Positions 1 to 64,000 of a stretch of 64,000 nucleotides of DNA are shown one piece after another. Location: sequence record OX638288. One strand, given 5' to 3'. The notes beneath the pieces were generated by a model that was not told the origin of the DNA, did no database searches, and saw only the letters and a list, made by a program, of their open reading frames with translations. Both the position numbers and the translations under genes were made by a program. This DNA comes from Escherichia phage UP19. Numbering within the stretch: the stretch's first letter is position 1; each line of letters starts with the position of its first letter.

Positions 1-1429
1 GTCGAACGTTTGCCATATTATAATAGGTTTCATCGCCACCTATATTGACTTTATTATTACCACCAACATAAGTATTAGAATCGCCTTGGGTCATATAATA
101 CCCGTCGGCTACTGTCTTAGAAGTTTTACGTCCGTCAGGAGCGACTTCTTCGTAACTACCTGTAGGGTGGATTAATCGGTAACGTTCTTGCCCTGGGGTG
201 TTATCGAATTCTTGGATATGCCCACCTTCAGTTTGCATGGTTTGGACATATGGGTATTCGCCTTTATAACTAGAATCCGGCTCTTTAAAAAGAATCCTTG
301 TATCTTCCGGAGTCCATGGGTCGGCTGGGTCGGAATTTGCAGGAGCCGCAAAGGTTTGAATCATCCTATACGAACGTCCTTTAAATTCTCTTTCTTTAGG
401 GGCCATAATACCGTATGATTCCATATTACCTGTAAGGATAATCATTGATACCCTTGAGGCACGACCCTTAGTTTGGTTAAACCACACTGAATTACGAGCT
501 TCCTCAAATGCCTTTTTATAATCGCCTATTAGCATTGCACTGAGCATACCACGGAATTTAGCAAGCCCACCTAAACCCATTTGGAAAGCCATGTTTTCAA
601 GAGCCATTTGTCTTGAACGGTTTTCTTTATTGTAAACAGGACCTACAACACTATGCCTGCCTATATCGTTTTGAACTTTTTTAAGGTCTTCTTGGAATAA
701 TTTAGAAGCCTCGTCCATTGATATTGCACCAGGGTTTCCTTTAACTTCACGACCTATTTGATTAGATAATATTTTGTTTATCTGGGTCATATCTCTAATA
801 GGTTGTGGTGTAATAAGGTGACCTATACCAATAGTAGGATATCCTTCGGTGTCCCAATATACCTTCAGACGAAGACCCTCATCACGATGAAGCATGTTTT
901 CTATTGTGAAATTAGGATTATCATCAGGCTTAACTTGGCTTAAATCTAATCCATCCGGATTAATACCTACATCAGTGTTTGCATCTTGTATTACGTTAGA
1001 AGCGGCATCATATCCAACTTCGCCACCTCGGTTTAGTGCAGCGGCATCATTACCTAAATAAAGCGGATACTGTCCTGTTGGGTCACTAAAACCTTCGTTT
1101 GGATTTGCCTTTTGTTTTGAAGCCGAACCGTATGTACCGAGGACAAGCCCGTTTAATTTCCACTTATCAAGAAAGTGTCCGTAAACTTGTGTACCCGGGA
1201 CCATACCGGTCATAGCGGTTTGGATACCTGAAACCGAGGCAGAAGATGTAGGCATTAATACCGACATCCATGGTAAATCTTCTGTACGAAGGCCTTTTAC
1301 AGGACCTTGTACTTTTTCATATGGATGCATACCCCAGACGCGTACGCGTACTCGGCCCTGTTTGAGTGGGTCCATTCGGTCTTCAACTACACCGACGAAC
1401 CAACTTAAATTATCAGACATGTTAATCAT
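1..1429 (-). CDS. 5: baseplate hub subunit / tail lysozyme gp5, N-terminal part (gene runs off the window start)
   Basis: Minus-strand ATG at 1427-1429; translation starts MINMSDNLSWFVGVVED, like T4 gp5 N-terminus; open to position 1; absent from ORF track because no stop inside window. Confidence 0.85.
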   Translation of the reverse strand, partial: MINMSDNLSWFVGVVEDRMDPLKQGRVRVRVWGMHPYEKVQGPVKGLRTEDLPWMSVLMPTSSASVSGIQTAMTGMVPGTQVYGHFLDKWKLNGLVLGTYGSASKQKANPNEGFSDPTGQYPLYLGNDAAALNRGGEVGYDAASNVIQDANTDVGINPDGLDLSQVKPDDNPNFTIENMLHRDEGLRLKVYWDTEGYPTIGIGHLITPQPIRDMTQINKILSNQIGREVKGNPGAISMDEASKLFQEDLKKVQNDIGRHSVVGPVYNKENRSRQMALENMAFQMGLGGLAKFRGMLSAMLIGDYKKAFEEARNSVWFNQTKGRASRVSMIILTGNMESYGIMAPKEREFKGRSYRMIQTFAAPANSDPADPWTPEDTRILFKEPDSSYKGEYPYVQTMQTEGGHIQEFDNTPGQERYRLIHPTGSYEEVAPDGRKTSKTVADGYYMTQGDSNTYVGGNNKVNIGGDETYYNMANVR

Positions 1430-2031
1430 TAGAGGGCTTTCTCCATTTCACGAATAAGAGCAGAAATAAAAGACTCAATATCATTAGGGTCTATAATTTT
1501 TATTTCACGCTTATATTCATTTTTGCGAATAGCATCCTCGTAAATATCTACTGCGGCCAATGGGCCTTCGTATTGAGGATAACGTTTTTCTGTATCGCCT
1601 TTATCATACCAAGTATACGGATTTTCTGGTGTGTTGACAAGATTCCAGAATTTCTCGCCTTTTTCGTTTACATGGTAAAGGACCTGGTTTCCACCAGTGG
1701 TAGAATATCTTTGGATGGCTGCTTGGTAGGCGGCTTCTTGGCCGGTAATCCATCCATAATACGGGTCGTATATATTATTACACATCAGTAAAACCCAATA
1801 TAATTGGACATTGCCATAAAGAATATGGGCCAATTCTTCCGGGCGTGGGGCTCCATTGATATAATAAGTTTTTAGTGTATAATTTTTAGCCACTCTATCA
1901 AAATATTCTTTATAATTTCTAAATATATCAGTCATCGGCACGCTCAATACATCAGCATTTGTTAATGAGCCGGAATCTGGCTTGACTGTTTTTGATTCGT
2001 AATCGATAGGGTCGAAAAATGAGAAGAGCAT
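1429..2031 (-). CDS. 53: baseplate wedge subunit gp53
   Basis: 200 aa MLFSFFDPIDYESKTV...; size and sequence like T4 gp53; sits between 5 and 4 as in T4. Confidence 0.85.
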   Translation of the reverse strand: MLFSFFDPIDYESKTVKPDSGSLTNADVLSVPMTDIFRNYKEYFDRVAKNYTLKTYYINGAPRPEELAHILYGNVQLYWVLLMCNNIYDPYYGWITGQEAAYQAAIQRYSTTGGNQVLYHVNEKGEKFWNLVNTPENPYTWYDKGDTEKRYPQYEGPLAAVDIYEDAIRKNEYKREIKIIDPNDIESFISALIREMEKAL

Positions 2032-2043
2032 AGGGCCTCCGAG

Positions 2044-2051
2044 TATAAATA
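2044..2051 (+). promoter_or_regulatory. T4-type late promoter TATAAATA for gene 4
   Basis: Exact TATAAATA about 27 nt upstream of gene 4 ATG. Confidence 0.6.
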
Positions 2052-2058
2052 ATATTAA

Positions 2059-2066
2059 TATTTATA
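2059..2066 (-). promoter_or_regulatory. T4-type late promoter (minus strand) for genes 53/5
   Basis: Plus-strand tatttata = TATAAATA on minus strand, about 28 nt upstream of gene 53 ATG; divergent from the gene 4 promoter. Confidence 0.55.
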
Positions 2067-2077
2067 AGGAGGCAACT

Positions 2078-2527
2078 ATGGCTTACTCAGGGAAATTTAA
2101 ACCTACCAACTTACAAAAATATAAAGGTGACTGGAAGAAAATCCAATATCGTTCCTCATGGGAAGCATGGCTCATGCGTTGGCTTGACAATCATCCTAAC
2201 GTAGTCCAATGGAACTCTGAAGAGGTAGTTATTCCGTATTTTAGTAATGCTGATGGAAAGAAACGTCGATATTTTATGGACTTCTGGGTTAAGTTTGATA
2301 ATGGCCAACAATTCTTTTTTGAAGTCAAACCTTTTAAAGAAACCCATCCTCCAGCGGCTCCTGCTAAAATGACTACAGCCGCTAAAAAGAGATATATCAA
2401 CGAACATTATACATGGAGTGTAAATAAAGATAAATGGAAAGCTGCTAAAGCTACAGCAGATAAAATGGGAATCAATTTTAGATTGATAACTGAAAACTCA
2501 CTGAAAAAATTAGGATGGAAAGGATGA
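2078..2527 (+). CDS. 4: head completion protein gp4
   Basis: 149 aa [17 protein letters not shown]...; like T4 gp4; synteny. Confidence 0.85.
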
Positions 2528-3351
2528 GTATATTTTCCTACATCAATGAGGCCACTGAAACCACAAAAGGTTCTAAGCCCACTCGTTCAGAGCAACAATG
2601 GATAGCTTTAGGTGTTGAATATGCCAAAGCTAAGGCCAAAGGTGTCTCGGCTAAGAAATTCGCTGAAGATAAAGGCATTAAGTATTCTAGCTTTACATCT
2701 GCGATGTCTCGATACTCGAGTCGAATTAAAACTGCTGTACAGGTCGAAAAACTCCAGAAGAAACCTGGCAATAAATTAACCAAAGCTGAACGTCAATTAA
2801 TTTTGGTGAATAGTTTTAGAAAGAGTATTCGTGATAAGATTGCTAACGAAGGAGCCTCTGTAAACAATAAATCAGCTAAATGGTTTACAGAAACATTAAA
2901 GAAAGGAATTCGTGGACACCAGGTATCTAAACCATCTCCCGGTAAGCTTTATGCTTATATCTATGATGCTAAACACAAGGACACATTACCCTACTGGGAC
3001 AAATATCCTTTAATCATTTATCTTGGACTTGGTAAGCATAATCTGATGTACGGGTTGAACTTACACTATATTCCGCCTAAAGCACGCCAGCAATTTCTAG
3101 AAGAATTGCTGAAGCAATACGCGAGTACGCCTACCATTACAAACTCGACTAAATTAAAAATCGATTGGAGTAAGGTAAAAGGATTCGCTGGCGCTGACGT
3201 GATGATTAAAGCTTATATCCCTGGAAATATCAAAGGACCTTTAGTAGAGATAAAACCTTCTGATTGGGCTAATGTCGTAATGATGCCTCTCCAGCAGTTC
3301 ATGTCTAAAGGTAAGCGTTACTCAGCTCAGACAGTATGGAAGAACGCATAA
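2515..3351 (+). CDS. 2: DNA end protector protein gp2
   Basis: 278 aa; position between 4 and 3 and size match T4 gp2 (about 274 aa); start may be the second ATG at 2524. Confidence 0.75.
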
Positions 3352-3436
3352 TAATCTATTATCCCAGCCAGTTATTGAATGGAACAGACCTAGGACCATT
3401 ATACACTGGCTAGGACTTAAGCAATATAGGAATCCT

Positions 3437-4027
3437 ATGAACGGTTTATTTAACCAAACTAACACTACCAACTTTATCTTAGAGGTTAGTGACTCAGGAA
3501 TGACGCAGGCATTCAAATTGAACGTACAAGATGTAACACTACCGGGCATCCATATTCCGGTCTCAGACGTCCCAGGATCGACCCAAGGTATAAACCGTGC
3601 TAAACTGCCAGGTTCTACTGTAGAATTCGACCCTTTGATTGTGAACTTTCTTGTAGACCGCGAGTTGAAATCATGGCTGGACGTTTATAAATGGATGCTA
3701 TCATTAAACAACTATGTAACACATGAATCTGAAGCCTGGCATCCTAAAGGTCAGCCTGAGGCTATCACCCTCCACATTCTTGATAACAACAAACAGAAAA
3801 TCGTAATGAGCATTCATTACTACGGTGGTTGGCCATCCGACCTTTCCGAGATTCAGTACTCTTATAAAGAAGATTCCGACCCTGCGATAATCGCTACAGC
3901 AACATTCAACTTCAAATCGTTTGCTGTAGAAATAGATGGTACAATAGTTACAGGTCGTCCACAAATTGATTCGTATGCCGAACAACGTGTGGCTCGTATG
4001 TCTATGCATCCATCTATGAGAAAATAA
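3437..4027 (+). CDS. 3: tail completion / sheath stabilizer gp3
   Basis: 196 aa; synteny between 2 and 1; stop overlaps gene 1 start. Confidence 0.7.
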   Translation: MNGLFNQTNTTNFILEVSDSGMTQAFKLNVQDVTLPGIHIPVSDVPGSTQGINRAKLPGSTVEFDPLIVNFLVDRELKSWLDVYKWMLSLNNYVTHESEAWHPKGQPEAITLHILDNNKQKIVMSIHYYGGWPSDLSEIQYSYKEDSDPAIIATATFNFKSFAVEIDGTIVTGRPQIDSYAEQRVARMSMHPSMRK

Positions 4028-4780
4028 TGAAACTAATATCAATTGTAGGAATCAAACGTAGCGGTAAGGATACCGTTGCTAACTATGTAATTGAGAATAT
4101 GGATTCCGTAAAATTCCAACTCGCCGGTCCTATTAAAAAGTATCTGGCTGAAGCTTATGAATACATATCTGATGACCCTGTATTCGACCGTAGCTATATG
4201 CCTAAACTTGATTTTAACTGTTTTGAAGGTATCGGTTATGACCGTGAAGAAATCATTCCTTTAAAACCATATGATGTTATTGATATTTTTGAAAATGCTA
4301 TTGTTAAGCTGAATAATATCCTTCCTATTCCCGGAATTGATGTTCGTACCGCATATCATTATGGTCTTACCCCGGTCCAATATCTGTCTGAAGAAACAAA
4401 AGACCAGCTATTTGAAGTAATAAATAAAAATAACAATTGGTCAGTACGTCGTCTCATGCAGACCCTTGGGACTGATATTATTGTTAACCAATTTGATAAG
4501 ATGTATTGGGTTAAGTTGTTCGCTTTAGACTATTTTGATAAAATATACTCTGATGCGAAATACTATGTCGTACCTGATGTTCGTCAAACACATGAAATTG
4601 ATTCGCTCAGAGCGATGGGTGCTACGATTATTCATGTAGTTCGCGCTGAAACCGGTCAAGTACAAGACTCGCACATCACTGAAGCGGGTCTACCAATTTT
4701 ACCTGGTGACGTTGTTGTTGAAAATAACGGCACTCTTTCTGAACTATACACTACTATTGATAAATTATTAGGAAATAAAA

Positions 4781-4788
<8 letters not shown>
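4027..4788 (+). CDS. 1: deoxynucleoside monophosphate kinase gp1
   Basis: 253 aa; P-loop VGIKRSGKDT; ...WSVRRLMQTLGTDIIVNQFDKMYWVKLFALDY... like T4 gp1. Confidence 0.9.
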
Positions 4789-5687
<899 letters not shown>

Positions 5688-5698
5688 TTTAAAAAAGG

Positions 5699-5741
5699 TG
5701 TTTACAAGGTCTATAGACATGATACTATAGGCCTATCAAAA
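5699..5741 (+). promoter_or_regulatory. early promoter / stem-loop cassette (PeSL-like)
   Basis: GTTTACA, 16-17 nt spacer, TACTAT, then conserved core tataggcctatcaaaac; member of a repeat family. Confidence 0.6.
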
Positions 5742-5765
5742 CAAACCAACCACATGGAAATCAAA

Positions 5766-5990
5766 ATGAAAACTTATCAAGAATTTATTACAGAAGCTAA
5801 AAAACACGAAGACCAACTGCCGGTTGTTACAAAAACCTTTGACGGTACATTGGCCGATTTTAAAAAAGTCCCTAGTGATAAGCTCGCTAAATTGGCCGGG
5901 AGTATCGGTGAAAAAGATGGCAAGGTCACGTTTTCTGCTCAAGGTACAGCCAATCTTAAAAAACTTTTGAAAGCCGCTGGCGCAGAATAA
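5766..5990 (+). CDS. internal-protein-like protein (CTS MKTYQEFITE)
   Basis: ATG 5766 after SD ggaaa; N-terminus MKTYQEFITEA; position equals T4 ipI locus. Confidence 0.65.
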   Translation: MKTYQEFITEAKKHEDQLPVVTKTFDGTLADFKKVPSDKLAKLAGSIGEKDGKVTFSAQGTANLKKLLKAAGAE

Positions 5991-5991
5991 A

Positions 5992-6264
5992 ATGAAAACT
6001 TATCAAGAATTTATCGCTGAATCTATTCTTAATGAGGAAGTAAAAATTAACAAATCTGTTAAGACTATGATTGATAATATAAATCATCTCTATAACATCG
6101 ATTTGACTAATCATGTAACTTTAGGCAATAAGCTAAACTTTTTTGTATTCGATACTTCAGAACTCGACCAAAATCAAATCAATAATATTGAACGCTTTGC
6201 TAATGACAAAGGGCTTCGTCACGAAACAGCTGGCTATAAAAAATATGCAATTTATCTAAAATAA
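5992..6264 (+). CDS. internal-protein-like protein (CTS MKTYQEFIAE)
   Basis: 90 aa; N-terminus MKTYQEFIAES identical to the T4 IPIII-type CTS. Confidence 0.65.
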   Translation: MKTYQEFIAESILNEEVKINKSVKTMIDNINHLYNIDLTNHVTLGNKLNFFVFDTSELDQNQINNIERFANDKGLRHETAGYKKYAIYLK

Positions 6265-6267
6265 ATT

Positions 6268-6309
6268 GTTTACAACGGGCTTTAGTGATGATACTATAGC
6301 CCTATCAAA
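6268..6309 (+). promoter_or_regulatory. early promoter / stem-loop cassette (PeSL-like)
   Basis: gtttacaacgggctttagtgatgatactatagccctatcaaaa; same family. Confidence 0.6.
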
Positions 6310-6333
6310 ACAAATGAGTGATTGGAGAATAAA

Positions 6334-6519
6334 ATGAAACGTTGTGAATTAATTAGAAATGTTACTGCACTGGCCGCCGTTACTGCTTTTGGCTTTAGTA
6401 TGTTTGCAGGATTCATGTTGGATTTGCTTACAACTTCCGAGAATACAATCTCTTTAGTAGTGGCATTCTTAATTGGTTCAATCTCTTTCGTTATGGATAA
6501 AATCTCTAAAGGTGAATAA
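6334..6519 (+). CDS. small membrane protein
   Basis: ATG 6334 with SD ggaga; 61 aa, two hydrophobic helices. Confidence 0.55.
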   Translation: MKRCELIRNVTALAAVTAFGFSMFAGFMLDLLTTSENTISLVVAFLIGSISFVMDKISKGE

Positions 6520-6920
6520 TGAACGTTGAATATTATGTATATGCGGATTACGAAAATAATCCGTCTAAAGATGAAGATAACCGTTTAGGTGTAGATGCTT
6601 TTGAATCCCCTGCAGCGGCATGGCAATGGGTTGAAAGAACCGATATTCCTTACCGTTATATTGAAGTGGTCGACCACGCAGGAAACAAGTATCCTAAGGA
6701 AGCATATGTTCCTTCCGGAAAGGTAAATTTCCTTTTGTTTGCGGGTGATAATTATTATCCACGTGGCGGGTATACCGATTTAATCGCTAAGGCATTTTCT
6801 GAAGACGAACTACGTAATATCGTTAAAGATAATGAGAATAAGCCTCGTTACGGTTCTAATCGTTTTGACTGGTGGCAGATTGTTAATGCTAATACCCACA
6901 CTATTGTAGACGAGGGTTAA
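6519..6920 (+). CDS. hypothetical protein
   Basis: 133 aa ORF; ATGA overlap with upstream stop. Confidence 0.5.
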   Translation: MNVEYYVYADYENNPSKDEDNRLGVDAFESPAAAWQWVERTDIPYRYIEVVDHAGNKYPKEAYVPSGKVNFLLFAGDNYYPRGGYTDLIAKAFSEDELRNIVKDNENKPRYGSNRFDWWQIVNANTHTIVDEG

Positions 6921-7211
6921 ATGTTATACGTTAAGGTTACTAATCCAGGGAATGGCTATAAATCCGATCAGGTTGCAGCCGAGTTGTTGATTCGAAATTA
7001 CGGCAAAGATGCTGTGCTTGATGTTCAACAGGTTAATATTGGCCGTAGTTCAAGCGATGTTAAACTCAAAGTTAACAGCCAACGCTATAATTCTGTTAAC
7101 TTTACTTTTTATACGGCAAATGAAAATGGGTTGGTCGAATATGACATCTTTAAAAATCCTTTGAAAATTGCTTCTATTAAACTTGATTATATTAATATGT
7201 GGCCACAATGA
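6921..7211 (+). CDS. hypothetical protein
   Basis: 96 aa ORF tiling the + strand. Confidence 0.5.
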   Translation: MLYVKVTNPGNGYKSDQVAAELLIRNYGKDAVLDVQQVNIGRSSSDVKLKVNSQRYNSVNFTFYTANENGLVEYDIFKNPLKIASIKLDYINMWPQ

Positions 7212-7684
7212 ATATTAAATTCGGACAAATTATCCCTAAAGGTTATGCAATTGAAATTGAAACCTGGGAAAATGATGGCGATAACTATAAAACCCAGACT
7301 GTATTTGGCGTAGAAGAACATGAAATCCAACAGTACAAATATATCCTAGAACTTTTCCATGGTTCTCATTGCAACAACCCGGATAAATGTGGTAATTCGG
7401 AATGGGACGTAGTTAAGCATCTGGTTATTGCCCACATTGAATCGGGTGTAAAATCAGGCCAGTTGACCCCTGAATTTTTAGATAAGGCCCTCGGTATCCA
7501 AGACTTAGAAGCCTTGCTGAATGACGACGAGGAAGAATACTACTTGAATGAAGCCCTTACTGAGCTCCTTGGTATGGCTTGTGAATATGATGGTGATTTC
7601 ATCCGTGTAATTTCTTACGTTAAGCTGTATATTATTGAAGAAGAAATTAAAATCCCTGATGTGAAAGCACTTGATATGCTTTAA
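7208..7684 (+). CDS. hypothetical acidic protein
   Basis: ATG 7208 overlapping upstream stop (ATGA); 158 aa. Confidence 0.5.
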   Translation: MNIKFGQIIPKGYAIEIETWENDGDNYKTQTVFGVEEHEIQQYKYILELFHGSHCNNPDKCGNSEWDVVKHLVIAHIESGVKSGQLTPEFLDKALGIQDLEALLNDDEEEYYLNEALTELLGMACEYDGDFIRVISYVKLYIIEEEIKIPDVKALDML

Positions 7685-7813
7685 GAATTATGTGATATTA
7701 TTACTCTATCATTAATACCCTCTATTACCAAAGGTTCTTCCCTCAAAGAGCCTTTCATAATAGACAAGGTCTATTAATCAAACTTACTTTACTTAATTTT
7801 ATTTGAGGTGTTT

Positions 7814-8080
7814 ATGTTAGTATTAAAATTAGCTTTTTATGACCCAGAAACCAAGACAACAACTACTAAACGTTGTTCTATTTCATATGAATGCCAATTT
7901 GGCGAAGTTGAGACCGACGGCGAGCCCTTTATGGCAATTGCCGATAGCACATTCGCTAAACCAAAAATAATTCCACTAGTTAATGCTGCGGCTTATCTGG
8001 TTGCTCCTGAAGAAATGACTTATCATACAATTCAGCACATGGCTAAAGATGATAATGCTCCTGCTGGATTTGTAATTTAA
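7814..8080 (+). CDS. hypothetical protein
   Basis: ATG 7814 after SD gaggtg; 88 aa; ends 5 nt before first tRNA. Confidence 0.5.
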   Translation: MLVLKLAFYDPETKTTTTKRCSISYECQFGEVETDGEPFMAIADSTFAKPKIIPLVNAAAYLVAPEEMTYHTIQHMAKDDNAPAGFVI

Positions 8081-8085
8081 ATTAA

Positions 8086-8159
8086 GGCCCTGTAGCTGGA
8101 CGGTCAAGCGAGCGACTCATAATCGCTGGATGGTGGTTCGATTCCACCCAGGGCCACCA
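8086..8159 (+). tRNA. tRNA, anticodon CAU (Met or lysidine-Ile)
   Basis: Perfect 7-bp acceptor stem ggccctg/cagggcc; anticodon arm agcga-ctCATaa-tcgct; T-arm ggtgg-ttcgatt-ccacc; encoded CCA. Confidence 0.75.
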
Positions 8160-8163
8160 ATTT

Positions 8164-8238
8164 GGATGTGTAGCTCAGCGGTAGAGCAGTTGACTGTTAA
8201 TCAATTGGTCCATGGTTCGAATCCATGCATGTCCGCCA
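8164..8238 (+). tRNA. tRNA-Asn (GUU)
   Basis: D-arm gctc-agcggta-gagc; anticodon loop ctGTTaa; T-arm catgg-ttcgaat-ccatg; encoded CCA. Confidence 0.8.
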
Positions 8239-8242
8239 AATA

Positions 8243-8318
8243 CGAGGCATAGCTCAGAAGGAAGAGCAACGGTCTTCTAAACCGTAGGTCGTAGGTTCGA
8301 TCCCTACTGTCTCGACCA
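8243..8318 (+). tRNA. tRNA-Arg (UCU)
   Basis: Anticodon arm acggt-ctTCTaa-accgt; T-arm gtagg-ttcgatc-cctac; encoded CCA; T4 also carries tRNA-Arg(UCU). Confidence 0.8.
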
Positions 8319-8490
8319 AACAAGAAACCGGGTCGCTACCGGTAAGTCGTCGGACTGAAGCTCCCTGAATAAGACCCGACTTTAAGGCGTACATGAGTTG
8401 ACCTCTTAAAGTCCCTTATCTCACAGCTGAAACGGCGCACAGAACACTTGCCTAGCAGGTGGAACCCCGACAAGGTTACCCTAGGTTAAA
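8319..8490 (+). ncRNA. structured small RNA downstream of tRNA cluster (candidate analogue of T4 rnaC/rnaD stable RNAs)
   Basis: About 170 nt with no credible ORF, GC-rich paired segments, same transcript as tRNAs, followed by a terminator. Confidence 0.4.
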
Positions 8491-8518
8491 GGCCCTTCCG
8501 AAAGGTTGGGCCTTTTTT
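8491..8518 (+). terminator. rho-independent terminator
   Basis: ggcccttccgaaaggttgggcc hairpin followed by T6. Confidence 0.7.
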
Positions 8519-8519
8519 G

Positions 8520-8527
8520 TATAAATA
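8520..8527 (+). promoter_or_regulatory. late promoter TATAAATA
   Basis: Exact TATAAATA directly after terminator, 27 nt before ORF 8554. Confidence 0.6.
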
Positions 8528-8553
8528 TACAGTAAACTAACTTAGGAAATAAT

Positions 8554-9108
8554 ATGAAACTTTTAAAATATTTGAGTTGGATTCTGTTGGTCCCACTAGA
8601 TTTTATCTCTATGGTTCTAGCCGTTATCCTTGCGCCTTTTGTGGTTCCTTTTCATAATAAAAAGACTGGTAAATTGCCATACGGTTTTGATTGGATGATG
8701 ACATACGATAATCCAATTGACGGCGATAAAGGTCATATTAAACGTTGGGCTAAAATCAGGAAAATGCCTGGTGGTGTTTATCTCCAGAGAGTAGCTTGGC
8801 TATGGCGAAATAAAGCTTATAACTTTGCTTATCATAAACTAGGCCGTGATTGTAGCTCGGAATTCCATTATCGTGGTAATCCTGACGTAGAATCAGGTTC
8901 TCCTGATAAAGCTCACCATGGTTGGTTGTGGATGTGGAATGATGACGCCTGGGGTGTATTTGCTTCAGTTCCTTATCTTAAGGTCGGCGGAATCACATTT
9001 TACCTTCGCGTGTACTGTGGCTGGAAGCTTAAGAGTCTTTTGTCTCGTAAAATCCCTAAAGCTATGTTGGCCTTCCACGTGAACCCGTTCCGGTTCTACA
9101 AGAACTGA
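8554..9108 (+). CDS. late-expressed membrane-anchored protein, unknown function
   Basis: 184 aa; N-terminal TM helix; preceded by late promoter; flanked by duplicated terminator/late-promoter modules. Confidence 0.6.
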   Translation: MKLLKYLSWILLVPLDFISMVLAVILAPFVVPFHNKKTGKLPYGFDWMMTYDNPIDGDKGHIKRWAKIRKMPGGVYLQRVAWLWRNKAYNFAYHKLGRDCSSEFHYRGNPDVESGSPDKAHHGWLWMWNDDAWGVFASVPYLKVGGITFYLRVYCGWKLKSLLSRKIPKAMLAFHVNPFRFYKN

Positions 9109-9112
9109 TTTA

Positions 9113-9139
9113 CGGCCCTTCCGAAAGGTTGGGCCTTTT
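9113..9139 (+). terminator. rho-independent terminator (second copy)
   Basis: Near-identical ggcccttccgaaaggttgggcc hairpin plus T5. Confidence 0.7.
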
Positions 9140-9140
9140 T

Positions 9141-9148
9141 GTATAAAT
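9141..9148 (+). promoter_or_regulatory. late promoter TATAAATA
   Basis: Exact TATAAATA, about 30 nt before ORF 9178. Confidence 0.6.
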
Positions 9149-9177
9149 AGATAAGTTAATTAACACAGGAAACAATA

Positions 9178-9795
9178 ATGAAAACTTACAATGAATTTTT
9201 GAACGAAAGCGTTCTGAATGAAGCCGGCGTGCGCATGACTAAAGATATGTGGCAAGCTGCTTATGATAAAATTTCCGGGACTAAAACCACTACCGAGTTC
9301 TTTAAAAACGTTTATGATATGTATGGTTTTGATACTAGTAGCCAGAAAGAATATTACAAAGCTTCCAAAGCTTTTAAAGATATCGTAGCCGGTGGCTCTA
9401 CTAAGCCTGCTAAACCAGCTAAAGCTCCTGTTTCTAAACCCGCGGCTCAGACCAAAGTTGCAGCACCGAAACCTACACCTAAAGCAGAGCCTGTAAAAGA
9501 AGCTCCTAAACCTAAAATCAAGTTCGACACCAGCACTATTGTTAAAAAATATAACCAGCTGGCTTCTTTAGTGTCGGAAATCGAATCCGAAACTAAACAA
9601 CTTGTTCGAGAATTCAATGTTCTTCGTAATGGTCAACACATTAACAACCTAGATACCCCGGACCTCTATCGTCTTTACCTGACGGTTGAAGGCCTTAAGT
9701 ATACCCAGCCTATGCACGAAGAAATTGATAACAAACTTCGTCAAGCCCGCCGCCTTGCAGGTGACGCCGCTCAGTTCGAAAAGACCCGTAAATAA
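9178..9795 (+). CDS. internal-protein-like protein (CTS MKTYNEFLNE) with basic Ala/Pro/Lys-rich linker
   Basis: 205 aa; N-terminus MKTYNEFLNES; KPAKPAKAPVSKPAAQTKVAAPKPTPKAEPVKEAPKPK low-complexity segment; late promoter upstream. Confidence 0.65.
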   Translation: MKTYNEFLNESVLNEAGVRMTKDMWQAAYDKISGTKTTTEFFKNVYDMYGFDTSSQKEYYKASKAFKDIVAGGSTKPAKPAKAPVSKPAAQTKVAAPKPTPKAEPVKEAPKPKIKFDTSTIVKKYNQLASLVSEIESETKQLVREFNVLRNGQHINNLDTPDLYRLYLTVEGLKYTQPMHEEIDNKLRQARRLAGDAAQFEKTRK

Positions 9796-9800
9796 TGAAA

Positions 9801-9820
9801 GGAGACTTCGGTCTCCTTTT
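9801..9820 (+). terminator. rho-independent terminator (UUCG tetraloop)
   Basis: ggagac-ttcg-gtctcc followed by tttt. Confidence 0.7.
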
Positions 9821-9854
9821 AGGGGGTTTAATCTAAAAATAATTTCACAAAGTT

Positions 9855-9895
9855 GTTTACACCTCCTTTAAACGTGATACTATAGACCTATCAAA
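9855..9895 (+). promoter_or_regulatory. early promoter / stem-loop cassette (PeSL-like)
   Basis: gtttacacctcctttaaacgtgatactatagacctatcaa; upstream cctcctt complementary to downstream SD aaggagag. Confidence 0.6.
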
Positions 9896-9918
9896 ACAAC
9901 AGAGTGAAGGAGAGTAAA

Positions 9919-10182
9919 ATGGATAATTATGGTGAATTGTTTAATTTCTTTATGAAATGCGTTCCTGAAGAATTTGGTGCTACAGTAAACGATATTAAAG
10001 TTATAGGTGATGACCATCCTATATTTGAAACTTACGCAGTAATGGGTAATGACGATGGGCAGTGGTATACCGTAAAGGTTGTGGTTAATATGTTTGCTGC
10101 TGAAGGGTACGTTAAATTGTCGACCAAAGTTTATCACGATAATGATTTTGATGCGGAAGATTATTTCAATAATATGAAATAA
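9919..10182 (+). CDS. hypothetical protein
   Basis: ATG 9919 after SD aggaga; 87 aa. Confidence 0.55.
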   Translation: MDNYGELFNFFMKCVPEEFGATVNDIKVIGDDHPIFETYAVMGNDDGQWYTVKVVVNMFAAEGYVKLSTKVYHDNDFDAEDYFNNMK

Positions 10183-10184
10183 TT

Positions 10185-10221
10185 GTTTACAACCCTCAGA
10201 GGACAGGGTATAATGTCCTCA
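10185..10221 (+). promoter_or_regulatory. sigma70-type early promoter with -10 inside inverted repeat
   Basis: GTTTACA-17 nt-TATAAT; gaggacag/tgtcctc inverted repeat flanks the -10. Confidence 0.6.
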
Positions 10222-10257
10222 TGGATTACAAAATACCAACCAACTGAAGGAAATACT

Positions 10258-10851
10258 ATGAATACTTTAAAGAAAATTGTTGAGTTCATCCGTTCTAAAC
10301 TGGGTACCGCAATGACTCAGAACCTGTCAATTGAAGACCAGTATACTAAAGCTGCTTCTACCCTGATTGATAAAATTACCGAACTTCAGACTGCTCATGT
10401 TAAGTCGGTGAATGAAGAAAAACGCATTCGTGCATTGGCAAATGAAAAAGACCAGCTCGCTGCTTCTAAAGAACGTGAAATTCGTAAACTGATTAAAGAA
10501 GGCGCCGATGTTCAGGTGCATGCTAAACTAGGCCTCCTTTATCGTCGTACCGCTAATCAACTTCGTAAGAAAGCAGACGATTATATCGAAATGCGTAATG
10601 AAATTAAACTGAAGGTCAAGGAACTTGATGACTCTCGTCAAGAACTGGCTGTTAAGCTCGAGTACATCCGTGAAACTCGTAATATGGCTGCCCTTGGTAT
10701 TGCTACTGCCGATGATGTGGTTGAAATCGCTGCACTGACTAAGATTGATATTGAAGATACCCTGCTGCGTGTAGAAACGTTTAAAGGCCCACAAGTTGGA
10801 ATGGATACGACTTCAGCTGATATCGAAGACTACATTAATTCACTTAAGTAA
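10258..10851 (+). CDS. coiled-coil protein, PspA/IM30-like (tentative)
   Basis: 197 aa predicted all-helical; heptad-rich; layout and N-terminal amphipathic segment resemble PspA-family proteins. Confidence 0.5.
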
Positions 10852-10857
10852 TATTAC

Positions 10858-10880
10858 CGGGAGACTTCGGTCTCCCTATT
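10858..10880 (+). terminator. rho-independent terminator (UUCG tetraloop)
   Basis: gggagac-ttcg-gtctccc followed by tattt. Confidence 0.6.
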
Positions 10881-10899
10881 TGGAGGAGAGGAGAATATT

Positions 10900-11442
10900 A
10901 TGAGTTTATATGATAACCTTATATCAAATATTGATTGGTTTAAAAATAGTGGTCTTTCCCATGAAACCAATTCAGTTCTTTATAGAATTCGCCAAGACCT
11001 AGGCTATTCAAACGATTTCTTAAGCAGAACATCTAGCCGTGGCGATACTACCAAATTACCTTTTATTTTTGCTTTAGCTGAAGACCTTTCTTTTGAAGAT
11101 GCTTTGGAAATTATTGACGTAAATCTGACTATTCAACGAGTGGAATTCGCTGGACTACGTTATTCAGTATATTCTTTAAATGAGAGCGATGATTGTGTGC
11201 TTCTTAATATGGCAGATGATGATTACCATTTAGTATGCTATGTGGCTTTAGAAAATGGTGATGTATTTGGAATGGTCGACCGTCGACCATCTTACACTGA
11301 TATTAAAAATTATGATAAAGCCGAGCTTGGTATCTTAACTGCTGAGTACACATTAGAAAGTCGTAAACAACAACGGAAGCTTAATCGCTTTATTGCTGAA
11401 TGCCGTGAATACGCTAAAGAGGTTCAAAATGGAACGGCCTAG
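10900..11442 (+). CDS. hypothetical protein
   Basis: 180 aa; SD ggaggagagg upstream; C-terminal ...LNRFIAECREY motif shared with two other ORFs. Confidence 0.55.
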   Translation: MSLYDNLISNIDWFKNSGLSHETNSVLYRIRQDLGYSNDFLSRTSSRGDTTKLPFIFALAEDLSFEDALEIIDVNLTIQRVEFAGLRYSVYSLNESDDCVLLNMADDDYHLVCYVALENGDVFGMVDRRPSYTDIKNYDKAELGILTAEYTLESRKQQRKLNRFIAECREYAKEVQNGTA

Positions 11443-11782
11443 TCTTTCATCGCATGTTTATCAATTGGCTGAATATGATATTGCTATTTCCTTATTCACG
11501 GGAATTGTCACAGGTATGCTCGGCGGTCTGGTTGGTCTGGTAATGACCACAGTTATGGCTGCAATCGAAGGAGTCATGCCTATTGAGATGGGTTTCTATA
11601 TGATAATCGCTCCGGCTGTCGTGGCTTATTTTATCCCTCTTGTGTATGATATTTGCCATACAAATGCTTTGAATGCTCCCATCCGTAAGAGATATGCTTT
11701 AGAGATGGCTAATTATAATGAGTATGTAAAACAAACCAAACGTAATGACCTTGAAACCTTTATTAAGGAATGTAAATCATGA
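11429..11782 (+). CDS. small membrane protein
   Basis: ATG 11429; 117 aa; two TM helices; ends ...LETFIKECKS. Confidence 0.5.
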   Translation: MERPSLSSHVYQLAEYDIAISLFTGIVTGMLGGLVGLVMTTVMAAIEGVMPIEMGFYMIIAPAVVAYFIPLVYDICHTNALNAPIRKRYALEMANYNEYVKQTKRNDLETFIKECKS

Positions 11783-12069
11783 ATAAAATTGAAATTGAAA
11801 TCCCTGAATACAACGACGAGAAATCTGCAGAAAAAGCTATCTATGCTCTTCTGAATAAAGTAGATACCATCGAACATGAATGTGAAGCTATTGCTGATAA
11901 GTACGGTATTCAATTCGGAACAGGTGATTATGGCTCAGGACGTACATACTACCCTGTTGGTTATGAATGCTCCCAGTGGTTTAAAGATGAAATTGAAAAC
12001 AATGGTGGTGAAGTTGAAAATGGCGTCGTTACAGTTGGTGCCTGGATCTCCTCTTCAGCATTATGCTAA
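11779..12069 (+). CDS. tandem paralog family member A (C-terminal W-x-SSS-x-C)
   Basis: 96 aa ending ...GAWISSSALC; first of five consecutive paralogs. Confidence 0.6.
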   Translation: MNKIEIEIPEYNDEKSAEKAIYALLNKVDTIEHECEAIADKYGIQFGTGDYGSGRTYYPVGYECSQWFKDEIENNGGEVENGVVTVGAWISSSALC

Positions 12070-12078
12070 GGAAACGCT

Positions 12079-12360
12079 ATGATGAATGATAATCATAACC
12101 ACCCAGAGCTTCTGGCCGCAGTAAAAGAAATTCATGAAGCTATTCGTCGTGCCGAGGAAATTGCAGACAAATATGAGACTCATTTTAATATATACCCTGC
12201 TCGCGGTATGGGCGGTGACTATTATTCTCCTGGCGCCCTGAAAGCTGACCTAGCCCACTGGGAAGAAGATGGTCATCCTGAATGGGCTATTGTTAATACT
12301 CATGACTATACAACTGACCTGGAAAATGGTGGTTGGGTGTCCTCTTCTTCTGAATGTTAA
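12079..12360 (+). CDS. tandem paralog family member B
   Basis: 93 aa ending ...GGWVSSSSEC; shares IADKY and GDY motifs with member A. Confidence 0.6.
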   Translation: MMNDNHNHPELLAAVKEIHEAIRRAEEIADKYETHFNIYPARGMGGDYYSPGALKADLAHWEEDGHPEWAIVNTHDYTTDLENGGWVSSSSEC

Positions 12361-12369
12361 GGAAATATT

Positions 12370-12567
12370 ATGTCTCGTGAATTAGATTGTGCAATCCGTA
12401 CTGCCGCCGCGGCTATTGAAAACGTTATCCAGATTTGCAAAGAAGAACGTGAAGAAGCTGATATCTATATCGATGGTGTTCGTGACCTGGAACGACATAT
12501 CACGCTTTACAATGGTTGTATTACAATTAGTGGTACCTCTTGGGTGTCCTCCTCTTACGAATGCTAA
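12370..12567 (+). CDS. tandem paralog family member C
   Basis: 65 aa ending ...TSWVSSSYEC. Confidence 0.6.
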   Translation: MSRELDCAIRTAAAAIENVIQICKEEREEADIYIDGVRDLERHITLYNGCITISGTSWVSSSYEC

Positions 12568-12576
12568 GGTAATAAA

Positions 12577-12789
12577 ATGACTATTGATGAAATTGAAAAA
12601 CAAATCCGTGAATTAGTACGTAAAGGCCAGTCCGTGGCTGATGAAACAGGTGAAGAGTTCCATGTTTCCGGTCGTGGACAATACATTTCTCCAAAGAATC
12701 CGGAATATGATGATTACGAATGGGCCCGTGATGATTACGGTATCCCAGATGGTGAAGGTTTCTGGTTTACATCCTCTATGTCTTGCTAA
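12577..12789 (+). CDS. tandem paralog family member D
   Basis: 70 aa ending ...FWFTSSMSC. Confidence 0.6.
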   Translation: MTIDEIEKQIRELVRKGQSVADETGEEFHVSGRGQYISPKNPEYDDYEWARDDYGIPDGEGFWFTSSMSC

Positions 12790-12798
12790 GGTGATAAA

Positions 12799-13023
12799 AT
12801 GTCTGATATTAATGAATTAGAAAAAGCTGCTCTTGAACTGGCTGCATTGTATAAGAAAGTAAAAGATATGGCTTCTGCTCAAAGTTTTGGTGTTGAGTTA
12901 GACGATTACGATGGTGAAGTTCGTCTTGAAGATTGGTTGAATAGCTCTTGTTACGGCGAAGAAGCTGGTCGCACCTTCGTTGCTCGTTCCGATGGTAAAA
13001 TCTGGTACCCGAGCTCATGCTAA
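12799..13023 (+). CDS. tandem paralog family member E
   Basis: 74 aa ending ...KIWYPSSC. Confidence 0.6.
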   Translation: MSDINELEKAALELAALYKKVKDMASAQSFGVELDDYDGEVRLEDWLNSSCYGEEAGRTFVARSDGKIWYPSSC

Positions 13024-13244
13024 AATTAAAGAAAAGATACATTCGTAAAATAAACGGTCTTCGCGATTATGCCAAAGGTTGGCCATTAAGTATTATTATG
13101 GCTGATAGACACCCACGTTATAATACTGAGATGACCTATTATAAAAAGTATGATTCATATTGTCGGTCTAAAGCAGGTCGTTTAGATGGTTCTTATGAAG
13201 AATATTTTGGCAAAAAACCTACTCGTATTTCGTTAGGAAAATAA
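13017..13244 (+). CDS. hypothetical basic protein
   Basis: 75 aa ORF; start overlaps previous stop. Confidence 0.4.
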   Translation: MLKLKKRYIRKINGLRDYAKGWPLSIIMADRHPRYNTEMTYYKKYDSYCRSKAGRLDGSYEEYFGKKPTRISLGK

Positions 13245-13274
13245 TTTAGCCACATGGACGTGGTAGGAGGACTT

Positions 13275-13604
13275 ATGCACAAAGATTCAGTATTCAAATA
13301 TCTTTTGAAAACAGATAAAGAATTCTATATGAATGGGCAAGCTTTCTTGTTCGTTCGTGGTAAACGTGAGATGTTTTATAAATGCGACCTCTCAATGCAC
13401 CATCACATGTATCATACTCATGGTGAGCCTATACTAGGGTTCTCTGGTGACGAGACTAGACGCATAGCTATGTATTATGACCATTTTAAGCTCAATGACT
13501 GTGGTGACAACGCTTTGGTCTGGAATCCATCTTGGCGTCGTTGGGATACGGTAGACAACGATAAATTATTTTTAGAATATTGCAGAAGTGATGTACAACT
13601 CTAA
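13275..13604 (+). CDS. hypothetical protein
   Basis: ATG 13275 after SD aggagg; 109 aa, His/Cys-rich. Confidence 0.5.
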   Translation: MHKDSVFKYLLKTDKEFYMNGQAFLFVRGKREMFYKCDLSMHHHMYHTHGEPILGFSGDETRRIAMYYDHFKLNDCGDNALVWNPSWRRWDTVDNDKLFLEYCRSDVQL

Positions 13605-13647
13605 AAACTTGTGTTACTATTACCTTACACAAACATGAGGAGAACAT

Positions 13648-13887
13648 ATGTGGTATTACTCTCCATTGTCTGATAAGTCTGATGAGCCGGTACGAATTAC
13701 TCGTGCCAAGTTTAAAAAGATTTATGGTTTTGCCTATAAGAAGTCTGATTATGGTGTTCGTTTTGAAGATGCTCACTGTATCAATGACCCTTATACAGAA
13801 GAAATCTCTAATGAGATAATTCCTATCATTAAGAATAATTCTGATGATATGTGGGAATTGCATAACGATTACGTTGCTGAAATTTAA
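13648..13887 (+). CDS. hypothetical protein
   Basis: SD gaggag before ATG; 79 aa. Confidence 0.5.
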   Translation: MWYYSPLSDKSDEPVRITRAKFKKIYGFAYKKSDYGVRFEDAHCINDPYTEEISNEIIPIIKNNSDDMWELHNDYVAEI

Positions 13888-13908
13888 GTTTACTCTGAGG
13901 AAAATATT

Positions 13909-14868
13909 ATGATGCTAGTTATTGGTTCTCGTGCACTGCACCATGCAGGTCTGATTGAAAGTAAGTATATAGAAAATTCTGATTGGGATTTCATTGCCGA
14001 CCAAGGCTCGTGGAATCAATTTAAAGCCCGGATGTTCGGTGCTCACGTTCCTGTGGATAATCCAGATGTCCAGGCTTTTAAATGCATGTACAATGGTAAA
14101 GAAACCTATTTTGAAGCTTATATCGTTCGTGCTCTGACTAACGTACGAGAAATTACCGGTGAGCTTCAAGACGAAGATTTCACTTCAAGCTATCGTCTCC
14201 TGAAATATGCTGAAACCCATATTCAAAAGGACCGTCTTACTGGTTTCTATTGGGCAACCCCTGATATCTGTCTGGCTATCAAAATGAGCCATCGTTATTT
14301 GAAGAACAACCCGTTCTTTTTGAAGACGATGTCCCACATCAAATATCTTCGTAATAAAGGTGTAACCTTGAATGAAGAGCTCCAAGAAATCATGTTGCAA
14401 CGTCAGAAAGAAACGTTGAGCTATTCTCATCCTAAATTGGATGTAAACAAATCATCATTCTTTAATGATACCATTTATACGCTAGACCATGACTCTATCC
14501 ACGAAGCTGTGGCATTGGCTGGACGCCCTGCATATACCTTTTATATGAAGGAAGGTTCTGAAGTCATGACCTCACGTGAGAAGTTTGAAGCTTTGCCTGA
14601 AGCTATTAAACTGGCTGGCGTATATGAAGAAACTTGTGTGTTGGCCCTAGAACGTTCACAGGTTCCTAACAACTTTAATATTTCACCGTCATTAAGTTTC
14701 TATATGGCTCTTGAGAAAGTGTGTACCTCAATCACTTCAGGCTGGTTCCGTGAGTATGCCTGGGAAAACTACCAAGCTGTAGTGAATATGTATAAGACCC
14801 TAGGTGAAAATGACTACATCAAGCGGTTCCAAGATAACCATCATTTAATTCGTCCTTTCGAAAAATAA
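13909..14868 (+). CDS. hypothetical protein (319 aa), function unknown
   Basis: Long ORF with SD gaggaaaatatt ATG; no confident family assignment by eye. Confidence 0.6.
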   Translation: MMLVIGSRALHHAGLIESKYIENSDWDFIADQGSWNQFKARMFGAHVPVDNPDVQAFKCMYNGKETYFEAYIVRALTNVREITGELQDEDFTSSYRLLKYAETHIQKDRLTGFYWATPDICLAIKMSHRYLKNNPFFLKTMSHIKYLRNKGVTLNEELQEIMLQRQKETLSYSHPKLDVNKSSFFNDTIYTLDHDSIHEAVALAGRPAYTFYMKEGSEVMTSREKFEALPEAIKLAGVYEETCVLALERSQVPNNFNISPSLSFYMALEKVCTSITSGWFREYAWENYQAVVNMYKTLGENDYIKRFQDNHHLIRPFEK

Positions 14869-14880
14869 TTGCATAAAACA

Positions 14881-14920
14881 GTATACAAGGTCTATAGGTG
14901 TGATACTATAGACCTATCAA
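14881..14920 (+). promoter_or_regulatory. early promoter / stem-loop cassette (PeSL-like)
   Basis: gtatacaaggtctataggtgtgatactatagacctatcaa; ggtctatag/ctatagacc inverted repeat. Confidence 0.55.
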
Positions 14921-14946
14921 AACAACAGAGTGAAATGGAGAATAAA

Positions 14947-15159
14947 ATGAAACTTTCTAACCAAGCAATCAACATGTTAAACGAAGTTCGTGCAGCTGGT
15001 GCTAAATGTCTGATGGTTAACACTCGTGACGGTGACCTTCGTCAAGCATTTGGTGAATTGAAATCTGCTGACCTGGTTAAATGTTCAGTTGGTATCGGTA
15101 ACGCACTTCGTGTATCCTTATCCCCTAAAGGTAAAATGTACTTTTTCAACAAAAAGTAA
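14947..15159 (+). CDS. hypothetical small protein
   Basis: ATG 14947 after SD ggaga; 70 aa. Confidence 0.55.
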   Translation: MKLSNQAINMLNEVRAAGAKCLMVNTRDGDLRQAFGELKSADLVKCSVGIGNALRVSLSPKGKMYFFNKK

Positions 15160-15173
15160 TTGAGGAAAATATT

Positions 15174-15860
15174 ATGAACAGCCCGAAAACTTTTAATTCC
15201 AAAGCTCGTGCAGTGGGTAGTTTTGCCGGTAAAATTTCTAACGATAAAATCAAAAACGAAACTATGTTCTTCAACAGCTCATTGGCTTTCGCTTTTGATA
15301 ATGGTGGCCCTATTACTCGCAGCTTCATCATGAACCTGCCGGATGATTGGAACACTGACCAGGTTGTATTTGATTCTCGAGTTCATATGCTTATGCCTGG
15401 TTGGTATCCTGCTATCCCAGGTTATCACCATGATGATGTACCACGCCCGGATATTCCGGTTGGTCAACACTTTATTACCGCAGGGCAACCTGATTATGAT
15501 AATCCTCGATACCATTCTGAACATATTCTTGGTCTTGTTAACGCTGATGTGTGTCCTACTTATTTTGCAACCGGAACTGCACAATTTAGCCAGATTCCTG
15601 AAGGCGAACTTATCTATCGCCAGTGGCATAAAGAAGTTCTGGAAAAAATTGAGTCCAATGAATTAACCAAGTGGGATGCTCCTGACCGCACATTGCTCCA
15701 GTTTGATTGGCAGACGTGGCATACTGGTTCTCGTGCAGTAAGTAATGGCTGGCGCTGGTTTGGTCGTGTGTCCCGTAATACCGACCGTGTTAAAAAGATT
15801 ACAAATGAAATCCGCGTTAATGCTCAAGTATATCTGGAATTCCCTATGGAGGGCTGGTAA
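15174..15860 (+). CDS. hypothetical protein; possible 2OG-Fe(II)-oxygenase-like H-x-D...H...R-x-S arrangement (weak)
   Basis: 228 aa; YHHDD then later WHTGSRAVS; assignment by eye only. Confidence 0.5.
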   Translation: MNSPKTFNSKARAVGSFAGKISNDKIKNETMFFNSSLAFAFDNGGPITRSFIMNLPDDWNTDQVVFDSRVHMLMPGWYPAIPGYHHDDVPRPDIPVGQHFITAGQPDYDNPRYHSEHILGLVNADVCPTYFATGTAQFSQIPEGELIYRQWHKEVLEKIESNELTKWDAPDRTLLQFDWQTWHTGSRAVSNGWRWFGRVSRNTDRVKKITNEIRVNAQVYLEFPMEGW

Positions 15861-16447
15861 TGGCCCTTTATGAACCTGGTTGCATGGGTGTTGATGTAAA
15901 CTTCATCCGTCGGTCAGAAAATGCCGGAATCATTATCCCAAGTGGTGAACATATGATTATTAAAAAGTCCTGGCGAAATATTGATGATGGGGATGAAGGA
16001 ATTTCAGCCAGTACAATAGATTGGTCAGGTTGTACTGCTGAAATGAAACAACTTTTAATTGAGGAATATAAAATGGGCTATATCGTAAATGGTTGGCAAC
16101 CAGAACCCCATAAAGAACAGACACCAGACCCATTGATTTGTTATAGCAAAAAATACGGCTTTCGTACATGGAGTGATGAATACGACAAATTAGTGAGTTC
16201 TAGGTTCTATGTTTGGATGGGGATATTATTTTTCCCACTCCTAGGGTTTTTCCTGACAACGGATAATGACTTACCTATTAGTGTGTTTGCTTCAGCGATG
16301 TCGGCGGCAATCTTAGGGCTTATTGCATCATTTTTATGGACTGCAGTTATTGAAGTACCTTTTCGTATTTCTAAAGTTAAAAAGGTGTATGACGATATCA
16401 CTAAGAAAAATGCATTAAACTCTTTTATTGAGGAATGCCGTAAATGA
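15860..16447 (+). CDS. membrane protein
   Basis: 195 aa; C-terminal TM helices; ends ...LNSFIEECRK. Confidence 0.55.
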   Translation: MALYEPGCMGVDVNFIRRSENAGIIIPSGEHMIIKKSWRNIDDGDEGISASTIDWSGCTAEMKQLLIEEYKMGYIVNGWQPEPHKEQTPDPLICYSKKYGFRTWSDEYDKLVSSRFYVWMGILFFPLLGFFLTTDNDLPISVFASAMSAAILGLIASFLWTAVIEVPFRISKVKKVYDDITKKNALNSFIEECRK

Positions 16448-16680
16448 GTATTGCGATTTATATTAAATCCGAGTCATGCGATTCTTATCTGTATTCCTAT
16501 GACACCGGAACATCAGAAGAGAAAATCAAAGAAGATTTAGAAACCGACTTGGATATGTTCCGTCCTATTTCTGACTATATGGTCCAAGTGTCTGATAGTG
16601 AAAGCCCGTCATTAGAAAATAGACTTGAATTTTTAATGAGCGATATTTTTAACCAATCATGGAAACGTGATGATGAGTAA
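16444..16680 (+). CDS. hypothetical acidic protein
   Basis: 78 aa ORF overlapping neighbours by 4 and 14 nt. Confidence 0.5.
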   Translation: MSIAIYIKSESCDSYLYSYDTGTSEEKIKEDLETDLDMFRPISDYMVQVSDSESPSLENRLEFLMSDIFNQSWKRDDE

Positions 16681-17122
16681 GAAAGTTAAAGAACTATCAG
16701 CCGGTATTTTGTTCATGACTGTCGATAAAGAATTGGTTATGGGTCGTGTAACAGGTTCTCGTAATCCAGAGAATATGCGTCATAAATGGGACATTCCTAA
16801 AGGCCATGTCGAACCAGGTGAAGAGCCTATTCAAGCTGCTATGCGTGAAACCGAAGAAGAGATTGGATTCACTGCATATGACCCTGCGTTCCTGAAAGAC
16901 CTAGGTGAGTTCAAATATTCTAGCAATAAGAATCTACATCTGTTCTTATATACTGTGCCTGTCGAACACGAGCAGTTCAAGGATTGCAAATGTACCGCTT
17001 ATCATACGTTCCCTGACGGCCGTACGATTCCTGAATTCGATGCCTTTGCCTTGATTAAACGTCCGCAATGGGAATATGTCATGGGCCCGTCGATGTTTAA
17101 GGTTTTAGATTCGCTCTTTTGA
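16667..17122 (+). CDS. nudE: Nudix hydrolase (NudE-like, T4 e.1)
   Basis: Nudix box GHVEPGEEPIQAAMRETEEEIGF; immediately upstream of lysozyme as in T4. Confidence 0.85.
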   Translation: MMMSKKVKELSAGILFMTVDKELVMGRVTGSRNPENMRHKWDIPKGHVEPGEEPIQAAMRETEEEIGFTAYDPAFLKDLGEFKYSSNKNLHLFLYTVPVEHEQFKDCKCTAYHTFPDGRTIPEFDAFALIKRPQWEYVMGPSMFKVLDSLF

Positions 17123-17130
17123 TATAAATA
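17123..17130 (+). promoter_or_regulatory. late promoter TATAAATA for lysozyme, with SD-sequestering hairpin downstream
   Basis: TATAAATA followed by cctcct-ataatc-aggagg; 3' arm is the SD of gene e. Confidence 0.65.
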
Positions 17131-17152
17131 CCTCCTATAATCAGGAGGTATT

Positions 17153-17647
17153 ATGGATATTTTTGATATGTTACGTCAAGACGAAGGTCTTGATTTAAAT
17201 CTTTATAAAGACACTGAAGGTTATTGGACTATTGGTATTGGCCAGTTAGTTACCAAGAACCCATCTAAAGATGTTGCTCGTGCCGAACTTGACAAACTTA
17301 TGGGTCGGGTTTGCAATGGACGTATTACTATGGCTGAAGCTGAACAACTCTTTAACCGTTCAGTGGAAAATGCTCGTAGAGCTATAATGCGTAATCCTAA
17401 ATTGAAACCGGTTTATGATGTGCTGGACGAAGTTCGTCGTTGCGCGCTGATTAATATGGTCTTTCAAATGGGTGAAGCTGGTGTCGCTGGATTTACCAAC
17501 TCTCTGCGTATGCTCCAGCAGAAACGTTGGGATGATGCCGCAGTTAACCTGGTGCAGTCCCGTTGGTATAAGCAGACTCCGAATCGCGCTAAGCGAGTTA
17601 TCTCTACATTTAAAACAGGAACTTGGAAAGCATATGAAAACCTATAA
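17153..17647 (+). CDS. e: endolysin, T4 lysozyme family
   Basis: 164 aa [13 protein letters not shown]...[13 protein letters not shown]...; Glu11/Asp20 context conserved; clear T4 lysozyme homolog. Confidence 0.95.
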
Positions 17648-17903
17648 AGAATTTTTGGCCGAATCTCAACTGAACGAAAACACTGACCTAGACCGTATGA
17701 CATTCCTGGCTAAGAAAGGCGGCTTCGAATTTAAAGCCATTAAGAAAGTAAATGGGTATTCTTTTGAAGTCGGTGAATATACCTTTGGTAACAAGGGTGA
17801 TGGCCAGTGGCAAATTGTTAAAAACGGCAAAGAAGTAGACTACCTTTTCGGTAAGAAACTTAGTGACATTGCTAAAATAATGGGCGAATATTCTAAAAAA
17901 TAG
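17634..17903 (+). CDS. internal-protein-like protein ([13 protein letters not shown])
   Basis: ATG 17634 overlapping end of e; N-terminus [12 protein letters not shown]; position like T4 ipIII/ipII. Confidence 0.65.
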
Positions 17904-17943
17904 TTTACATCTCCTGTATGCATGATATTATAGACCTATCAAT
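17903..17943 (+). promoter_or_regulatory. early promoter / stem-loop cassette (PeSL-like)
   Basis: gtttacatctcctgtatgcatgatattatagacctatcaattacaggaga; arms tctcctgta / tacaggaga. Confidence 0.65.
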
Positions 17944-17959
17944 TACAGGAGATTACAAA

Positions 17960-18376
17960 ATGACTCGTATCAACCTTACCTTAGTATCTGAATTGGCTGA
18001 CCAACACTTAATGGCTGAATACCGTGAATTACCACGTGTTTTCGGTGCAGTTCGTAAGCATGTTGCTAACGGTAAACGTGTTCGTGATTTTAAAATCAGC
18101 CCTACTTTTATCCTTGGTACAGGCCATGTTACATTCTTTTATGATAAGCTTGAATTTTTACGTAAGCGACAAATTGAGCTTATAGCCGAATGTTTAAAAC
18201 GTGGATTCAATATCAAGGATACTACTGTCCAAGACATTTCCGATATTCCACAGGAATTCCGTGGTGATTATATTCCTCACGAAGCTTCTATCGCTATTTC
18301 ACAAGCCCGTTTGGATGAAAAAATTGCACAGCGTCCTACCTGGTACAAATATTATGGTAAGGCTATTTACGCTTAA
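17960..18376 (+). CDS. denV: endonuclease V, pyrimidine dimer glycosylase/AP lyase
   Basis: 138 aa [34 protein letters not shown]...; essentially identical to remembered T4 endonuclease V. Confidence 0.95.
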
Positions 18377-18418
18377 TTAAATCCGTGATAGAATACTTCT
18401 ATCAACTTAAGGAATAAT

Positions 18419-18718
18419 ATGAAAACTTATCAAGAATTTATTACAGAAGCCAAAGCTCCTAAAGCATTCCAAATAGGTGTCCAAGGCACCTTAGACCAAG
18501 AATATGTTGATGCTATTGTAGCAAGCCTCGGTAAACAGGGCGTACAAGTGGATTTGGTTGATTTTACTAAAGGTAATACTTTTAATATTGTTACATCTAA
18601 AGGCTCTTTAGCTAAAGTTAAAAAGGCCTTTGGTGTAGCCCAAGCATACGAAATCGACCACTCTGAATTAGAAAATAAAGGTCGCCAGAATACAATTAAA
18701 GGTTCTGGTTCTTTCTAA
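18419..18718 (+). CDS. internal-protein-like protein (CTS MKTYQEFITE)
   Basis: 99 aa; first 32 nt identical to ORF 5766. Confidence 0.65.
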   Translation: MKTYQEFITEAKAPKAFQIGVQGTLDQEYVDAIVASLGKQGVQVDLVDFTKGNTFNIVTSKGSLAKVKKAFGVAQAYEIDHSELENKGRQNTIKGSGSF

Positions 18719-18878
18719 TAAAGGCAAGCCGACCCTCTCCTCATGAACGTCGCATCCTCTGAGTGATGGACCTTTCCCTACCTGTAATAAGGTCGAGCCC
18801 AAGTGCGGTAAAGGGTTTACATACGGATACATGGATGAATTATGTGCCAAGGAACGGCCCCACAACTAAGAGACCACT

Positions 18879-19406
18879 ATGAAATTTTTAACTCCCATTT
18901 ATCTAACCTTAATGCACGCCTTCGCTGAACGCGCCATTGAACGTTTAGACTCAGACCAATATACCTGGTACGAACCCACTTCAAGAATGCAAGAGTTTGG
19001 TACTCTTCGACTTGACGGCGGGCGTCAAACAGGTAAAACAAGTGCCCTTGCCCAGTTCGCAGCTGATTGGGTTTCCAAGGGTAATGATGTGATTGTTATG
19101 TCAAGTTCTTCGCATCGCTCACGAGAAATCTGTAATATAATAAAAAGGGTTTCTAAGGCCCAACCACACCTTCAAGTAGAAGGTCCTGGGTTTGTTGTAT
19201 ATGATACCATGCGTTCATTTTTAGACGAAGATAACTTCCATAAGTATCGTGGTCTATCAGTTACTCGATTATTGATTATTATCGAAGAGCCAATGCGCCT
19301 TCCATCGATGGATAAGTTCTATGAAGCTTACCAGGTAATGATTAACAAATTTATGTGCCAGGGTTCTAAACCTCTGCCACTGTTCTTTGTGATAGGAATG
19401 CAATGA
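18879..19406 (+). CDS. P-loop NTPase-like protein
   Basis: 175 aa; Walker A-like GGRQTGKTSA. Confidence 0.55.
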   Translation: MKFLTPIYLTLMHAFAERAIERLDSDQYTWYEPTSRMQEFGTLRLDGGRQTGKTSALAQFAADWVSKGNDVIVMSSSSHRSREICNIIKRVSKAQPHLQVEGPGFVVYDTMRSFLDEDNFHKYRGLSVTRLLIIIEEPMRLPSMDKFYEAYQVMINKFMCQGSKPLPLFFVIGMQ

Positions 19407-19699
19407 TGACTGATGAAGAGCTTTTTGAGTTCTGCTATTTCTCACGTAAGGTTCGAAGAGAGGACCTTACTGCAAATTTCGAATATGCTTATTTCTATCC
19501 ATTAGAATATGTATTCATGACAGGGCCCTTTAAGGGCTCTCGTTTTAGATGTCATGCCCCAAGCATCCGATTAATGAAACAGGTTCCTTACTTCACTCTC
19601 GAGTTCATCTCAGGCCCGTGTAAGGGTATTATTACTCGCAGTCTCTTGACGTATGACCAAGAGATTCATATGATTTCTGACTGGAAAAAATATGTCTAA
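19403..19699 (+). CDS. hypothetical protein
   Basis: 98 aa; ATGA-coupled to upstream ORF. Confidence 0.5.
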   Translation: MMTDEELFEFCYFSRKVRREDLTANFEYAYFYPLEYVFMTGPFKGSRFRCHAPSIRLMKQVPYFTLEFISGPCKGIITRSLLTYDQEIHMISDWKKYV

Positions 19700-19910
19700 A
19701 TTGACAATTGAAGGCTCTGATGCAGTCCTGAAAAGATTTGTTGAATGGTTTAATGGGCCGGGTGAACAAGACTTTCTGGAAGTCTGGAACGGTGGCCAGT
19801 GGAATGGTAAAGAAATAGTTTACCCGACTACTTATATCTCTGTATGTGGTGGGATCGACGGCCTTCGTTTGGTAGAATATGATATTGCAACAGGTGAGGA
19901 AGTGAAATGA
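19692..19910 (+). CDS. hypothetical protein
   Basis: 72 aa; translationally coupled. Confidence 0.5.
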   Translation: MSKLTIEGSDAVLKRFVEWFNGPGEQDFLEVWNGGQWNGKEIVYPTTYISVCGGIDGLRLVEYDIATGEEVK

Positions 19911-20185
19911 TTGAAGATATCAAAGGTTACAAGCCACATACCGACGATAAAATCGGTAAAGTGAATGCCATTAAAGATGCTGAAGTCCGATTAGGCTTAA
20001 TCTTTAAAGCATTAGAAGAAGAATATGTTGAAGCCTTTACATGCTCAGGTGTTGATAAAATGAGTGATGAAGAATTCAACCTCACCCATGAACGCCTCGC
20101 CCAGATTCGTACGGCAATCGAACGCTTGAAAGAAGCTTCTATGTGGGCGTGTCGTTCCGTTTTCCAGCCCGAGGAAAAATACTAA
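19907..20185 (+). CDS. hypothetical protein
   Basis: 92 aa; translationally coupled. Confidence 0.5.
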   Translation: MIEDIKGYKPHTDDKIGKVNAIKDAEVRLGLIFKALEEEYVEAFTCSGVDKMSDEEFNLTHERLAQIRTAIERLKEASMWACRSVFQPEEKY

Positions 20186-20190
20186 AAGCA

Positions 20191-20240
20191 GTTTACATCT
20201 CCTGTAGACGTGGTACTATAGACCTATCAACTACAGGAGA
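20191..20240 (+). promoter_or_regulatory. early promoter / stem-loop cassette (PeSL-like)
   Basis: gtttacatctcctgtagacgtggtactatagacctatcaactacaggaga; perfect 10-bp arms tctcctgtag / ctacaggaga. Confidence 0.65.
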
Positions 20241-20247
20241 TTACAAA

Positions 20248-20706
20248 ATGTCAGAAATTAATTCAGAAGTATTCATCCGCCGCAACAAATTACGTCGACA
20301 GTTCGAAACCGAATTTCGTGAACTTAACGCGTCCATCAAAAAAGCCGCCATTAAGAGTGGTGTCCCAGCTTTCTTTATTAAGTACTCTAATCACTTGTTG
20401 GACCGTGCTATCCAACGTGAAATTGACGAAAAATATGTTTTCTCTTTGTTCAAGAAGCTCCACAATCATGTTAAAGAAATCCATGAATTTTTAATCCAGG
20501 AGCCTCTTCCTGACGTAGAATCTGAAATTGTCCCGGGTAAAGTGTATCGACCACTGCGTCTCGAGATTACCGATAAAACCTTATGGTTAGGTATGACCGT
20601 AGATCGTAAACATCCTGATAAAGGATATTCATTAAAATGCCGTATGGCATTTGTTAACTCTAAACGTTTAGAAGGTAAAACCAGCACTAAAGTAATCTAT
20701 CTTTAA
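20248..20706 (+). CDS. regB: RegB site-specific endoribonuclease
   Basis: 152 aa MSEINSEVFIRRNKLRRQFETEFR...HLLDRAIQREIDE...; like T4 RegB. Confidence 0.9.
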   Translation: MSEINSEVFIRRNKLRRQFETEFRELNASIKKAAIKSGVPAFFIKYSNHLLDRAIQREIDEKYVFSLFKKLHNHVKEIHEFLIQEPLPDVESEIVPGKVYRPLRLEITDKTLWLGMTVDRKHPDKGYSLKCRMAFVNSKRLEGKTSTKVIYL

Positions 20707-20718
20707 TAATGAGGTCTC

Positions 20719-21258
20719 ATGAAAAAAGTATTAGCCACTTTACTATTGACAGTTAGTATGTCTGCCTATAGCGTAGAGCCTACTTTCAGTAATGAACAAC
20801 TCGATAATTTACATTATGCGTATGCTTTCGGTGAACAATACCAAAAGTCGGGAAAGTTCAAAGAAAACCCTAATCAAAAAGGATTAGGATATATAATGGC
20901 CGGATTATTATGGCAGGAATCATCTGCTGGAATTAATCAAGGTTTAAATAAAGATAAGCACCATGCTTATGGCATGTTCCAAAATTACTTGCCTACGTTA
21001 AGAAGTCGTGTTCAACAGGTAGGTTGGAAGATGTCAGACAAAGAAATAATTCGTATGGTCCAAAAACGACAGAACAGTGCCTCTTGGGCCTACATTGAAC
21101 TGTCTTATTGGATTGATGTTCACAAAGGTGACCTGAGAAAAGCGATTGCTTCTTATAATGCGGGCTGGAATGTCAAAGCAGGCAGTAAATATGCTTCCGA
21201 AGTTCTAGAAAAGGCCAATTACCTAAAATCTAAAAAGATGTTTGAGGCGGTATATTAA
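20719..21258 (+). CDS. secreted lytic-transglycosylase-like protein
   Basis: Signal peptide MKKVLATLLLTVSMSAYS; LLWQESSAG resembles SLT catalytic E-S motif. Confidence 0.55.
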   Translation: MKKVLATLLLTVSMSAYSVEPTFSNEQLDNLHYAYAFGEQYQKSGKFKENPNQKGLGYIMAGLLWQESSAGINQGLNKDKHHAYGMFQNYLPTLRSRVQQVGWKMSDKEIIRMVQKRQNSASWAYIELSYWIDVHKGDLRKAIASYNAGWNVKAGSKYASEVLEKANYLKSKKMFEAVY

Positions 21259-21615
21259 ATGATTAAACAGATGACTATAGCGCTTATGTTTATTGCTCCG
21301 GGAGTATTAGCATCACAGGTTGATGATACAAATAATTCAATTGTCGAGTATGCCACCCGTACAGCAAAAGATTATTGTCATCCGAGTAATACTGAATGTG
21401 TTATTGAATTCAGTTCAAAAATAACAGCTGCTTTTAAAGATGGACAGAACGACGTCGAGCATCGCCGAATGAAAGAGAAAACTCTTTCTAAAAGATACGA
21501 GCAACGTCTAAACGTTACTGAATGTGTTCCATCTGATAAAAAGTACAAAGAAATGTGCGCGTCTATGGTAGACAGACTCGTTGACTCTTACAACCGAGGG
21601 CTAAACTCTAAATGA
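21259..21615 (+). CDS. secreted/periplasmic hypothetical protein
   Basis: 118 aa; N-terminal signal peptide. Confidence 0.5.
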   Translation: MIKQMTIALMFIAPGVLASQVDDTNNSIVEYATRTAKDYCHPSNTECVIEFSSKITAAFKDGQNDVEHRRMKEKTLSKRYEQRLNVTECVPSDKKYKEMCASMVDRLVDSYNRGLNSK

Positions 21616-22079
21616 TTATTGATTATATTAAGGGCGATATCGTCGCCCTGTTTCTTCAAGGCAATAATGTTGCACACGGGTGTAACTGCTTTCACACAAT
21701 GGGTTCAGGTGTAGCAGGTCAATTGGCTAAGGCGTATCCACCTATTCTTGCTATCGATAAAACCACTTATTTAGGTGATATAGCAAAACTTGGAACATAT
21801 ACCCAAGCCACAGGTAATAATGGACAAATTTGCTATAATTTATACACCCAATACGAACCAGGCCCTAATCTTGATTACGGTGCTTTAGTAAACTGTATGA
21901 TAGAATTAAACCATACTTCAAAAGGTCTTTTGTTTAAACCGAGAATTTATATTCCTCGCATTGGCTGTGGTATTGCTGGTGGTGATTGGGACAAGGTTTA
22001 TCAATTGATTAATTTGTTTACTCCTGATATTAATTTAGTGGTGGTAGATTATGAAAGCTCATTATCCGCATCCGTTTGA
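21612..22079 (+). CDS. macro-domain protein (ADP-ribose binding/processing), tentative
   Basis: 155 aa; KGDIV...VAHGCNCFHTMGSGVAGQLA...IPRIGCGIAGG parallels the GDIT...NAAN...GGGVA...SAGIYG macro-domain layout. Confidence 0.55.
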   Translation: MIIDYIKGDIVALFLQGNNVAHGCNCFHTMGSGVAGQLAKAYPPILAIDKTTYLGDIAKLGTYTQATGNNGQICYNLYTQYEPGPNLDYGALVNCMIELNHTSKGLLFKPRIYIPRIGCGIAGGDWDKVYQLINLFTPDINLVVVDYESSLSASV

Positions 22080-22263
22080 CCCTAAAAACAAAGCGGAAAT
22101 TATTCGCCGCTGGACCGAAACCCGAGTAACTAAATGCCCTATAAAAAGTCATCACAATACTGATAAATGGTATATAGGTGAATATGTTGAATATACTTTT
22201 ATAGATAAAAATAAACGTAAACAGTATGTAGAAGAATACTGCTTAAAGGTGCAATGGTTATGA
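22051..22263 (+). CDS. hypothetical protein
   Basis: 70 aa ORF. Confidence 0.45.
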   Translation: MKAHYPHPFDPKNKAEIIRRWTETRVTKCPIKSHHNTDKWYIGEYVEYTFIDKNKRKQYVEEYCLKVQWL

Positions 22264-22466
22264 GCCAAACCCGAATTCTTAAAACGGCTAAATGTGAAAA
22301 ATGTGAATGGCCGGTAATCGCAGCTTTATGCAACGATGAAATGGAATGTGAATTTGATTACTGGTGGTACTGTTCTAATAAAGGATGTTCTAATCATAAG
22401 GGTGAAGGTTTTCATTCCGGTTATTGCGAACATCCTAAATTTGTGCGATATGGTGAACCTAAATGA
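22254..22466 (+). CDS. Cys-rich small protein (putative zinc-binding)
   Basis: 70 aa with CEKCEW...CNDEMEC...CSNKGCSNH...C. Confidence 0.5.
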   Translation: MVMSQTRILKTAKCEKCEWPVIAALCNDEMECEFDYWWYCSNKGCSNHKGEGFHSGYCEHPKFVRYGEPK

Positions 22467-22648
22467 GTTTAAGTATTAGTCAGAAAAGTAGATTGTTTGA
22501 GCTTATCCATGAGCTTTTGGATGAGCATACAGAAGCAAACGCTTTTTACGATGAATATGGCCCGCTATCTCCCGAACAGCAAGAAGAATTTGCTGATCGG
22601 TTTGATGAGAAAGAAAACGAATTAATAGCTTATGTGAATACGCTTTAA
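22463..22648 (+). CDS. hypothetical acidic protein
   Basis: 61 aa ORF. Confidence 0.45.
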   Translation: MSLSISQKSRLFELIHELLDEHTEANAFYDEYGPLSPEQQEEFADRFDEKENELIAYVNTL

Positions 22649-22657
22649 GAAGGTAAT

Positions 22658-23230
22658 ATGGCTCAACTTTATTTTCATTATGCGGCAATGAACTCAGGTA
22701 AGACCGCTTCATTGCTAACGGCAGCTCATAACTACAAAGAACGCGGTATGAGCGTGCTCCTTTTAAAGCCTGCGATAGACAATAGAGAATCAAGCCATAC
22801 CATTTCGTCTCGTATAGGGATTAGTCAAGAGGCTAATGCGGTGACTCCGGATATGGACCTATACGAGTTCTATCGTTGGGCTGAATCTCAAAAAGATATC
22901 CACTGTGTGTTTGTGGATGAAGCACAATTCTTAGAACCTGCACAGATAAAACAACTGGCAAAGATAGTAGACAATTATAATGTTCCAGTTATGTGTTATG
23001 GGCTAAGAACTGATTTTCAGGGTAAACTGTTTCCTGGTTCTGCTGAATTACTCGCTACGGCAGATAAACTCGTTGAGTACAAAGGTGTGTGCCATTGCGG
23101 CCGTAAAGCTACTATGACTGCTAGGGTCCAAGATGGTGTCGCAATTAAGGACGGAGCCCAAGTTTCTATAGGTGGCAACGATTCTTACGTGTCATTGTGC
23201 AGGAAGCACTGGATAGAAATAACGAGTTGA
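22658..23230 (+). CDS. tk: thymidine kinase
   Basis: P-loop AAMNSGKTASLL; C-terminal zinc ribbon CHCGRKAT...C; like T4 tk. Confidence 0.9.
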   Translation: MAQLYFHYAAMNSGKTASLLTAAHNYKERGMSVLLLKPAIDNRESSHTISSRIGISQEANAVTPDMDLYEFYRWAESQKDIHCVFVDEAQFLEPAQIKQLAKIVDNYNVPVMCYGLRTDFQGKLFPGSAELLATADKLVEYKGVCHCGRKATMTARVQDGVAIKDGAQVSIGGNDSYVSLCRKHWIEITS

Positions 23231-23237
23231 GGGTACT

Positions 23238-23516
23238 ATGGACCTAAATTCAAAGATTTTAATTCTAGCGTTCGCTGTGGCCATCTCTTATATTGTTCTT
23301 TCGCCCATCATGGATGATGCGGCTTACAAAAGAGAGATAGAAGTTGTAGCAGCGACGTATAATGCTAATAATAAAGAATGCCCTAATAAAAATGGAATGG
23401 ATTTAATTAAAGCACATTATATGCTTTCCATTACCTCGCCTATACAGAGGAATTGGGTTGAATATAATTTTAACGACGTGTTCTATTCTTATTGTCGTAA
23501 GCTTAAAAAGCTATAA
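23238..23516 (+). CDS. small membrane protein
   Basis: 92 aa; N-terminal hydrophobic segment. Confidence 0.5.
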   Translation: MDLNSKILILAFAVAISYIVLSPIMDDAAYKREIEVVAATYNANNKECPNKNGMDLIKAHYMLSITSPIQRNWVEYNFNDVFYSYCRKLKKL

Positions 23517-23519
23517 ATA
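23512..23519 (+). promoter_or_regulatory. late promoter TATAAATA
   Basis: Exact TATAAATA about 90 nt upstream of rI. Confidence 0.45.
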
Positions 23520-23609
23520 GTAATACTAACCGTAGAGCTTTAGCTTTTGGTAATCGCTATCGGTTAAGGCCGAAAGGCAAATTCGTATAAAATAACAAAG
23601 GACTTTTGT

Positions 23610-23903
23610 ATGGGTATTTTCCGTACAGTGGCTTGTATCCTTATGATTGGATGTTTAAGCCCAACATCTTCACTAGCAAACAAATCCGACCCTAAATTGA
23701 TGGACGCCTTTGCTAGTAGTGCGATGCCAGTTTATGCGCAAATGAGTAAACCTAGTGTAAAGGCCTCCGAAGACTACTGGGCTTATGTAACTGCTTCTTG
23801 GAAAATTTCAAATTGCAATACAATAGAGTCTTGCTCGATTGAAGGTCAGGCTATCGGAGAACGATACGCTAAACTAATGAAGGTAGATGATGAAATTCAA
23901 TGA
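23610..23903 (+). CDS. rI: lysis inhibition regulator RI-like (periplasmic antiholin)
   Basis: 97 aa, same as T4 RI; N-terminal signal-anchor; C-terminal ...CSIEGQAIGERYAKLM resembles T4 RI; near tk as in T4. Confidence 0.65.
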   Translation: MGIFRTVACILMIGCLSPTSSLANKSDPKLMDAFASSAMPVYAQMSKPSVKASEDYWAYVTASWKISNCNTIESCSIEGQAIGERYAKLMKVDDEIQ

Positions 23904-24273
23904 TTTCGTACTTAGTCGAGGGACTGAAGTAGATTCTTATATTGGTTGGCTGTTGGTTTCTTTAGCCTATTTTAAGTCAGCCCATTTGGAAACCAAAAGC
24001 TATGCAAGACACAAAGCATATGACTTCTATTATACAGAAGTTCAAGGACCACTAGACCAGTTCAGTGAACAGTATTTAGGATTTAGTGGCAAAGAATATA
24101 AAGCATCACTACCATCTGCTTCAGAACTGCCTAAAGACCCCATAGATTTTCTTGATGAACTTATTAAAGCGTCTGATAAAATCTACAAAAATCTTCCTAA
24201 GGCCATCCAATCGACTTTGGACGACATCACTGGTGTCTTTTACCAGACTAAGTATTTGTTAACGTTAGAATAA
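23887..24273 (+). CDS. hypothetical protein
   Basis: 128 aa; followed by terminator. Confidence 0.5.
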   Translation: MMKFNDFVLSRGTEVDSYIGWLLVSLAYFKSAHLETKSYARHKAYDFYYTEVQGPLDQFSEQYLGFSGKEYKASLPSASELPKDPIDFLDELIKASDKIYKNLPKAIQSTLDDITGVFYQTKYLLTLE

Positions 24274-24278
24274 TCAAA

Positions 24279-24305
24279 GGTCTCACTTCGGTGGGACCTT
24301 TTTTC
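24279..24305 (+). terminator. rho-independent terminator (UUCG tetraloop)
   Basis: aggtctcac-ttcg-gtgggacct followed by T6. Confidence 0.7.
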
Positions 24306-24313
24306 GTTTTAGT

Positions 24314-24353
24314 GTTTACTTCCTCTAGGAACGTGATACTATAGACCTATCAA
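24314..24353 (+). promoter_or_regulatory. early promoter / stem-loop cassette (PeSL-like)
   Basis: gtttacttcctctaggaacgtgatactatagacctatcaa; cctc / gagg arms around SD. Confidence 0.6.
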
Positions 24354-24370
24354 CTAATGAGGAGAACAGT

Positions 24371-24607
24371 ATGAAACTTACAAGTACTACGGTTTCATTG
24401 GAATATGAAATCAATAACCGCCTCCTTGAGATTAAGATATTCGACGACCGAAGTATCTTTGCTGACTACCGAGGGTACAGAATTCGCCTAGAAAAGGACG
24501 AGCTCAAGGAACCACGGCTCCTTAAAGACACATTAAAGGGATGTGGGTGTAAGCTGAAGACCACTCAAGCCCAAGAATTAATTTCTACTATCAACAAATA
24601 CTGGTGA
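24371..24607 (+). CDS. hypothetical protein
   Basis: 78 aa; SD gaggag upstream. Confidence 0.5.
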   Translation: MKLTSTTVSLEYEINNRLLEIKIFDDRSIFADYRGYRIRLEKDELKEPRLLKDTLKGCGCKLKTTQAQELISTINKYW

Positions 24608-24611
24608 TATT

Positions 24612-24794
24612 ATGTTAACTACTGAACAGATTGAGAAAATTATTAAACTCGCCCAGCATATTGAAAACGCATCCAATGACCTAGCTGTTGAATATTGCGA
24701 AGGTTATTCATATTCTGGAATAGAGCAGTGTAAACGAGATTTGGCTAACTCCAAAGCGGCCTTGGCTGAGTATCTTAATGAGTTGAAAGCATAA
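24612..24794 (+). CDS. hypothetical protein
   Basis: 60 aa ORF. Confidence 0.45.
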   Translation: MLTTEQIEKIIKLAQHIENASNDLAVEYCEGYSYSGIEQCKRDLANSKAALAEYLNELKA

Positions 24795-25051
24795 TGGCTG
24801 TTGGATTTGCTAAGGACGGAGCCGAACAGCTCGAAATGGAAGCGGTCGTTCAGGCCGCTATAGTACACGCCCGTAAGCAAGTAGCAGTTGAACGTGAATC
24901 GGCTAAATATTGTTTTGATTGTGATGAAGAGATTCCTGAAGCACGACGTCAAGCTATCAAAGGTGTGATATATTGTATAGGTTGTCAGTCAATGCATGAT
25001 GAAATTTTTAAACGTGAGCCACGTAACTGTTGGCACAGGAGCATGAGATGA
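24794..25051 (+). CDS. DksA/TraR-type C4 zinc-finger protein
   Basis: CFDCDEEIPEARRQAIKGVIYCIGC: CxxC-17-CxxC spacing typical of DksA/TraR. Confidence 0.6.
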   Translation: MAVGFAKDGAEQLEMEAVVQAAIVHARKQVAVERESAKYCFDCDEEIPEARRQAIKGVIYCIGCQSMHDEIFKREPRNCWHRSMR

Positions 25052-25142
25052 TTTACTATCTTGAACCTTGGGCTTGGCTTACAATGCTTATTGGTCCAGT
25101 TTTAATAGGTTTATTCTTTTCATGGCTAGCGAGGAAACTGTA

Positions 25143-25340
25143 ATGTTATACGACCCAAGTGGTAATTCTGAAGACGGTATTATTGTCCTTTTGGCAGATG
25201 TTGAAGAGTCTGACGATGACATTTTTGTTAAAGATTGGGAAGAAAAAGGCGGAATCACGCTCCAACAAGAAAATGATATGATTTGTCTGAATGCGAGCCA
25301 AGTCGAAGAACTGTACAGTATTTTAAAACACAACCGTTGA
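25143..25340 (+). CDS. hypothetical acidic protein
   Basis: ATG 25143; 65 aa. Confidence 0.45.
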   Translation: MLYDPSGNSEDGIIVLLADVEESDDDIFVKDWEEKGGITLQQENDMICLNASQVEELYSILKHNR

Positions 25341-25350
25341 GGAACAGAAA

Positions 25351-25911
25351 ATGATTATTGAAACAACTGAATTGTTTGGCGAACTGACCGCTGAAGTAGT
25401 TAATAATGCAATTGAGCTTTGTCAAGAAGACGATAAAATCGTACTGACTATCCAAGATATTAAACCACTTTATGATTTAAAGGTTTTGGATAAAGATGGG
25501 TATCTTGATGGACGCCATAGAGCATCGTTTGATATTAACGACGATGTATGGGCCCAGATTTATAAAAATGAAGACGGATTTAATATCGAAACTGATACTG
25601 AATGTCTAAGCATTAGGAATTCTAGTAATTTCTTTAAATGTATTTTTAAACTGTTCCAGGAAGAATGCAAGCCAGAAGTTGAATGGAAAGTTCCAGGTCA
25701 AGATGCAGTGATTCGTTCTAGTGAAACATTTGAAGGTGATGAAGAAGAACTGGATTATGATACCGAATTAACCGTGTATCAACACCAGGGTCGTGATTTG
25801 CTATCCTTGACCCAAAGACACGACGGTGAAAATGAAGTGGTATTTACTAAAGACGAGCTAAAAGTTTTAGTCTCTTATCTGAACTCTGTTATCCCAACTA
25901 TGAACCCTTAA
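25351..25911 (+). CDS. hypothetical acidic protein
   Basis: 186 aa ORF. Confidence 0.5.
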   Translation: MIIETTELFGELTAEVVNNAIELCQEDDKIVLTIQDIKPLYDLKVLDKDGYLDGRHRASFDINDDVWAQIYKNEDGFNIETDTECLSIRNSSNFFKCIFKLFQEECKPEVEWKVPGQDAVIRSSETFEGDEEELDYDTELTVYQHQGRDLLSLTQRHDGENEVVFTKDELKVLVSYLNSVIPTMNP

Positions 25912-25921
25912 GGAAAATATT

Positions 25922-26374
25922 ATGATTATCAATTCAAACTCTTGGCACGTTAAATTACACGACCGTTTTTATGACCGTCATTCTCGACCACACTCTTTGT
26001 GTGCTTATTTCTGGAAAATGGTTTGGGCTTGTTTTGCTTGTGCTGTTGTTGCAGGTAGTACGCTTTTTGGATTAACTGTTGCAGGAGCTGGTGTATTAGA
26101 GCATTTCTTTGTATTAAGTACTCCTGTTCTGTTGAGTCTAGGGTTTGTTTTAGGGTTGATTGCAATAGCTCTTATTATTGCTCTATCCATTGGTTTGGCA
26201 TTAGGTGCGATGAATTTACACGCGTGGTATGATGCACGTAGAGAAGAAAAGGAATGGCAACGTATTCAAGCTGAGCGTGAAGGCCGAGAAACTAAAGAAA
26301 ATATCGTCGTCCAATACATTAAAGCTCGTAAATCTAAGATGTGTCCTGTAATTCACTTCGAGAACAAAGAATGA
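25922..26374 (+). CDS. membrane protein
   Basis: 150 aa; two to three TM helices. Confidence 0.5.
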   Translation: MIINSNSWHVKLHDRFYDRHSRPHSLCAYFWKMVWACFACAVVAGSTLFGLTVAGAGVLEHFFVLSTPVLLSLGFVLGLIAIALIIALSIGLALGAMNLHAWYDARREEKEWQRIQAEREGRETKENIVVQYIKARKSKMCPVIHFENKE

Positions 26375-27381
26375 GAACAGTTATGAAAGGCTACTTCGGT
26401 AGCCATCTTTATGGAACAAGTACTCCGGAATCTGATGTCGATTTTAAAGAAATCTTTGTTCCACATCCGCGTGATATTCTGTTAGGTACGGCAATGAATC
26501 ATACCAACCTGAACACGAATAACACTGCTTCCAAAAACACTAAAGATGATGTTGACCATGAGCTTTACAGCCTGAAATATTTCTTTAAACTGGCTGCTGA
26601 AGGCGAAACCGTTGCTCTGGATATGCTCCACACTCCGCCTGAAATGGTGGTTAAATCCGATTTACCTGATGTATGGAAATTTATCCAAGATAACCGTTCG
26701 CGTTTCTATACAACTAACATGAAAGCCTATTTAGGGTACGTTCGTAAGCAAGCTTCTAAATATGGTGTTAAGGGTTCTCGTCTGGCTGCTCTGCGTGGTG
26801 TACTGGCTATCGTTAACCAGATTCCTGAACAGTGGGTTGATTATCAAGAAGATGGTTCTACTAAGCAACGACGTACTAAGGTAGAAGATATTAAGCACCG
26901 GCTCCCTGAAAACGAGTTCTGTGAATGGGTATTTCATAACCACGAGAAAACAGGTCCTCAAACGTTCTATACTGTCCTCGGACGTAAGTACCAAACTACT
27001 CTGTCATTGGTCGAGCTTAAGCAATCTCTGAATAAACTTGATGCAGAATATGGCGAACGTGCTCGTAAGGCTGAAGCTAATGAAGGTATTGACTGGAAAG
27101 CTCTGAGCCATGCTTATCGTGCTGGATATCAGTTGAAGGAAATCTATATGACCGGTGACCTTCAATATCCTTTACGAACAGCACCATTTATCCTTGAAAT
27201 CAAACAGGGGCTACATGCTTTTAAAGATGTACAGGCTGAGCTCGAAGCTATAGTTGATGAAGTCGAAACCAATGCCATCTGGGCAGCTAAGAACGGTATG
27301 CCTGATAAGGTAGATATGAAGTTCTGGGACAAGTTCGTTGAGCAGGTTTACCTAGAAAACCATAACTCGTATTATAAATGA
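26371..27381 (+). CDS. Pol-beta-superfamily nucleotidyltransferase-like protein
   Basis: ATG 26371 (ATGA coupling); YFGSHLYGTSTPESDVDF fits hG[GS]-x10-DxD minimal NTase motif. Confidence 0.55.
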   Translation: MRTVMKGYFGSHLYGTSTPESDVDFKEIFVPHPRDILLGTAMNHTNLNTNNTASKNTKDDVDHELYSLKYFFKLAAEGETVALDMLHTPPEMVVKSDLPDVWKFIQDNRSRFYTTNMKAYLGYVRKQASKYGVKGSRLAALRGVLAIVNQIPEQWVDYQEDGSTKQRRTKVEDIKHRLPENEFCEWVFHNHEKTGPQTFYTVLGRKYQTTLSLVELKQSLNKLDAEYGERARKAEANEGIDWKALSHAYRAGYQLKEIYMTGDLQYPLRTAPFILEIKQGLHAFKDVQAELEAIVDEVETNAIWAAKNGMPDKVDMKFWDKFVEQVYLENHNSYYK

Positions 27382-27385
27382 TAAA

Positions 27386-27405
27386 AGGCCTTCGGGCCTT
27401 TTTTG
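27386..27405 (+). terminator. rho-independent terminator (UUCG tetraloop)
   Basis: aggcc-ttcg-ggcct followed by T6. Confidence 0.7.
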
Positions 27406-27423
27406 GGTTTAGTGCAAAAAAGT

Positions 27424-27465
27424 AGTGTACATCTGCTTTAAACATGTTATTATAGACCTATCAGC
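27424..27465 (+). promoter_or_regulatory. early promoter cassette variant
   Basis: gtgtacatctgctttaaacatgttattatagacctatcag; also contains TGCTTTA. Confidence 0.5.
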
Positions 27466-27503
27466 TAAAGAGCTGAAAACTTAAACCAAACGGAGATATA
27501 AAA

Positions 27504-27734
27504 ATGTACGCTATCAAAAATTACAAATACGGTTCTTACACTACTAACTTGATCGCTCTGGAAGATACCTTTAAAGCTGATCGTGCTGAAGAATATGAAA
27601 TTATTGAAGCTGTAACTAAAAACAAAGGTAAACAAGTTGTTATGCCTAATGGCCGTAAAGCTGCTCTTTATACAGTAAATGGTGAAACATGGGCCCGCTA
27701 TAAAGATGGCTTCTGTGAAATTATTGCAAAATAA
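27504..27734 (+). CDS. hypothetical small protein
   Basis: 76 aa; SD ggaga upstream. Confidence 0.5.
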   Translation: MYAIKNYKYGSYTTNLIALEDTFKADRAEEYEIIEAVTKNKGKQVVMPNGRKAALYTVNGETWARYKDGFCEIIAK

Positions 27735-27735
27735 G

Positions 27736-27777
27736 TGTGTACATCCATTTCAAACATGTTATTATAGACCTATCAAA
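27736..27777 (+). promoter_or_regulatory. early promoter cassette variant
   Basis: gtgtgtacatccatttcaaacatgttattatagacctatcaa. Confidence 0.5.
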
Positions 27778-27800
27778 TCTACTGAGTGAAGGAGAATAAA

Positions 27801-28781
27801 ATGTTAACTATCAAAATCAACAAAGGTATCTATCGCGGTAATGAAATCTCTGGTACGTTCATGAGTTCAGGTAAAACCTGGTTCCCAAATAAAATTCATG
27901 AATCTGAAGCTCACCTCGGTGATGGCAAGGTATTCGTGCAGATTGATGGTGTTGAACGTGGTGTATGGGTGTTCAAATGTGACGTTGAAATGGAAGGCGC
28001 TGAAGCTCCTGCAATGGTTACTGAATCCGCTGAAGAAATGAAACATCGTATCAACAAACGTTTTAAAGTAATGAACATGATGACTAACGGAATCATCGAT
28101 GGTAAAATTCGTTCCCTTATCATCTCTGGTGCCGCAGGTATTGGTAAAACTTATTCTTTGGATAAAGCATTACAGAATGCCCACGAAAATGAAACTATCG
28201 AATATAAATCAATCAACGGAAAGATTAGTGGAATCGGTCTTTACGAGCAGCTTTGGAATAACCGCGGCCCTAATAGTGTTCTTCTTATTGATGATGTTGA
28301 TGTATTCTCTGACATGGATATTCTGAACCTTCTGAAAGCCGCATTGGATACCGGTGAGAAACGTAAGGTGTGCTGGAGCACTTCAAGTTCTTATCTCGAT
28401 GATAAAAATATCGATAAAGAATTCGAATACGAAGGCACCATCGTGTTCATCACCAACGTTGATATTGACCGTGAATTAGAGCGTGGAACTAAACTTGCTC
28501 CGCACCTCCAGGCTTTAGTATCTCGTTCAGTTTACTTAGACCTCGGAGTTCACTCTAACGAAGAGATTATGGTTCGTGTTGAAGACGTTATCCTGTCCAC
28601 TGATATGATGCAAAATCGAGGTCTGACCGATGCTGAGACTTATCAAGCACTGGCATGGATGAAGGCTAATGTATCTCGTCTTCGTAACGTATCATTACGT
28701 ACAGCTCTTTATCTGGCGGACTTCATTGCCACCGATAAAAATGACTGGAGCGAAATCGCTGAAGTTACACTTCTGAAATAA
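27801..28781 (+). CDS. AAA-type P-loop ATPase
   Basis: ATG 27801; Walker A ISGAAGIGKTYS; Walker B VLLIDDVD. Confidence 0.65.
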   Translation: MLTIKINKGIYRGNEISGTFMSSGKTWFPNKIHESEAHLGDGKVFVQIDGVERGVWVFKCDVEMEGAEAPAMVTESAEEMKHRINKRFKVMNMMTNGIIDGKIRSLIISGAAGIGKTYSLDKALQNAHENETIEYKSINGKISGIGLYEQLWNNRGPNSVLLIDDVDVFSDMDILNLLKAALDTGEKRKVCWSTSSSYLDDKNIDKEFEYEGTIVFITNVDIDRELERGTKLAPHLQALVSRSVYLDLGVHSNEEIMVRVEDVILSTDMMQNRGLTDAETYQALAWMKANVSRLRNVSLRTALYLADFIATDKNDWSEIAEVTLLK

Positions 28782-28791
28782 AGGTGAAATT

Positions 28792-29133
28792 ATGTTTGAA
28801 CAATTTATTTACAATCTTTATAAAGCAGGTTTGGCCCATCGTAATGCCATGAAACAGTCCGTCGAGGACTATGATAAAGAAGTTATCGACGGATATACTA
28901 ATAGAGTTTATAAAACAGATTGTGAAGAAGGAGACTACAAGAGACTGCTCTTGGCTGCGAAGACTCAGGCCTTAATAAATCTAGACCGTAAGCAGGTAAA
29001 GTTGGCAGGCGACTTCCGAGGTGAACTCTGCGCCATCAGGAATGAATATCGCATTCGTATTGAACATCAACGGAAACCTAATACCCAATCAGCGTGGTTT
29101 AGTGGACATGCCGGTGAAAAAAGTTTCTATTAG
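28792..29133 (+). CDS. hypothetical protein
   Basis: 113 aa ORF. Confidence 0.5.
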   Translation: MFEQFIYNLYKAGLAHRNAMKQSVEDYDKEVIDGYTNRVYKTDCEEGDYKRLLLAAKTQALINLDRKQVKLAGDFRGELCAIRNEYRIRIEHQRKPNTQSAWFSGHAGEKSFY

Positions 29134-29135
29134 TT

Positions 29136-29180
29136 GTTTACATCTCCAGTAGAAATGATACTATAGACCTATCAACTACT
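29136..29180 (+). promoter_or_regulatory. early promoter / stem-loop cassette (PeSL-like)
   Basis: gtttacatctccagtagaaatgatactatagacctatcaactactggagg; arms ctccagtag / ctactggag. Confidence 0.65.
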
Positions 29181-29190
29181 GGAGGTTATC

Positions 29191-29715
29191 ATGAACGCTA
29201 AAGATATTTTTTCACTGATTAATTTTAACAATGGTAATTTCAAATCTGAAAAACAAAGCAAGTTCTTTAACGACGTTGCTTGTGGTAATGAGATTACCGT
29301 ATCTGGAGGAGAGATTTACAAAAGCCGTTGGAACTGGATTGCTGTCATTGATTCAGTTGGTATTGTAGAGCTCTATAAAAACACTAACAAAAAACGTACT
29401 CTTCACTGGAGTCGTGAAACCAATCAAGCTTATCAAGCTGAACGTAACAAACGTTTAATGCCTACTGAATCTGACCTGGCAAACGTTAAATCAGATATCG
29501 CTTATTTTGATAACTTGATTGCTGAACAACAAGCGGTTATTGATAAGTTTGATGAAATCAAAGCTTGTAAAGAGATTCCTGAATTCATGCGGGAATCAGT
29601 AAACGAACAATACGCCCTCACTTCAGGTCGTATCGAACAGTACAAATCGCAACGAGCTGAACGCCAAGCTCTGCTTCAGAAATTTGAAGAGCGTTTAAAG
29701 ACGGTTCTCGCATAA
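29191..29715 (+). CDS. hypothetical protein with C-terminal coiled coil
   Basis: 174 aa ORF. Confidence 0.5.
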   Translation: MNAKDIFSLINFNNGNFKSEKQSKFFNDVACGNEITVSGGEIYKSRWNWIAVIDSVGIVELYKNTNKKRTLHWSRETNQAYQAERNKRLMPTESDLANVKSDIAYFDNLIAEQQAVIDKFDEIKACKEIPEFMRESVNEQYALTSGRIEQYKSQRAERQALLQKFEERLKTVLA

Positions 29716-29778
29716 ACGCTTTATACCAAGGATGGTATAATGGTTCTAGGTTCTTAATTACTTACTGAGGAAATTATT

Positions 29779-30624
29779 ATGTCACAGGCAATTAATCAAA
29801 TTCGTTCTGAAGTTAAAAAAGTTATTAAATTTGGTCATATTCCGAGTTCCAAAGAAGTGGTTGAAAAGGTCCTATATATGATGTGGGACAAGTTCAATGT
29901 TTGTACTGTTAAAGATGACTTCACTAAAATCTTTGACAAGACTAAAGGTTCGTTTACCTTAGAAGACCGAGTCATGAAAACTCTTCGTAAAACAGGTATG
30001 TTGTCTCGTGCTAATGCCAAAATTATTCTTAAAAATTATAACAAAGGCTACGACCTCTATGGTCGTTTAATCCCGGCGATGTCATTTGACGAAGTGGTTA
30101 AAGACCTTAATACTAATCAACGTCGTCTACTGGCTCTTGGCGCTCGCCTTGCAAAAGGCCAAGATAAACAAATGACATTTAAGACTAATGGTTCAGGTGA
30201 TTGGATTATCTTTAATATTGTTAACCACCCTAGAAATGAAAATGAGTATACCATTTCCCATTACAGTGGTTGCCAATACGACAACTGGAAGTTCCATCTC
30301 CGATTAGCCTTGTCTGAATTAGAACAGCACGGTGTTCTTAGTTTTGGTGATGCCGAAACTGGAGTGGGTCAGCGTATTAAACTTTATAAAATTAAAGACC
30401 TGGCTGAAGAGCATCCAGAACAAGCTCCTAAAATGGAACCTGTACCAGTGCGCAGCAATGAGAAACATCAAGCCCAGATTGAGTATTTTAGCAATTTGAT
30501 TACTTGCTTGAATGTTACAATCCAACAACAAGATGATGAGATTTTCCGACTCTCTGGTCTGAATGCCAAAGCTAAGGCTGAACGCCAGAAATATATCGAT
30601 ATCCTAAATCTTCTTAAGGGTTAA
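29779..30624 (+). CDS. hypothetical protein
   Basis: 281 aa; SD gaggaaattatt ATG. Confidence 0.55.
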   Translation: MSQAINQIRSEVKKVIKFGHIPSSKEVVEKVLYMMWDKFNVCTVKDDFTKIFDKTKGSFTLEDRVMKTLRKTGMLSRANAKIILKNYNKGYDLYGRLIPAMSFDEVVKDLNTNQRRLLALGARLAKGQDKQMTFKTNGSGDWIIFNIVNHPRNENEYTISHYSGCQYDNWKFHLRLALSELEQHGVLSFGDAETGVGQRIKLYKIKDLAEEHPEQAPKMEPVPVRSNEKHQAQIEYFSNLITCLNVTIQQQDDEIFRLSGLNAKAKAERQKYIDILNLLKG

Positions 30625-30708
30625 TTATGGAATGGCTCGCTGTTCTTGGATATGTAATCGTAGCCACGGGTGTTCTGTGGCTAATTTTCTCAAACATTGT
30701 AGGTTAAT

Positions 30709-30924
30709 ATGGAAATCTTAGGTTTTATTCTCCTTTACTTTGTGCTAGGATTTATGACGACCTTTATCATTCATAAATCAGGTGATTGGAATCCAATCGA
30801 AATTGAATCAAGCTATGATGCAGTATTCATTACACTAGTATGGCCCCTACTTTGGGTTGTTTTGGTCATTATGATGGTGTTTTGGCCTATTGCTAAATTC
30901 TATGAAAAATTATTTGGACTTTAA
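30709..30924 (+). CDS. small membrane protein
   Basis: 71 aa; two TM helices. Confidence 0.5.
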   Translation: MEILGFILLYFVLGFMTTFIIHKSGDWNPIEIESSYDAVFITLVWPLLWVVLVIMMVFWPIAKFYEKLFGL

Positions 30925-30925
30925 T

Positions 30926-31807
30926 ATGAACATTAAAACACGTAAAGAATACTCTATATACGACCATGACACGACTCGTCGTATCGCTATCGATCGGCTA
31001 GCCGACTTTGGCTATATTCGTAATGGTAATTATACTTATGGTGTAGGACGTAAAGGAACTTATATCGGTTCTTTGAACGATTATTGCCGTTGCCCAGCCC
31101 ACCTGTTTGGTGCAACATTGCGGGCTAATATCAAAGACCTCTTGGCTACCGCAGGACGTATTTCTACGGTTCCTGTTAATATCAAAAGTATTAATTTTAC
31201 GGCTCGTAACCTAGTCATTAATATTCTGGCTGACGGTATTCAAGTTCGTTTCCGTCCTACCTCAAAAGGTAATAAGGCCCTTCGTGAAGCATTCGAAACC
31301 TTATTCAGAGAAGCAATGACTCGTATTAAGGCCGTAGAATCATATAAAGTTACAACCGATGAATATGCTGATTGTTCTGGACGGGCTGATGCGGTGTATT
31401 TTAATGTTAAACTAACTCGTGAATATCTTTTGTCTTATGCCCCTTATCAATCCCAACAAAAGGACCCACAAATGGAACGTCGTATATCTATCGCTACCTC
31501 TACAGTATCATGTGACAGTGTAGGCCAGTATGCAGCCTATGACAAATTCAAAACCACTGCTGTGCCTAGTCCATTCAATTCCGAACCATATCATTGGAAA
31601 ATTAAACCTGATAATTCTTTGGTTGTTACTAACCCTACGATGAAACCTATTGAGACCTATTATGCAGATAGCATTCAGGAATCAATCCACCGTTTAAATG
31701 GTCAGATTGAAGATGAGAAAAAGAGCATTCAAGACGTATTGACCCGCATCAAGAATATGGAAAACCAGCGTGACAAGCTCAGCGCGGCACTATTAGCTCT
31801 AAAATAG
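30926..31807 (+). CDS. hypothetical protein
   Basis: ATG 30926; 293 aa; C-terminal coiled coil. Confidence 0.55.
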   Translation: MNIKTRKEYSIYDHDTTRRIAIDRLADFGYIRNGNYTYGVGRKGTYIGSLNDYCRCPAHLFGATLRANIKDLLATAGRISTVPVNIKSINFTARNLVINILADGIQVRFRPTSKGNKALREAFETLFREAMTRIKAVESYKVTTDEYADCSGRADAVYFNVKLTREYLLSYAPYQSQQKDPQMERRISIATSTVSCDSVGQYAAYDKFKTTAVPSPFNSEPYHWKIKPDNSLVVTNPTMKPIETYYADSIQESIHRLNGQIEDEKKSIQDVLTRIKNMENQRDKLSAALLALK

Positions 31808-31850
31808 TGTTTACATCCAAGGACGGATGGAGTATAATCCTTTTATCAAC
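31808..31850 (+). promoter_or_regulatory. early promoter / stem-loop cassette (variant with TATAAT)
   Basis: gtttacatccaaggacggatggagtataatccttttatcaa. Confidence 0.55.
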
Positions 31851-31866
31851 TACTGAGGAGAATATC

Positions 31867-32877
31867 ATGACCCGTACTGAATACATCAATGCCTTTACTA
31901 AGTATATCACTGACAATACCCCTCCATTAACACCGTATGAGGTGATAGTTTCTAATATCAATAAATGGGTAGACCAAATTGATAAAGCATTATCCAATTG
32001 TTTCAAAGATGAAATCGAAAAGATTGCAGGCCGTTTGTTTATTTCTGATATCGTAGATACATTTAAAGGTTCTCGACTGCTTTCACGGTTGGTCAATAAG
32101 GATATCCTTTCAGAGTTTGGCAAAGAGAAACACCCAGGTTCCAGCCACGTTGTTAGCTACCAATGGTTTGGTGATGTTTTAAAAAGCTATATCAAAATGA
32201 AAGGTACCGACCCTAAGGGCTTATTTCCTTTACGTTGGGCCGGTGAATTTAAGGCTAACTCCGCATTAATTCTAAAAGCAGCAACCAAAACCTTTGTAAA
32301 GGGTGATTGTCGTACTATCCACCCTATGGCTGATGGCATGATTAAAACAAACAACTATAAAGGGAAGGTGCTTATTTCTATTATTTGGTCGCCTAGTTGG
32401 AAACCTAAAGAAGTTGAAGTTTCGAAATACCAAGATATTTCCTACAATACCCTGAATATTGTAGAACAAGCTTTAGCTTTGATGGATACAGTAGAGAAAT
32501 ATGAGATTCAAGAAATCAACCACCACTTAGGCTGGAAAGGATATGAAGTTTTAGTAACAGTTCGCGAAATCAAATGCCCTGTTCCAAAAACCGACGCTGA
32601 AATTTACCAAGAAAAATGTGAGGAAATTGTGAACACTGATAAAGAGCCTGCAACCTTAGAAGACTTGATTGATGAGCTGAATGGCCCAAGGCTACTGGCC
32701 TGTGCACCAATTACTAAATCCAAGCCGCCAGAAGTAGTTGTTCTGGAAAAAGCATATAAAGATGCCCTTGCTATCAACAAAAAACTGACCGGACAATATA
32801 CTGCTGCCAAGAAACTTTGGGAAGAGTCTACCAATCGTCTGGATAAACTGGAACAAGCCCTGGAGCTGTTGAAATGA
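31867..32877 (+). CDS. hypothetical protein
   Basis: ATG 31867 after SD gaggag; 336 aa. Confidence 0.55.
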   Translation: MTRTEYINAFTKYITDNTPPLTPYEVIVSNINKWVDQIDKALSNCFKDEIEKIAGRLFISDIVDTFKGSRLLSRLVNKDILSEFGKEKHPGSSHVVSYQWFGDVLKSYIKMKGTDPKGLFPLRWAGEFKANSALILKAATKTFVKGDCRTIHPMADGMIKTNNYKGKVLISIIWSPSWKPKEVEVSKYQDISYNTLNIVEQALALMDTVEKYEIQEINHHLGWKGYEVLVTVREIKCPVPKTDAEIYQEKCEEIVNTDKEPATLEDLIDELNGPRLLACAPITKSKPPEVVVLEKAYKDALAINKKLTGQYTAAKKLWEESTNRLDKLEQALELLK

Positions 32878-33095
32878 AATACCAATTAGCTGACGATATT
32901 GACCAAACTATTCCTGATTGGAATGCTGTTATTAAAATTGTCGAACGTCGTGAAAAAGCTTCTAAGAATGTTCCAAACTGTCCTATGTGTGGAACTGAAC
33001 AGGTCCAGTTGGTTCAATGGCGCCATAATCCGCTTCAGTATAAATGCCGCCATTGTAAACACCGATTTGAGCGAGACGAAAATGGCAAAGCGTAA
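32874..33095 (+). CDS. zinc-ribbon small protein
   Basis: CPMC...CRHC four-Cys ribbon. Confidence 0.5.
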
Positions 33096-33318
33096 AGAAT
33101 ATGTAGAGGCCGCCGATAAGGCGGTTCGTGAACTTACTCTGGCTTATTATAAAGAGCATGGTAAATTCCCGGACAGTTATTCAGTATTGAAATCTGCTTT
33201 AACTCGTTCATATAATAATATGCGTTCAGAAGTTTATGATATTATGGACAAACATAAAGAACAAACCGGTCAATACCCGGATTATACTGAGACCTTCAAA
33301 CAAGTATTAGGAATTTAA
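33082..33318 (+). CDS. hypothetical protein
   Basis: ATG 33082; 78 aa. Confidence 0.45.
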
Positions 33319-33319
33319 A

Positions 33320-33583
33320 ATGTTTAAAATTTATGGTTATGATTCAAATATTCATCGTTGTGTTTTCTGTGATAATGCTAAACGTTTTTTGGATGTTAAG
33401 AAACAACCTTACGAATTCATCAACGTTATGCCAGAAAAAGGTATGTTTGATGATGAGAAGATTGCTCAACTCCTGGCTGCACTTGGTCGCGAATCTCAAA
33501 TCGGTTTGACCATGCCGCAAGTATTTGCCCCTGACGGAACTTCTATTGGTGGCTTTGACCAACTGCGAGCATATTTCAAATGA
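33320..33583 (+). CDS. nrdC: glutaredoxin NrdC
   Basis: 87 aa MFKIYGYDSNIHRCVFCDNAKR...; CxxC active site; like T4 NrdC. Confidence 0.9.
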   Translation: MFKIYGYDSNIHRCVFCDNAKRFLDVKKQPYEFINVMPEKGMFDDEKIAQLLAALGRESQIGLTMPQVFAPDGTSIGGFDQLRAYFK

Positions 33584-33741
33584 TTGAATTATCATTAGTT
33601 ATTTTGTATCTTATCATCGGTATTGGTTATGCTAAGACCCTAGCTAAATTGGATGATTCGGGTGATTTTTGTTGGTGGTTGACGTCTATGATTTGTTGGC
33701 CTTTATTTCTGGTTGGTGCTTCATTCTGGAACTTCAAATGA
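33580..33741 (+). CDS. small membrane peptide (53 aa)
   Basis: ATG overlaps nrdC stop; hydrophobic; below ORF-track length cut-off. Confidence 0.4.
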   Translation: MIELSLVILYLIIGIGYAKTLAKLDDSGDFCWWLTSMICWPLFLVGASFWNFK

Positions 33742-33914
33742 CCGAATTTGATACAGCTTATGAAACCTGCGCAGGAGAGTTTGATACTCCTGCCCCTAGT
33801 AAAGAAACCGTATTGGCAAATCTCCCGGTTTGGTTAAAAGAAGAAGCCAACGAATGGGGCTGGACTGATACCTGTGTACGTGACCAACTATTTGAATTTA
33901 TGGCGGAGTTATGA
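33738..33914 (+). CDS. hypothetical acidic protein
   Basis: ATG 33738 (ATGA coupling); 58 aa. Confidence 0.45.
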   Translation: MTEFDTAYETCAGEFDTPAPSKETVLANLPVWLKEEANEWGWTDTCVRDQLFEFMAEL

Positions 33915-34219
33915 TTGAATTAAATGAACAGACTATTTTTCTAGGTGATGGTACTGAAGATGACCTGGAATATAAACTATACGAGTATATGGTTTGGTTG
34001 GCTAAAGCAGAAGGTATTGACTTTGTTGTGGCTAATCCATATGGCGAGAACACCGTTGTAATCGGTGGCACTGCTTATGAAGTCCAATGGCAATACGTTG
34101 GGCTTGAATCTGAAGAATTTGAAGAAGATGAACATGGTGATTGGCATCCGGTTGGTCCCTGGTTCTGGGAAGACGGTGAACCCGATTTTGAAGTATCAAG
34201 TTGGTGGCGTGACCATTAA
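33911..34219 (+). CDS. hypothetical acidic Trp-rich protein
   Basis: 102 aa ORF. Confidence 0.5.
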   Translation: MIELNEQTIFLGDGTEDDLEYKLYEYMVWLAKAEGIDFVVANPYGENTVVIGGTAYEVQWQYVGLESEEFEEDEHGDWHPVGPWFWEDGEPDFEVSSWWRDH

Positions 34220-34335
34220 GCCCTGGTATACCGCTCGATGGGAAACCGTCGAGCCAGAGGAACCGGTTTACAACGATTCCGAAATAGATTATAATGAACC
34301 TTCAAACAATGATTTAATCGATATGGAGTTTGGAT

Positions 34336-34509
34336 ATGAGTACCAAAATTGAAGTTGGCCGTCATAAAGGCCGTCTGATTGAACATTCACTTTACGAATT
34401 GTCGGATTCCCGTAAGTTACCTGATGAAGAATCTGCTTTAATTTTTGCTGCAGCCGATTATATTCATTGGCTTGAAGCTCAACTTCGCTTTTCCGATGAG
34501 GCCTTCTGA
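34336..34509 (+). CDS. hypothetical small protein (57 aa)
   Basis: ATG 34336; ATGA-coupled to next ORF. Confidence 0.4.
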   Translation: MSTKIEVGRHKGRLIEHSLYELSDSRKLPDEESALIFAAADYIHWLEAQLRFSDEAF

Positions 34510-34811
34510 TGAATTTATTTGAATTTGAAGGTAAAACTGTTCGTATTACTGAAGAAGATGTCGACCATTATGTTGACTGGCCTGAATTAAACGGCAATCG
34601 CGGTTTTGAGTCAGGCGAGCTCTGTGAAGGTGCTGAAGTTAAAATCTTGAAGGTGGAGATTTCTCCATGGGGCAATCCTGAAATCATTGGCGTAACTGCT
34701 ATCGAATTCAATGGTAAGGTATACGAATACACTAAAGAAATGTTTGAAGATACTAAAGCTTCATTCTGGTGTTTTTGGACTAACGATGATAATGAATTTG
34801 AGGTCGCATGA
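34509..34811 (+). CDS. hypothetical protein
   Basis: 100 aa ORF. Confidence 0.5.
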   Translation: MNLFEFEGKTVRITEEDVDHYVDWPELNGNRGFESGELCEGAEVKILKVEISPWGNPEIIGVTAIEFNGKVYEYTKEMFEDTKASFWCFWTNDDNEFEVA

Positions 34812-34984
34812 AAACTGCATTAGTCTATACCGAAAAGTTAAATGGTGACAAAGTCTGGAAACTTCTTATTAAAGGAAGTCCTACCGACCAGTTTATGGCC
34901 ACCTGTATTGGATTGTATACTCGTCCTACTAAAAAGATGATTCGTCAATTTAAACGGTTGCATCGCTCATTTTATAATGTTTAA
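34808..34984 (+). CDS. hypothetical small protein (58 aa)
   Basis: ATGA-coupled; followed by hairpin acccttatctaatacaggtaagggt. Confidence 0.4.
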   Translation: MKTALVYTEKLNGDKVWKLLIKGSPTDQFMATCIGLYTRPTKKMIRQFKRLHRSFYNV

Positions 34985-35019
34985 TAAATACCCTTATCTA
35001 ATACAGGTAAGGGTTTATT

Positions 35020-35493
35020 ATGTTGTTGACTGGTAAATTATACAAAGAAGAAAAACAAAAACTTTATGATGCACAGGATGGTAAGTGTTTAATCTGTACC
35101 CGTGAATTAAACCCTGATGTTCAAAGCAACCACCTTGACCATGACCACGAATTAAACGGGCCAAAAGCTGGTAAGGTTCGTGGGTTACTATGCAACCTGT
35201 GTAATGCCGCAGAAGGACAAATGAAGCATAAGTTTAACCGCTCTGGTCTTAAAGGTCAAAACGTTGACTACCTCGAATGGTTAGAGAATTTGCTTGTCTA
35301 TCTGAAATCTGATTATACTGAAAACAATATCCATCCTAATTTCGTTCCTGATAAAACCAAAGAGTTCAGTAGATTAGGTAAGGAAGAAATGATTGCTGAA
35401 ATGCTTTCACACGGAATGACTTATAATGAATCTGACACAAAGAAACAAATGGTCGATTCATTTAAAAAACAACTGAGGAAATCGCTTAAATGA
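35020..35493 (+). CDS. 49: endonuclease VII (Holliday junction resolvase) gp49
   Basis: 157 aa MLLTGKLYKEEKQKLYDAQDGKCLICTRELNP...; like T4 endo VII; zinc-binding Cys. Confidence 0.95.
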   Translation: MLLTGKLYKEEKQKLYDAQDGKCLICTRELNPDVQSNHLDHDHELNGPKAGKVRGLLCNLCNAAEGQMKHKFNRSGLKGQNVDYLEWLENLLVYLKSDYTENNIHPNFVPDKTKEFSRLGKEEMIAEMLSHGMTYNESDTKKQMVDSFKKQLRKSLK

Positions 35494-35587
35494 TTAATTT
35501 TTATGCCTTAACCGAATCTATGAACGATATTATCCGGCGCATGGGTGTTGAGTATCCTGCTCAATGGTTATTTGTTGTAACTAATAC

Positions 35588-35815
35588 ATGGACTATCGTA
35601 TGAATAAATTTCGTAATGCTGCTTCTGATATCCTGGCCAATATTACATTTGTCCTGTTTATTGTGTGCCTTTTAATCCTGGTTATCCCATTTGGATTGCT
35701 GTTCGTTATTATTGGTGCATTGAGTACTGAAAAGGGTCTTGAAGGGACTGAGTTCGACAAACGAATCCAGGCTGTTCATAGTGTTATTTCTAAAATGATG
35801 AAGGTGAAAGAATGA
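35588..35815 (+). CDS. small membrane protein
   Basis: 75 aa; central TM helix. Confidence 0.5.
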   Translation: MDYRMNKFRNAASDILANITFVLFIVCLLILVIPFGLLFVIIGALSTEKGLEGTEFDKRIQAVHSVISKMMKVKE

Positions 35816-36108
35816 AACGTTTTGAAGAGTATGTAGCTTTGAATTGGACCGCATGGGACAAGTTCGGTAATGACTGGTACTTCCATGACTGTGACCTGAA
35901 CCCTGAATTCTTTAAAGGTAAGGAAGACGACCTTAAGGACATCTATGCTCTGTCAGAGATTCATGGTATTAAACCAACGGTTTATTTCTCTTTTGATGAC
36001 ACTGGTTTCCTTATCCAGATTTACGTCCCATACGGAACTAATGAAGACGAAGTTATCAAAACTTGGGACTACCAAGGAGTTATTTCCTGTGGACCAAAAG
36101 TTAACTAA
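35812..36108 (+). CDS. hypothetical protein
   Basis: 98 aa ORF. Confidence 0.5.
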   Translation: MKRFEEYVALNWTAWDKFGNDWYFHDCDLNPEFFKGKEDDLKDIYALSEIHGIKPTVYFSFDDTGFLIQIYVPYGTNEDEVIKTWDYQGVISCGPKVN

Positions 36109-36406
36109 AATTGAGATTTACGGTATCCCTGAGACAGTCATGCGCTGTCCAGGGTGCATTGCAGTTCTATCGCTCCTAAATTCCCTTTCTATCCCACATA
36201 CTTTCTATCCTGTGATTAACCAGACGCCGTCAGGCGCAGTATATGACAAGCCTCTTATAGTATCATTGGCCAAACGTGCCGGCTTCAAGAGCTTAGCTAT
36301 ACGCTATCCTGTAATCTTTGTTGATAATAAGAAAATAGAAAATATTCCTGCCTTCAAATCCCTTTTGATTGAGCTTGGCTATGACCGAGATTTAATTGAA
36401 GATTAG
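36041..36406 (+). CDS. glutaredoxin-like protein (NrdH-like), start uncertain
   Basis: IEIYGIPETVMRCPGCIAV: CPGC redox motif; first in-frame ATG 36041 overlaps upstream ORF by 68 nt. Confidence 0.5.
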   Translation: MKTKLSKLGTTKELFPVDQKLTKIEIYGIPETVMRCPGCIAVLSLLNSLSIPHTFYPVINQTPSGAVYDKPLIVSLAKRAGFKSLAIRYPVIFVDNKKIENIPAFKSLLIELGYDRDLIED

Positions 36407-36462
36407 TATTTACTTCCTCTCCTCACGTGTTATAGTCTATCCTATCAACACATGAGGAGAAC
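36407..36462 (+). promoter_or_regulatory. early promoter / stem-loop cassette (variant)
   Basis: tatttacttcctctcctcacgtgttatagtctatcctatcaacacatgaggagaa; arms cctcacgtgtt / aacacatgagg include SD. Confidence 0.55.
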
Positions 36463-36465
36463 ATT

Positions 36466-36642
36466 ATGACTATCCAAGATAAAGAAATTAAAGTCAACCA
36501 GTATTATTCAATCAACGGCAAAGCTGTTCTAGTAACTGAAATATCTAGCCTAGACGTGTGGTATACCATAATTGACCTTAATATTAAAACGATTTGTGAC
36601 CGTGGTGTATTTTGTTCGATAGCTAAGGAAATTAAATTATGA
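36466..36642 (+). CDS. hypothetical small protein (58 aa)
   Basis: SD gaggag 7 nt before ATG. Confidence 0.45.
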   Translation: MTIQDKEIKVNQYYSINGKAVLVTEISSLDVWYTIIDLNIKTICDRGVFCSIAKEIKL

Positions 36643-36893
36643 GCCTGAAATTGCATTCAATGAAAAATGTCATCACCCTTAATCTGGATGATGAGCGCCT
36701 AATTTTTCTCACCGTCACTGATAAGAATATTGAAATTGCAAATGGTCCTAAGACTTATTGCTGTCCTGTTAAGAATTGGAAGCATGTAACCTTTTTGACC
36801 CTGGCCGACCGTCTGAAAGACCTTAAGTTGGATTTGGATATCAAAGACATCCAGTACATTAAAAACCTTATTGGATACAAACTGTTGAGGTAA
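36639..36893 (+). CDS. hypothetical protein
   Basis: 84 aa ORF. Confidence 0.5.
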   Translation: MSLKLHSMKNVITLNLDDERLIFLTVTDKNIEIANGPKTYCCPVKNWKHVTFLTLADRLKDLKLDLDIKDIQYIKNLIGYKLLR

Positions 36894-36895
36894 CT

Positions 36896-37189
36896 ATGGG
36901 TAAAACTATCCGTCGTAAAGAATTGCCATCTAGAGATTTTAATTGCATTGCTAGACGTAAAGCACCTGATGGCGTATCGGAAGAAACTTTGAATGAAAAT
37001 ATCTTCCGGTCAGATAAATGGAAACGCTTTAGCGGCGTTGATTCTGAAGTTAAGAATGAAATGAACCGCCAACTTCGTAAAGAAGTGAGAAAACTGAAAA
37101 AAGATGTTTACAGCGACGATGAACCTGATTACAATACTTCTCATCGAGTTGCAAAACGTAAATCAAACGAATGCTATCGTTACAGCTGA
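36896..37189 (+). CDS. hypothetical basic protein
   Basis: 97 aa ORF. Confidence 0.5.
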   Translation: MGKTIRRKELPSRDFNCIARRKAPDGVSEETLNENIFRSDKWKRFSGVDSEVKNEMNRQLRKEVRKLKKDVYSDDEPDYNTSHRVAKRKSNECYRYS

Positions 37190-37196
37190 GGAAAAT

Positions 37197-37328
37197 ATGA
37201 ATATCAAACGTATGCTTTTTAAACAAGGATTATACACTTTAAATGTTACTCCAAAAGGCGATACGACTAAGTGGTCAGTAAATGACTGGATTAAATTTAT
37301 TGATGAAAACGGCAACTGGAAAATTTAA
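37197..37328 (+). CDS. hypothetical small protein (43 aa)
   Basis: SD gaggaaaat before ATG 37197. Confidence 0.35.
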   Translation: MNIKRMLFKQGLYTLNVTPKGDTTKWSVNDWIKFIDENGNWKI

Positions 37329-37529
37329 ATGAATCCTGAATCTAAATTATCACAACGAATTGCTGAAGCCCGTCGTCAGTTCTTTGAAAATATGATAGCT
37401 CAAGGTATTGATGACGAAGTTTTTCTAAACTGGTTTTGGAATAACAAATATTCAAAATGCGCAGGAGCAATATTAATATCAGCCGCAATGATGTATGAAG
37501 GTTGGAAAGGTGCATTAGCACAAAAATAG
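37329..37529 (+). CDS. hypothetical protein
   Basis: 66 aa ORF. Confidence 0.45.
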   Translation: MNPESKLSQRIAEARRQFFENMIAQGIDDEVFLNWFWNNKYSKCAGAILISAAMMYEGWKGALAQK

Positions 37530-37565
37530 TTTACAAACTCTTGGGACCAGAGTATAATGGTCCTA
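37529..37565 (+). promoter_or_regulatory. sigma70-type early promoter with -10 in inverted repeat
   Basis: GTTTACA-17-TATAAT; ggacc / ggtcc arms flank the -10. Confidence 0.6.
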
Positions 37566-37598
37566 CGGATTATAAATTTTTAAACTGAGGAAATTATT

Positions 37599-37928
37599 AT
37601 GTCACAAGCTATTAAAAACGTACTGAACTCTTTCGCTTTCGATAAAGTTAATGAACTGATGAAAACTGGCTTTGTAACTCCTCAGGTTCTTGACCAATGG
37701 GTTGCTGAACTGTTACCAATCATGCACTCTAAAGACCAAAAAATTGGTAAGAACGGTATTCGTGAAATCCTGGTTCAATATATTCTCGACGAGTTTGATG
37801 TGGCCGCCTTTGGTGTCGAATCTAAAGCTTGGCAGCCAGGTGAAATCACAGACAAAACCATCCGTCGTATGAAGAATCAACGTAAGAAAAAATTCGTTGA
37901 CCTGAAAATTGTTAAGGCAGCTAAATGA
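37599..37928 (+). CDS. hypothetical protein
   Basis: 109 aa; SD gaggaaattatt. Confidence 0.5.
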   Translation: MSQAIKNVLNSFAFDKVNELMKTGFVTPQVLDQWVAELLPIMHSKDQKIGKNGIREILVQYILDEFDVAAFGVESKAWQPGEITDKTIRRMKNQRKKKFVDLKIVKAAK

Positions 37929-38173
37929 GTAATTTGCCTGAAGATGTATCGGTTATAATAGTCCTTAAAGCTTTAGCCGGTTTCCAACGTACCCCTATGA
38001 TGAATAATAGTGAAACCATTATAAAAGCGGCTAATATGCTAAGTGGAAGTCATCGCGATTTCAGGATATTTCCTATAAGCTCTAAGACCACTTATATGAA
38101 AATGCCCGATCCTAAAATAGCTTGGGACGAAGGCATGACATTAAATGAATTTGAGGATTATTTAAATGATTAA
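37925..38173 (+). CDS. hypothetical protein
   Basis: 82 aa; coupled. Confidence 0.5.
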   Translation: MSNLPEDVSVIIVLKALAGFQRTPMMNNSETIIKAANMLSGSHRDFRIFPISSKTTYMKMPDPKIAWDEGMTLNEFEDYLND

Positions 38174-38432
38174 AATAAAACTCTCTAATTACGATAAAAA
38201 CTTGGAAATGATTGCTATGAAAGAAGAACTCCTGAATGATGTCCGCTTTACAGGTTATGCAGTCCAATTTAATGGTGATGGGGCTCTCCAGATTGAAGGT
38301 GACCACTTTATTATCGAATATGAATTTAAACGGTACTGGCTATACGCTAAAGATGAAGTTGGCGGTATTGATTACGTCGATGAGTTTGATAATCTTGATG
38401 ATGCATTAGAAGGAGCTCGATTCCTACAATGA
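38166..38432 (+). CDS. hypothetical protein
   Basis: 88 aa; coupled. Confidence 0.5.
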   Translation: MIKIKLSNYDKNLEMIAMKEELLNDVRFTGYAVQFNGDGALQIEGDHFIIEYEFKRYWLYAKDEVGGIDYVDEFDNLDDALEGARFLQ

Positions 38433-38692
38433 AACCCATATCCACCACCCTCGCTTATGAAGGTCTCGGATTTTTCTTAATAGATAACTGTATGGATGTT
38501 GAGTTTGTTTGTGGTGAGACTTCTTTAGTATGGAAGTCTCATATTTCCAAATACAACCATCGGGATTATCCGGAACTTTTTAAAGAATTTTGCGGATATA
38601 TGTCCGAACATGGATGTACTGATACAATTTCTTATCCCGAGTTCATACAAATCCTTGAAACAGTATTTCAGGCTTATTGCTTACTCCGTTGA
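38429..38692 (+). CDS. hypothetical protein
   Basis: 87 aa; coupled. Confidence 0.5.
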   Translation: MKPISTTLAYEGLGFFLIDNCMDVEFVCGETSLVWKSHISKYNHRDYPELFKEFCGYMSEHGCTDTISYPEFIQILETVFQAYCLLR

Positions 38693-38745
38693 TGCTTTAA
38701 ACGGGTCTCCAAATACTATGATATAATAGACCTATGATTTGAGTT
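38692..38745 (+). promoter_or_regulatory. promoter upstream of gene 55 (TGCTTTA box plus TACTAT/TATAAT; middle/early type)
   Basis: tgctttaaacgggtctccaaatactatgatataatagacctatga. Confidence 0.45.
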
Positions 38746-38758
38746 ATCTGAGGTAACA

Positions 38759-39316
38759 ATGACCGAAATTAAACTGACTAAAAATAACTATGTAAATAAT
38801 AAGGAGCTTCTGAAAGCCATTACCCAGTGGAAAACAGAACTCCGAGAAAATACCGACCCTAATAAAATAGTTCGTCAGAACGACGTTATCGGCTTGGCTA
38901 TTATGCTCATTGCTGAAGGCCTTTCTAAGCGTTTCAACTTCTCCGGATATACCCAATCTTGGAAGCAAGAAATGATTGCTGATGGAATCGAAGCCTCTAT
39001 TAAAGGTCTTCATAACTTCGACGAAACAAAATACGACAACCCACATGCATATATCACTATGGCTTGTTTTAATGCCTTTGTTCAGCGTATCAAGAAAGAA
39101 CGTAAAGAAATGGCAAAGAAATACAGCTACTTCGTCCATAACGTTTATGACGCCAATGACGACGACATGGTAGGTATCGCAGATGAAACTTTTATCCAGG
39201 ATATTTACGACAAAATGACTCAGTATGAAACCTCTTTAGTTAAAGCGCCAGGGTCTGATAAGAGCGCCGAATCTAAAGTTGGTGAGCTGGATTTTTTATA
39301 TGGAACTCAAGATTAA
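38759..39316 (+). CDS. 55: late sigma factor gp55
   Basis: 185 aa ...[20 protein letters not shown]...[55 protein letters not shown]...; like T4 gp55. Confidence 0.95.
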
Positions 39317-39527
39317 CCTGGTAGGCCTTTTAGAAGAAGTAGATGGAGAGTATTCGGCAATTCCTTATGTTCTTAAAATGTACCTTAAGGATATTGCCAA
39401 GCTTCCTATTGTAATAGACCCAAAACACCCTGATTCAGTAGAAATTAAAGCTGAAAAAGGAACATTAACTTATAACTATCACGTTACCGACGAAGATTTT
39501 TATATAAAACTGAATTACAAGGATTAA
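39300..39527 (+). CDS. hypothetical protein
   Basis: ATG 39300; 75 aa. Confidence 0.45.
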
Positions 39528-39528
39528 T

Positions 39529-39840
39529 ATGCAAAGCACCGACATTTCTCAATTGACCGAAGAGCAAATTGAAGAAGCCCAGAAGCGTTTAGAAGAGAAT
39601 AATGCTAAAGAAGCCGCTTCTCAAGCTGCCAAAATTCTTAAAAAGAATGCCCGTGAAATTAAGCGTCTTAATACACATGCTCAGGGCGCTGTTCTCGAAA
39701 ACAATTTCGAAGCTTACAAATATGCTATAATTAAATTACGTGGTATTTACCGTCAACCGACTACTGACGAAATCGTTAGAGTTATGTGGGAAACTACGCG
39801 TAAACAGATTTGGGAAATTATCAATGGCGCTAGTAAATAA
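39529..39840 (+). CDS. hypothetical helical protein
   Basis: 103 aa ORF. Confidence 0.5.
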   Translation: MQSTDISQLTEEQIEEAQKRLEENNAKEAASQAAKILKKNAREIKRLNTHAQGAVLENNFEAYKYAIIKLRGIYRQPTTDEIVRVMWETTRKQIWEIINGASK

Positions 39841-40277
39841 ACCCTTTAAACGGCTTCTTATTGGAGCCGCCTTCAGACTTCGCTCATACGGTAATATTTG
39901 TATTAAGCAGACTGAAACCGAATATAAAATGATTGGGCAGTATTCCGATGAAATTTTTCGGATTGAGCCTGTAGCCAAGGTTTGGGTGGATTCACATCAA
40001 CTTAAGAAGTGGTGGCAACGATGATAACATGGACAGGTGGCTAATGAAAGACGAACATCCGGATTTTTAAGCTATGAATGACGAATACGAAAAAGTTTAA
40101 GAGGTTTTATGAATGACGAATTCGATGGATTTTGATAAGATTAAATCTGACAAAAATGAGATGATACTTAAATTTGAAGCTGCTCGTATTAAAGCGGAAA
40201 ATGAAGGTACTATTACCTATAAGCCTATCAAGTTCAGGTCTTCTCATGAACCTCTGTATGGCGTATTAATTGGTAAA

Positions 40278-40297
40278 GGAGCTTAGGCTCCTTTTTT
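40278..40297 (+). terminator. rho-independent terminator
   Basis: ggagc-ttag-gctcc followed by T6. Confidence 0.65.
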
Positions 40298-40301
40298 GCT
40301 T

Positions 40302-40328
40302 TATATTCGGATGATAAAATGAACCAAC
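40302..40328 (+). promoter_or_regulatory. candidate MotA-type middle promoter
   Basis: TGCTTTA, 11 nt, TAAAAT; matches T4 middle-promoter layout. Confidence 0.45.
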
Positions 40329-40340
40329 TGAGGAGAACAT

Positions 40341-40484
40341 ATGGAATTACTTTTAGGATATGTCGTGTTATTCATGGCATTCTACACATTCACACGAGCC
40401 TGTTGGATAGGATTCTTTTCTACTCCTGATGGGTTCATCTCAATAATTTTATTTTGCATTGCGATAACGGTGCTCGGCTTATGA
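40341..40484 (+). CDS. small membrane peptide (47 aa)
   Basis: SD gaggag before ATG; hydrophobic; stop overlaps gene 47 ATG. Confidence 0.4.
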   Translation: MELLLGYVVLFMAFYTFTRACWIGFFSTPDGFISIILFCIAITVLGL

Positions 40485-41503
40485 AAATATTAAACACAGG
40501 TGACTGGCACCTTGGAGTGAAGGCCGATGATGTGTGGGTACAAAATATCCAACGTCAAGGTATCCAAGACGCTATCAATTATTCTAAAGCAAATGGTATT
40601 ACCGTGTGGATTCAATACGGTGATATCTTTGACGTTCGTAAAGCAATTACCCATAAGTGTATGGAATTCGCTCGCGAAATCTCTGATTTGCTTAAAGCTA
40701 ATGGCATTACCATGTATACCATTGTTGGTAATCATGATATGCACTACAAAAATACCTTGACTCCTAACGCAGCTTCTGAAGTTCTGGGTAAATATGACCA
40801 TATCAAGGTTATTGAGAAACCTACTACGGTTAACTTTGATGGCACCGAAATTGATTTGATTCCATGGATGTGTGAAGAAAACACGACTGATATCATGGAC
40901 CATATCAAAAATACCACAGCAGATTTCTGTATTGGACATTGGGAATTAAATGGTTTCTATTTCTATAAAGGAATGAAATCTCATGGTTTAGAACCTGATT
41001 TCCTTAAAAAGTATAAGCAAGTTTGGTCAGGCCACTTCCACACTATTTCTGATGCAGCAAACGTCAAGTACATTGGTACTCCATGGACCCTTACTGCAGG
41101 CGATGAGAACGACCCTCGTGGTTTCTGGATTTTCGATACCGAAACTCATAAAATGGATTTCATCATTAATGAAACCTGTTGGCATCGTAAGATTCATTAT
41201 CCTAACGAGACTATCGATTACAAAGATTTTACAAATATCGCAGTTCGTGTTATAGTCGATAAAATCGATGACGGTCTTACTAAGTTCGAATCAGAGCTTG
41301 AAAAGGTTGTTCACTCTTTACGTATTGTGTCTAAGGTAGATAATAGTGTTGATATCGATGATTCTGAAGAGGAAGACGAAGTTAAATCCCTCTTGGATAT
41401 GATGTATGATTATATCGATGCCCTTCCTGATGGCCACACTGAAGCCGATGTTAAAGCCCTTAAGACTATGGCTGCACAACTTTATAATGAGGTTACACGA
41501 TGA
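40481..41503 (+). CDS. 47: recombination endonuclease subunit gp47 (Mre11-like)
   Basis: MKILNTGDWHLGVKADD...GNHDMH...; phosphoesterase motifs; like T4 gp47. Confidence 0.95.
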   Translation: MKILNTGDWHLGVKADDVWVQNIQRQGIQDAINYSKANGITVWIQYGDIFDVRKAITHKCMEFAREISDLLKANGITMYTIVGNHDMHYKNTLTPNAASEVLGKYDHIKVIEKPTTVNFDGTEIDLIPWMCEENTTDIMDHIKNTTADFCIGHWELNGFYFYKGMKSHGLEPDFLKKYKQVWSGHFHTISDAANVKYIGTPWTLTAGDENDPRGFWIFDTETHKMDFIINETCWHRKIHYPNETIDYKDFTNIAVRVIVDKIDDGLTKFESELEKVVHSLRIVSKVDNSVDIDDSEEEDEVKSLLDMMYDYIDALPDGHTEADVKALKTMAAQLYNEVTR

Positions 41504-41763
41504 CTTTAGATGAATTCAAAAAATCGGGACTTGAACTGGAACACGACTGTATAGTTATTGATGATGATGGTCAACCTAGTACAATTAAGTTCTGGTTTGA
41601 AGCCGTGAGCACTCGTGATACCGGCGAGCTTATTAAAGTTTATGTTGCTACCGATTGGGCTGTAGAATTTAGCTTTAATGTAATGGTAGATGATACTCCA
41701 GAAACATTAATTCATATGGCTGAATCATGCATCAAGGATGCTTATAACGATGAAGACTTTTAA
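41500..41763 (+). CDS. hypothetical protein
   Basis: 87 aa between 47 and 46. Confidence 0.5.
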   Translation: MTLDEFKKSGLELEHDCIVIDDDGQPSTIKFWFEAVSTRDTGELIKVYVATDWAVEFSFNVMVDDTPETLIHMAESCIKDAYNDEDF

Positions 41764-43432
41764 GTTAAAGAAAGTAACGTATAAAAATATTATGTCGGTC
41801 GGGCAGCAGCCCATTACAATCCAACTTGATAAGGTCCAAAAGACCTTAGTCACTGGTAAAAATGGTGCAGGGAAATCAACATTCCTTGAAGCTGTAACAT
41901 TTGCTCTGTTCGGTAAGCCTTTTCGTGATGTTAAGAAAGGGCAGTTGATTAACTCAAGTAACAAGAAAGACCTTTTGGTCGAACTGTGGATGGAATATGA
42001 TGGCAAAGAATACTATATCAAACGCGGGCAAAAACCCAACGTTTTTGAAATCTCTTGTGACGGTGAACGTCTTGATGAATCTGCCAGCAGTAAAGACTTC
42101 CAAGCGGAATTTGAACAGCTTATCGGAATGTCCTATGCAAGCTTCAAACAAATTGTCGTACTCGGCACAGCTGGATATACCCCTTTTATGGGCCTATCCA
42201 CTCCTGCAAGAAGAAAACTCGTCGAAGACCTCTTAGAGGTTTCTGTATTGGCGGATATGGATAAGTTAAACAAATCTTTGATTCGTGAGACCAATAGCCA
42301 AATCCAAGTAATAGACGTTAAGCAAGATTCTATTACCCAACAAATTAAAATTTATAATGACAACGAAGAACGTCAACGTAAATTATCTGGCGAAAACGCT
42401 GCCCGTCTACAATTAATGTATGATGAGCTCGTTAAAGAAGCCAGGACTGCGAAGGCGAGCATAGAATCCCTGACTGATGAATTACTCAATGTTATCGTAG
42501 ATGATGACCCTAGCGATTCCATGAGTGACCTGAGTAATAAAGGATTTGCAATCAAAAATGATATGGCAACCTTTACAAAGGTGGTTAAGTTATACGAAAC
42601 CGGTGGTCACTGCCCTACGTGTATGCAAGGGTTAGAAGAGAATGGTAATATCCTTACTAAAATTAAGGATAAAAACTTTGAGCTTCAAAAATCTTTGGAT
42701 AAGATTAATGAGCAATACCAAGAGCTCAAGCTCATTAAAGACCAAGTAACCGAACAACGCAATAAAGCGTTGGCTATTAAATCTCAGATAGCTACTCATA
42801 AGCAGCAAGCCATTACTGCTGTAGAGAAAGCCAAAAAGGTTAAGGTATTAATTGACCAAGCGGCAGCTGAGTTCGTAAGTAATGCCGAAGAGATTGCTGC
42901 GCTTCAAGCAGAGCTTGATAAAATCGTCTCTACCAAATCGTCCTTGGTAATGGAAAAATATCATCGTGGAATTCTGACAGAAATGTTGAAGGATACAGGT
43001 ATTAAAGGTTCCATTATTAAGAAATACATTCCTATCTTTAATAAGCAGATTAATTCTTATTTGAAGATGTTAGAGGCGGATTATAGTTTTTCTCTTGACG
43101 AAGAGTTCAATGAGACGATTAAGTCGCGTGGACGCGAAGACTTTAGTTATGCTTCATTTAGTGAAGGTGAAAAGTCTAGAATAGATGTGGCTCTGTTATT
43201 TACCTGGCGAGATATTGCTTCAAAGGTTTCAGGCATTAATATATCTACTCTTATTCTTGATGAGGTCTTTGATGGAAGTTTTGATGCAGAAGGTATTAAA
43301 GGTGTATCAAATATTATAAATTCTTTGGAAGATTCTAATGTCTTTATAATTTCACACAAAGACCATGACCCACAATCGTATGGACAACATTTACAAATGA
43401 AGAAGGTTGGCCGCTTTACAGTATTAGAATAA
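41750..43432 (+). CDS. 46: recombination endonuclease subunit gp46 (Rad50-like)
   Basis: ATG 41750; Walker A TGKNGAGKST; coiled-coil centre with CPTC zinc hook; signature and Walker B at C-terminus. Confidence 0.95.
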   Translation: MKTFKLKKVTYKNIMSVGQQPITIQLDKVQKTLVTGKNGAGKSTFLEAVTFALFGKPFRDVKKGQLINSSNKKDLLVELWMEYDGKEYYIKRGQKPNVFEISCDGERLDESASSKDFQAEFEQLIGMSYASFKQIVVLGTAGYTPFMGLSTPARRKLVEDLLEVSVLADMDKLNKSLIRETNSQIQVIDVKQDSITQQIKIYNDNEERQRKLSGENAARLQLMYDELVKEARTAKASIESLTDELLNVIVDDDPSDSMSDLSNKGFAIKNDMATFTKVVKLYETGGHCPTCMQGLEENGNILTKIKDKNFELQKSLDKINEQYQELKLIKDQVTEQRNKALAIKSQIATHKQQAITAVEKAKKVKVLIDQAAAEFVSNAEEIAALQAELDKIVSTKSSLVMEKYHRGILTEMLKDTGIKGSIIKKYIPIFNKQINSYLKMLEADYSFSLDEEFNETIKSRGREDFSYASFSEGEKSRIDVALLFTWRDIASKVSGINISTLILDEVFDGSFDAEGIKGVSNIINSLEDSNVFIISHKDHDPQSYGQHLQMKKVGRFTVLE

Positions 43433-44115
43433 TGAGACATCTTGTTTACAAAATAATAAATTTAGTTAATAATAAGTACTATGTAGGGATACATAGTACT
43501 GAAAATATTAAAGATTCGTATATGGGCTCTGGTTTATATATTAAAGCTTCTATTAAAAAATATGGTTTGGAAAATCATAGAAAGGAAATACTTTATAATT
43601 TTGATACCAGAGAAGAGGCTATCCAAATGGAAAGAATTATAGTCAATGAGGAATTTATAAAGAACCCTCTTACATATAATATTTCTTTAGGAGGTAATGC
43701 CGCACCTTTTATAAAAGAGGAAACCAGACTTAAACAGAGTATAGCTGCTAAAAATAGACCGTATTCATTTTATGAAAACCTTTTTAAAACTAGAAAGAAA
43801 TCTAAATGCCTAGAGCTAAGAAATAAATCTAAAGAACATATAGAAAAAATTCGTCAGAGTAATATAAGAAATGGTACATATTTGCCTGAGAACAACCCTA
43901 TGTTCGGAAAAACTCATAGCCAAGAAACAAGGGATAAAATTTCTATAGCCCTTAATTCTAGGTCTGACGAAGCAAAACAGGCTATGAAAAGCAAACAATC
44001 TGCAAAAGCTAAAAGCAGACCAACTGTAAAGTGCCCATATTGTGATAAAATTGGCTCTAACAACATTATGAAACGATGGCACTTTGATAATTGTAAATTA
44101 AAGGATGCTTCATAA
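43432..44115 (+). mobile_element. GIY-YIG homing endonuclease gene (Seg-like) inserted between 46 and rpbA
   Basis: 227 aa; GIY-YIG motifs KYYVGIH...YMGSG; C-terminal repeated K/R-rich NUMOD-like DNA-binding modules; atypical codon/AT content. Confidence 0.75.
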
Positions 44116-44306
44116 TGAGTGATTTTATAACAGGCCAGCATTTGTTGGCCGTTCCAGAAATAAAGAGATATGTTTTAGTTAACAACTTCTCTGGAGACGA
44201 ACATCTTGTTACTGAAGATTATCTCCAAAATGCTTTTAAGTCAGAATATGTTACAATCATGTCAAATAGAAATCCAGCATGGTTTGTCTATGAGTACTTT
44301 GATTAA
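44115..44306 (+). CDS. hypothetical small protein
   Basis: 63 aa; ATGA-coupled to endonuclease gene. Confidence 0.45.
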   Translation: MSDFITGQHLLAVPEIKRYVLVNNFSGDEHLVTEDYLQNAFKSEYVTIMSNRNPAWFVYEYFD

Positions 44307-44308
44307 AT

Positions 44309-44334
44309 TGCTTTAAAATATTGATTTATAATAC
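44309..44334 (+). promoter_or_regulatory. candidate MotA-type middle promoter for rpbA/45
   Basis: TGCTTTA, 12 nt, TATAAT; textbook T4 middle-promoter spacing. Confidence 0.5.
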
Positions 44335-44362
44335 ATTTACCAACTAAATGAGAGAAAATATT

Positions 44363-44782
44363 ATGTTTGCTACTTCTAATGGCGTTACCGTTAAAGATAT
44401 CCAAGTTAAAACCATCCGTACTGATTCCAACCCACATAATCAGAACCGTATCCGTAAATCATGGGTACTGAATATTGATACCGACTCTGCACGCCGACTG
44501 CAGTCTCTTCCACAAGAAACCAAGTTTATGCTGTACAGTATCATCGATAATGATGTATCTGATAAGTGGATTGAAATCATGCGTAAACACTTTAAAGATT
44601 CTTTGGCTGCAGGTGCTAAACTTGTTATCGACCGCGACGGTTCTGAACGTTTAGAAGACGATTATTGCGTCGACCCTGATGAGCAGTTGCTTGAAGCCGG
44701 TTCTATTATTGCTTCCAAGATTCCAGAGTATATTGAATCTCTGCCTGAATCAATCCGTAAACAAATGATCGTAATTGCTTAA
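44363..44782 (+). CDS. rpbA: RNA polymerase binding protein RpbA-like
   Basis: ATG 44363; 139 aa; position directly upstream of gene 45 as in T4. Confidence 0.55.
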   Translation: MFATSNGVTVKDIQVKTIRTDSNPHNQNRIRKSWVLNIDTDSARRLQSLPQETKFMLYSIIDNDVSDKWIEIMRKHFKDSLAAGAKLVIDRDGSERLEDDYCVDPDEQLLEAGSIIASKIPEYIESLPESIRKQMIVIA

Positions 44783-44807
44783 TAATTTGACTTGATAAGG
44801 AAACATT

Positions 44808-45506
44808 ATGAAATTCTCTAAAGAAACCCTGAACATTCTTAAAAACTTCTCTGGTATTAACCCAGGCATTATGCTTAAACCAGGTAACACCATTCTGACC
44901 CGATCTGTTACCGGTGCAAGTTATGGTGAAGCTACTGTAAGTGATACCTTCGATATCGAAGCAGCAATCTATGATTTGAATGGCTTCTTAAGTATTCTGT
45001 CTTTGGTATCGGAAAGTGCTGAAGTTTCGGTAAGTGAAGACCAAACAACATTAATTATTAAAGACCAACGTTCAACAATTAAGTGGCCTATTGCCGACCC
45101 AAGCACAATCGCATTCCCAAGTAAAGCTATTCCGTTCCCTGTGGCCGAAGTTATTTTCGACCTGAAAGCCGAAGATTATCAACAGTTGATGCGTGTGTCC
45201 TCTGGTCTGAGTATTGATACATTTGCAATCACTGTAGACGATGGTAAAATTGTTATCAACGGTTATAAACAAGTCGACGATAAAGAATTAACTCGCCCAT
45301 TGTATTCTCTGGTCGTGGCCGACCATGATGGTCCTGACTTTAAGTTCATCATTAACAAAACCAATATGAAAATGATGCCTGCTGATTATCATGTGTTGTT
45401 ATGGGCGCGCGGTGAAGGTCAGGATGCTCGATTTGCAGCTAAGTTTGAAGGTACACAAGCTTCTTATGTATTAGCTATGGAAGCAGGCTCAAGCCACTCG
45501 TTCTAA
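44808..45506 (+). CDS. 45: sliding clamp gp45
   Basis: 232 aa MKFSKETLNILKNFSGINPGIMLKPG...; like T4 gp45. Confidence 0.95.
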   Translation: MKFSKETLNILKNFSGINPGIMLKPGNTILTRSVTGASYGEATVSDTFDIEAAIYDLNGFLSILSLVSESAEVSVSEDQTTLIIKDQRSTIKWPIADPSTIAFPSKAIPFPVAEVIFDLKAEDYQQLMRVSSGLSIDTFAITVDDGKIVINGYKQVDDKELTRPLYSLVVADHDGPDFKFIINKTNMKMMPADYHVLLWARGEGQDARFAAKFEGTQASYVLAMEAGSSHSF

Positions 45507-45567
45507 AGCATAGGGAGGAATTTCCTCCCTTGGAGTATAATGTAAAAACAAACCTGAGGAAATTAAT

Positions 45568-46527
45568 ATGCTTACAGTAAATAATAATGAATTCATGTGG
45601 GAACAGAAATATCGTCCAGGTACTTTATCTGAATGTATTCTGCCTGCTCATGATAAAGAAACTCTCCAAGCCATTGTTAATAAGGGCCTAATCCCTAACA
45701 TTATCCTAGTCTCTGCTTCACCAGGCACAGGTAAAACTACCGTGGCTAAAGCATTGTGTGCTGATACAAATTCAGACATGTTGTTTGTTAACGGTTCCGA
45801 CTGTCGTATTGATTTCGTTCGTAACGAACTTACTCGTTTTGCATCTTCTAAATCTATCGAAGGTAAACGTAAGGTAATTGTTATTGACGAATTCGACCGT
45901 GCTGGTGTTGCTGAAGCTCAACGCCACCTTCGTTCATTCTTAGAGGCCTATTCCTCAAACTGTTCTGTAATTATTACAGCAAACAATATTGATGGTATCA
46001 TCGGTCCACTTCAATCCCGTTGTCGTGTAATTAAATTTGGTGAAGCCACTCCAGCTGACCAAACAGCCATGATGAAAGAAATGATTCATCGTGCCGTAGC
46101 AATTTGTAAAAACGAAAATATCGAAGTCGAAGACCTTAAAGTTATTGCGGCTTTAGTTAAACAAAACTTCCCTGACTTCCGTAAAACAGTTAACCAACTG
46201 GACCGTTATTCCTCAAGTGGTAAAATCGATACAGGCATTTTGAGTATTGTAATGAATACCAATTCGCCTATTGATGAAGTAGTGGCTGCACTGAAAGATA
46301 AAAACTTTAAAGAACTCCGTGCATTAGCTCCTCGCCATGTCAATGATTATGCCAACTTTATTATGGCATTGGCTAACGAACTCTATGGTAAATTGCCTGG
46401 ACCAAGCATTGTTAGAATGTATGAAATCGTCGGTGAAAATAACCAATACCACGGTATTGCTGCTAACCCAGAAATTCACCTGACTTATCTGTTTATCCAA
46501 CTTGCTCTGGAGCTCCAATGGCTATAA
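45568..46527 (+). CDS. 44: clamp loader large subunit gp44
   Basis: 319 aa; Walker A SASPGTGKTT; AAA+ clamp-loader motifs. Confidence 0.95.
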   Translation: MLTVNNNEFMWEQKYRPGTLSECILPAHDKETLQAIVNKGLIPNIILVSASPGTGKTTVAKALCADTNSDMLFVNGSDCRIDFVRNELTRFASSKSIEGKRKVIVIDEFDRAGVAEAQRHLRSFLEAYSSNCSVIITANNIDGIIGPLQSRCRVIKFGEATPADQTAMMKEMIHRAVAICKNENIEVEDLKVIAALVKQNFPDFRKTVNQLDRYSSSGKIDTGILSIVMNTNSPIDEVVAALKDKNFKELRALAPRHVNDYANFIMALANELYGKLPGPSIVRMYEIVGENNQYHGIAANPEIHLTYLFIQLALELQWL

Positions 46528-47090
46528 GTCTTTTTGATGATGACGTTGAACTGAATGAACATGAAGTTGCTTGGAAACAACGTAACGACGCTGCTATTCA
46601 AGCCTTGGCCGATTCATTTAAAGAAAAGGCTGAAAATGAATTGTTCGCCATTATGAACGATATCACGTACGGTAAAAAACAACGTAACCTGGCTCAATCA
46701 GAAAACTATAATCAATTCTGGCTCGATAATAGTTTGAGCCAGCACGTAGATTGCATTATGCAAGCTGCAATGGTTAACTGTCTTAAACTTGACGACCAAA
46801 GTCACTTCAATTATCTTTTACATGCTGTTCCTAAGGGTAAGAGATTTGGTAAATGGGCTAAGGCCCATGATGATGAAGTTAGTGTAGTTTTTATTACTCG
46901 TTTATTGATGAAATACCATTCAATTAATAATGATGACGCTTATCGTTATCTCGAGACTTATAAAATTAAAGGCCATCTTCCAGCAATGCTTAAGAAGATG
47001 AAAGGGTTGGTTACGGACGAGTTCCTGAAATCCGTAACCAAAAATGTGAAAGAACAAAAAGACTTGAAAAAGAAAGCATTGGAATGGTAA
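46518..47090 (+). CDS. 62: clamp loader small subunit gp62
   Basis: 190 aa; synteny between 44 and regA. Confidence 0.85.
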   Translation: MAISLFDDDVELNEHEVAWKQRNDAAIQALADSFKEKAENELFAIMNDITYGKKQRNLAQSENYNQFWLDNSLSQHVDCIMQAAMVNCLKLDDQSHFNYLLHAVPKGKRFGKWAKAHDDEVSVVFITRLLMKYHSINNDDAYRYLETYKIKGHLPAMLKKMKGLVTDEFLKSVTKNVKEQKDLKKKALEW

Positions 47091-47096
47091 ATTAAA

Positions 47097-47459
47097 ATGA
47101 TTGAAATTACTCTGAAGCAACCTGAAGACTTCCTAAAAGTGAAAGAGACCCTGACTCGTATGGGTATCGCCAATAATAAAGAAAAGAAACTATATCAGTC
47201 CTGTCACATTTTGCAAAAGCAAGGACGATATTATATTGTCCACTTTAAAGAGATGTTGCGTATGGACGGGCGCCAGGTAGATATCGATGGTGAAGACTAC
47301 CAACGTCGTGATTCTATCGCCCAGCTTCTTAAGGATTGGGGACTTATTGATATAGTAGACGATTCTGAATTGTTCGAAATTACTAATAATTTCCGTGTCA
47401 TTTCCTTTAAACAGAAAAATGACTGGGAACTATTGTCTAAGTATACGATTGGTAATTAA
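47097..47459 (+). CDS. regA: translational repressor RegA
   Basis: 120 aa MIEITLKQPEDFLKVKETLTRMGIANNKEK...; like T4 RegA. Confidence 0.95.
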   Translation: MIEITLKQPEDFLKVKETLTRMGIANNKEKKLYQSCHILQKQGRYYIVHFKEMLRMDGRQVDIDGEDYQRRDSIAQLLKDWGLIDIVDDSELFEITNNFRVISFKQKNDWELLSKYTIGN

Positions 47460-47460
47460 T

Positions 47461-47676
47461 ATGATTCTTGAAATTGAAACGTGTGAACGTCTTAAAGAGG
47501 TGTATGGGCTTTCACCAACTCAAACTGTTTTTGACCTTTCCGAAGAGCTCCAAATAGAATTTCAAAAGGACCTCCATAAGTTACTACATCCAGGTCAGCA
47601 AGTCTTCCAGGCTATGATTAAAACTAAAGACGAAGATGGCAATCCGACTATTAAACGCTTGACAATAGAAATTTAA
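47461..47676 (+). CDS. hypothetical small protein
   Basis: ATG 47461; 71 aa. Confidence 0.5.
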   Translation: MILEIETCERLKEVYGLSPTQTVFDLSEELQIEFQKDLHKLLHPGQQVFQAMIKTKDEDGNPTIKRLTIEI

Positions 47677-47682
47677 GCAAAG

Positions 47683-47700
47683 GGACTTCGGTCCCTTTTT
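47683..47700 (+). terminator. rho-independent terminator (UUCG) followed by ggagTATAAT
   Basis: gggac-ttcg-gtccc, T5, then ggagtataat; same module shape after gene 45. Confidence 0.65.
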
Positions 47701-47758
47701 GGAGTATAATGATTCATCAACAAACAAAAGACAATCACTCGTCTATAAAGGAAATGAA

Positions 47759-50470
47759 ATGCAAGAATTCTATTTGACAGTCGAACAAATCGGTGATAAT
47801 ATTCTCGAACGTTACATCGATAAAAATGGTAACGAACGTAGTCGTGAAGTTCCTTACAAGCCTACAATGTTTATGCACGCTAACCCAGAGCAAGCCGTAA
47901 AATATATTGACATCTACGGTAAGGGTTGTGTTAAGAAAGAATTCGATTCAATGCGCGATGCTTCTCAGTGGATGAAGCGCATGGACGATATGGGTCTCGA
48001 AGCCCTTGGTATGGACGACTATAAATTAGCCTATTTGTCTGATACCTATCGTAAAGAAATCAAGTATGATTCTTCCAAGATTCGTATTGCAAACTTCGAC
48101 ATCGAGGTAACATCCCCTGATGGATTCCCTGAACCTGCCCAGGCTAAACATCCTATCGATGCCATTACTCACTACGACTCGATTGATGATAAATTCTATG
48201 TATTTGACCTTTTAGTTTCACCTTATGGTACGGTCGAAGAGTGGTCGATTAAAATCGCTGAGAAACTCCAAGACGAAGGTGGCGACGAAGTTCCACAAGA
48301 AATCATTGACAAAATCGTTTATCTTCCGTTTAATTCTGAAGAAGAAATGATGCTTGAGTATCTGAATTTCTGGCAACAGAAAACTCCTGTGATTTTGACT
48401 GGATGGAACGTTGAATCATTTGACGTGCCATACGTTTATAACCGTCTGAAAAATCTGTTTGGTGAGAACACTGCTAAGCGATTAAGCCCACATCGTAAGA
48501 CTCGTGTTAAAGTTATCGAGAATATGTACGGTGTTCGCGAAATTATTACACTGTTCGGTATCTCTGTTCTGGATTATATCGACCTTTATAAAAAATTCAG
48601 CTTTACTAACCAGCCTTCTTATTCTCTGGATTATGTTTCTGAATATGAATTGAAAGTAGGTAAGTTGAAATATGATGGTCCTATCTCCAAGTTACGTGAG
48701 ACGAACCACCAACGATATATTTCCTATAACATTATCGACGTATATCGTGTTGTGCAGATTGATATGAAACGCCAGTTCATTCTTCTTAGTCTGGACATGG
48801 GTTACTATGCCAAGATGCAGATTCAGTCGGTGTTCAGTCCAATTAAGACTTGGGACGCTATTATCTTTAATAGCCTTAAAGAACAGGGTAAAGTTATTCC
48901 TCAGGCCAAATCGCATGCGGTTCAACCTTATCCAGGTGCTTTCGTTAAGGAACCTATTCCTAACGCGTACAAATATGTAATGAGTTTCGACCTTACATCT
49001 CTGTACCCGAGTATCATTCGACAAGTGAATATAAGCCCAGAGACCATCGCAGGGACATTCGCCAACGCACCGATACATGAATATATTGCCGGAACTGCTC
49101 CGCGTCCTAGCGACACCTACAGTTGCTCTCCTAACGGCATGATGTACTATAAAGACCGTGATGGTGTGATTCCTACAGAAATCACGAAGGTGTTCTTACA
49201 GCGTAAAGAACATAAAGGTTATATGCTTGCAGCTCAACGTAATGGTGAGTTAATTAAAGAAGCATTAGAAAATCCTAATCTGTCTGTTGATAGTCCACTG
49301 GATATCGATTATCGTTTCGACTTCTCTGACGAAATCAAAGCTCAGATTAAAAAATTGTCAGCATCTTCTTTAAAAGAAATGTTGTTCAAAGCCGAACGTA
49401 CTGAAGTCGCAGGTATGACTGCTCAGATTAACCGTAAGTTGCTTATCAACTCCCTTTATGGTGCACTTGGTAACGTATGGTTCCGTTACTATGACCTCAG
49501 GAACGCAACTGCAATCACATTGTTTGGTCAAATGGCCCTCCAATGGATTGAACGTAAGGTTAACGAATATCTGAATGGCGTGTGCAAGACTGAAAACCAG
49601 AAGTTCGTGCTCTATGGTGATACTGACTCCATTTATGTTAAGGCTGACGCAATCATCAATAAAGTAGGCGAAGACAAATTCCGTGATACTAACCACTGGG
49701 TTGACTTCTTAGATAAATTTGCACGTGAACGTATGGAACCGGCTATTGATGCAGGCTTCCGTGAGATGTGCGAATACATGAACAACAAACAGCACTTGAT
49801 GTTCATGGACCGAGAAGCTATCGCTGGTCCTCCGCTTGGTTCTAAAGGTCTTGGTGGATTCTGGACAGGCAAGAAACGTTATGCACTGAACGTTTGGGAC
49901 ATGGAAGGTACTCGTTATGCCGAACCACACTTGAAAATCATGGGTCTCGAAACTCAGAAATCAAGTACGCCTAAAGCGGTTCAGAAAGCACTGAAAGAAT
50001 GTATCCGTCGTATGCTTCAAGAAGGCGAGGCTTCTTTGCAAGAATATTTCAAACAGTTTAATAAGGAATTTAACGAATTAGACTATGTAAGCATTGCTGC
50101 AGTATCCAGTGCTAACAACATCGAGAAATATAATGAAGGCGGATTCCCTGGTTCTAAATGCCCGTACCACATCAAAGGTTGCTTAGCTTACATGCGTGCT
50201 TCTGCTGGTGATTTGACTATGCCTCGTATCGTTGATGGTGAAAAGGTATATGTACTGCCACTTAAAGAAGGCAACCCGTTCGGTGAAGCTTGTATGGCGT
50301 GGCCGTCAGGTATTGAACTTCCGATTCAGATTCGTGACCAAGTCCTCCGTTGGATGGACTACAACGTACTGTTCCAAAAGACCTTTATCAAACCTCTAAC
50401 CGGTTTTACTGAGTCTGCTAAAATCGACTACGAGAAAAAAGCAACATTATTTGACATGTTTGACTTTTAA
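47759..50470 (+). CDS. 43: DNA polymerase gp43 (family B)
   Basis: 903 aa MQEFYLTVEQIGDNILERYIDKNG...; exo motifs FDIE, YNIIDV; polymerase motifs SLYPSI, YGDTDS. Confidence 0.97.
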   Translation: MQEFYLTVEQIGDNILERYIDKNGNERSREVPYKPTMFMHANPEQAVKYIDIYGKGCVKKEFDSMRDASQWMKRMDDMGLEALGMDDYKLAYLSDTYRKEIKYDSSKIRIANFDIEVTSPDGFPEPAQAKHPIDAITHYDSIDDKFYVFDLLVSPYGTVEEWSIKIAEKLQDEGGDEVPQEIIDKIVYLPFNSEEEMMLEYLNFWQQKTPVILTGWNVESFDVPYVYNRLKNLFGENTAKRLSPHRKTRVKVIENMYGVREIITLFGISVLDYIDLYKKFSFTNQPSYSLDYVSEYELKVGKLKYDGPISKLRETNHQRYISYNIIDVYRVVQIDMKRQFILLSLDMGYYAKMQIQSVFSPIKTWDAIIFNSLKEQGKVIPQAKSHAVQPYPGAFVKEPIPNAYKYVMSFDLTSLYPSIIRQVNISPETIAGTFANAPIHEYIAGTAPRPSDTYSCSPNGMMYYKDRDGVIPTEITKVFLQRKEHKGYMLAAQRNGELIKEALENPNLSVDSPLDIDYRFDFSDEIKAQIKKLSASSLKEMLFKAERTEVAGMTAQINRKLLINSLYGALGNVWFRYYDLRNATAITLFGQMALQWIERKVNEYLNGVCKTENQKFVLYGDTDSIYVKADAIINKVGEDKFRDTNHWVDFLDKFARERMEPAIDAGFREMCEYMNNKQHLMFMDREAIAGPPLGSKGLGGFWTGKKRYALNVWDMEGTRYAEPHLKIMGLETQKSSTPKAVQKALKECIRRMLQEGEASLQEYFKQFNKEFNELDYVSIAAVSSANNIEKYNEGGFPGSKCPYHIKGCLAYMRASAGDLTMPRIVDGEKVYVLPLKEGNPFGEACMAWPSGIELPIQIRDQVLRWMDYNVLFQKTFIKPLTGFTESAKIDYEKKATLFDMFDF

Positions 50471-50472
50471 GT

Positions 50473-50515
50473 GTTTACATACCACATGGAACGTGGTAGT
50501 ATCCTTCCTATCAAC
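50473..50515 (+). promoter_or_regulatory. early promoter / stem-loop cassette (variant core)
   Basis: gtttacataccacatggaacgtggtagtatccttcctatcaactacatgagg. Confidence 0.55.
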
Positions 50516-50532
50516 TACATGAGGAAATTATA

Positions 50533-50769
50533 ATGGAAGCTTTAATCGTTAGTGCTGGTGTTTTAGGATTCGGTTCTCTGGTTATTATGTTCATTGGTTA
50601 CTTTTTACCATGGATTCTGGCCCTTCTGCGAGGCACTCGTAGCAATGTTGGAATCTTCTTCCTTAATCTCCTGTTAGGGTGGACGATGATTGGTTGGGTA
50701 GTGGCTTTAATCTGGGCTATCGTCGCTGAACGTAAATCAAACGCACAAATCATTATCGTTAAACAATGA
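50533..50769 (+). CDS. imm: superinfection immunity protein Imm-like
   Basis: 78 aa, two TM helices, FFLNLLLGWTMIGWVVALIWAIV motif; after gene 43 as in T4. Confidence 0.7.
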   Translation: MEALIVSAGVLGFGSLVIMFIGYFLPWILALLRGTRSNVGIFFLNLLLGWTMIGWVVALIWAIVAERKSNAQIIIVKQ

Positions 50770-50903
50770 AGATAATTATTTTATTTCTTATAATGGCTGC
50801 CTTTACCGTTTATTGGGCAGTGGCAATTCCTCCAATGATTCCAACATTAATCATGGGATGGATTATTCTTATAGCACAAATTAAGTATAACTGTTTTAAT
50901 TGA
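50766..50903 (+). CDS. small membrane peptide (45 aa; imm.1-like position)
   Basis: ATGA-coupled to imm; hydrophobic. Confidence 0.4.
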   Translation: MKIIILFLIMAAFTVYWAVAIPPMIPTLIMGWIILIAQIKYNCFN

Positions 50904-50910
50904 GGATATT

Positions 50911-51411
50911 ATGAAAAAGTTAATTATCGCAATGAGTATGCTCCTATCAGGTTGCGCAGTCCAATACGGTGATGCAGTTTCTGCTGATGAAGTTGGTAAA
51001 GCTCGTATCGCAGCTGAACAGAAACAATTCGACGGCGAAATGAAATTCCGTGCCGGTTCTGGACTTGTGTACACCCGAGCTAATAATCAATGTGGTAATA
51101 ACTGTGCAAAATATGCTCAAGGGGAAATCGAATTCCAACGTGAACAAGAGTCTAAGCGTGAAGCGGTACTAGCCAAACACCAGGCAGAAATGAAGCGCCA
51201 AGATGATTTGTACAAAAAGCAGAAACTGTATGCCATGTGTGTAAACCATATCAATCTACAGATTTCTGTCCACGAGGCTCGTTATTACGAAATGCTCGAA
51301 ACCGAGAGCTTCGATAAGGCTCGTGATTATAAGAAACAAATCAACAAGCTTAAGACCAAAGTGCCTGCTGCAGTAGAACAGTGCATGGAATACGGTAAAG
51401 ATAAGATTTAA
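50911..51411 (+). CDS. lipoprotein
   Basis: Signal peptide with lipobox LLSGC; 166 aa. Confidence 0.6.
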   Translation: MKKLIIAMSMLLSGCAVQYGDAVSADEVGKARIAAEQKQFDGEMKFRAGSGLVYTRANNQCGNNCAKYAQGEIEFQREQESKREAVLAKHQAEMKRQDDLYKKQKLYAMCVNHINLQISVHEARYYEMLETESFDKARDYKKQINKLKTKVPAAVEQCMEYGKDKI

Positions 51412-51471
51412 GCAATAGAAATTTATTAAAAATAGTGTATAATGTACCTACATTCACTTGAGGAACAGATA

Positions 51472-53145
51472 ATGAAAAAGGTTGTTATTTTAGGCGCAGG
51501 TCTTGGCTCACGGTTGTATCCAATTACTAACGAAATCCCAAAGGTATTGGTTAACTACAAACAACATACGGTATTAAAACATTTGTATGATTTGTATAGT
51601 AACCAATCAGATGAAATTATTCTGGTTATTCACAGCAAATTTAACGACCTCGTTAAAGGCTATATTAAATCCATTAACATGATTACTGGTGATAAGCCTA
51701 AATTCACTATTCGTAACGTTGATGTTGCTAATGGTTCAGCTCATGCTATCGATTGCATTGCCGAAGATATCATTGGCCATAATGTCCTGTTTAACTGGTG
51801 TGACATCATTCCTATCGGTCATAAAGTTGAATGGGGTAACGACTATTGTTATACCTATGGAACTGACTGTCGCTTTACATTTGAAGAACCGTACTTACGT
51901 GAAATTGGTACCGGTGGCGGTGTAGTTGGTTTGTATCAGGTAGCCAATTGGACAGGTTTCGACCGTTCTAATTATGGCGAAGACCTTGCTGATAACCTGG
52001 ATTCAATGGTCTATTTGACTGAACGTAAACTGGATTTTGTAGTTGATGTCGGTGACAAATTGAAACTTGCCAAGGCCCATGAAGATTCTGAAATTAACCG
52101 TGAATTTAATAAATTAGAGTTCACCGAGAATCTGGCTATTAAAGTACCAACTAACGAATTAGGTAAAGAAATTCAATCTAAAGAAATCAATTGGTATAAT
52201 TCTATTGATTCTGAATTCGTTCCTAGCATTGTAGACTTTTCTCCAGGCGAATTCATTAAAATGGAACGTATCTTTGGTCGTACCATGGCAGATGCCTACC
52301 GGTTTATGTCCAAAGAAACTAAAGTCCTCATGGTTTATAAGGTCATTAGTGCATTACGTTCATTCGGTGGAACTATCGATAATCCGTCCGATGAGCAATG
52401 GTATTCCGATGTTAAGAAAGAAGTGTTGGACAAGGTCCTTATTCGTAATGCTTCTATTGCCGGATTGATTGAAGGCTTTGCTCCACAGGGCATTACCCAT
52501 GTTAACGATTTCAAAGTAGGCGACCCCGAAAAACTTCTCCGCCATGCACTAGAAATTCTGTCTGAACATAAAGAACCGTACCAACTTATTCATGGCGACC
52601 CGCACTACAGTAATATTATGCTGTCGGACGAAGGTGATATTAAAATCATCGACCCACGTGGTTATTTCGGTAATAGTTCTAAAGGCCCTGCGATTTATGA
52701 TGAAGCTAAGGTGCTTTATTCTATCGATGGCTATGACAAATTTAACTCAGACCCTCTATGGGGTGGATTAACTCGTAACGGAACTCGTGTATTCGTTGAT
52801 ATCGAAAAGGTTATGCCTTTAGACGATATTCCTATGTGCACATTTAAGCACAAGCTCTGGATTGCTGTTATTTGGATGGCGCTGGCAGGTTACTTTAAGA
52901 ATAACCCTCTGAAAGCTCTGGGTGCTTATTATAACGGTTTGTATCAACTGAGTGTGCTGCTGAAGCGGCATCCTCGTAAGCGTAAGCTTATTACTGGTGA
53001 ATTTGTCGATGAAGTTCGTGACCCTATCACGGCTCAAATTATTACTCGTTGTCCTGATAAGTGGGTTTTGCTTGACCAGGAAACTGGTGTAAAATATAAA
53101 CCTACAGGTTCTACTGAGCTCCACAAACAATGGAAGAAAATTTAA
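51472..53145 (+). CDS. bifunctional sugar-1-phosphate nucleotidyltransferase / APH-like anomeric sugar kinase
   Basis: N-terminus ILGAGLGSRLYPIT (G-x-G-x-R NDP-sugar pyrophosphorylase motif); C-terminus HGDPHYSNIML...IIDPRG (Brenner-type kinase motif). Confidence 0.7.
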   Translation: MKKVVILGAGLGSRLYPITNEIPKVLVNYKQHTVLKHLYDLYSNQSDEIILVIHSKFNDLVKGYIKSINMITGDKPKFTIRNVDVANGSAHAIDCIAEDIIGHNVLFNWCDIIPIGHKVEWGNDYCYTYGTDCRFTFEEPYLREIGTGGGVVGLYQVANWTGFDRSNYGEDLADNLDSMVYLTERKLDFVVDVGDKLKLAKAHEDSEINREFNKLEFTENLAIKVPTNELGKEIQSKEINWYNSIDSEFVPSIVDFSPGEFIKMERIFGRTMADAYRFMSKETKVLMVYKVISALRSFGGTIDNPSDEQWYSDVKKEVLDKVLIRNASIAGLIEGFAPQGITHVNDFKVGDPEKLLRHALEILSEHKEPYQLIHGDPHYSNIMLSDEGDIKIIDPRGYFGNSSKGPAIYDEAKVLYSIDGYDKFNSDPLWGGLTRNGTRVFVDIEKVMPLDDIPMCTFKHKLWIAVIWMALAGYFKNNPLKALGAYYNGLYQLSVLLKRHPRKRKLITGEFVDEVRDPITAQIITRCPDKWVLLDQETGVKYKPTGSTELHKQWKKI

Positions 53146-53528
53146 TGTCGCATCGAGTAGAAAATAAGCCACATTTATGTTTTGATATCGATAACACAAT
53201 CACGATTTGGAACCATGACCGTGATTATGAGAACTTTAAACCGGACACCGAAATGGTGTCCATGATTAATAAGCTTTATGATGAAGGGTACGAGATTACA
53301 TTATTCACTGCCCGTGGCATGACTTCATGTGGCCCAGGTCGAATCTTGGTTGAAGTAGTTCCTGCATTGGTTAAGAACCTTGAAAAGATTGGATTGAAAT
53401 ATCATAATCTGCTTACGCATAAGCCGAGTTATACTTTTATCATCGATGACCGAGCAATCCGTCCTGACCACTTTAAAGAAATGGTTCGTGAAGGAACTCT
53501 TGATAGTTATAAGGCCTATCATCCATGA
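53145..53528 (+). CDS. HAD-superfamily phosphatase
   Basis: CFDIDNTIT (DxDxT motif I); 127 aa; ATG overlaps upstream stop. Confidence 0.65.
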   Translation: MSHRVENKPHLCFDIDNTITIWNHDRDYENFKPDTEMVSMINKLYDEGYEITLFTARGMTSCGPGRILVEVVPALVKNLEKIGLKYHNLLTHKPSYTFIIDDRAIRPDHFKEMVREGTLDSYKAYHP

Positions 53529-54061
53529 ATCCAAAAATCATTGTTATAGACGGCCCGGATAATTCCGGGAAGTCCACTTTAATTAAAAATCTGTTATCCA
53601 ATAAGAAATACCGCCTTATTGATTTTCCTAAAAAGATTAATGGCAAGTGTATTTCATTAGGAACTGATAACGATAAGGCTTTAGTTGAAACTCTGTATAA
53701 GTTTTTAGACCCTAATTTCGTTTATATCCTTGACCGTGGTTATCCAAGTAATATTGTTTACTCAGGATTCCTTCGTGGTGAAATGGACCCTTATGTAGAA
53801 CTGGAAGATTGGAAAGGGTTTAAATCCGAATTTAACGTTATCGAGGTTATTTTAACTCGCAATCCATTAGACGAAGACTTCGAAGACGACCTTATTAAAT
53901 TAACCAAAGATGAGTTCAACCTAACTATCCGGCAATACGAAACATGTTTTGAAAACGTGTTTAAAATCTTAAATCATGACGGCCATAATAATTTGCTTAA
54001 TGTTGATATGGTAGAATTAAAACGTCTGAACGAATATATTGAAAATAAGGTGAATAAATGA
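53525..54061 (+). CDS. P-loop nucleotide kinase (thymidylate/dNMP-kinase-like)
   Basis: VIDGPDNSGKST Walker A typical of dNMP/thymidylate kinases; 178 aa. Confidence 0.6.
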   Translation: MNPKIIVIDGPDNSGKSTLIKNLLSNKKYRLIDFPKKINGKCISLGTDNDKALVETLYKFLDPNFVYILDRGYPSNIVYSGFLRGEMDPYVELEDWKGFKSEFNVIEVILTRNPLDEDFEDDLIKLTKDEFNLTIRQYETCFENVFKILNHDGHNNLLNVDMVELKRLNEYIENKVNK

Positions 54062-54756
54062 AACACATTACCGCTGTTAGTTTTGAAAATGCATTTAAAC
54101 AAATGAACGAAGAAATCCTGGAAGCTCCACAGTTTGCAGTTGATTCTCGTATCGGACGTTGTTATGAAATTGGTTCTGCTTCGGTAGAAGTACTGGATGC
54201 AAGCACCTATAAATTCACCGACCCACGTATCAATCGTATTAGTTATGAATATGCCGAATCCTTTTGGAAATTTATGATTTCTGGTGGTACTGACGCTGCC
54301 GAAGCATTTAAGGAATACCCTAATGTTGCTAAGTTCATTGATAAGCCGAAAAGTGATGTATTGCCTGCAAACTTCAACACTTTCTATGGACCTCGAATTG
54401 TGGCCCAACTCCCAGCCCTACTTAAAGAGCTTAAAGAAAAGGCTAACTCGCGAAGAGTTGTGTTCCAGATTCTCCAAGAACAAGACCAAGCCCTCCTTGA
54501 TTCTGACGAATCCTTAGAATATCCTTGCACCGATTCGGTAACGTATTATATTCGTGACGGACGTTTGTATGCACACACCCATATGCGTTCACAAAACTGC
54601 GCCGTTGTTATGCAGCTGGATTTCTATCTGCAGGGTAAACTGATGGCATTTATTGCTGAACAGTGTGGTGTCGGTTTAGGTACATATTCCCACACCATGG
54701 TAAGTGCACACGTGTTTGAACGTGATTTTGACTACGTCCGAGGTTTCCTGAAATGA
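54058..54756 (+). CDS. 42: pyrimidine hydroxymethylase, thymidylate-synthase fold (gp42-like dCMP hydroxymethylase)
   Basis: 232 aa; ...SRRVVFQI...YPCTDSVTYYIRDGRLYAHTHMRSQN... with catalytic Cys in PCT context like T4 gp42; downstream of imm as in T4. Confidence 0.75.
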   Translation: MKHITAVSFENAFKQMNEEILEAPQFAVDSRIGRCYEIGSASVEVLDASTYKFTDPRINRISYEYAESFWKFMISGGTDAAEAFKEYPNVAKFIDKPKSDVLPANFNTFYGPRIVAQLPALLKELKEKANSRRVVFQILQEQDQALLDSDESLEYPCTDSVTYYIRDGRLYAHTHMRSQNCAVVMQLDFYLQGKLMAFIAEQCGVGLGTYSHTMVSAHVFERDFDYVRGFLK

Positions 54757-55646
54757 GTTTGTTTATCGTTCCTATTTTCAGTATGCGTAGTTACGAAACA
54801 GGTGAATATGCCGTCCTTAAGGACGGCAATTTTCAACTCCATTTAAATCGTGCTCGTCCAGGTGATTATCTGGCTTATCCTAGAAATTCGAGCGATATCA
54901 AAGAATGCATTGAATTATTCCCAGAACTGAATTTCGTACCACTTTGGTATAAAGAAAATGCTTATGAAACCCGTAAACATTTCTGGTCTGAAAATGAGTT
55001 TGTAGTCGATTCACTAATCGAATACTATGATTGCTCAGGACTGGTGACCGATATCACCGGTTATGATGGTGCTCATACTGTACAATTCAACTTTAATATC
55101 ACAATGGACCCTGAAGTTCCTCGTTATTATATCGACGAGTTCATTGATATTGATGTGGCTTCAGTTGAACGTTCACTTTATACTACAGTCTTGAATCAAT
55201 GCCAGAAAGACGTCCTGGTGTCACGAGGTGCATCCTCTGATAAGATTTTTGTAGACCAAAAGGTAATTAATCCTGCAGTAATTGAGCGTTACTCTGAAGG
55301 TCTAGCGCCTATTAAAATTGATGGTATTTTCCATCCATTCCGTATTTCGGATAAGTGTTATCAATTCGAAAGAGTTGTAGACCAAGCTGCCGCTGAAGGT
55401 GCTCGTCTTTATATCACCGACCCTAATGATTCATTTAAGCGCGAAGACTATCGTCCTGATGTAGAGATTATTAAATTCAAACCGAGTAAGGTTGAATATT
55501 ATCAAATTCTGAAATCAAGACCACATATCATTTATCATGAGAACCCAGGTTTAGTATTCCATCCTGGTCTGGCTGAATTCATTTATTTTGGTGCCAATAT
55601 TCATTCTGAATACGAAATGCCACGTTATGAGGACGTAGTATGCTAG
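54753..55646 (+). CDS. hypothetical protein, candidate DNA sugar-transferase (positional equivalent of T4 beta-gt)
   Basis: 297 aa; directly downstream of hydroxymethylase; no family recognised by eye. Confidence 0.55.
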   Translation: MSLFIVPIFSMRSYETGEYAVLKDGNFQLHLNRARPGDYLAYPRNSSDIKECIELFPELNFVPLWYKENAYETRKHFWSENEFVVDSLIEYYDCSGLVTDITGYDGAHTVQFNFNITMDPEVPRYYIDEFIDIDVASVERSLYTTVLNQCQKDVLVSRGASSDKIFVDQKVINPAVIERYSEGLAPIKIDGIFHPFRISDKCYQFERVVDQAAAEGARLYITDPNDSFKREDYRPDVEIIKFKPSKVEYYQILKSRPHIIYHENPGLVFHPGLAEFIYFGANIHSEYEMPRYEDVVC

Positions 55647-55771
55647 GTCCTCTATTGCTTTTTATAGGTTTGTTATTATTCTCTTTCGGAGGCTTGCTAT
55701 TATTAGTGTGGCTCGAGAAACGAGAAGTTCGGAAGATAGTCGATAAGGCTATCAACCGAGGAATTAAGTAA
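55640..55771 (+). CDS. small membrane peptide (43 aa)
   Basis: ATG overlapping upstream stop; Leu-rich hydrophobic. Confidence 0.35.
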   Translation: MLGPLLLFIGLLLFSFGGLLLLVWLEKREVRKIVDKAINRGIK

Positions 55772-55848
55772 TGCTGTAGCTGTGAAGTGATATAATTACC
55801 CTATCTTAAAACGTGAGAAAAATATAATGATGCCTATGGAAAAATATA

Positions 55849-57021
55849 ATGTCTGATTTAAAATCCCGTTTGATTAAAGCTTCTACTTCTAAAATGACTG
55901 CCGACCTGACCAAATCTAAATTGTTTAATGGTCGTGACGAAGTTCCTACTCGTATTCCTATGCTTAATATTGCATTGGGTGGTGCGTTGAATGCAGGCTT
56001 ACAATCAGGTTTGACAATCTTTGCTGCACCGTCTAAACACTTTAAAACGTTGTTTGGATTAACTATGGTTGCGGCATATATGAAGAAATATCCAGACGCA
56101 ATTTGCTTGTTCTATGACTCTGAGTTCGGTGCTTCAGAATCTTATTTCCGTTCAATGGGTGTTGACCTGGAACGTGTGGTTCATACGCCAATCCAGTCAG
56201 TCGAACAACTGAAGGTTGACATGACCAACCAATTAGAAGAAATTACTCGTGGTGAAAAGGTTATTATCTTTATCGACTCCATCGGTAACACTGCTTCTAA
56301 GAAAGAAACCGAAGATGCTTTGAACGAGAAAGTTGTAGGTGATATGACTCGTGCTAAGTCTCTGAAATCTCTGTTCCGTATCGTAACACCTTATCTGACT
56401 ATCAAGGATATTCCTTGCGTAGCAATTAACCATACGGCTATGGAAATTGGTGGAATGTATCCTAAAGAGATTATGGGTGGTGGTACTGGTATTCTGTACT
56501 CTGCTTCTACCGTATTCTTTATCTCTAAACGTCAGGTTAAAGATGGTACCGAGCTCACTGGTTATGACTTCACCCTGAAGGCCGAAAAATCTCGTACTGT
56601 TAAAGAGAAATCAACGTTCCCAATTACTGTGAACTTTGAAGGTGGTATCGACCCGTTTAGTGGTCTGCTCGAAATGGCTACTGATATTGGCTTTGTCGTG
56701 AAACCTAAAGCTGGTTGGTATAATCGTGCATTCCTTGACGAAACCACGGGTGAAATGGTTCAAGAAGAAAAATCATGGCGTGCTAAAGCTACCGATTGTG
56801 TCGAGTTCTGGGGACCACTGTTTAAACATGCTCCATTCCGTGAAGCAATCGAGAATAAGTATAAGCTCGGTGCAATTAATTCTATTAAAGAAGTCGATGA
56901 TGCAGTGAACGACCTTATTAACTCTCGTGTCTCTAAGAACGTTGCAGTTAAATTGAGCGGTGACACTCAAAGCGCTGCTGATATCGAAAACGATTTAGAA
57001 GAGATGGATTTAGATGACTGA
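55849..57021 (+). CDS. uvsX: UvsX recombinase (RecA-like)
   Basis: 390 aa; RecA fold, Walker A SKHFKT; like T4 UvsX. Confidence 0.95.
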   Translation: MSDLKSRLIKASTSKMTADLTKSKLFNGRDEVPTRIPMLNIALGGALNAGLQSGLTIFAAPSKHFKTLFGLTMVAAYMKKYPDAICLFYDSEFGASESYFRSMGVDLERVVHTPIQSVEQLKVDMTNQLEEITRGEKVIIFIDSIGNTASKKETEDALNEKVVGDMTRAKSLKSLFRIVTPYLTIKDIPCVAINHTAMEIGGMYPKEIMGGGTGILYSASTVFFISKRQVKDGTELTGYDFTLKAEKSRTVKEKSTFPITVNFEGGIDPFSGLLEMATDIGFVVKPKAGWYNRAFLDETTGEMVQEEKSWRAKATDCVEFWGPLFKHAPFREAIENKYKLGAINSIKEVDDAVNDLINSRVSKNVAVKLSGDTQSAADIENDLEEMDLDD

Positions 57022-57343
57022 TTTATCTGATTTAGATAATTTTGTTAAAGATACTGAAGAGGGTCCTAGTGACCCTCGGTATTATGAGAAATCGTTAGAT
57101 ATAATCCGTAAGTCAATGGGTTCTGTTAAGCAGGAAATTATGCTTACATTACCTGATGGCACTGCTCACATCGTTTATGTGATGAATATTGTTATTGAGA
57201 AAGATGGAAAAGTGTCGGTTGATTTCGGAACGCCTTCCGAAGACCGAAAAGAAGAGCTAGCGCTTCATGTAGAAAAATGTGTTACAATGCAAATACAAGA
57301 AGAACTGGATAAAATTAAATCTAAGAGGTGGTGGAAGTGGTAG
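57014..57343 (+). CDS. 40: gp40-like head vertex assembly chaperone
   Basis: 109 aa between uvsX and 41 as in T4. Confidence 0.6.
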   Translation: MTDLSDLDNFVKDTEEGPSDPRYYEKSLDIIRKSMGSVKQEIMLTLPDGTAHIVYVMNIVIEKDGKVSVDFGTPSEDRKEELALHVEKCVTMQIQEELDKIKSKRWWKW

Positions 57344-58767
57344 AAACTATTTTGGCTCAACTGCTAGGCAATAGTGATTATTTCACTAAGGTCTGGCCTT
57401 ATATGAATGATTCTTATTTTGACCAGGGTCCGGCAAAGACCCTTTTCAAAGAAATCAAAAAACATGTCAATGAATATAATGCGGTGCCTTCTAAAAATGC
57501 TTTGAGTATTGCATTAGATAACAGCACCCTTTCAGAAGTTGAACATCAAGGAGCTAAAGAGCTTTTAAATTCTCTGAATGCAGGCCCTGAAGACCAAGAA
57601 TGGTTGGTTAAAGAGACAGAGAAATATGTTCAGAAGGCAGCGATGTATAATGCCACTTCAAAAATTATTGAAATTCAAACTAATGCAGACCTTCCGGTTG
57701 AGCAACAAAATAGAAAACTCCCAGGTATTGGTGCTATTCCAGATATCATGCGTGATGCATTATCGATTTGTTTCGATTCTGAATTAGGCCATGACTGGAT
57801 GGATGACTATGAAGAACGTTTTAAAAGTTATTCTGATAAAGCCCGTAAGGTTCCATTCCGACTTAATATTCTGAATAAGATTACTAAGGGTGGAGCAGAG
57901 TTTGGTACTGAAAACGTATTGTTGGCAGGGACAAACGTAGGTAAGTCTCTTGGACTATGTTCATTGGCTGCTGATTACCTTCAATCCGGTTATGATGTTC
58001 TTTATATCTCCATGGAGATGGCAGAGGAAGTATGTGCTAAGCGTATCGATGCTAACCTTCTGGATGTATCACTGGATGATATCGATGATGGTCACGTCTC
58101 ATGGCCTGAATATAAAGCTAAGATGGATAAATGGCGTTCAACTGCTACTTTAGGTCGTTTAAAGATTAAACAGTATCCTACTGGTGGCGCGAATGCCGAT
58201 ACATTCCGTGCATTGTTAAACGAATACAAGCTCAAACAAAACTTTGTCCCACAGGTCGTTATCGTCGACTACTTGGCTATCTGTGCTTCATCCCGTACGA
58301 AAGTTTTCTCTGAAAACAGTTATGGATTGATTAAGATGGTTGCCGAAGAACTACGTGGACTTGCAGTAGAGAAGAAATTATTGTTGTGGACTGCAGCCCA
58401 GACTACTCGTGGTGCGAACGTTGCCGCCGAAATCGATATGGCTGATATCGCTGAATCCTTTGGTATTGCACATACTGCAGACTTCATGTTAGGTGTGGTC
58501 GAGACAGAAGAGTTTGCTCAGATGGGTATGCAGATGGTTAAGCAGCTTAAATCTCGTTATGGTGATAAGAGCTACTACAACAAATTTAAGATTGGTGTTA
58601 AGAAAGGAAACCAGCGTTGGTATGAAGTTGAAGACGATTCTAACCCAGGTCCAGTGAACACTGTTCGTGAGGCTACAGGTGAAATGAACCGCCAAGCAGA
58701 GGTCAATCGCCAGTCGCGTGTTAATAGAAGTGATTTAGACGATTTAGCAGCATCTATCAAATTTTAA
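57328..58767 (+). CDS. 41: replicative DNA helicase gp41 (DnaB-like)
   Basis: GTG start; Walker A GTNVGKSLG; ...VLYISMEMAEEVCAKRIDANLLDVSLDDIDDGH... like T4 gp41. Confidence 0.95.
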   Translation: MVEVVETILAQLLGNSDYFTKVWPYMNDSYFDQGPAKTLFKEIKKHVNEYNAVPSKNALSIALDNSTLSEVEHQGAKELLNSLNAGPEDQEWLVKETEKYVQKAAMYNATSKIIEIQTNADLPVEQQNRKLPGIGAIPDIMRDALSICFDSELGHDWMDDYEERFKSYSDKARKVPFRLNILNKITKGGAEFGTENVLLAGTNVGKSLGLCSLAADYLQSGYDVLYISMEMAEEVCAKRIDANLLDVSLDDIDDGHVSWPEYKAKMDKWRSTATLGRLKIKQYPTGGANADTFRALLNEYKLKQNFVPQVVIVDYLAICASSRTKVFSENSYGLIKMVAEELRGLAVEKKLLLWTAAQTTRGANVAAEIDMADIAESFGIAHTADFMLGVVETEEFAQMGMQMVKQLKSRYGDKSYYNKFKIGVKKGNQRWYEVEDDSNPGPVNTVREATGEMNRQAEVNRQSRVNRSDLDDLAASIKF

Positions 58768-58787
58768 GGAGCTTCGGCTCCTTTTTT
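58768..58787 (+). terminator. rho-independent terminator (UUCG tetraloop)
   Basis: ggagc-ttcg-gctcc followed by T6. Confidence 0.7.
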
Positions 58788-58796
58788 GTTTTAAGG

Positions 58797-58838
58797 GTTT
58801 ACATCTCCTATAGGCATGATACTATAGACCTATCAACT
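58797..58838 (+). promoter_or_regulatory. early promoter / stem-loop cassette (PeSL-like)
   Basis: gtttacatctcctataggcatgatactatagacctatcaa. Confidence 0.6.
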
Positions 58839-58849
58839 TGGAGAACAAA

Positions 58850-59167
58850 ATGAAAACCATCGACTGTAAAGCAGAATATAAAGTGTATTATCACGGAAGT
58901 TGTAGTGTTGCTAATATTGGTAATATGCTTTGTCCTCCTGAGGAAACAGGAGTTCTGTCTGAAACTGGTCGTAAGAAAAACCTAAATCGTGTGTTCTTTA
59001 CTGAAGATATCGGTTTGGCTAAGATTTATGCTGGACGAGCTGCTCGTTCAGTGGGAGGAGAACCTCGTCTTTATCGTGTAATTGCTCCGGTAGATGTGGT
59101 TTGTTTAAATGATACTAAAGGCGCCACGGTTTATCATGCTGAATGGGCCTTCTGTGAGGAAATCTAA
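58850..59167 (+). CDS. hypothetical protein
   Basis: ATG 58850 after SD ggaga; 105 aa. Confidence 0.5.
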   Translation: MKTIDCKAEYKVYYHGSCSVANIGNMLCPPEETGVLSETGRKKNLNRVFFTEDIGLAKIYAGRAARSVGGEPRLYRVIAPVDVVCLNDTKGATVYHAEWAFCEEI

Positions 59168-59168
59168 A

Positions 59169-59375
59169 ATGCGTAAATTAGAAGAGATCGTAGTGTTTAT
59201 TGGTTGGTTTGAAAATGGTAATATGTTTACCAAAGAAACTGCGCTGGATGTTAGTGACCAAAAAATGATTGAATGGGTTACAGTGCAGTATGCAGAAGTG
59301 AATAATGCACTGGTGAAAGCCTTTGTTAATGACAATAAAGTTTTTGAATATGATGCCCGCATTGAGGAAATCTAA
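59169..59375 (+). CDS. hypothetical protein
   Basis: ATG 59169; 68 aa. Confidence 0.45.
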   Translation: MRKLEEIVVFIGWFENGNMFTKETALDVSDQKMIEWVTVQYAEVNNALVKAFVNDNKVFEYDARIEEI

Positions 59376-59516
59376 ATGGAAGAGGTTGAATGTGTAGTAT
59401 GTGGTTGTTCGGTATGTGAAGACCAGGCGGTATTTGATGCTTGGGACAACGCAACTTGTTTAGACTGCGATAGCGAATACGAAGAAATTGCTCATAAACA
59501 TGAAGACGAGGAATAA
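59376..59516 (+). CDS. Cys-rich small protein (46 aa)
   Basis: CVVCGCSVC...CLDC; ATG overlaps upstream stop. Confidence 0.4.
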   Translation: MEEVECVVCGCSVCEDQAVFDAWDNATCLDCDSEYEEIAHKHEDEE

Positions 59517-59780
59517 ATGAATATTCAAATTATGAAGCCTGTTAAAAGTGGCTTTTGGGACCGGTCTTTCGGTAAGCATAAGATTTATGCAGATCGTATT
59601 AACAGTCGCTGGGAACTTGTCCTTTCTCAGGAAACTAAAGGTGAAATGGATTTTGTAGAGTTCTACGAATTTACTGTTCGTCCTACTAAGCGCCAGATTC
59701 GTCAGTGCAAAAAAGCTTTTCGTGCTTATGTCGGCGGTGAGGTTCTCCGTCGTCAACGTCGTCTGATAATGGAATCATAG
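59517..59780 (+). CDS. hypothetical basic protein, paralog of ORF 60602
   Basis: Shares VRPTKRQIRQ-KKA-R motif with 60602..60823. Confidence 0.5.
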   Translation: MNIQIMKPVKSGFWDRSFGKHKIYADRINSRWELVLSQETKGEMDFVEFYEFTVRPTKRQIRQCKKAFRAYVGGEVLRRQRRLIMES

Positions 59781-59805
59781 TTAGTAACTTTAGATTACGC
59801 TAAAG

Positions 59806-59848
59806 TAAAATAAGTGTTTACAACGGTCTATGGTAATGATACTATGGA
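59806..59848 (+). promoter_or_regulatory. early promoter / stem-loop cassette (PeSL-like)
   Basis: gtttacaacggtctatggtaatgatactatggacctatcaa. Confidence 0.6.
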
Positions 59849-59873
59849 CCTATCAACTAACTAGGAGTTAAAA

Positions 59874-60167
59874 ATGAAAAAGTTATTAATCGCAGCAATC
59901 CTTACAGTAGCATCATGTGGCACGGCTCCGGTAACGGCCGGTTATGACGCAGACCTTTGTGAGTGGTCTATGACTGCCGATCAAGAAGCAGTTGAGCATC
60001 AGATTTATGCCGATATCATGAACATCACTAAACGTGACCGTCCTGATATGGTTAAAGAAGTATCTGACCAATTGGCTTCTAGCGGTGTTATGCAGTATAA
60101 CTATGTTCTGTACTGTGATGCTAATTTCGATAACAAAAATATCGTTAAAGAGGTGACAGGTGAATAA
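59874..60167 (+). CDS. sp: periplasmic lipoprotein, spackle-like by size and position
   Basis: 97 aa; signal peptide with lipobox ASCG; about 1 kb upstream of gene 61, where T4 sp (61.3, 97 aa) lies. Confidence 0.45.
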   Translation: MKKLLIAAILTVASCGTAPVTAGYDADLCEWSMTADQEAVEHQIYADIMNITKRDRPDMVKEVSDQLASSGVMQYNYVLYCDANFDNKNIVKEVTGE

Positions 60168-60600
60168 GATTAACAGAAATTTGGTTATCAAAAAACTTCG
60201 TTGTAAAAATCCAAATGCCCAGGCATACAGAATGTATTGGAGCGACGACCACCAGTACCTGGGCTATTTTCTTGTTGATAGTGATGATAGGATTGTATTT
60301 GCCCATAAACTTCTTAATAGAGAATTAAATCACTGGCAAGAACTTATTGCTGTTAAGTCTAAATTATTTTCGCGCAATACAATACACCAATTGGTTTATT
60401 TTTTCGCTGATGGTTTTCCTGACAAGGTTGAATTTGAAGGATTCGAATTTAAAGATATCCTCCCGGACAACGAATTGAACGACTGCGTTAATATGGATAT
60501 CCCTAGCAAGTATATCAAAAATAGCCTGTTGAAAATTCTGGAAGCCCCAGTTTATTCAATTGACGACCAGATTTTTAATGCCTTTATGAATCGAGGTTGA
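60160..60600 (+). CDS. hypothetical protein
   Basis: 146 aa ORF. Confidence 0.5.
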   Translation: MNKINRNLVIKKLRCKNPNAQAYRMYWSDDHQYLGYFLVDSDDRIVFAHKLLNRELNHWQELIAVKSKLFSRNTIHQLVYFFADGFPDKVEFEGFEFKDILPDNELNDCVNMDIPSKYIKNSLLKILEAPVYSIDDQIFNAFMNRG

Positions 60601-60601
60601 T

Positions 60602-60823
60602 ATGTTTGTTTTAACTCAATTCTCTAAAGCGGTATATGGTTACTCCTGCCAGTGGGAAGTCTTTATTGATTCTCCTTCACCTAAGTATGGTGTTTTTGGA
60701 CGAGTAACTACTCAAGCTTATGTTGTACGGCCAACTAAGCGCCAGCTTCGTAAACTTAAAAAGGCCCATCGTAAACTGATTAAAAGAAGGGAACAATATG
60801 AGTGCAATGTGTACGGGCTCTAA
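60602..60823 (+). CDS. hypothetical basic protein, paralog of ORF 59517
   Basis: VVRPTKRQLRKLKKAHRK motif. Confidence 0.5.
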   Translation: MFVLTQFSKAVYGYSCQWEVFIDSPSPKYGVFGRVTTQAYVVRPTKRQLRKLKKAHRKLIKRREQYECNVYGL

Positions 60824-60989
60824 GATTTCTGTATTCGAGTTGTTCGAAGAATATGAAATCGTATCAAAAGACCAAGAAGCTATCCATGTTATTGCTGATG
60901 ATGGTGTGACCTGGATTATCCCACTTTACCACGAAGATACGTACGAAGTCACTGACGCCAACGGTGACAAAGCTATTTTCGTAATATAA
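60798..60989 (+). CDS. hypothetical protein
   Basis: 63 aa ORF. Confidence 0.45.
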   Translation: MSAMCTGSKISVFELFEEYEIVSKDQEAIHVIADDGVTWIIPLYHEDTYEVTDANGDKAIFVI

Positions 60990-60992
60990 ATA
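60985..60992 (+). promoter_or_regulatory. late promoter TATAAATA
   Basis: Exact TATAAATA 14 nt before ORF 61006. Confidence 0.5.
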
Positions 60993-61005
60993 AGGCCAGG
61001 AGCCT

Positions 61006-61188
61006 ATGAAATCTTTTAAAGAAGTTATGAACGAAGATATGGTCGCAGGCGATGCAGGTGGAAACCCATCTAATATTGCCTCCGGAACTACCTCAGGTGC
61101 AGTTGTCAACAAAGGGCCTGAACAAATCCCATCTAAAAAGCGTAAAGAAAATCCGAAAACGAATGATATAATGGCTCTATTAATTTAG
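61006..61188 (+). CDS. small protein with CTS-like N-terminus (MKSFKEVMNE), candidate packaged peptide
   Basis: 60 aa; N-terminus follows the M-K-S/T-F/Y-K/Q-E-x-h-x-E pattern; late promoter upstream. Confidence 0.5.
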   Translation: MKSFKEVMNEDMVAGDAGGNPSNIASGTTSGAVVNKGPEQIPSKKRKENPKTNDIMALLI

Positions 61189-61204
61189 AGCCCAAGGAAA
61201 AATA

Positions 61205-62233
61205 ATGTCATATGTCGATAGAGAATTTGCTGTACGTGCCTTGAATTACCAACCTAAATTCAGACAAGTAACCGGTAGTGATTTTAAATTAAATTGTCGT
61301 TGTCGTGTGTGTGGTGACTCACAAAAAGATGAGAACAAAGCTCGTTTTTGGGCCTATCCGGCCAATGACGGCTCTGTAATGCTACACTGTTTTAACTGTG
61401 ATTATTCGGCAGGAATTAAGAAGTACCTATACGAATATGAGCCTGATTTATATCGCGAATATATTCTTGAGAAACATAAAGAGCAATCGTTTGGGAGACA
61501 AGCTGCACCTAAGGTGGAGATATCTGAAAAAATTAAAGCTAAGATGCCTGTCATTGAAAAGCTTAATTTCTGTGAACGATTAGATAGAATGCCGAAAGAC
61601 CATCCTATTATTAAGTATGTAACTCTGCGGTGCATTCCTGAAAATAAATGGAATCGGTTATGGTTTACTAAAGAATGGCCTGCATTGGTGAATTCTGTTA
61701 ATCCGGGGACCTATTCCAAAGAAATGCCTGAACCACGTTTGGTTATTCCAATTTTCAATAAGAATAAACAAATTGAAAGTTTTCAGGGCCGAGCCTTGCG
61801 TAAAGATGCTCCACAAAAATATATTACAATAAAAGCTCATGACCAAGCTACAAAAATATATGGAATGGATACAGTTGACGAACGTCAATTGGTGTGGGTA
61901 ATGGAAGGTCCTATTGATTCATTATTCGTACCTAATGCAATAGCAATTACTGGTGGGTCGTTGGACTTGGCTATGGTTCCATGTAAAGAAACTCGTGCTT
62001 GGGTAATGGACAATGAACCCCGTCATCCTGACACAATTAAGCGTATGCAACGATTAGTTGATGCCGGCGAAAGGGTTCTATTCTGGGACAAGGCTCCATG
62101 GCCTTCTAAAGATATAAATGATATGGTTATGAAAGATAAAGCTGATATAAATGATGTATTGGCATATATGAAAGCTAATATAGCCCAAGGGTTAATGGCA
62201 AAAATGAGGCTTTCAAAATATTCTAAAATTTAG
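61205..62233 (+). CDS. 61: DNA primase gp61
   Basis: 342 aa; N-terminal zinc ribbon CRCRVCGDS...CFNCDYS; TOPRIM-like C-terminal part; like T4 gp61. Confidence 0.95.
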   Translation: MSYVDREFAVRALNYQPKFRQVTGSDFKLNCRCRVCGDSQKDENKARFWAYPANDGSVMLHCFNCDYSAGIKKYLYEYEPDLYREYILEKHKEQSFGRQAAPKVEISEKIKAKMPVIEKLNFCERLDRMPKDHPIIKYVTLRCIPENKWNRLWFTKEWPALVNSVNPGTYSKEMPEPRLVIPIFNKNKQIESFQGRALRKDAPQKYITIKAHDQATKIYGMDTVDERQLVWVMEGPIDSLFVPNAIAITGGSLDLAMVPCKETRAWVMDNEPRHPDTIKRMQRLVDAGERVLFWDKAPWPSKDINDMVMKDKADINDVLAYMKANIAQGLMAKMRLSKYSKI

Positions 62234-62430
62234 ACAGGAACTCCGCTAAAGAATCCAATTATGCTTAATACGTGTTCCATTGTAACCGCTGGTAAAATTA
62301 CCCCTTGGCTAGCGGCTACAGGAACTACTAAAAGATTCCAAAGGAATACGTCTAGCGCAAGAAAACCTAACATCATTTTCTTGTCTTTCTTTTCAGCCAA
62401 TTTCCAGATTTGGTAAAAAATACTACCCAT
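62230..62430 (-). CDS. small membrane protein on the opposite strand
   Basis: 66 aa; strong SD aggagg 6 nt upstream of minus-strand ATG; convergent with gene 61. Confidence 0.5.
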   Translation of the reverse strand: MGSIFYQIWKLAEKKDKKMMLGFLALDVFLWNLLVVPVAASQGVILPAVTMEHVLSIIGFFSGVPV

Positions 62431-62524
62431 GTTATCCTCCTGTTAAATTAATATTTATTCGCTTTAATCTAGCAGTTTATAATTATCTAACTTACTAACA
62501 AATGAATTGATAAGGAAAAATATA

Positions 62525-63046
62525 ATGGCTCATTTTAATGAATGTTCTCAACTTATTGCCGGTGCCGATAAAGCTGAAGAAGCTTATTTTAATGCTCTGA
62601 TTCACGAAGATAAAGACCCTCTACAGGTTATGCTTGATATGCAGAAATCTTTGCAGGTTCGTTTAGCTAAAGATAAGCCTGAATATAATCGTCATCCTGA
62701 TGATTTGGCCACTGCGGGTGAAGTTGTCGATTGGCTTCGCAACCAGAAAGATTATATTGATGACGAATTCCGTGAACTTCTGACTTCTCTTGGTGGTATG
62801 AGCAATGGTGAAAAAGATGCATCTGCAGTATGGAAGCCTTGGAAAGCTCAACATGCTGAACGTCGTGAAACCCTGATTAACGATTTGTCTCCTGAAGACC
62901 AGCTCGAAATTAAATTCGAAATGATTGATATTCTGCACTTTGTTCTGAATATGTTCCAGGGTCTTGGACTGACCGCTGAAGAAATCTTTAAACTGTATTA
63001 CCTGAAAAATGCCGAGAACTTTGCTCGTCAAGACCGAGGTTATTAA
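62525..63046 (+). CDS. 56: dCTPase/dUTPase gp56 (MazG-like NTP pyrophosphatase)
   Basis: ATG 62525; MAHFNECSQLIAG...DPLQVMLDMQKSLQVRLA...EIFKLYYLKNAENFARQDRGY; like T4 gp56. Confidence 0.95.
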   Translation: MAHFNECSQLIAGADKAEEAYFNALIHEDKDPLQVMLDMQKSLQVRLAKDKPEYNRHPDDLATAGEVVDWLRNQKDYIDDEFRELLTSLGGMSNGEKDASAVWKPWKAQHAERRETLINDLSPEDQLEIKFEMIDILHFVLNMFQGLGLTAEEIFKLYYLKNAENFARQDRGY

Positions 63047-63048
63047 GT

Positions 63049-63056
63049 TATAAATA
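63049..63056 (+). promoter_or_regulatory. late promoter TATAAATA for soc
   Basis: Exact TATAAATA about 32 nt before soc ATG. Confidence 0.6.
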
Positions 63057-63087
63057 CACCTGTAATTAAACAACAAAGGAGTTAATT

Positions 63088-63321
63088 ATGGGTGGTTTCG
63101 TTAATATCAAAACCTTTACGCATCCAGCTGGTGAAGGTAAAGAAGTTAAAGGTACTGAGGTTTCAGTTCCGTTTGAAATCTATTCAAATGAGCATCGTAT
63201 TGCCAATGCTCATTATCAGACTTTCCCTTCGGCCGTTGCAGCCTATACTACTGTAGTGACTGATGCAGCCGATTGGCGAACTAAGAACGCGGCGATGTTT
63301 ACGCCAACTGATATTGTTTAA
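63088..63321 (+). CDS. soc: small outer capsid protein Soc
   Basis: 77 aa ...FVNIKTF...EVSVPFEIYSNEHRIANAHYQTFPS... like T4 Soc; late promoter upstream. Confidence 0.85.
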   Translation: MGGFVNIKTFTHPAGEGKEVKGTEVSVPFEIYSNEHRIANAHYQTFPSAVAAYTTVVTDAADWRTKNAAMFTPTDIV

Positions 63322-63327
63322 TTATAA

Positions 63328-63348
63328 GGAACCTTCGGGTTCCTTTTT
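63328..63348 (+). terminator. rho-independent terminator (UUCG tetraloop)
   Basis: ggaacc-ttcg-ggttcc followed by T5. Confidence 0.7.
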
Positions 63349-63358
63349 CGTTTTAAGG

Positions 63359-63410
63359 GTTTACTTTATAGGAGGGTTATGATAAGATGGTCTTATCTTA
63401 TAGAGGAGAA
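63359..63410 (+). promoter_or_regulatory. early promoter with palindromic -10 region
   Basis: gtttactttataggagggttatgataagatggtcttatcttatagaggag; gataaga / tcttatc palindrome. Confidence 0.5.
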
Positions 63411-63414
63411 CACT

Positions 63415-63624
63415 ATGTTAAATCGTTGGATTAAACCAAATAAAACTTTGGATGAAATTATCGCTAATCACGTATTGAAAAAGTACTTCTATACTCCTTG
63501 GTATACCGAAGTTATTGTCCATTCATTTATGATGCATGAAGACGGTTCTATCGAATTTAATGCCGAAATCCGTCACGAGACTGATGATATTGATAAGGTC
63601 GAATTTAAACGAGGTTTCCTATGA
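63415..63624 (+). CDS. hypothetical protein
   Basis: ATG 63415 after SD gaggag; 69 aa. Confidence 0.5.
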   Translation: MLNRWIKPNKTLDEIIANHVLKKYFYTPWYTEVIVHSFMMHEDGSIEFNAEIRHETDDIDKVEFKRGFL

Positions 63625-63956
63625 TTCGTTGGCTTAAGAATTTTTTCAAGACCACTCCTGGTGAAGGTGTAGTTCCTATCTCAGGCCCGAAGGAATATGT
63701 TTATGTAGGCGACGGTATGATGGAAGAAGTTATCCGTCAGCCTGAAAAAGCAGGCAATGTTGGGTCTCACGCTTCGAGCTTAAATGCCGACGAATTAAAA
63801 GCCCGTTTAGAAAAATTAAAAGACGAGCGAGCGCAAAGGCAAAATTATATTGATACCACTCCTATTGTAGTAGCGGCTGCCGTTAGTTCTTGGACCGGCG
63901 ATTCGTCTTATTCTGACTCAGGAAGCTGTGACTCATCGTCCGGCTCGTGTGATTAA
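63621..63956 (+). CDS. hypothetical protein with Ser/Cys-rich C-terminal tail
   Basis: 111 aa; ends ...SSYSDSGSCDSSSGSCD. Confidence 0.5.
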   Translation: MIRWLKNFFKTTPGEGVVPISGPKEYVYVGDGMMEEVIRQPEKAGNVGSHASSLNADELKARLEKLKDERAQRQNYIDTTPIVVAAAVSSWTGDSSYSDSGSCDSSSGSCD

Positions 63957-64000
63957 TGAAACCTTTATCATGGCTTAAAGATTGGCTAGACCGTCCCGGT

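Follow-up and report, generated by a model that had tools for sequence, protein, structure and literature searches.

Promoter spacers predicted to pair with the Shine-Dalgarno sequence in a subset of early-promoter cassettes of a T4-type coliphage

Early-promoter cassettes of PeSL architecture recur on one strand

Escherichia phage UP19 (sequence record OX638288) is a JS98/JS10-type (Dhakavirus) T4-like coliphage. We analyzed one 64,000-nt stretch of its DNA (the window), in which intergenic cassettes of 60-80 nt recur, each ending in a Shine-Dalgarno (SD) sequence and ATG. Their promoters consist of an AT-rich upstream region, a -35 box (GTTTACA), an extended -10 box (TGn-TAYTAT) and a discriminator/start region (AGACCT-ATCAA). 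When the window was scanned for GTTTACA-N15-19-TAYTAT, 8 exact matches were found (0.04 expected), and the core TATAGACCTATCAA, with two or fewer mismatches, gave 13 matches (0.77 expected). All of these matches are on the + strand. The core match at 40218 is not a cassette: it lies inside a gene and has no -35 box. Cassettes were then counted by a looser scan with inspection, in which an intergenic promoter followed by an SD and ATG was accepted. Eighteen were obtained, all on the + strand, and six of them are diverged (10185, 31809, 36407, 37529, 50473 and 63359). Thus, the estimate of about 19 copies in a sequence-only reading was fair, and the downstream genes named there, denV (17960), regB (20248) and imm (50533), were correct. 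That reading had also described the core as a conserved element. The core does recur, in 12 of the 18 cassettes, but it is not a separate element: it is the -10 tail, discriminator and start site of the extended early-promoter consensus of this phage.

The concept of promoter-early-stem-loop (PeSL) cassettes has been published for T4-type phages (Arbiol et al. 2010, PMC2839356; Comeau et al. 2014, PMC4122927), although JS98-type phages are mentioned only in passing in this literature. The published PeSL occupies about 70 nt between genes and combines a strong early promoter and its AT-rich region with a stem-loop, ending 3′ in an SD and ATG; the T4/PST consensus is TTTACW-N17-TAYWAT. In hyperplastic regions it recurs many times on the same strand, ahead of small ORFs without known function and a handful of accessory genes, and certain indels have a copy at either end. 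The cassettes of the window follow this pattern, and their -35/-10 spacing of 16/17 (GTTTACA to TAYTAT or TATAAT, with TGn present) is within the 16-18 nt of early sigma70-type PeSL promoters. The cassettes are early promoters of the known PeSL kind, as the sequence-only reading had proposed. An early promoter with an overlapping inverted repeat was reportedly described at T-even internal-protein loci by Repoila and co-workers in 1994. A search of the whole window with Rfam covariance models returned three tRNAs only, and no cassette was matched.

The cassettes carry different hairpins or follow a terminator

Published PeSL stem-loops lie upstream of the -35, over the -35, between the boxes, over the -10 or immediately ahead of the start site, and have been interpreted as terminators or attenuators. 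In the window, a stem-loop is present at the promoter of eleven cassettes, in two forms. Six of the 18 cassettes (class A) have a strong local hairpin across the -10 (dG of -12 or lower), the 3′ arm of which is additionally supplied by the core. These are 5700..5768 (AGGTCTATAG/CTATAGGCCT; local dG -13.4, SD open), before an internal-virion-protein gene; 6268..6336 (GGGCT.TAG/CTA.AGCCC; -12.8), before a trna.4-like membrane ORF, with arms that are compensatory relative to the copy at 5700; 10185..10260 (-10 TATAAT; GAGGAC/GTCCTC), before e.6; 14881..14949 (AGGTCTATAG/CTATAGACCT; -15.4); 37529..37601 (-10 TATAAT; GGGACC/GGTCC; -12.4), before 55.2; and 59816..59876 (GGTCTATGG/CTATGGACC; -14.8), before sp (spackle). 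Five others (class B), at e.8, denV, regB, nrdC.8 and 55.6, have a helix between the promoter spacer and the SD. In the remaining seven, the hairpin is weak or absent, and four of these seven stand behind a terminator.

Genuine intrinsic terminators, made of a GC-hairpin and a T-run, stand apart from the cassette hairpins, upstream of the -35, at five cassettes. They lie directly upstream of 24314..24373 and 27425..27506, which are without a strong hairpin, of 58797..58852, where only a 5-bp TCTCC/GGAGA pairing is possible, and of the diverged 63359..63417 (GTTTACT...TAAGAT). The fifth, about 45 nt upstream of 9855, belongs to the e.8 cassette. The other three of the seven are 27737..27803, before nrdC.10, without a significant hairpin; 31809..31869 (TATAAT), before nrdC.4, with a weak or mixed hairpin; and 50473..50535 (TAGTAT), before imm, with a weak hairpin. 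Local hairpin, SD helix and upstream terminator are thus nearly exclusive, and the "stem-loop" of PeSLs comprises at least two devices, the local hairpin and the helix with the SD, beside true terminators. At 9855, the terminator and the SD helix occur together, which is redundant under a pure read-through-insulation logic.

The promoter spacer is predicted to pair with the SD in five cassettes

In class B, the promoter spacer just past the -35 provides the 5′ arm, and the GGAG SD with 4-7 flanking nucleotides provides the other. The helix is 10-11 bp long and encloses a loop of 25-30 nt. We folded read-through RNA and promoter-initiated RNA of each cassette, with the start site predicted at about 7 nt past the -10 on the assumption of the usual spacing. 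The predicted probability that the SD is unpaired was 0.00-0.01 in the read-through RNA of all five copies versus 0.38-0.92 in the promoter-initiated RNA. The cassette at 9855..9921 precedes e.8 (87 aa); its spacer CCTCCTT pairs with an AAGGAGG-like SD (duplex -11.9, p=0.03; SD unpaired 0.01 versus 0.92). At 17903..17962, before denV, the arms are ATCTCCTGTA and TACAGGAGAT (-15.3; 0.00 versus 0.38), and at 20191..20250, before regB, they are ATCTCCTGTAG and CTACAGGAGAT (-18.2; 0.00 versus 0.66). Within the window, denV and regB have identical arms, which may reflect gene conversion instead of independent selection. The copy at 29136..29193, before nrdC.8 (ATCTCCAGTAG / CTACTGGAGGT; -17.8; 0.00 versus 0.47), differs from these two by a compensatory T>A / A>T change. 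The diverged cassette at 36407..36468 (TATTTAC...TATAGT), before 55.6, has the arms TCTCCTCA-cg-TGT and ACA-TGAGGAGA (-16.8; 0.00 versus 0.66). The corresponding SD values for the cassette at 31809 are 0.20 and 0.65.

Each class-B duplex (dG -11.9 to -18.2) exceeds those of shuffled spacers, whereas in the other 13 cassettes the complementarity of spacer and SD is indistinguishable from chance in the shuffle test. The mean cognate duplex over all cassettes was -8.77 kcal/mol, compared with -4.96+-0.45 for shuffled spacers (0/1000) and -6.58+-0.49 kcal/mol for non-cognate spacer/SD pairs (0/5000). In contrast, the lax count of cassettes whose SD is paired in the minimum-free-energy fold was 6 versus 4.5+-1.4 in composition-preserving shuffles, and this is not above chance: weak pairing of pyrimidine-rich spacers with purine-rich SDs occurs by default. 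Complementarity above chance, on which the sequence-only reading had staked its claim, is found in the class-B duplexes and in the mean duplex, and not in the lax count. The reading's exact SD complement in "many copies" exists in the five that it cited (9855, 17903, 20191, 29136 and 36407) and was overstated beyond them. The folding away of the SD in read-through RNA is likewise a property of a minority (5/18), not the general design of the cassettes. For these five, its statement that own-promoter RNAs lack the 5′ arm and leave the SD open agrees with our folds, given the predicted start.

The helix varies in sequence and keeps its pairing in related phages

We compared cassette leaders from diverged T4-type phages. 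The SD is sequestered in 29 of 36 distinct denV leaders, versus 16 of 93 genes of the window. These leaders have two geometries: counted from the predicted start, the partner of the SD is 24-25 nt upstream in one and at the start itself in the other, so that in both the predicted start is inside or past the 5′ arm. Five positions flanking GGAG each show three Watson-Crick pair types, and the sense strand also has G.U pairs. In a formal count on 27 distinct cassettes, which had been pre-selected for this fold, 90.6% of cells were paired versus 72% in shuffles (0/500), and sliding the partner lowered the figure to 40-50%. Both sides have changed in 7 of the 11 pairs, and the covariation score was 0.46 versus 0.11 or less. 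Among regB lineages the arms can be very different, for example a 15-bp TTTCTCCTCTTTATG/CATAAAGAGGAGAAA. At nrdC.8, 55.6 and regB, some lineages have only a local hairpin and a free SD, so SD sequestration is not indispensable at these genes. In T4, strong helices are predicted at denV (-17.8), regB (-21.6) and nrdC.8 (-20.0), the same genes as in this phage but with different sequences. In the T4 denV leader, which is mosaic, the 47-nt interior is that of the Dhakavirus cassette and the flanks are those of the T-even type, with switch points at the -35 and the SD. These comparisons support the view that the spacer-SD helix has been kept by compensatory change across diverged phages.

The hairpins might instead act mainly on transcription or RNA stability, as attenuators, terminators or 3′-end protectors, the involvement of the SD being incidental to C/T-rich spacers. 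This is the original view of PeSLs, and an RB49 PeSL stem-loop lowered downstream lacZ as much as rrnB T1 did (Arbiol 2010, PMC2839356). The switching between local and SD-pairing hairpins at orthologous positions and the unremarkable lax count agree with it. However, neither class of cassette hairpin has the U-run of an intrinsic terminator; ATTACAAAATG or TATCAAAAC comes after the 3′ arms. Moreover, the long class-B loops are unlike those of intrinsic terminators, the true terminators are separate elements, the helices run 4-7 bp past GGAG and covary, and the denV SD stays in a helix in two unrelated geometries. We consider an explanation by transcription or stability unlikely.

A proposed early-promoter counterpart of the gene e switch

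In T4 e, soc, 49 and I-TevI, a hairpin sequesters the SD or AUG and a promoter lies in or beside its 5′ strand (review PMC3014915). Long, upstream-initiated RNA hides the SD; RNA from the embedded promoter lacks the 5′ strand and is translated. Gene e in the window has the textbook late-promoter form, TATAAATA-CCTCC...GGAGG-ATG, and served as an internal positive control; within the window this version is present at e and gene 4 only. The four T4 genes are controlled by a late (or middle/late) embedded promoter, and the switch delays them: silent early, on late. In contrast, class-B cassettes embed an early sigma70-type -35/-10 promoter, not a late (TATAAATA) or middle one. Because the embedded promoter is early, the predicted polarity is reversed: on at once and silent after early shut-off. 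The mechanism modeled here would thus be the early-promoter counterpart of the e/soc/49/I-TevI translational switch. We found no description of such an early-promoter form in the literature; published PeSL accounts do not include spacer-SD pairing or translational gating, and the word "translation" is absent from the text of Arbiol 2010 (PMC2839356).

The genes lie head-to-tail on one strand, so transcripts that begin farther upstream also run through each cassette. We propose that this read-through RNA is the target of three alternative devices: (a) an intrinsic terminator just upstream of the cassette; (b) the classic stem-loop of PeSLs, formed locally by the spacer and the -10/+1 region; and (c) the long-range spacer-SD helix in the gene-specific subset e.8, denV, regB, nrdC.8 and 55.6. 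With device (c), the SD of read-through RNA would be locked in the 10-11-bp helix and translationally silent. With the start predicted about 24 nt past the 5′ arm, own-promoter RNA would lack this arm and be translatable. In the five class-B cassettes, probably only transcripts from their own promoter are translated. As the spacer doubles as an anti-SD, synthesis would be confined to the first 2-3 minutes of infection, when early promoters fire before early shut-off, and would be insulated from upstream transcription; the genes would stay silent on abundant read-through, delayed-early and middle transcripts. The early promoter of regB shuts off at 2-3 min and tight control of this gene is needed; gating could add a third layer.

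Taken jointly, PeSL early promoters, three read-through devices and own-promoter-only translation in class B are, on balance, the explanation that we favor. More tentatively, and with rather less confidence, we suggest that a conserved own-promoter-only switch may define an immediate-early subset of T4-type genes, namely denV, regB and nrdC.8 with the lineage-specific 55.6, e.8 and motB.2. Such a switch, with the spacer as anti-SD, would be a mirror image of e/soc/49, would stay functional through genus-to-genus interior swaps like that in T4 denV, and apparently went unnoticed in T4.

Another reading concerns RegB. Every class-B SD is GGAG, the RegB target, and the helix could shield it in polycistronic read-through RNA, keeping the downstream message intact instead of gating its own gene. 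Secondary structure inhibits RegB, the T4 denV GGAG is RegB-resistant in vivo, and 16 T4 RNAs with GGAG in stable structures are resistant (PMC1702504). However, the denV resistance was ascribed to the sequence on the 3′ side, where position 9 is a C; changing this alone made the site cleavable (PMC1702504). Furthermore, RegB cuts the SD of regB itself efficiently in vivo, so at least bulk regB transcripts expose it, and a paired SD blocks ribosomes regardless of RegB. Shielding as the main role seems to us very improbable.

If own-promoter-only gating is real, it would be a simple, sequence-encoded extra layer of T4 temporal control, by which a gene mid-way in a long early/middle transcription unit could stay strictly immediate early. 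It would help to explain the brief production of the potentially harmful RegB nuclease, and why the promoter spacers of these phages cannot vary freely. Spacer-SD pairing in early-promoter cassettes adds modestly to what is known of T4 biology. T4 allows a direct test, as it has the design at denV, regB and nrdC.8 and both genetics and transcript maps are available for it. An RNA hairpin that occludes the ribosome-binding site of a gene within a T4-type early region was reportedly described by Gibb and Edgell in 2009 for mobE of phage Aeh1; that case differs in being a single, homing-endonuclease-linked gene without a repeated promoter cassette.

Exchange at cassettes and at other gene junctions

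The sequence-only reading had also proposed that the cassettes are mobile units of gene shuffling. In comparison with six relatives, an indel or replacement edge was found at 9 of 14 cassette junctions and at 45 of 90 cassette-free junctions (Fisher p=0.24). Thus, unlike in published PeSL accounts, the association with breakpoints is not significant against a gene-junction null, and PeSLs as preferred recombination sites appear weaker than anecdotes suggest once other gene boundaries are the control. The shuffling claim is descriptive and only partly supported, by individual exchanges inside cassettes. Of 75 event edges, 9 fall within cassettes, versus 2.2 expected if edges were uniform (p=3e-4).

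It has to be considered whether the inverted repeats are primarily DNA recombination substrates, serving mobile PeSL units as homology patches or as cruciforms, with RNA structure as a by-product. In favor of this, PeSL mini-circles have been published, the switch points of the T4 denV mosaic lie at the -35 and the SD, and cassettes flank the genes exchanged at the loci given below. On the other hand, 45 of 57 events have no cassette edge and cassette junctions are not enriched. In addition, the arms change sequence freely without losing their pairing, and G.U pairs are confined to the sense strand, which fits an RNA structure and not a protein site or a DNA cruciform. A primary role in recombination is therefore improbable in our judgment; some such role is compatible with the function in RNA that we favor and does not replace it.

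Several exchanges do involve cassettes. At 10185..10260, five relatives have an extra 399-nt gene between two cassettes that share about 25 nt, and the window has one cassette there. The denV cassette at 17903..17962 is the right boundary of a variable internal-protein slot. The ORFs at 5766-6264 and 27504-27734, the latter dispensable and flanked by the cassettes at 27425..27506 (left) and 27737..27803 (right), each have a cassette on either side, and relatives lack them or carry a replacement.

Early-promoter cassettes of the window

Over a 13-kb stretch, the window shows a 97% match to Escherichia phage JS10, and 91-97% matches to many other T4-like phages of the Dhakavirus (JS98-type) group. 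Nearly all genes lie on the + strand. By synteny with JS10, the gene order is baseplate 5/53, tRNA, e, denV, regB, tk, nrdC, 49 and 55, continuing with 47/46, 45/44/62, then 43, imm and beyond. The tRNA region contains three consecutive genes (8086-8315, + strand; Rfam RF00005, 62-71 bits) and is strongly divergent among relatives, which carry 2-3 tRNAs with variable flanks. Between genes 46 and 45.2, a 227-aa ORF (43432-44115, + strand) possesses a NUMOD3 motif and is therefore probably a homing endonuclease. This ORF is missing in five of six compared relatives, and in KIT01 the locus carries a different endonuclease, mob-like and encoded on the opposite strand.

The promoter motif GTTTACA-N15-19-TAYTAT has 8 matches in the window where 0.04 are expected, every one of them on the + strand. 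The core sequence shared by most cassettes, TATAGACCTATCAA, has 13 matches with at most two mismatches, again all on the + strand (0.77 expected). A looser scan followed by inspection gave 18 intergenic cassettes, each followed by a Shine-Dalgarno (SD) sequence and a start codon; 12 carry the core and the other 6 are diverged copies. Thus, the repeated early-promoter cassette claimed in the sequence-only reading is confirmed, and it is of a known kind, the promoter-early stem-loop (PeSL) cassettes of T4-type phages. The core is not a separate element: it spans the final three bases of the -10 element, the discriminator and the start site. Because (C)TATCAAC-like start regions are also found in distant T4-type phages and in T4, we assign the core to the extended early-promoter consensus.

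The core match at 40218 was rejected as a cassette, being intragenic and without a -35 element. This orphan core (TATAAGCCTATCAA, 40218-40231, + strand) lies in a coding region directly ahead of a terminator, and could be what is left of a degraded cassette, or a chance match. Middle-promoter-like sites with a MotA box (TGCTTTA, then TATAAT) are found upstream of gene 55 (38693-38760, + strand) and rpbA (44305-44350, + strand). The former carries AGACCTAT after its -10 element, as in early cassettes, and a GGTCT/AGACC inverted repeat.

Three configurations of the cassettes

For each cassette, we folded the read-through RNA (transcribed from upstream across the cassette), from 25 nt upstream of the -35 element to ATG+18, and the initiated RNA, from the 7th nucleotide past the -10 element, the assumed start. 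Five cassettes form a helix between the promoter spacer and the SD: 9855, 17903, 20191, 29136 and 36407, which precede e.8, denV, regB, nrdC.8 and 55.6, respectively. In the predicted folds of these five, the unpaired probability of the SD was 0.00-0.01 in read-through RNA and 0.38-0.92 in initiated RNA, in agreement with the earlier proposal that the SD is closed in the former and open in the latter. In six cassettes (5700, 6268, 10185, 14881, 37529 and 59816), the spacer pairs with the -10/+1 region in a strong local hairpin that leaves the SD open; the local hairpins centre on the palindrome CTATAG (GGTCTATAG...CTATAGACC). Directly upstream of five cassettes is a terminator (GC hairpin and T-run), and four of these five have neither hairpin. 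Terminator-shielded cassettes were expected to be free of SD pairing; this was true for four of the five, the exception being 9855. Local hairpin, SD helix and upstream terminator are nearly mutually exclusive. The cassette hairpins themselves were ruled out as intrinsic terminators because no U-run follows them.

Complementarity of spacer and SD compared with chance

Shuffle statistics were computed on minimum free energy (MFE) folds and on duplex energies. The mean cognate spacer-SD duplex energy of the 18 cassettes was -8.77 kcal/mol. Composition-preserving spacer shuffles gave -4.96±0.45 kcal/mol (0/1000 reached the observed mean), and pairing of spacers with the leaders of other cassettes gave -6.58±0.49 kcal/mol (0/5000). 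Duplexes of -12 kcal/mol or stronger were found in 4 cassettes against 0.13 expected, and 9855 was at -11.9. In contrast to these energies, a lax count, in which at least 3 SD bases pair with the promoter segment in the MFE fold, showed no excess in the window (6/18 against 4.5±1.4 in spacer shuffles); in T4, it gave 10/26 against 8.4. By default, a spacer rich in pyrimidines pairs weakly with an SD rich in purines. In view of these shuffle counts, we withdrew the statement that a third of T4 early promoters pair with the SD, and kept the stability statistic. The signal is in extended helices only, and the strong helices are more than chance. The claim that the spacer is the SD complement in many copies stands for five cassettes, beyond shuffles; in the other 13 of the 18 the complementarity is indistinguishable from chance.

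Conservation in T4 and other T4-type phages

An IMG/VR scan with the 14-nt core returned mostly chance matches on unrelated contigs; orthologous leaders were instead retrieved via the downstream proteins. The sequence upstream of T4 denV, GTTTACA-TCTCCTGTAGGTATGA-TACTAT-AGACCTATCAACTACAGGAGAA, is the same cassette including the core, and its SD has an unpaired probability of 0.00. The cassette at T4 ipII is of the local-hairpin type. Stem-loops before ipIII, ipII and denV were reportedly noted by Valerie et al. in 1986. Across the 76-kb early region of T4, cognate spacer-SD duplexes were stronger than shuffled (0/1000) and non-cognate ones (26/5000). Strong helices precede denV, regB, nrdC.8 and motB.2; three of these four genes are common to the window, with different arms. 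The duplexes in T4 (NC_000866) are -21.6 kcal/mol at regB (62740), -20.0 at nrdC.8 (53885) and -15.9 at motB.2 (8161), and we found no mention of these three in the accessible T4 reviews.

Of 36 distinct sequences that precede denV in diverged T4-type phages, nearly all have an early promoter, and the SD is sequestered (unpaired probability at most 0.02) in 29, as compared with 16 of 93 genes of the window. The SD helix takes two discrete geometries. In the first (n=16, with T4 and the JS98 group among them), the 5' arm begins 1-2 nt after the -35 element and the helix extends upstream of GGAG. In the second (n=13), the 5' arm lies over -10 to +1 and the helix runs from GGAG to ATG. Either geometry places the pairing partner of the SD no further downstream than the predicted start site.

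When the leaders were aligned on GGAG, each of five flanking positions showed three Watson-Crick pair types, and T-G pairs (G.U in RNA) occurred on the sense strand. A protein-binding site and a DNA cruciform were both rejected, given the free but compensated variation of the arms and the G.U pairs on the sense strand. Formal covariation was measured on 27 distinct geometry-1 cassettes (denV, regB, nrdC.8, 55.6 and e.8) pre-selected for this fold. In this fold-selected set, 90.6% of cells were paired, against 72.1% when shuffled (0/500) and 40-50% when the partner was slid; 7 of 11 pairs changed on both sides, and the covariation score was 0.459 (0.15 shuffled, at most 0.107 slid). Lineages of regB have unrelated arms, or a local hairpin nested within a TCTCC/GGAGA outer stem, and some regB, nrdC.8 and 55.6 orthologues have the local hairpin alone. 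The ribosome-binding site as 3' arm, previously presented as the design of the cassettes, is real and conserved down to T4, but gene-specific (5 of 18 cassettes).

In the window, the denV (17903-17962) and regB (20191-20250) cassettes are identical in their arms and from SD to ATG (GGAGATTACAAAATG); the denV copy in other JS98-type phages has GGAGATTAAAA(A)ATG instead. The two cassettes are 2.3 kb apart, and their identity points to gene conversion between them.

A proposed early-promoter variant of a translational switch

In T4 e, soc, 49 and I-TevI, the helix that sequesters the SD has a promoter within its 5' strand, and only transcripts from this promoter are translatable (PMC3014915). The window itself has such a late-promoter/SD hairpin at gene e (17122-17155, + strand; TATAAATA, CCTCC...GGAGG, ATG). 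Upstream of gene 4 (2078), TATAAATA is found at -34 and the SD is fully paired; gene 4 may thus also belong to the late-gene switch.

The five spacer-SD cassettes share with these T4 switches the design of an SD-sequestering helix with an embedded promoter, here in predicted folds. They differ in having an early promoter in this position, and the predicted effect is reversed. Read-through RNA would be translationally silent, its SD locked in the helix, and translation would proceed solely from the cassette's own, briefly active early promoter. T4 regB is transcribed from an early promoter that is shut off at 2-3 min, and it needs tight control (PMC3014915); own-promoter-only translation would fit regB for these reasons. 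Alternatively, the SD helix may have a RegB-linked role, beside or instead of translational gating: RegB is inhibited by structure, and the GGAG of T4 denV is RegB-resistant (PMC1702504). On our analysis, the five cassettes are best read as an early-promoter variant of the known translational switch. The T4 review (PMC3014915) gives no early-promoter case of this switch, the word "translation" is absent from the 2010 PeSL paper (Arbiol 2010), and a stem on the SD was not found in the accessible portions of the PeSL papers (Arbiol 2010; Comeau 2014). As far as this partly accessible literature shows, the early-promoter variant is undescribed.

Cassettes and gene-boundary plasticity

We compared the window (1-47 kb) with six Dhakavirus relatives and counted indels or replacements of at least 60 nt. 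There were 57 distinct events, 12 with an edge inside a cassette. Under a uniform null, edges in cassettes (9/75) exceeded the expected 2.2 four-fold (p=3e-4). Under the more appropriate gene-junction null, there was no significant excess: edges fell in 9 of 14 cassette junctions and 45 of 90 others (p=0.24), and restriction to spacers of 40 nt or longer gave 9/14 and 13/24 (p=0.40).

Some individual cases are clear. In five relatives, an extra 399-nt gene has a cassette on either side, the two having about 25 nt in common; the window has a single cassette at this place (10185). Relatives lack, or carry replacements for, the ORFs that lie between cassettes 5700 and 6268 and between cassettes 27425 and 27737. 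The T4 denV leader is a mosaic, in which a 47-nt interior is identical to the Dhakavirus cassette and the flanks to the T-even/IME341 type. Sequence type switches at the -35 element and at the SD, and both alternative interiors sequester the SD. Of the proposal that cassettes mediate gene shuffling, mobility is plausible in individual cases such as the 399-nt gene and the denV mosaic; statistically, it is indistinguishable from ordinary plasticity at gene boundaries.

An unlisted 89-codon ORF (17634-17903, + strand) starts with a conserved internal-protein leader, which is also present in ORF 5766 (MKTYQEFITEA; PHROG "internal virion protein"). At one end, the ORF overlaps the gene e stop by 14 nt; at the other, its TAG stop runs into the -35 element of the denV cassette. 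The ORF occupies a hypervariable slot in which relatives have ipII, ipIII, another ip gene or nothing.

Follow-up and report, generated by a model that had tools for sequence, protein, structure and literature searches.

The locus described here lies in a window of 64,000 nucleotides from Escherichia phage UP19 (sequence record OX638288), the window being the whole stretch of DNA that was analyzed. Around the locus, its sequence shares 97.7% identity with Escherichia phage JS98 and 99.6% with EcWhh-1, which makes the window part of a Dhakavirus (T4-like, JS98-type). All features given below are on the + strand. On the left, a cluster of tRNA-Met, tRNA-Asn, and tRNA-Arg genes (8086..8318; ARAGORN and Rfam tRNA matches) is followed by a conserved non-coding stretch (8319..8490), which is homologous to the post-tRNA region of the Tequatrovirus Lutter and of all Dhakaviruses. 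This stretch has a fold z-score of -2.5 and contains no ORF and no Rfam family (an Rfam search of 7700-9900 returned the tRNAs only); it is probably the equivalent of the T4 stable RNA. The annotated order at the same place in JS98 is trna.4, trna.3, trna.2, orf138, orf137, three tRNAs, orf136, orf135, and e.8, and the neighbors of the variable genes are homologs of Trna.2-4, e.8, and e.6.

The 3' end of the non-coding stretch touches the first of two identical 22-nt hairpins, GGCCCTTCCGAAAGGTTGGGCC, located at 8491-8512 and 9114-9135. The first copy is followed by six T residues (8513-8518) and the second by five (9136-9140), and GTATAAATA stands directly 3' of both T-runs (8519-8527 and 9141-9149). 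The resulting modules measure 37 and 36 nt, the difference being a single T, which is why a search with the full T5 pattern finds the second copy alone. No further match to GGCCCTTCCGAAAGGTTGGGCC exists in the 64-kb window with up to three mismatches, while the number expected by chance is 0 (100 shuffles). The original prediction, made from the sequence of the window, had proposed two near-identical terminator and late-promoter modules here; the exact 22-mer, the T-runs, and GTATAAATA are indeed present at both sites, although the intervals it gave (8488-8527 and 9111-9148) are displaced by 1–3 nt.

Each hairpin (GGCCC-TT-CC-GAAA-GG-TT-GGGCC) consists of a 5-bp GC stem, a 2 × 2 U·U internal loop, and a 2-bp stem with a GAAA tetraloop, and has a folding energy of -15 to -18 kcal/mol (z about -3). 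Both copies combine a GC-rich hairpin, an immediate U-run, and a stem that has been kept in evolution. Nine hairpin variants from relatives have either GC (five variants) or CG (four variants) at pair 2-21, and GC, AU, or GU at pair 1-22; these compensatory changes (GC to CG and GC to AU, in either direction) maintain the stem, and the covariation score is reached by only one of 500 shuffles. In phage Lutter, the element homologous to the first hairpin was annotated as a terminator by the authors of that record. A standard terminator scan overlooked both hairpins owing to the internal TT/TT mismatch, and they were found by our own scan. By its sequence, the hairpin with its U-run is an intrinsic terminator, predicted to close the tRNA/stable-RNA unit at copy 1 (8491..8518) and the unit of the bracketed gene at copy 2 (9114..9140), the latter being a recurrent rearrangement junction. 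Both copies are of the GGCCC form in JS98-type phages and of the GCCCC form in the Mosigvirus PHB12. Concerted evolution of the copies is nevertheless not clear-cut, as IME341 and fDHCT2 combine the GGCCC and GCCCC forms, and AnYang, KIT01, and NC-G show a difference at the outer pair.

In T4, TATAAATA is the consensus of the late promoters, which is located at the -10 position, lacks a -35 element, and is read by the gp55/gp33-modified polymerase. One copy of this consensus (8520..8527) lies 26 nt 5' of the ATG of the bracketed gene, and another (9142..9149) lies 28 nt 5' of the ATG of the next gene; both start codons carry a Shine-Dalgarno-like GGAAA. The motif alone is at chance level, with eight occurrences in the window against 7.6 expected. 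Of the seven on the + strand, only these two are preceded by a strong hairpin. The same order of hairpin, T-run, and (A)GTATAAATA is kept at the 3' end of the post-tRNA stretch in Lutter and in other T4-like contigs, and the Lutter authors annotated a terminator and a promoter there. Because the arrangement is conserved at this position, copy 1 can be read as the resident terminator of the tRNA/stable-RNA unit, joined to a predicted late promoter for whichever gene follows. The consensus likewise suggests that the genes at this locus would be expressed late, and that copy 2 would drive the gene starting at 9178, as originally proposed.

Between the modules lies exactly one gene, a 184-aa ORF (8554..9108), as had been stated; its counterpart in JS98 is orf136. 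The protein matches Pfam DUF7338 (PF24027) over residues 1-183 with 212.6 bits, against a cut-off of 27, and the same family is present in all 38 homologs found. It has an N-terminal transmembrane helix and a C-terminal beta-sheet domain. The helix, which formed part of the original description, agrees with a hydrophobic segment at residues 9-27 (Kyte-Doolittle 19-residue maximum of 2.45) and with an AlphaFold helix at residues 2-33. The protein begins with MKLLKYLSW and is without a capsid-targeting leader. Searches of the literature for DUF7338, or for JS98 and JS10 together with "internal protein," returned nothing on this cassette, and the contigs that encode the exact 184-aa protein revealed no additional architecture.

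The gene 3' of copy 2 (9178..9795) encodes an internal-protein-like product of 205 aa (phrog_2280), and forms the second variable cassette of the locus. Its N-terminus, MKTYNEFLNE, belongs to a capsid-targeting-type N-terminal repeat family with six occurrences in the window (repeat families D5, D7, and D8). The gene is missing in JS10, MX01, and FB, and variants of 154–157 aa take its place in vB_EcoM_005, IME341, and Lutter. A second type of terminator-like hairpin, AAAGGAGAC-TTCG-GTCTCCTTT (9798..9820; the scan found the palindrome on the - strand), closes the internal-protein unit. It is followed by a PeSL-like early-promoter module before e.8, GTTTACA...GATACTATAG... (9836..9903; repeat families D1, D3, and D6), which constitutes the right junction of the internal-protein cassette: homology of the window with JS10, MX01, FB, and vB_EcoM_005 restarts at 9832-9843. 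Internal-protein loci of the classical type are present elsewhere in the window, at ~5478-6030 and 17634-18454. The region between the tRNA/stable-RNA cluster and e.8 is a third internal-protein-bearing locus.

The locus was compared among relatives by BLAST searches of 50,697 phage records with two queries, window positions 8437-9240 and the CLB_P2 junction; 62 records (~45 distinct phages) contained the locus, and the sequences of 18 of the 62 were inspected directly. Few T4-like contigs came from IMG/VR scans for the hairpin or the 3' terminus of the stable RNA, so the survey is based on the GenBank phage collection. Every combination of the two genes was encountered, namely neither gene, either gene alone, and both genes in either order. 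Besides the window, type A (stable RNA, module, DUF7338, module, internal-protein gene) comprises JS98, IME281, EcWhh-1, Esco_phi_B-01, MN04, NC-G, AnYang, and KIT01. In type B (CLB_P2, dhaeg, dhabil, IME08, SHP1, C6), a single module is followed by the internal-protein gene. Type E (JS10, MX01, IME540, LQ5, PSD9, LHE83) consists of the module, DUF7338, the hairpin with a T-run, and an early promoter. In type C (vB_EcoM_005, QL01, WG01, E33, UGJNEcP3/4), the module precedes a 157-aa variant of the internal protein, a different terminator, DUF7338, the hairpin, and an early promoter, such that the gene order is reversed relative to the window. Type D (IME341, fDHCT2, PSD2002) resembles type C with an internal deletion in DUF7338 (8570-9057). 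Lastly, FB has the stable RNA, the hairpin with T6, an early promoter, and e.8, and carries neither the DUF7338 nor the internal-protein gene.

In type B, the single module joins the sequence left of copy 1 to that right of copy 2; the DUF7338 gene is thus missing exactly from repeat to repeat, and the empty site matches in one piece over 181 of 181 positions. FB differs from JS10 and MX01 by the presence or absence of the gene at the hairpin alone. In window coordinates, breakpoints concentrate at 8520, 9114, and 9140, the edges of the hairpins and T-runs, as well as at 9832-9843, where the early-promoter module begins. For instance, homology to JS10, MX01, QL01, vB_EcoM_005, IME341, fDHCT2, and PSD2002 ends at 9140, while that to CLB_P2 restarts at 9114. 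JS10 (type E) and JS98 (type A) encode an identical 184-aa protein, which indicates that the rearrangements are recent.

Related events are found in VR20, VR7, and VR5. In Gaprivervirus, VR20 carries a late promoter, DUF7338, and a different terminator that VR7 is without, and the edges of this indel are a 13-nt direct repeat, GGGCTTTTTTATA, which is the terminator tail of two different hairpins that share only this sequence. VR5 shows a deletion that starts within the 5' half of hairpin 2 and ends at a similar TTCGAAAAG close to the 3' end of the internal-protein gene. Since junctions also lie in a 13-nt tail common to two different hairpins, and in one case in the fortuitous microhomology TTCGAAAAG, the process appears to be driven by homology and not by a dedicated site-specific system.

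Another genus carries the same unit at a different locus. In the Mosigvirus PHB12, a DUF7338 homolog with 75% amino acid identity is located directly 3' of rI. On its 5' side stands GCCCCTTCCGAAAGGTTGGGGC-T5-GTATAAATA, and on its 3' side the same hairpin with T7 and an early promoter. Among 155 Mosigvirus records, this unit of hairpin, late promoter, DUF7338, and hairpin (~623 bp) is found downstream of rI in 23. Nearly all other Mosigvirus records among the matches listed, including RB69, align in two pieces that span 877 nt against the 1501-nt query and are thus 624 bp shorter, and the spacing from hairpin to hairpin is 623 bp. RB69 and most of the others have only one hairpin after rI, which in RB69 joins the left and right flanks of PHB12. 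These data indicate that a hairpin-bounded late-gene unit is polymorphic at two resident terminators in two genera. Recent transfer of the cassette between genera was considered and rejected: amino acid identity between Dhakavirus and Mosigvirus is 75% for DUF7338 and 70% for tk, and a divergence similar to that of tk gives no sign of such a transfer. With Gaprivervirus included, three genera and two loci show indel junctions that fall exactly in the repeats. The suggestion that the cassette was gained or lost between its repeats is thereby supported, as related phages differ exactly there (six Dhakaviruses, FB against JS10 and MX01, Mosigvirus, and VR7 against VR20).

Neither the hairpin nor the gene is confined to the cassette. 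A third exact copy of the hairpin stands in JS98 between the convergent orf181 (uvsW.1) and uvsY.-2, without a late promoter, which brings the number of hairpin sites in that genome to three, and in RB69 the hairpin after rI is used as a plain terminator. The 22-nt GNRA-loop hairpin is common to Dhakavirus, Gaprivervirus, and Mosigvirus, with variants in Tequatrovirus, and identical 22-mers are present in unrelated viral contigs. The length of the T-run varies from T5 to T7. DUF7338 occurs without two flanking repeats in vB_EcoM_005, QL01, VR5, and VR20, and homologs without flanking repeats are found in Karamvirus, RB43-like phages, Slopekvirus, Gelderlandvirus, and Felixounavirus. The original prediction had held that finding the gene without its repeats in relatives, or finding the repeat to be a standard terminator with no link to the gene, would speak against a cassette. 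The first is true of some relatives and does not overturn the cassette reading; of the second, use as a plain terminator is real, but the link between the repeats and the presence of the gene is direct.

The use of this hairpin at other sites raises the question of whether the copies are merely the same favored terminator and promoter, with no causal role, and whether junctions accumulate there through the survivorship of intergenic breaks. Some of the clustering could indeed be of this kind, since only breaks in intergenic regulatory DNA leave viable phage. The conserved sites at which the hairpin is a plain terminator (uvsW.1/uvsY.-2 in JS98 and after rI in RB69), the identical 22-mers of unrelated viral contigs, and the chance-level count of TATAAATA in the window all fit this explanation, as do rearrangements that bypass the repeats, such as the internal deletion 8570-9057 of IME341, fDHCT2, and PSD2002. 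However, the empty sites of three lineages each consist of one exact copy that links the outer flanks, whereas random intergenic breaks would give partial or doubled modules. In addition, the identity between copies includes bases that function does not demand, namely the unpaired TT/TT and the loop, and the junctions lie inside a homology block of 13–37 nt and not anywhere in spacers of 45–70 nt. Survivorship is therefore a weaker explanation, and an improbable one.

The arrangement is more likely explained by the two functions of the module itself, which probably is a terminator and late promoter that insulates monocistronic late genes, and whose direct repetition provides a short, portable homology for phage recombination or annealing. 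Copy 1 would stop transcription of the tRNA/stable-RNA unit and start late transcription of the following gene, and copy 2 would stop the DUF7338 message and restart late transcription for the internal-protein gene; with transcription stopped and restarted in this way at both copies, each gene would form an insulated monocistronic late unit. As the two copies of the module form a direct repeat and identical hairpins stand at other terminators, the module offers 13–37 nt of portable homology, which the recombination/annealing machinery of the phage could use. An exchange between the two copies would delete the gene and release a circle of ~623 bp, and the reverse reaction, or an unequal crossover between co-infecting relatives, would insert or reorder cassettes; any one event may have been a gain or a loss. 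For instance, a single unequal crossover between hairpin 2 of a type E phage (JS10) and hairpin 1 of a type B phage (CLB_P2) would produce type A (JS98 and the window) in one step.

A circle of this sort also invites comparison with integrons. The hairpin could be a dedicated structure-specific recombination site (like the attC of integrons), at which a phage or host enzyme recognizes the hairpin or cruciform and circles move cassettes between identical terminators. Such a site would be in keeping with the same hairpin-bounded unit at two loci in two genera, with a hairpin conserved through compensatory changes, with a combinatorial array of cassettes 3' of a fixed promoter-bearing site, and with the PeSL mini-circles that have been reported and likened to integrons (PMC2839356). 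Yet terminator function explains the covariation equally well, and the cassette neither contains nor adjoins an integrase- or recombinase-like gene (none among the neighboring genes, and no PADLOC or NCBIfam matches). Moreover, the junction between VR20 and VR7 involves two different hairpins sharing only GGGCTTTTTTATA, and that of VR5 a fortuitous microhomology. An integron-like mechanism is thus weaker than recombination at short homologies, and very improbable. A looser form of the idea, in which the 22-nt GNRA hairpin is a portable docking site and any identical terminator in the genome (after the stable RNAs, after rI, or at uvsW/uvsY) captures a circularized unit of late promoter, gene, and hairpin, is speculative and rather doubtful. 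If it were true, T4-like phages would possess self-expressing late-gene cassettes that move from locus to locus and from genus to genus in an integron-like manner, possibly with the help of an enzyme specific for the hairpin or cruciform structure.

The position beside the tRNA genes suggests another candidate, the homing endonucleases of the seg/mob type, which could drive the polymorphism through break repair and co-conversion with the repeats as bystanders. Homing-endonuclease genes are annotated in or beside the tRNA cluster of AnYang, IME540, and LHE83, and preferential inheritance of the T4 tRNA region driven by SegB has been published, as cited in PMC4122927. On the other hand, JS98 and JS10 are listed without homing endonuclease genes in a table of PMC2993671, and the indel at the rI locus of Mosigvirus lies outside the tRNA region. 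Co-conversion would account for the spread of an allele, but not for junctions exactly in the repeats or for swapped gene order, which makes it a weaker and highly improbable explanation.

Recombination at the repeated modules has its nearest precedent in the PeSLs, in which a sigma-70-like early promoter is coupled to a stem-loop terminator; recombination among PeSLs accounts for the indels that distinguish RB49 from phi1, and mini-circles arise from it (Arbiol et al., 2010, PMC2839356). The concept has been widened to T4/PST and KVP40/nt-1, including a middle-promoter form, PmSL (Comeau et al., 2014, PMC4122927), and neither paper mentions a late-promoter version. Like a PeSL, the module is a composite of a short stem-loop terminator and a promoter in close proximity (hairpin, T5/T6, and TATAAATA within 36–37 nt), and stands as direct repeats around variable ORFs of mostly unknown function in a hyperplastic region. 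Close relatives differ by indels, replacements, and changes of order with junctions inside the repeats (as in the empty sites of the CLB_P2 type, FB, RB69, and VR7), and a small circle is the expected by-product. Unlike a PeSL, it carries the late-class TATAAATA without a -35 element in place of a sigma-70-like early or Mot-box middle promoter. No sigma-70-like -35/-10 promoter is present in the module, as the hairpin fills the -35 position and only TATAAATA follows; true early-promoter modules of the window sit elsewhere, e.g., at 9836-9903. Also distinctive are the specific 22-nt GNRA-loop hairpin and the occurrence of the same cargo cassette at two loci. The module is therefore a late-promoter analog of the PeSL cassettes, with PeSL-like behavior and without their defining promoter feature.

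Other systems show partial likeness. Analogous elements at two T-even internal-protein loci, made up of T4 early promoters and weak AT-rich stem-loops, are attributed by Arbiol et al. (PMC2839356) to Repoila et al. (1994, EMBO J 13:4181), whom Comeau et al. (PMC4122927) also cite for such elements, and internal-protein genes have been suggested to be confined to these two loci (PMC2839356). According to these citations, the T-even loci vary in the number, order, and identity of cassettes with a capsid-targeting leader, and repeated flanking homologies were proposed for their shuffling; the gene 3' of copy 2 bears such a leader. In contrast, the present locus has a GC-rich terminator with a late promoter and brackets a gene without a leader, and it lies between the tRNA cluster and e.8, whereas the classical sites are next to 57B or between e and denV. 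Integron cassettes (attC) similarly form arrays of promoter-proximal, singly exchangeable one-gene cassettes parted by imperfect hairpin repeats, for which circles are conceivable, but here short homology explains the junctions, the hairpin is also a terminator, and each cassette has its own promoter. Finally, the GGGC/GCCC deletions of T4 (Mosig et al., 1998, as cited in PMC2839356) have endpoints within small inverted repeats of non-essential regions, in their GC-rich arms, a form that GGGCTTTTTTATA of VR20/VR7 shares; as described there, those are laboratory mutants of the 56-dda region, whereas the present cases are natural polymorphisms at identical repeats of 22–37 nt.

What sets the present locus apart is that its cassettes would carry a promoter of the late class and that their rearrangements can be followed through many natural isolates. 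The shuffling of promoter/stem-loop cassettes is the main proposed source of genome plasticity in T4-type phages, and its early and middle versions have been documented mostly from single pairs of phages. The present work adds a late-promoter version of the regulatory cassette, a full natural series of states across ~45 Dhakavirus and Gaprivervirus genomes, and a second locus, in another genus, at which the same hairpin-bounded unit is polymorphic (Mosigvirus, in the proportion of records given above). It also flags DUF7338 as a dispensable and frequently exchanged membrane protein, presumably made late. For specialists in T4, this is a clean and extensive natural example and not a surprise. 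Together, the late version, the full series of states, and the second polymorphic locus make this a convenient and testable system for studying how terminator repeats may drive the gain and loss of genes in lytic phages, among them phages used in therapy.

The 22-nt GNRA-loop hairpin found on either side of the DUF7338 gene also occurs elsewhere. A third exact copy lies outside the window in the Dhakavirus JS98 (EF469154.1, 113544-113565; about 1245-1266 of the compared JS98 sequence, L048), flanked by orf181 (uvsW.1) and uvsY.-2, two genes that run towards each other. This copy lacks a late promoter and is, from its sequence, a putative plain terminator, which probably acts in both directions. 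Identical 22-nt hairpins, in a GGCCC or GCCCC form, are carried as well by viral contigs unrelated to T4-like phages (the compared sequences L005, at 4085, and L013, at 547, as well as L060, L062, L063, and L065), where they look terminator-like. Because an identity of 22 nt exceeds the length expected by chance, the hairpin in these contigs is either convergent or horizontally spread.

A conserved non-coding stretch (8319-8490) separates the tRNA-Arg gene from the first hairpin copy and shares homology with the region that follows the tRNAs in the Tequatrovirus Lutter (L019, 2176-2490). This stretch probably corresponds to the stable RNAs of T4; no Rfam family matched it. Several Dhakaviruses have approximately 145-250 additional nt at position 8441-8443. 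In some Dhakaviruses, a homing-endonuclease gene is located within the tRNA cluster, or replaces part of it, just upstream of the cassette locus (AnYang, L050 273-938; also IME540 and LHE83).

Three separate loci in the window contain genes whose N-termini are of the capsid-targeting type (MKTYQEFI.E and variants; genes at 5478, 5766, 5992, 9178, 17634, and 18419), and the gene at 61006 is possibly a further member. Gene 9178 belongs to neither of the two classical loci for T-even internal proteins, and its alleles vary among relatives (205-207, 157, and 154 a.a.), with an identical leader.

Other repeats are also found in the window. A 48-nt intergenic repeat (family D9) has three copies (12042-12089, 12333-12380, and 12540-12587), spaced 291 and 207 nt apart; its 3' end consists of a ribosome-binding site and an ATG, and the family adds a further group of leader modules, repeated before small ORFs. 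The 49-nt coding-sequence repeat of family D15 (59675-59723 and 60724-60772; 73% identity, 1049 nt spacing) suggests a paralogous gene pair.

An early-promoter module of 50 to 70 nt (GTTTACA...TGATACTATAGACCTATCAA) is present in at least 12 copies (5699, 6268, 9854, 14880, 17896, 20190, 24313, 27424, 27736, 29135, 58796, and 59807). Palindromic spacers are frequent in these modules (repeat families D1-D6 and D13), and predicted terminators precede some of them (24278, 58776, and 63338). Judged by their sequence, the early-promoter modules are PeSL-like cassettes, resembling the promoter-early stem-loop mobile regulatory cassettes of T4-type phages, distributed across the window.

Follow-up and report, generated by a model that had tools for sequence, protein, structure and literature searches.

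Positions 8319-8441 of the window, by which we mean the complete stretch of 64,000 nucleotides from Escherichia phage UP19 (OX638288) analysed here, almost certainly encode an ortholog of rnaD, the species 2 RNA of phage T4, as judged from sequence homology and a common predicted fold. The best overall explanation for the region, an rnaD ortholog as an RNA of the tRNA operon followed by a separate trailer, is considered reasonably probable. The rnaD of the window is an unannotated member of a long-known kind of RNA and no new class. Lineage-specific are its own type of apical stem and its direct fusion to the trailer, rnaC being missing. Both rnaC and rnaD belong to the oldest orphan RNAs. Both have been known for decades, rnaD as a T4 product since the 1970s, and both are abundant in T4-infected cells. 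Both are missing from Rfam and are unannotated or mis-annotated in most of the more than 700 carrier phage genomes. The comparison presented here yields a covariation-supported structure of rnaD, with an invariant basal module versus a free-running apical stem, and shows rnaD, rnaC and the trailer as independent cassettes. Together with a published host-adaptation SNP, this structure makes the function of rnaD directly testable. Should a complementarity found between the trailer and 23S rRNA prove real, it would represent a new kind of phage-host RNA interaction.

The rnaD locus behind the tRNA genes

The phage of the window is T4-type and falls into the JS98 group (Dhakavirus). Over positions 7000-10000 the window shares 98.9% identity with JS98 and 98.7% with IME281, the rnaD stretch is 100% identical to that of IME281, and JS98 shows synteny for the flanking genes trna.2, trna.3 and e.8. 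The following features were called around the RNA:

8086-8159, plus strand: tRNA gene, anticodon CAU, likely tRNA-Ile2 of the lysidine type (ARAGORN and Rfam, 62.6 bits)
8164-8238, plus strand: tRNA-Asn (GUU) gene (ARAGORN and Rfam, 71 bits)
8243-8318, plus strand: tRNA-Arg (UCU) gene with an encoded CCA ending at 8318 (ARAGORN and Rfam, 69 bits)
8319-8441, plus strand: almost certain ortholog of rnaD, the species 2 stable RNA of T4 (T4 alignment, covariance model, consensus fold)
8441-8518, plus strand: conserved 3' trailer belonging to the transcript of the tRNA operon (homolog of the T4 stretch behind rnaC, L001 1762-1842)
8520-8527, plus strand: T4-type late promoter TATAAATA, serving the downstream ORF 8554-9108; it lies outside the RNA and marks the 3' boundary of the unit
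8254-8394, minus strand: ORF of the 45-46 aa class, overlapping tRNA-Arg
8336-8473, minus strand: ORF of the 45-46 aa class

The consensus used to call the late promoter is established T4 knowledge. All three tRNA genes named in the initial annotation (CAU, Asn-GUU, Arg-UCU) were called in agreement by ARAGORN and Rfam, the latter at 62-71 bits compared to a gathering score of 29. The CAU tRNA has its acceptor stem and anticodon loop in common with T4 tRNA-Ile (CAT in DNA), and in E. coli it is matched best by genes annotated as tRNA-Ile (80.5% over the full length). Because of the CAT anticodon of T4 tRNA-Ile and this best match, it is most likely of the AUA-reading tRNA-Ile2 type, rather than a tRNA-Met. 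The earlier remark that T4 possesses neither a Met nor an Asn tRNA is literally true on both counts, but the T4 tRNA-Ile itself bears the CAT anticodon. A tRNA-Asn gene is absent from T4 and present in T2L, RB1 and RB3, where it is the preferred cleavage site of SegB (PMC2330249). The tRNA-Asn gene of the window corresponds to this gene, while segB, which T4 carries between its tRNA genes, is missing there in the window.

In T4, rnaD likewise directly follows tRNA-Arg and is recorded as "small, stable RNA; species 2 RNA" (misc_RNA T4s002, NC_000866 71053-71171, 119 nt). When 8319-8441 was aligned to T4 rnaD, identity was complete over ~40 nt at the 5' end and ~22 nt at the 3' end. Using the rnaD stretch of the window as query, nhmmer matched the T4 locus at E = 3.3e-13. 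The covariance model R1 scored 129 bits for the window, with a single copy there, and 128 bits for T4. Common to both phages are the position after tRNA-Arg UCU, the strand, the trna.2-e.8 region, the helices P1-P5 and the internal loop. Three differences were observed. The apical stem-loop (~45 nt) is unrelated in sequence (type A in the window, type B in T4), the RNA ends with CACAG in the window and with CACCA in T4, and it is followed directly by the trailer in the window and by rnaC in T4. A structured non-coding RNA transcribed together with the tRNAs, at the location of the T4 stable RNAs, had been proposed from the letters of the window. Homology to rnaD and a conserved, covarying fold support this proposal.

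A blastn search of 50,697 phage records found the stretch in 742 of them, with the T4 match covering the features rnaD and rnaC. rnaD itself was located at 735 places in 734 phage records, once per genome. The genera include Tequatrovirus, Mosigvirus, Dhakavirus and Gaprivervirus, and the hosts of the carrier phages are Escherichia, Shigella, Salmonella, Yersinia, Citrobacter and Serratia. JS98 and the majority of the other records either leave the region unannotated or place a "hypothetical protein" over it. A loose pattern scan of IMG/VR for divergent relatives returned 12 loci, and such a scan of metagenomes returned 13 stretches, 12 of them T4-like and one a chance match in a high-G+C genome. 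All T4-like loci from these scans bear the same invariant rnaD segments. No match to 8319-8520 was found by blastn in 5,426 E. coli genomes. Searching Rfam at the gathering threshold and at E <= 10 with the window and the T4 locus placed neither rnaD nor rnaC nor the trailer in a family, and only chance-level matches appeared (JA04, FourU, tRNA-Sec at 17 bits and similar). The covariance search of Rfam suggested beforehand as a check was empty because neither rnaC nor rnaD has a family there, and it was thus uninformative.

The stretch is non-coding. ORFs in 8319-8518 comprise only 21-46 aa, and the lengths of the homologs vary by 1, 2, 3 and more bases. As these indels are not all multiples of three, coding was ruled out, and the statement that no plausible ORF exists here (longest 46 aa) stood. 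A small protein gene, for instance one of the two minus-strand ORFs of 45-46 aa, therefore has a practically negligible probability. Both ORFs (8254-8394 and 8336-8473) are present, and "hypothetical protein" annotations overlap the homologs in many GenBank records, but one of the ORFs overlaps tRNA-Arg, whole apical segments are replaced among the homologs in addition to the indels, and what is conserved are paired helices with compensatory changes. The G+C content is 0.51 in the stretch versus 0.36-0.40 in the flanks, and the plus strand of 8319-8520 folds beyond its shuffles (z = -2.93), in agreement with the GC-rich pairing potential pointed out earlier. For 8319-8441 the plus strand gave z = -2.08, with the MFE structure dominant at 32% of the ensemble, and the minus strand gave z = 0.05.

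It is very improbable that the RNA represents a degenerate tRNA or a tRNA-like or tmRNA-like element. It does lie among tRNA genes, the T4 copy ends with CCA, and the geometry of P1 (5-bp stem, 7-nt loop) is that of a tRNA arm. However, no tRNA or tmRNA was found in 8319-8520 by ARAGORN or Rfam (clan CL00001), even at E <= 10. rnaD is devoid of a T-loop or D-arm motif and forms a rod, not a cloverleaf; the RNA with a tRNA-like T arm is rnaC. Most relatives end with CACCG and only T4 with CACCA, so the encoded CCA is not a family-wide property.

An invariant base and a variable apical stem

The consensus fold was built from 19 and then from 30 distinct sequences, those of T4 and the window among them. 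RNAalifold produced a consensus of 23 pairs, with which the MFE structure of the window agrees. All elements listed below are taken from this consensus fold:

8319-8326, plus strand: 5' tail of rnaD, single-stranded and A-rich
8327-8331/8339-8343, plus strand: P1, a 5-bp hairpin with the invariant 7-nt loop GUCGCUA
Between P1 and P2, plus strand: linker of two A's
8346-8352/8433-8440, plus strand: P2, in which the body is paired with the 3' end
8353-8358, plus strand: J2/3, GACUGA, invariant strand of the asymmetric 6x4 internal loop
8429-8432, plus strand: J3/2, GAAA, the invariant opposite strand
8359-8362/8425-8428, plus strand: P3
Between P3 and P4-5, plus strand: small CCC/C loop
8366-8373/8415-8423, plus strand: P4-5
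8378-8413, plus strand: apical stem-loop

Comparative folding, the other check proposed for the region, was positive: one fold with covariation is found across all 30 distinct sequences, in which 97.2% of the cells are standard pairs and 5 pairs change on both sides. These two-sided changes affect the closing pair of P1 (A-U, G-U, G-C), the first pair of P3 (U-A or A-U) and three pairs in P4-5. The covariation score was reached by none of 500 shuffles. When the 3' partners were slid as a control, pairing fell to 28-50%. P2 never varies, so that covariation is silent on this helix, and all support for it comes from thermodynamics and the UPEC01 variant. The apical ~45 nt occur as at least four unrelated sequence types, each of which folds as a hairpin, and types B/C provide 3 further covarying pairs.

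UPEC01, a divergent Gaprivervirus copy (75 bits), carries GGCC(U)G in place of GACUGA and CAGGC in place of GAAA. The two replacements are mutually complementary, which confirms that the strands of the internal loop face each other. The G-U pairs (32-118 in P2, 44-109 in P3) correspond to A-C on the other strand. These pairs and the z-scores identify the plus strand as the RNA strand. By inspection, the GACUGA/GAAA loop has only a loose likeness to a kink-turn and lies off the canonical definition, and no assignment to a defined 3D motif resulted. In the consensus, G39-A40 opposite G112-A113 beside P3 fits tandem G-A pairs, again by inspection, and the P2 side of the loop contains two extra A's and a bulge of 4 nt instead of 3 nt.

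Of two other readings of these strands, the first is disfavoured and the second was rejected. An alternative pairing of CUG with CAG and of AUG with CAU is the MFE choice in T4-type sequences. It breaks wherever column 41 is A, and 41-111 covaries; the alternative holds in 5 distinct sequences without the standard 41-111 pair. CUGA...GAAA was also read as part of a hammerhead, but by inspection the flanking arms pair together, a third stem and a cleavage-site strand are both missing, and A9 is not conserved.

Cassettes, trailer and the complementarity to 23S rRNA

Of the two stable RNAs pointed out earlier for T4, the window carries rnaD, whereas rnaC is missing from all 64 kb. No rnaC match was obtained by nhmmer in the whole window even at E <= 10, and the window-T4 alignment shows a clean 147-nt gap where rnaC lies. 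In T4, rnaC (species 1) is the other stable RNA of the tRNA transcript and is located between rnaD and the trailer. rnaC and rnaD are unrelated in sequence, and rnaC, unlike rnaD, contains a tRNA-like T arm and an acceptor-like stem (weak tRNA-Sec match). Among close relatives it acts as an insertion/deletion cassette. Of the 20 loci fetched first, 11 carry rnaC and 9 do not, with rnaD present in 20 of 20. A close relative of the window (L007) carries rnaC, and two loci contain a third, unrelated insert at its place. The start of the trailer is a recurrent junction for different upstream modules, namely rnaD, rnaC or the third insert. The variable presence of rnaC and the third insert at the same place define rnaD, rnaC and the trailer as separate cassettes. 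In AV109, recombination that joined the T arm of tRNA-Asn to that of rnaC has removed tRNA-Arg, rnaD and most of rnaC, and the trailer is kept.

The trailer is a separate conserved module which supplies the terminator. Its T4 counterpart, between rnaC and the terminator, is unannotated. Folding of the trailer gave z = -2.59, and 20 distinct trailers were aligned, in which these elements were recognised:

8445-8451/8455-8461, plus strand: hairpin H1, CACUUGC/GCAGGUG (20 distinct trailers aligned)
8455-8475, plus strand: invariant 21-nt block GCAGGUGGAACCCCGACAAGG, unchanged in 17 of 20 distinct trailers
8463-8466/8474-8477, plus strand: hairpin AACC/GGUU with the loop CCGACAA at 8467-8473 (aligned trailers)
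8478-8489, plus strand: variable, optional hairpin (aligned trailers)
8490-8518, plus strand: intrinsic terminator AGGCCC..CC-GAAA-GG..GGGCCU with U6 (folding, covarying stem)

H1 shows a compensatory change from G-C to A-U in one locus (L032) and a G-U pair in another (L016). The nucleotides of the CCGACAA loop are unpaired with a probability of at least 0.8 in the window and T4 versions. The strong terminator reported at the outset is real. Its stem (8490-8495/8508-8513), with an inner CC/GG around the GAAA loop, is followed by a U run (8513-8518) and covaries across phages (GGCCC/GGGCC versus GCCCC/GGGGC). Owing to a 2x2 internal loop in its stem, the terminator had escaped a simple pattern scan. 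A second copy of the terminator, 94% identical, is found at 9109-9140. The interval 8319-8490, described before as one structured RNA, is truly non-coding, but it covers two modules: rnaD at 8319-8441, and the initial two thirds of the trailer, into which ~50 nt of it fall. The terminator begins at 8490, exactly where that interval had stopped. Between the tRNAs and 8490, consensus scans detected neither a promoter-like nor a terminator-like site.

The 21-nt block is fully complementary to nt 1941-1965 of E. coli 23S rRNA, with 10+5+6 bp and two bulges on the rRNA side, where the sequence reads CCUUGUCGGG-uaa-GUUCC-g-ACCUGC. This complementarity was met while mimicry of host RNAs was checked. 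The predicted duplex has -36.7 kcal/mol. For 400 shuffles of the block -23.9 +/- 2.1 was obtained, with a minimum of -30.5, so that 0 of 400 reached the value of the block. Among 449 natural 21-mers taken from the window at equal G+C, the minimum was -33.3. The next best site for the block in the rrn operon has -23.4, the best site in 125 kb of phage sequence -26.3, and pairing of the block with rnaD is weak (-16 kcal/mol). Four other segments were compared to eight host RNAs and none stood out. Corrected for the segments tried, the predicted match has a p-value of about 0.003, by our own Gumbel estimate from the null of the comparison to the host RNAs, and is regarded as no more than suggestive. 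Both ends of the match coincide with those of the invariant block, and a likewise constant rRNA target would account for the invariance of the block. In 185,579 species genomes the 21-mer is absent but for one chance hit inside an actinobacterial ORF. A sense similarity to the 16S 3' end (ACAAGGUUACCCUAGG versus ACAAGGUAACCGUAGG) is not significant.

These data bear on the question of whether the locus encodes a base-pairing riboregulator, which could be rnaD or, more plausibly, the released trailer, with 23S nt 1941-1965 as the only candidate target. The full-length pairing of the block far exceeds both the shuffled and the natural controls, the centre of the block (CCGACAA) is exposed in a predicted hairpin loop, and a constant target would also account for an invariant block that is single-stranded. 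The layout moreover resembles that of an sRNA which ends with a terminator at the 3' end of a tRNA operon. The 3'ETS-leuZ of E. coli is a functional RNA of this kind: released as a stable fragment from the 3' external transcribed spacer of a tRNA operon, it base-pairs with partner RNAs in an Hfq-dependent manner. Like this spacer, the trailer 8441-8518 belongs to a polycistronic tRNA transcript, ends at the operon terminator and contains a conserved, partly single-stranded block. Unlike in 3'ETS-leuZ, to which it has no sequence similarity, the sole candidate partner is 23S rRNA and not an sRNA. Against a riboregulator speak that rnaD itself has no significant complementarity to anything tested, that 23S nt 1941-1965 are structured and, in mature ribosomes, buried at the subunit interface, and that the target scan covered ~7 kb of host RNA, so that a better target may lie elsewhere. 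No support was found in the literature, where no report of rRNA complementarity in the T4 stable-RNA region turned up either. Overall, we consider a riboregulator quite unlikely.

An equally low probability is assigned to a functional anti-ribosomal RNA consisting of the trailer 8441-8518, whose block would pair with 23S nt 1941-1965 in unfolded, nascent or damaged rRNA. This segment belongs to the helix 70-71 region of domain IV. Possible roles of such an RNA would be interference with 50S assembly or turnover, or that of a splint, which would turn a nuclease cut into a nicked duplex sealable by the phage RNA ligase Rnl2.

Expression and possible role of rnaD

The tRNA cluster of T4 is transcribed as a ~1.75-kb precursor that ends behind species I and from which the species I and II RNAs also arise (PMC2330249). 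RNAC and RNAD were classed as late RNAs, and validation by Northern blot was reported, for which a riboprobe against RNAC is described (PMC9697503). As in T4, the rnaD of the window would be cut from the polycistronic tRNA precursor by host tRNA-processing nucleases and, extrapolating from T4, would accumulate as a stable RNA of ~120 nt. In T4, the tRNA-like structure of rnaC would direct the RNase P cut on the 3' side of rnaD. Since rnaC and its RNase P site are missing in the window, the 3' end of this rnaD is uncertain. We infer an end at 8441 by analogy to T4. It may arise by cleavage in the AGAACAC linker just before H1; alternatively, the transcript may run to the terminator (~200 nt). 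In phages without rnaC, rnaD and trailer might even function as one RNA of this length.

Reviews list the function of rnaC and rnaD as unknown (PMC3014915, PMC9697503), and none was found for either RNA in the literature. We propose, tentatively and with a probability clearly below even, that rnaD is a processed, trans-acting RNA which binds a conserved partner via its invariant base and serves as a host-range factor that is dispensable. In rnaD, about 62 nt are invariant, in loops and helices alike, while the adjacent tRNA-Arg genes of T4 and the window phage differ at roughly half of their positions. Such constancy points to sequence-specific recognition by a conserved partner, beyond mere folding. 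The apical half is free to evolve, with pairing as the sole constraint. The basal module (tail, P1, P2, internal loop and P3) would thus contact a conserved host or phage macromolecule, either a protein or an RNP, and the apical stem may be a spacer or specificity arm. The role would be that of a host-dependent fitness factor, a decoy or adaptor, and not that of a tRNA or antisense regulator. When the 64-kb window was searched for antisense targets of rnaD, exact matches of at most 10 nt, i.e. at chance level, were observed. The invariant segments compared to 16S, 23S and 5S rRNA, the rrn spacer tRNAs, RNase P RNA, tmRNA, 4.5S and 6S RNA gave nothing beyond shuffles.

Deletions of the tRNA region of T4 are viable on laboratory hosts, which makes any function of rnaD conditional. 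As its loss in AV109 shows, phages can do without rnaD in nature. Y RNA-like RNAs (YrlA) and the ncRNAs of phage tRNA clusters share several features with rnaD: they are likewise 100-200 nt long, have a stem of 5' and 3' ends and often lie beside tRNA genes. rnaD differs in having no Rfam match to them at E <= 10 and no tRNA-like module, and E. coli is not known to have the Ro/Rsr partner.

rnaD could also be a cis-only module for processing and stability. It would then organise processing by RNase P, RNase E and exonucleases, 3' protection and termination, with the stable ~120-nt RNA as a by-product. Consistent with this are the place of rnaD within the tRNA operon transcript, its natural loss in AV109, the trailer start as a junction at which rnaD, rnaC or the third insert can be joined, and ~50 years in which no function of rnaD was found (PMC3014915). 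However, a by-product would not be expected to keep ~62 nt invariant across four genera beside a diverging tRNA-Arg. In Mosigvirus, VR7 and ECO78 an ORF lies between rnaD and the tRNAs and rnaD is unchanged, which argues against a role in the maturation of the adjacent tRNAs. A cis-only module is therefore regarded as unlikely.

A point mutation in rnaD alters host-specific virulence, which also speaks against a cis-only module and fits an accessory, host-dependent role. In three independent lines of a T4-like phage, a single convergent rnaD SNP increased the virulence measure on ECOR34 from 0.17 to 0.98 (PMC12685909). According to the coordinates of that paper, this BW-1 SNP seems to lie in the apical half of rnaD (PMC12685909).

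Covariation and variant forms of rnaD

Using an alignment of 30 distinct sequences of rnaD, the species 2 stable RNA of T4, the first pair of helix P3 (alignment columns 41/111; window 8359/8428) was found to covary, with U-A in 17 and A-U in 8 sequences. It was non-standard in the remaining 5, and all of those inspected (phage loci L008, L026 and L031, and IME540) carry U opposite U. In these four the 5' half of rnaD is T4-type and the 3' half JS98-type, which suggests either that recombination occurred within rnaD or that the alternative pairing CUG/CAG plus AUG/CAU may be in use.

Larger deviations were observed at individual loci. Escherichia phage UPEC01 carries a divergent rnaD (L034, 697-814), in which GGCC(U)G/CAGGC takes the place of the otherwise invariant internal loop GACUGA/GAAA; as the two strands are mutually complementary, a continuous helix is predicted where the other sequences have the loop. 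In place of rnaC, the species 1 stable RNA of T4, or the trailer, the conserved 3' end of the tRNA operon transcript, this rnaD is followed by an insert of a third kind, which contains two GC-rich hairpins. Inserts between rnaD and trailer are also present at L003 and L033. In Salmonella phage ABTNLS3 (L036, about 435-500) and at L020 (534-600) a 67-nt spacer separates tRNA-Arg from rnaD. The spacer shares with rnaD the 5' tail and the GACUGA motif, lacks the long rod, and has a P1-like hairpin (GCCGUCG...CGGCGC) different in sequence from rnaD P1; it resembles a degenerate rnaD paralog in miniature. Escherichia phage AV109 has lost tRNA-Arg, rnaD and most of rnaC, with the trailer retained. 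Its annotated "tRNA-Asn" (L043, 826-900) is a chimera of a tRNA 5' part and the rnaC 3' end, joined in the T arm. AV109 is a natural T4-like phage without rnaD.

Annotation of rnaD and rnaC

Only a few GenBank records (T4, RB9, Aplg8) annotate rnaD and rnaC as RNAs. Many T4-like genomes (H5-H7, H14, H17-H19 and others) show one to three "hypothetical protein" CDSs over both genes, a systematic mis-annotation helped by the missing Rfam family.

The tRNA genes

Both ARAGORN and the JS98 record label the CAU tRNA (8086-8159) as tRNA-Met. Its top E. coli matches are genes annotated as tRNA-Ile (80.5%), and it has the acceptor stem and anticodon loop in common with the T4 tRNA-Ile (CAT in DNA). Most likely, it represents an AUA-reading tRNA-Ile2.

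While T4 carries segB between its tRNA genes, no segB was found between those of the window, where tRNA-Asn occupies 8164-8238. In the allele type of T2L, RB1 and RB3, SegB, a homing endonuclease of T4, cuts preferentially in the tRNA-Asn gene (PMC2330249). The tRNA region of the window is of this same allele type, and it should act as a homing recipient in mixed infection with T4.

The trailer and the adjacent gene

A module of terminator and late promoter is present twice with 94% identity (8486-8517 and 9109-9140), each copy with one promoter:

8520, late promoter, first copy
9142, late promoter, second copy

The copies flank an ORF of unknown function (8554-9108, phrog_2143), to which T4 has no counterpart at the corresponding place. 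The ORF resembles a gene cassette that recombination between the flanking repeats has either introduced or swapped.

The trailer contains an invariant 21-nt block (window 8455-8475; T4, L001 1776-1796), which is complementary over its entire length to nt 1941-1965 of E. coli 23S rRNA. The predicted duplex (-36.7 kcal/mol) is more stable than any obtained with 400 shuffled versions of the block or with 449 natural 21-mers matched for G+C. As a separate observation, the final ~35 nt of ORF 8554-9108 weakly resemble the trailer.
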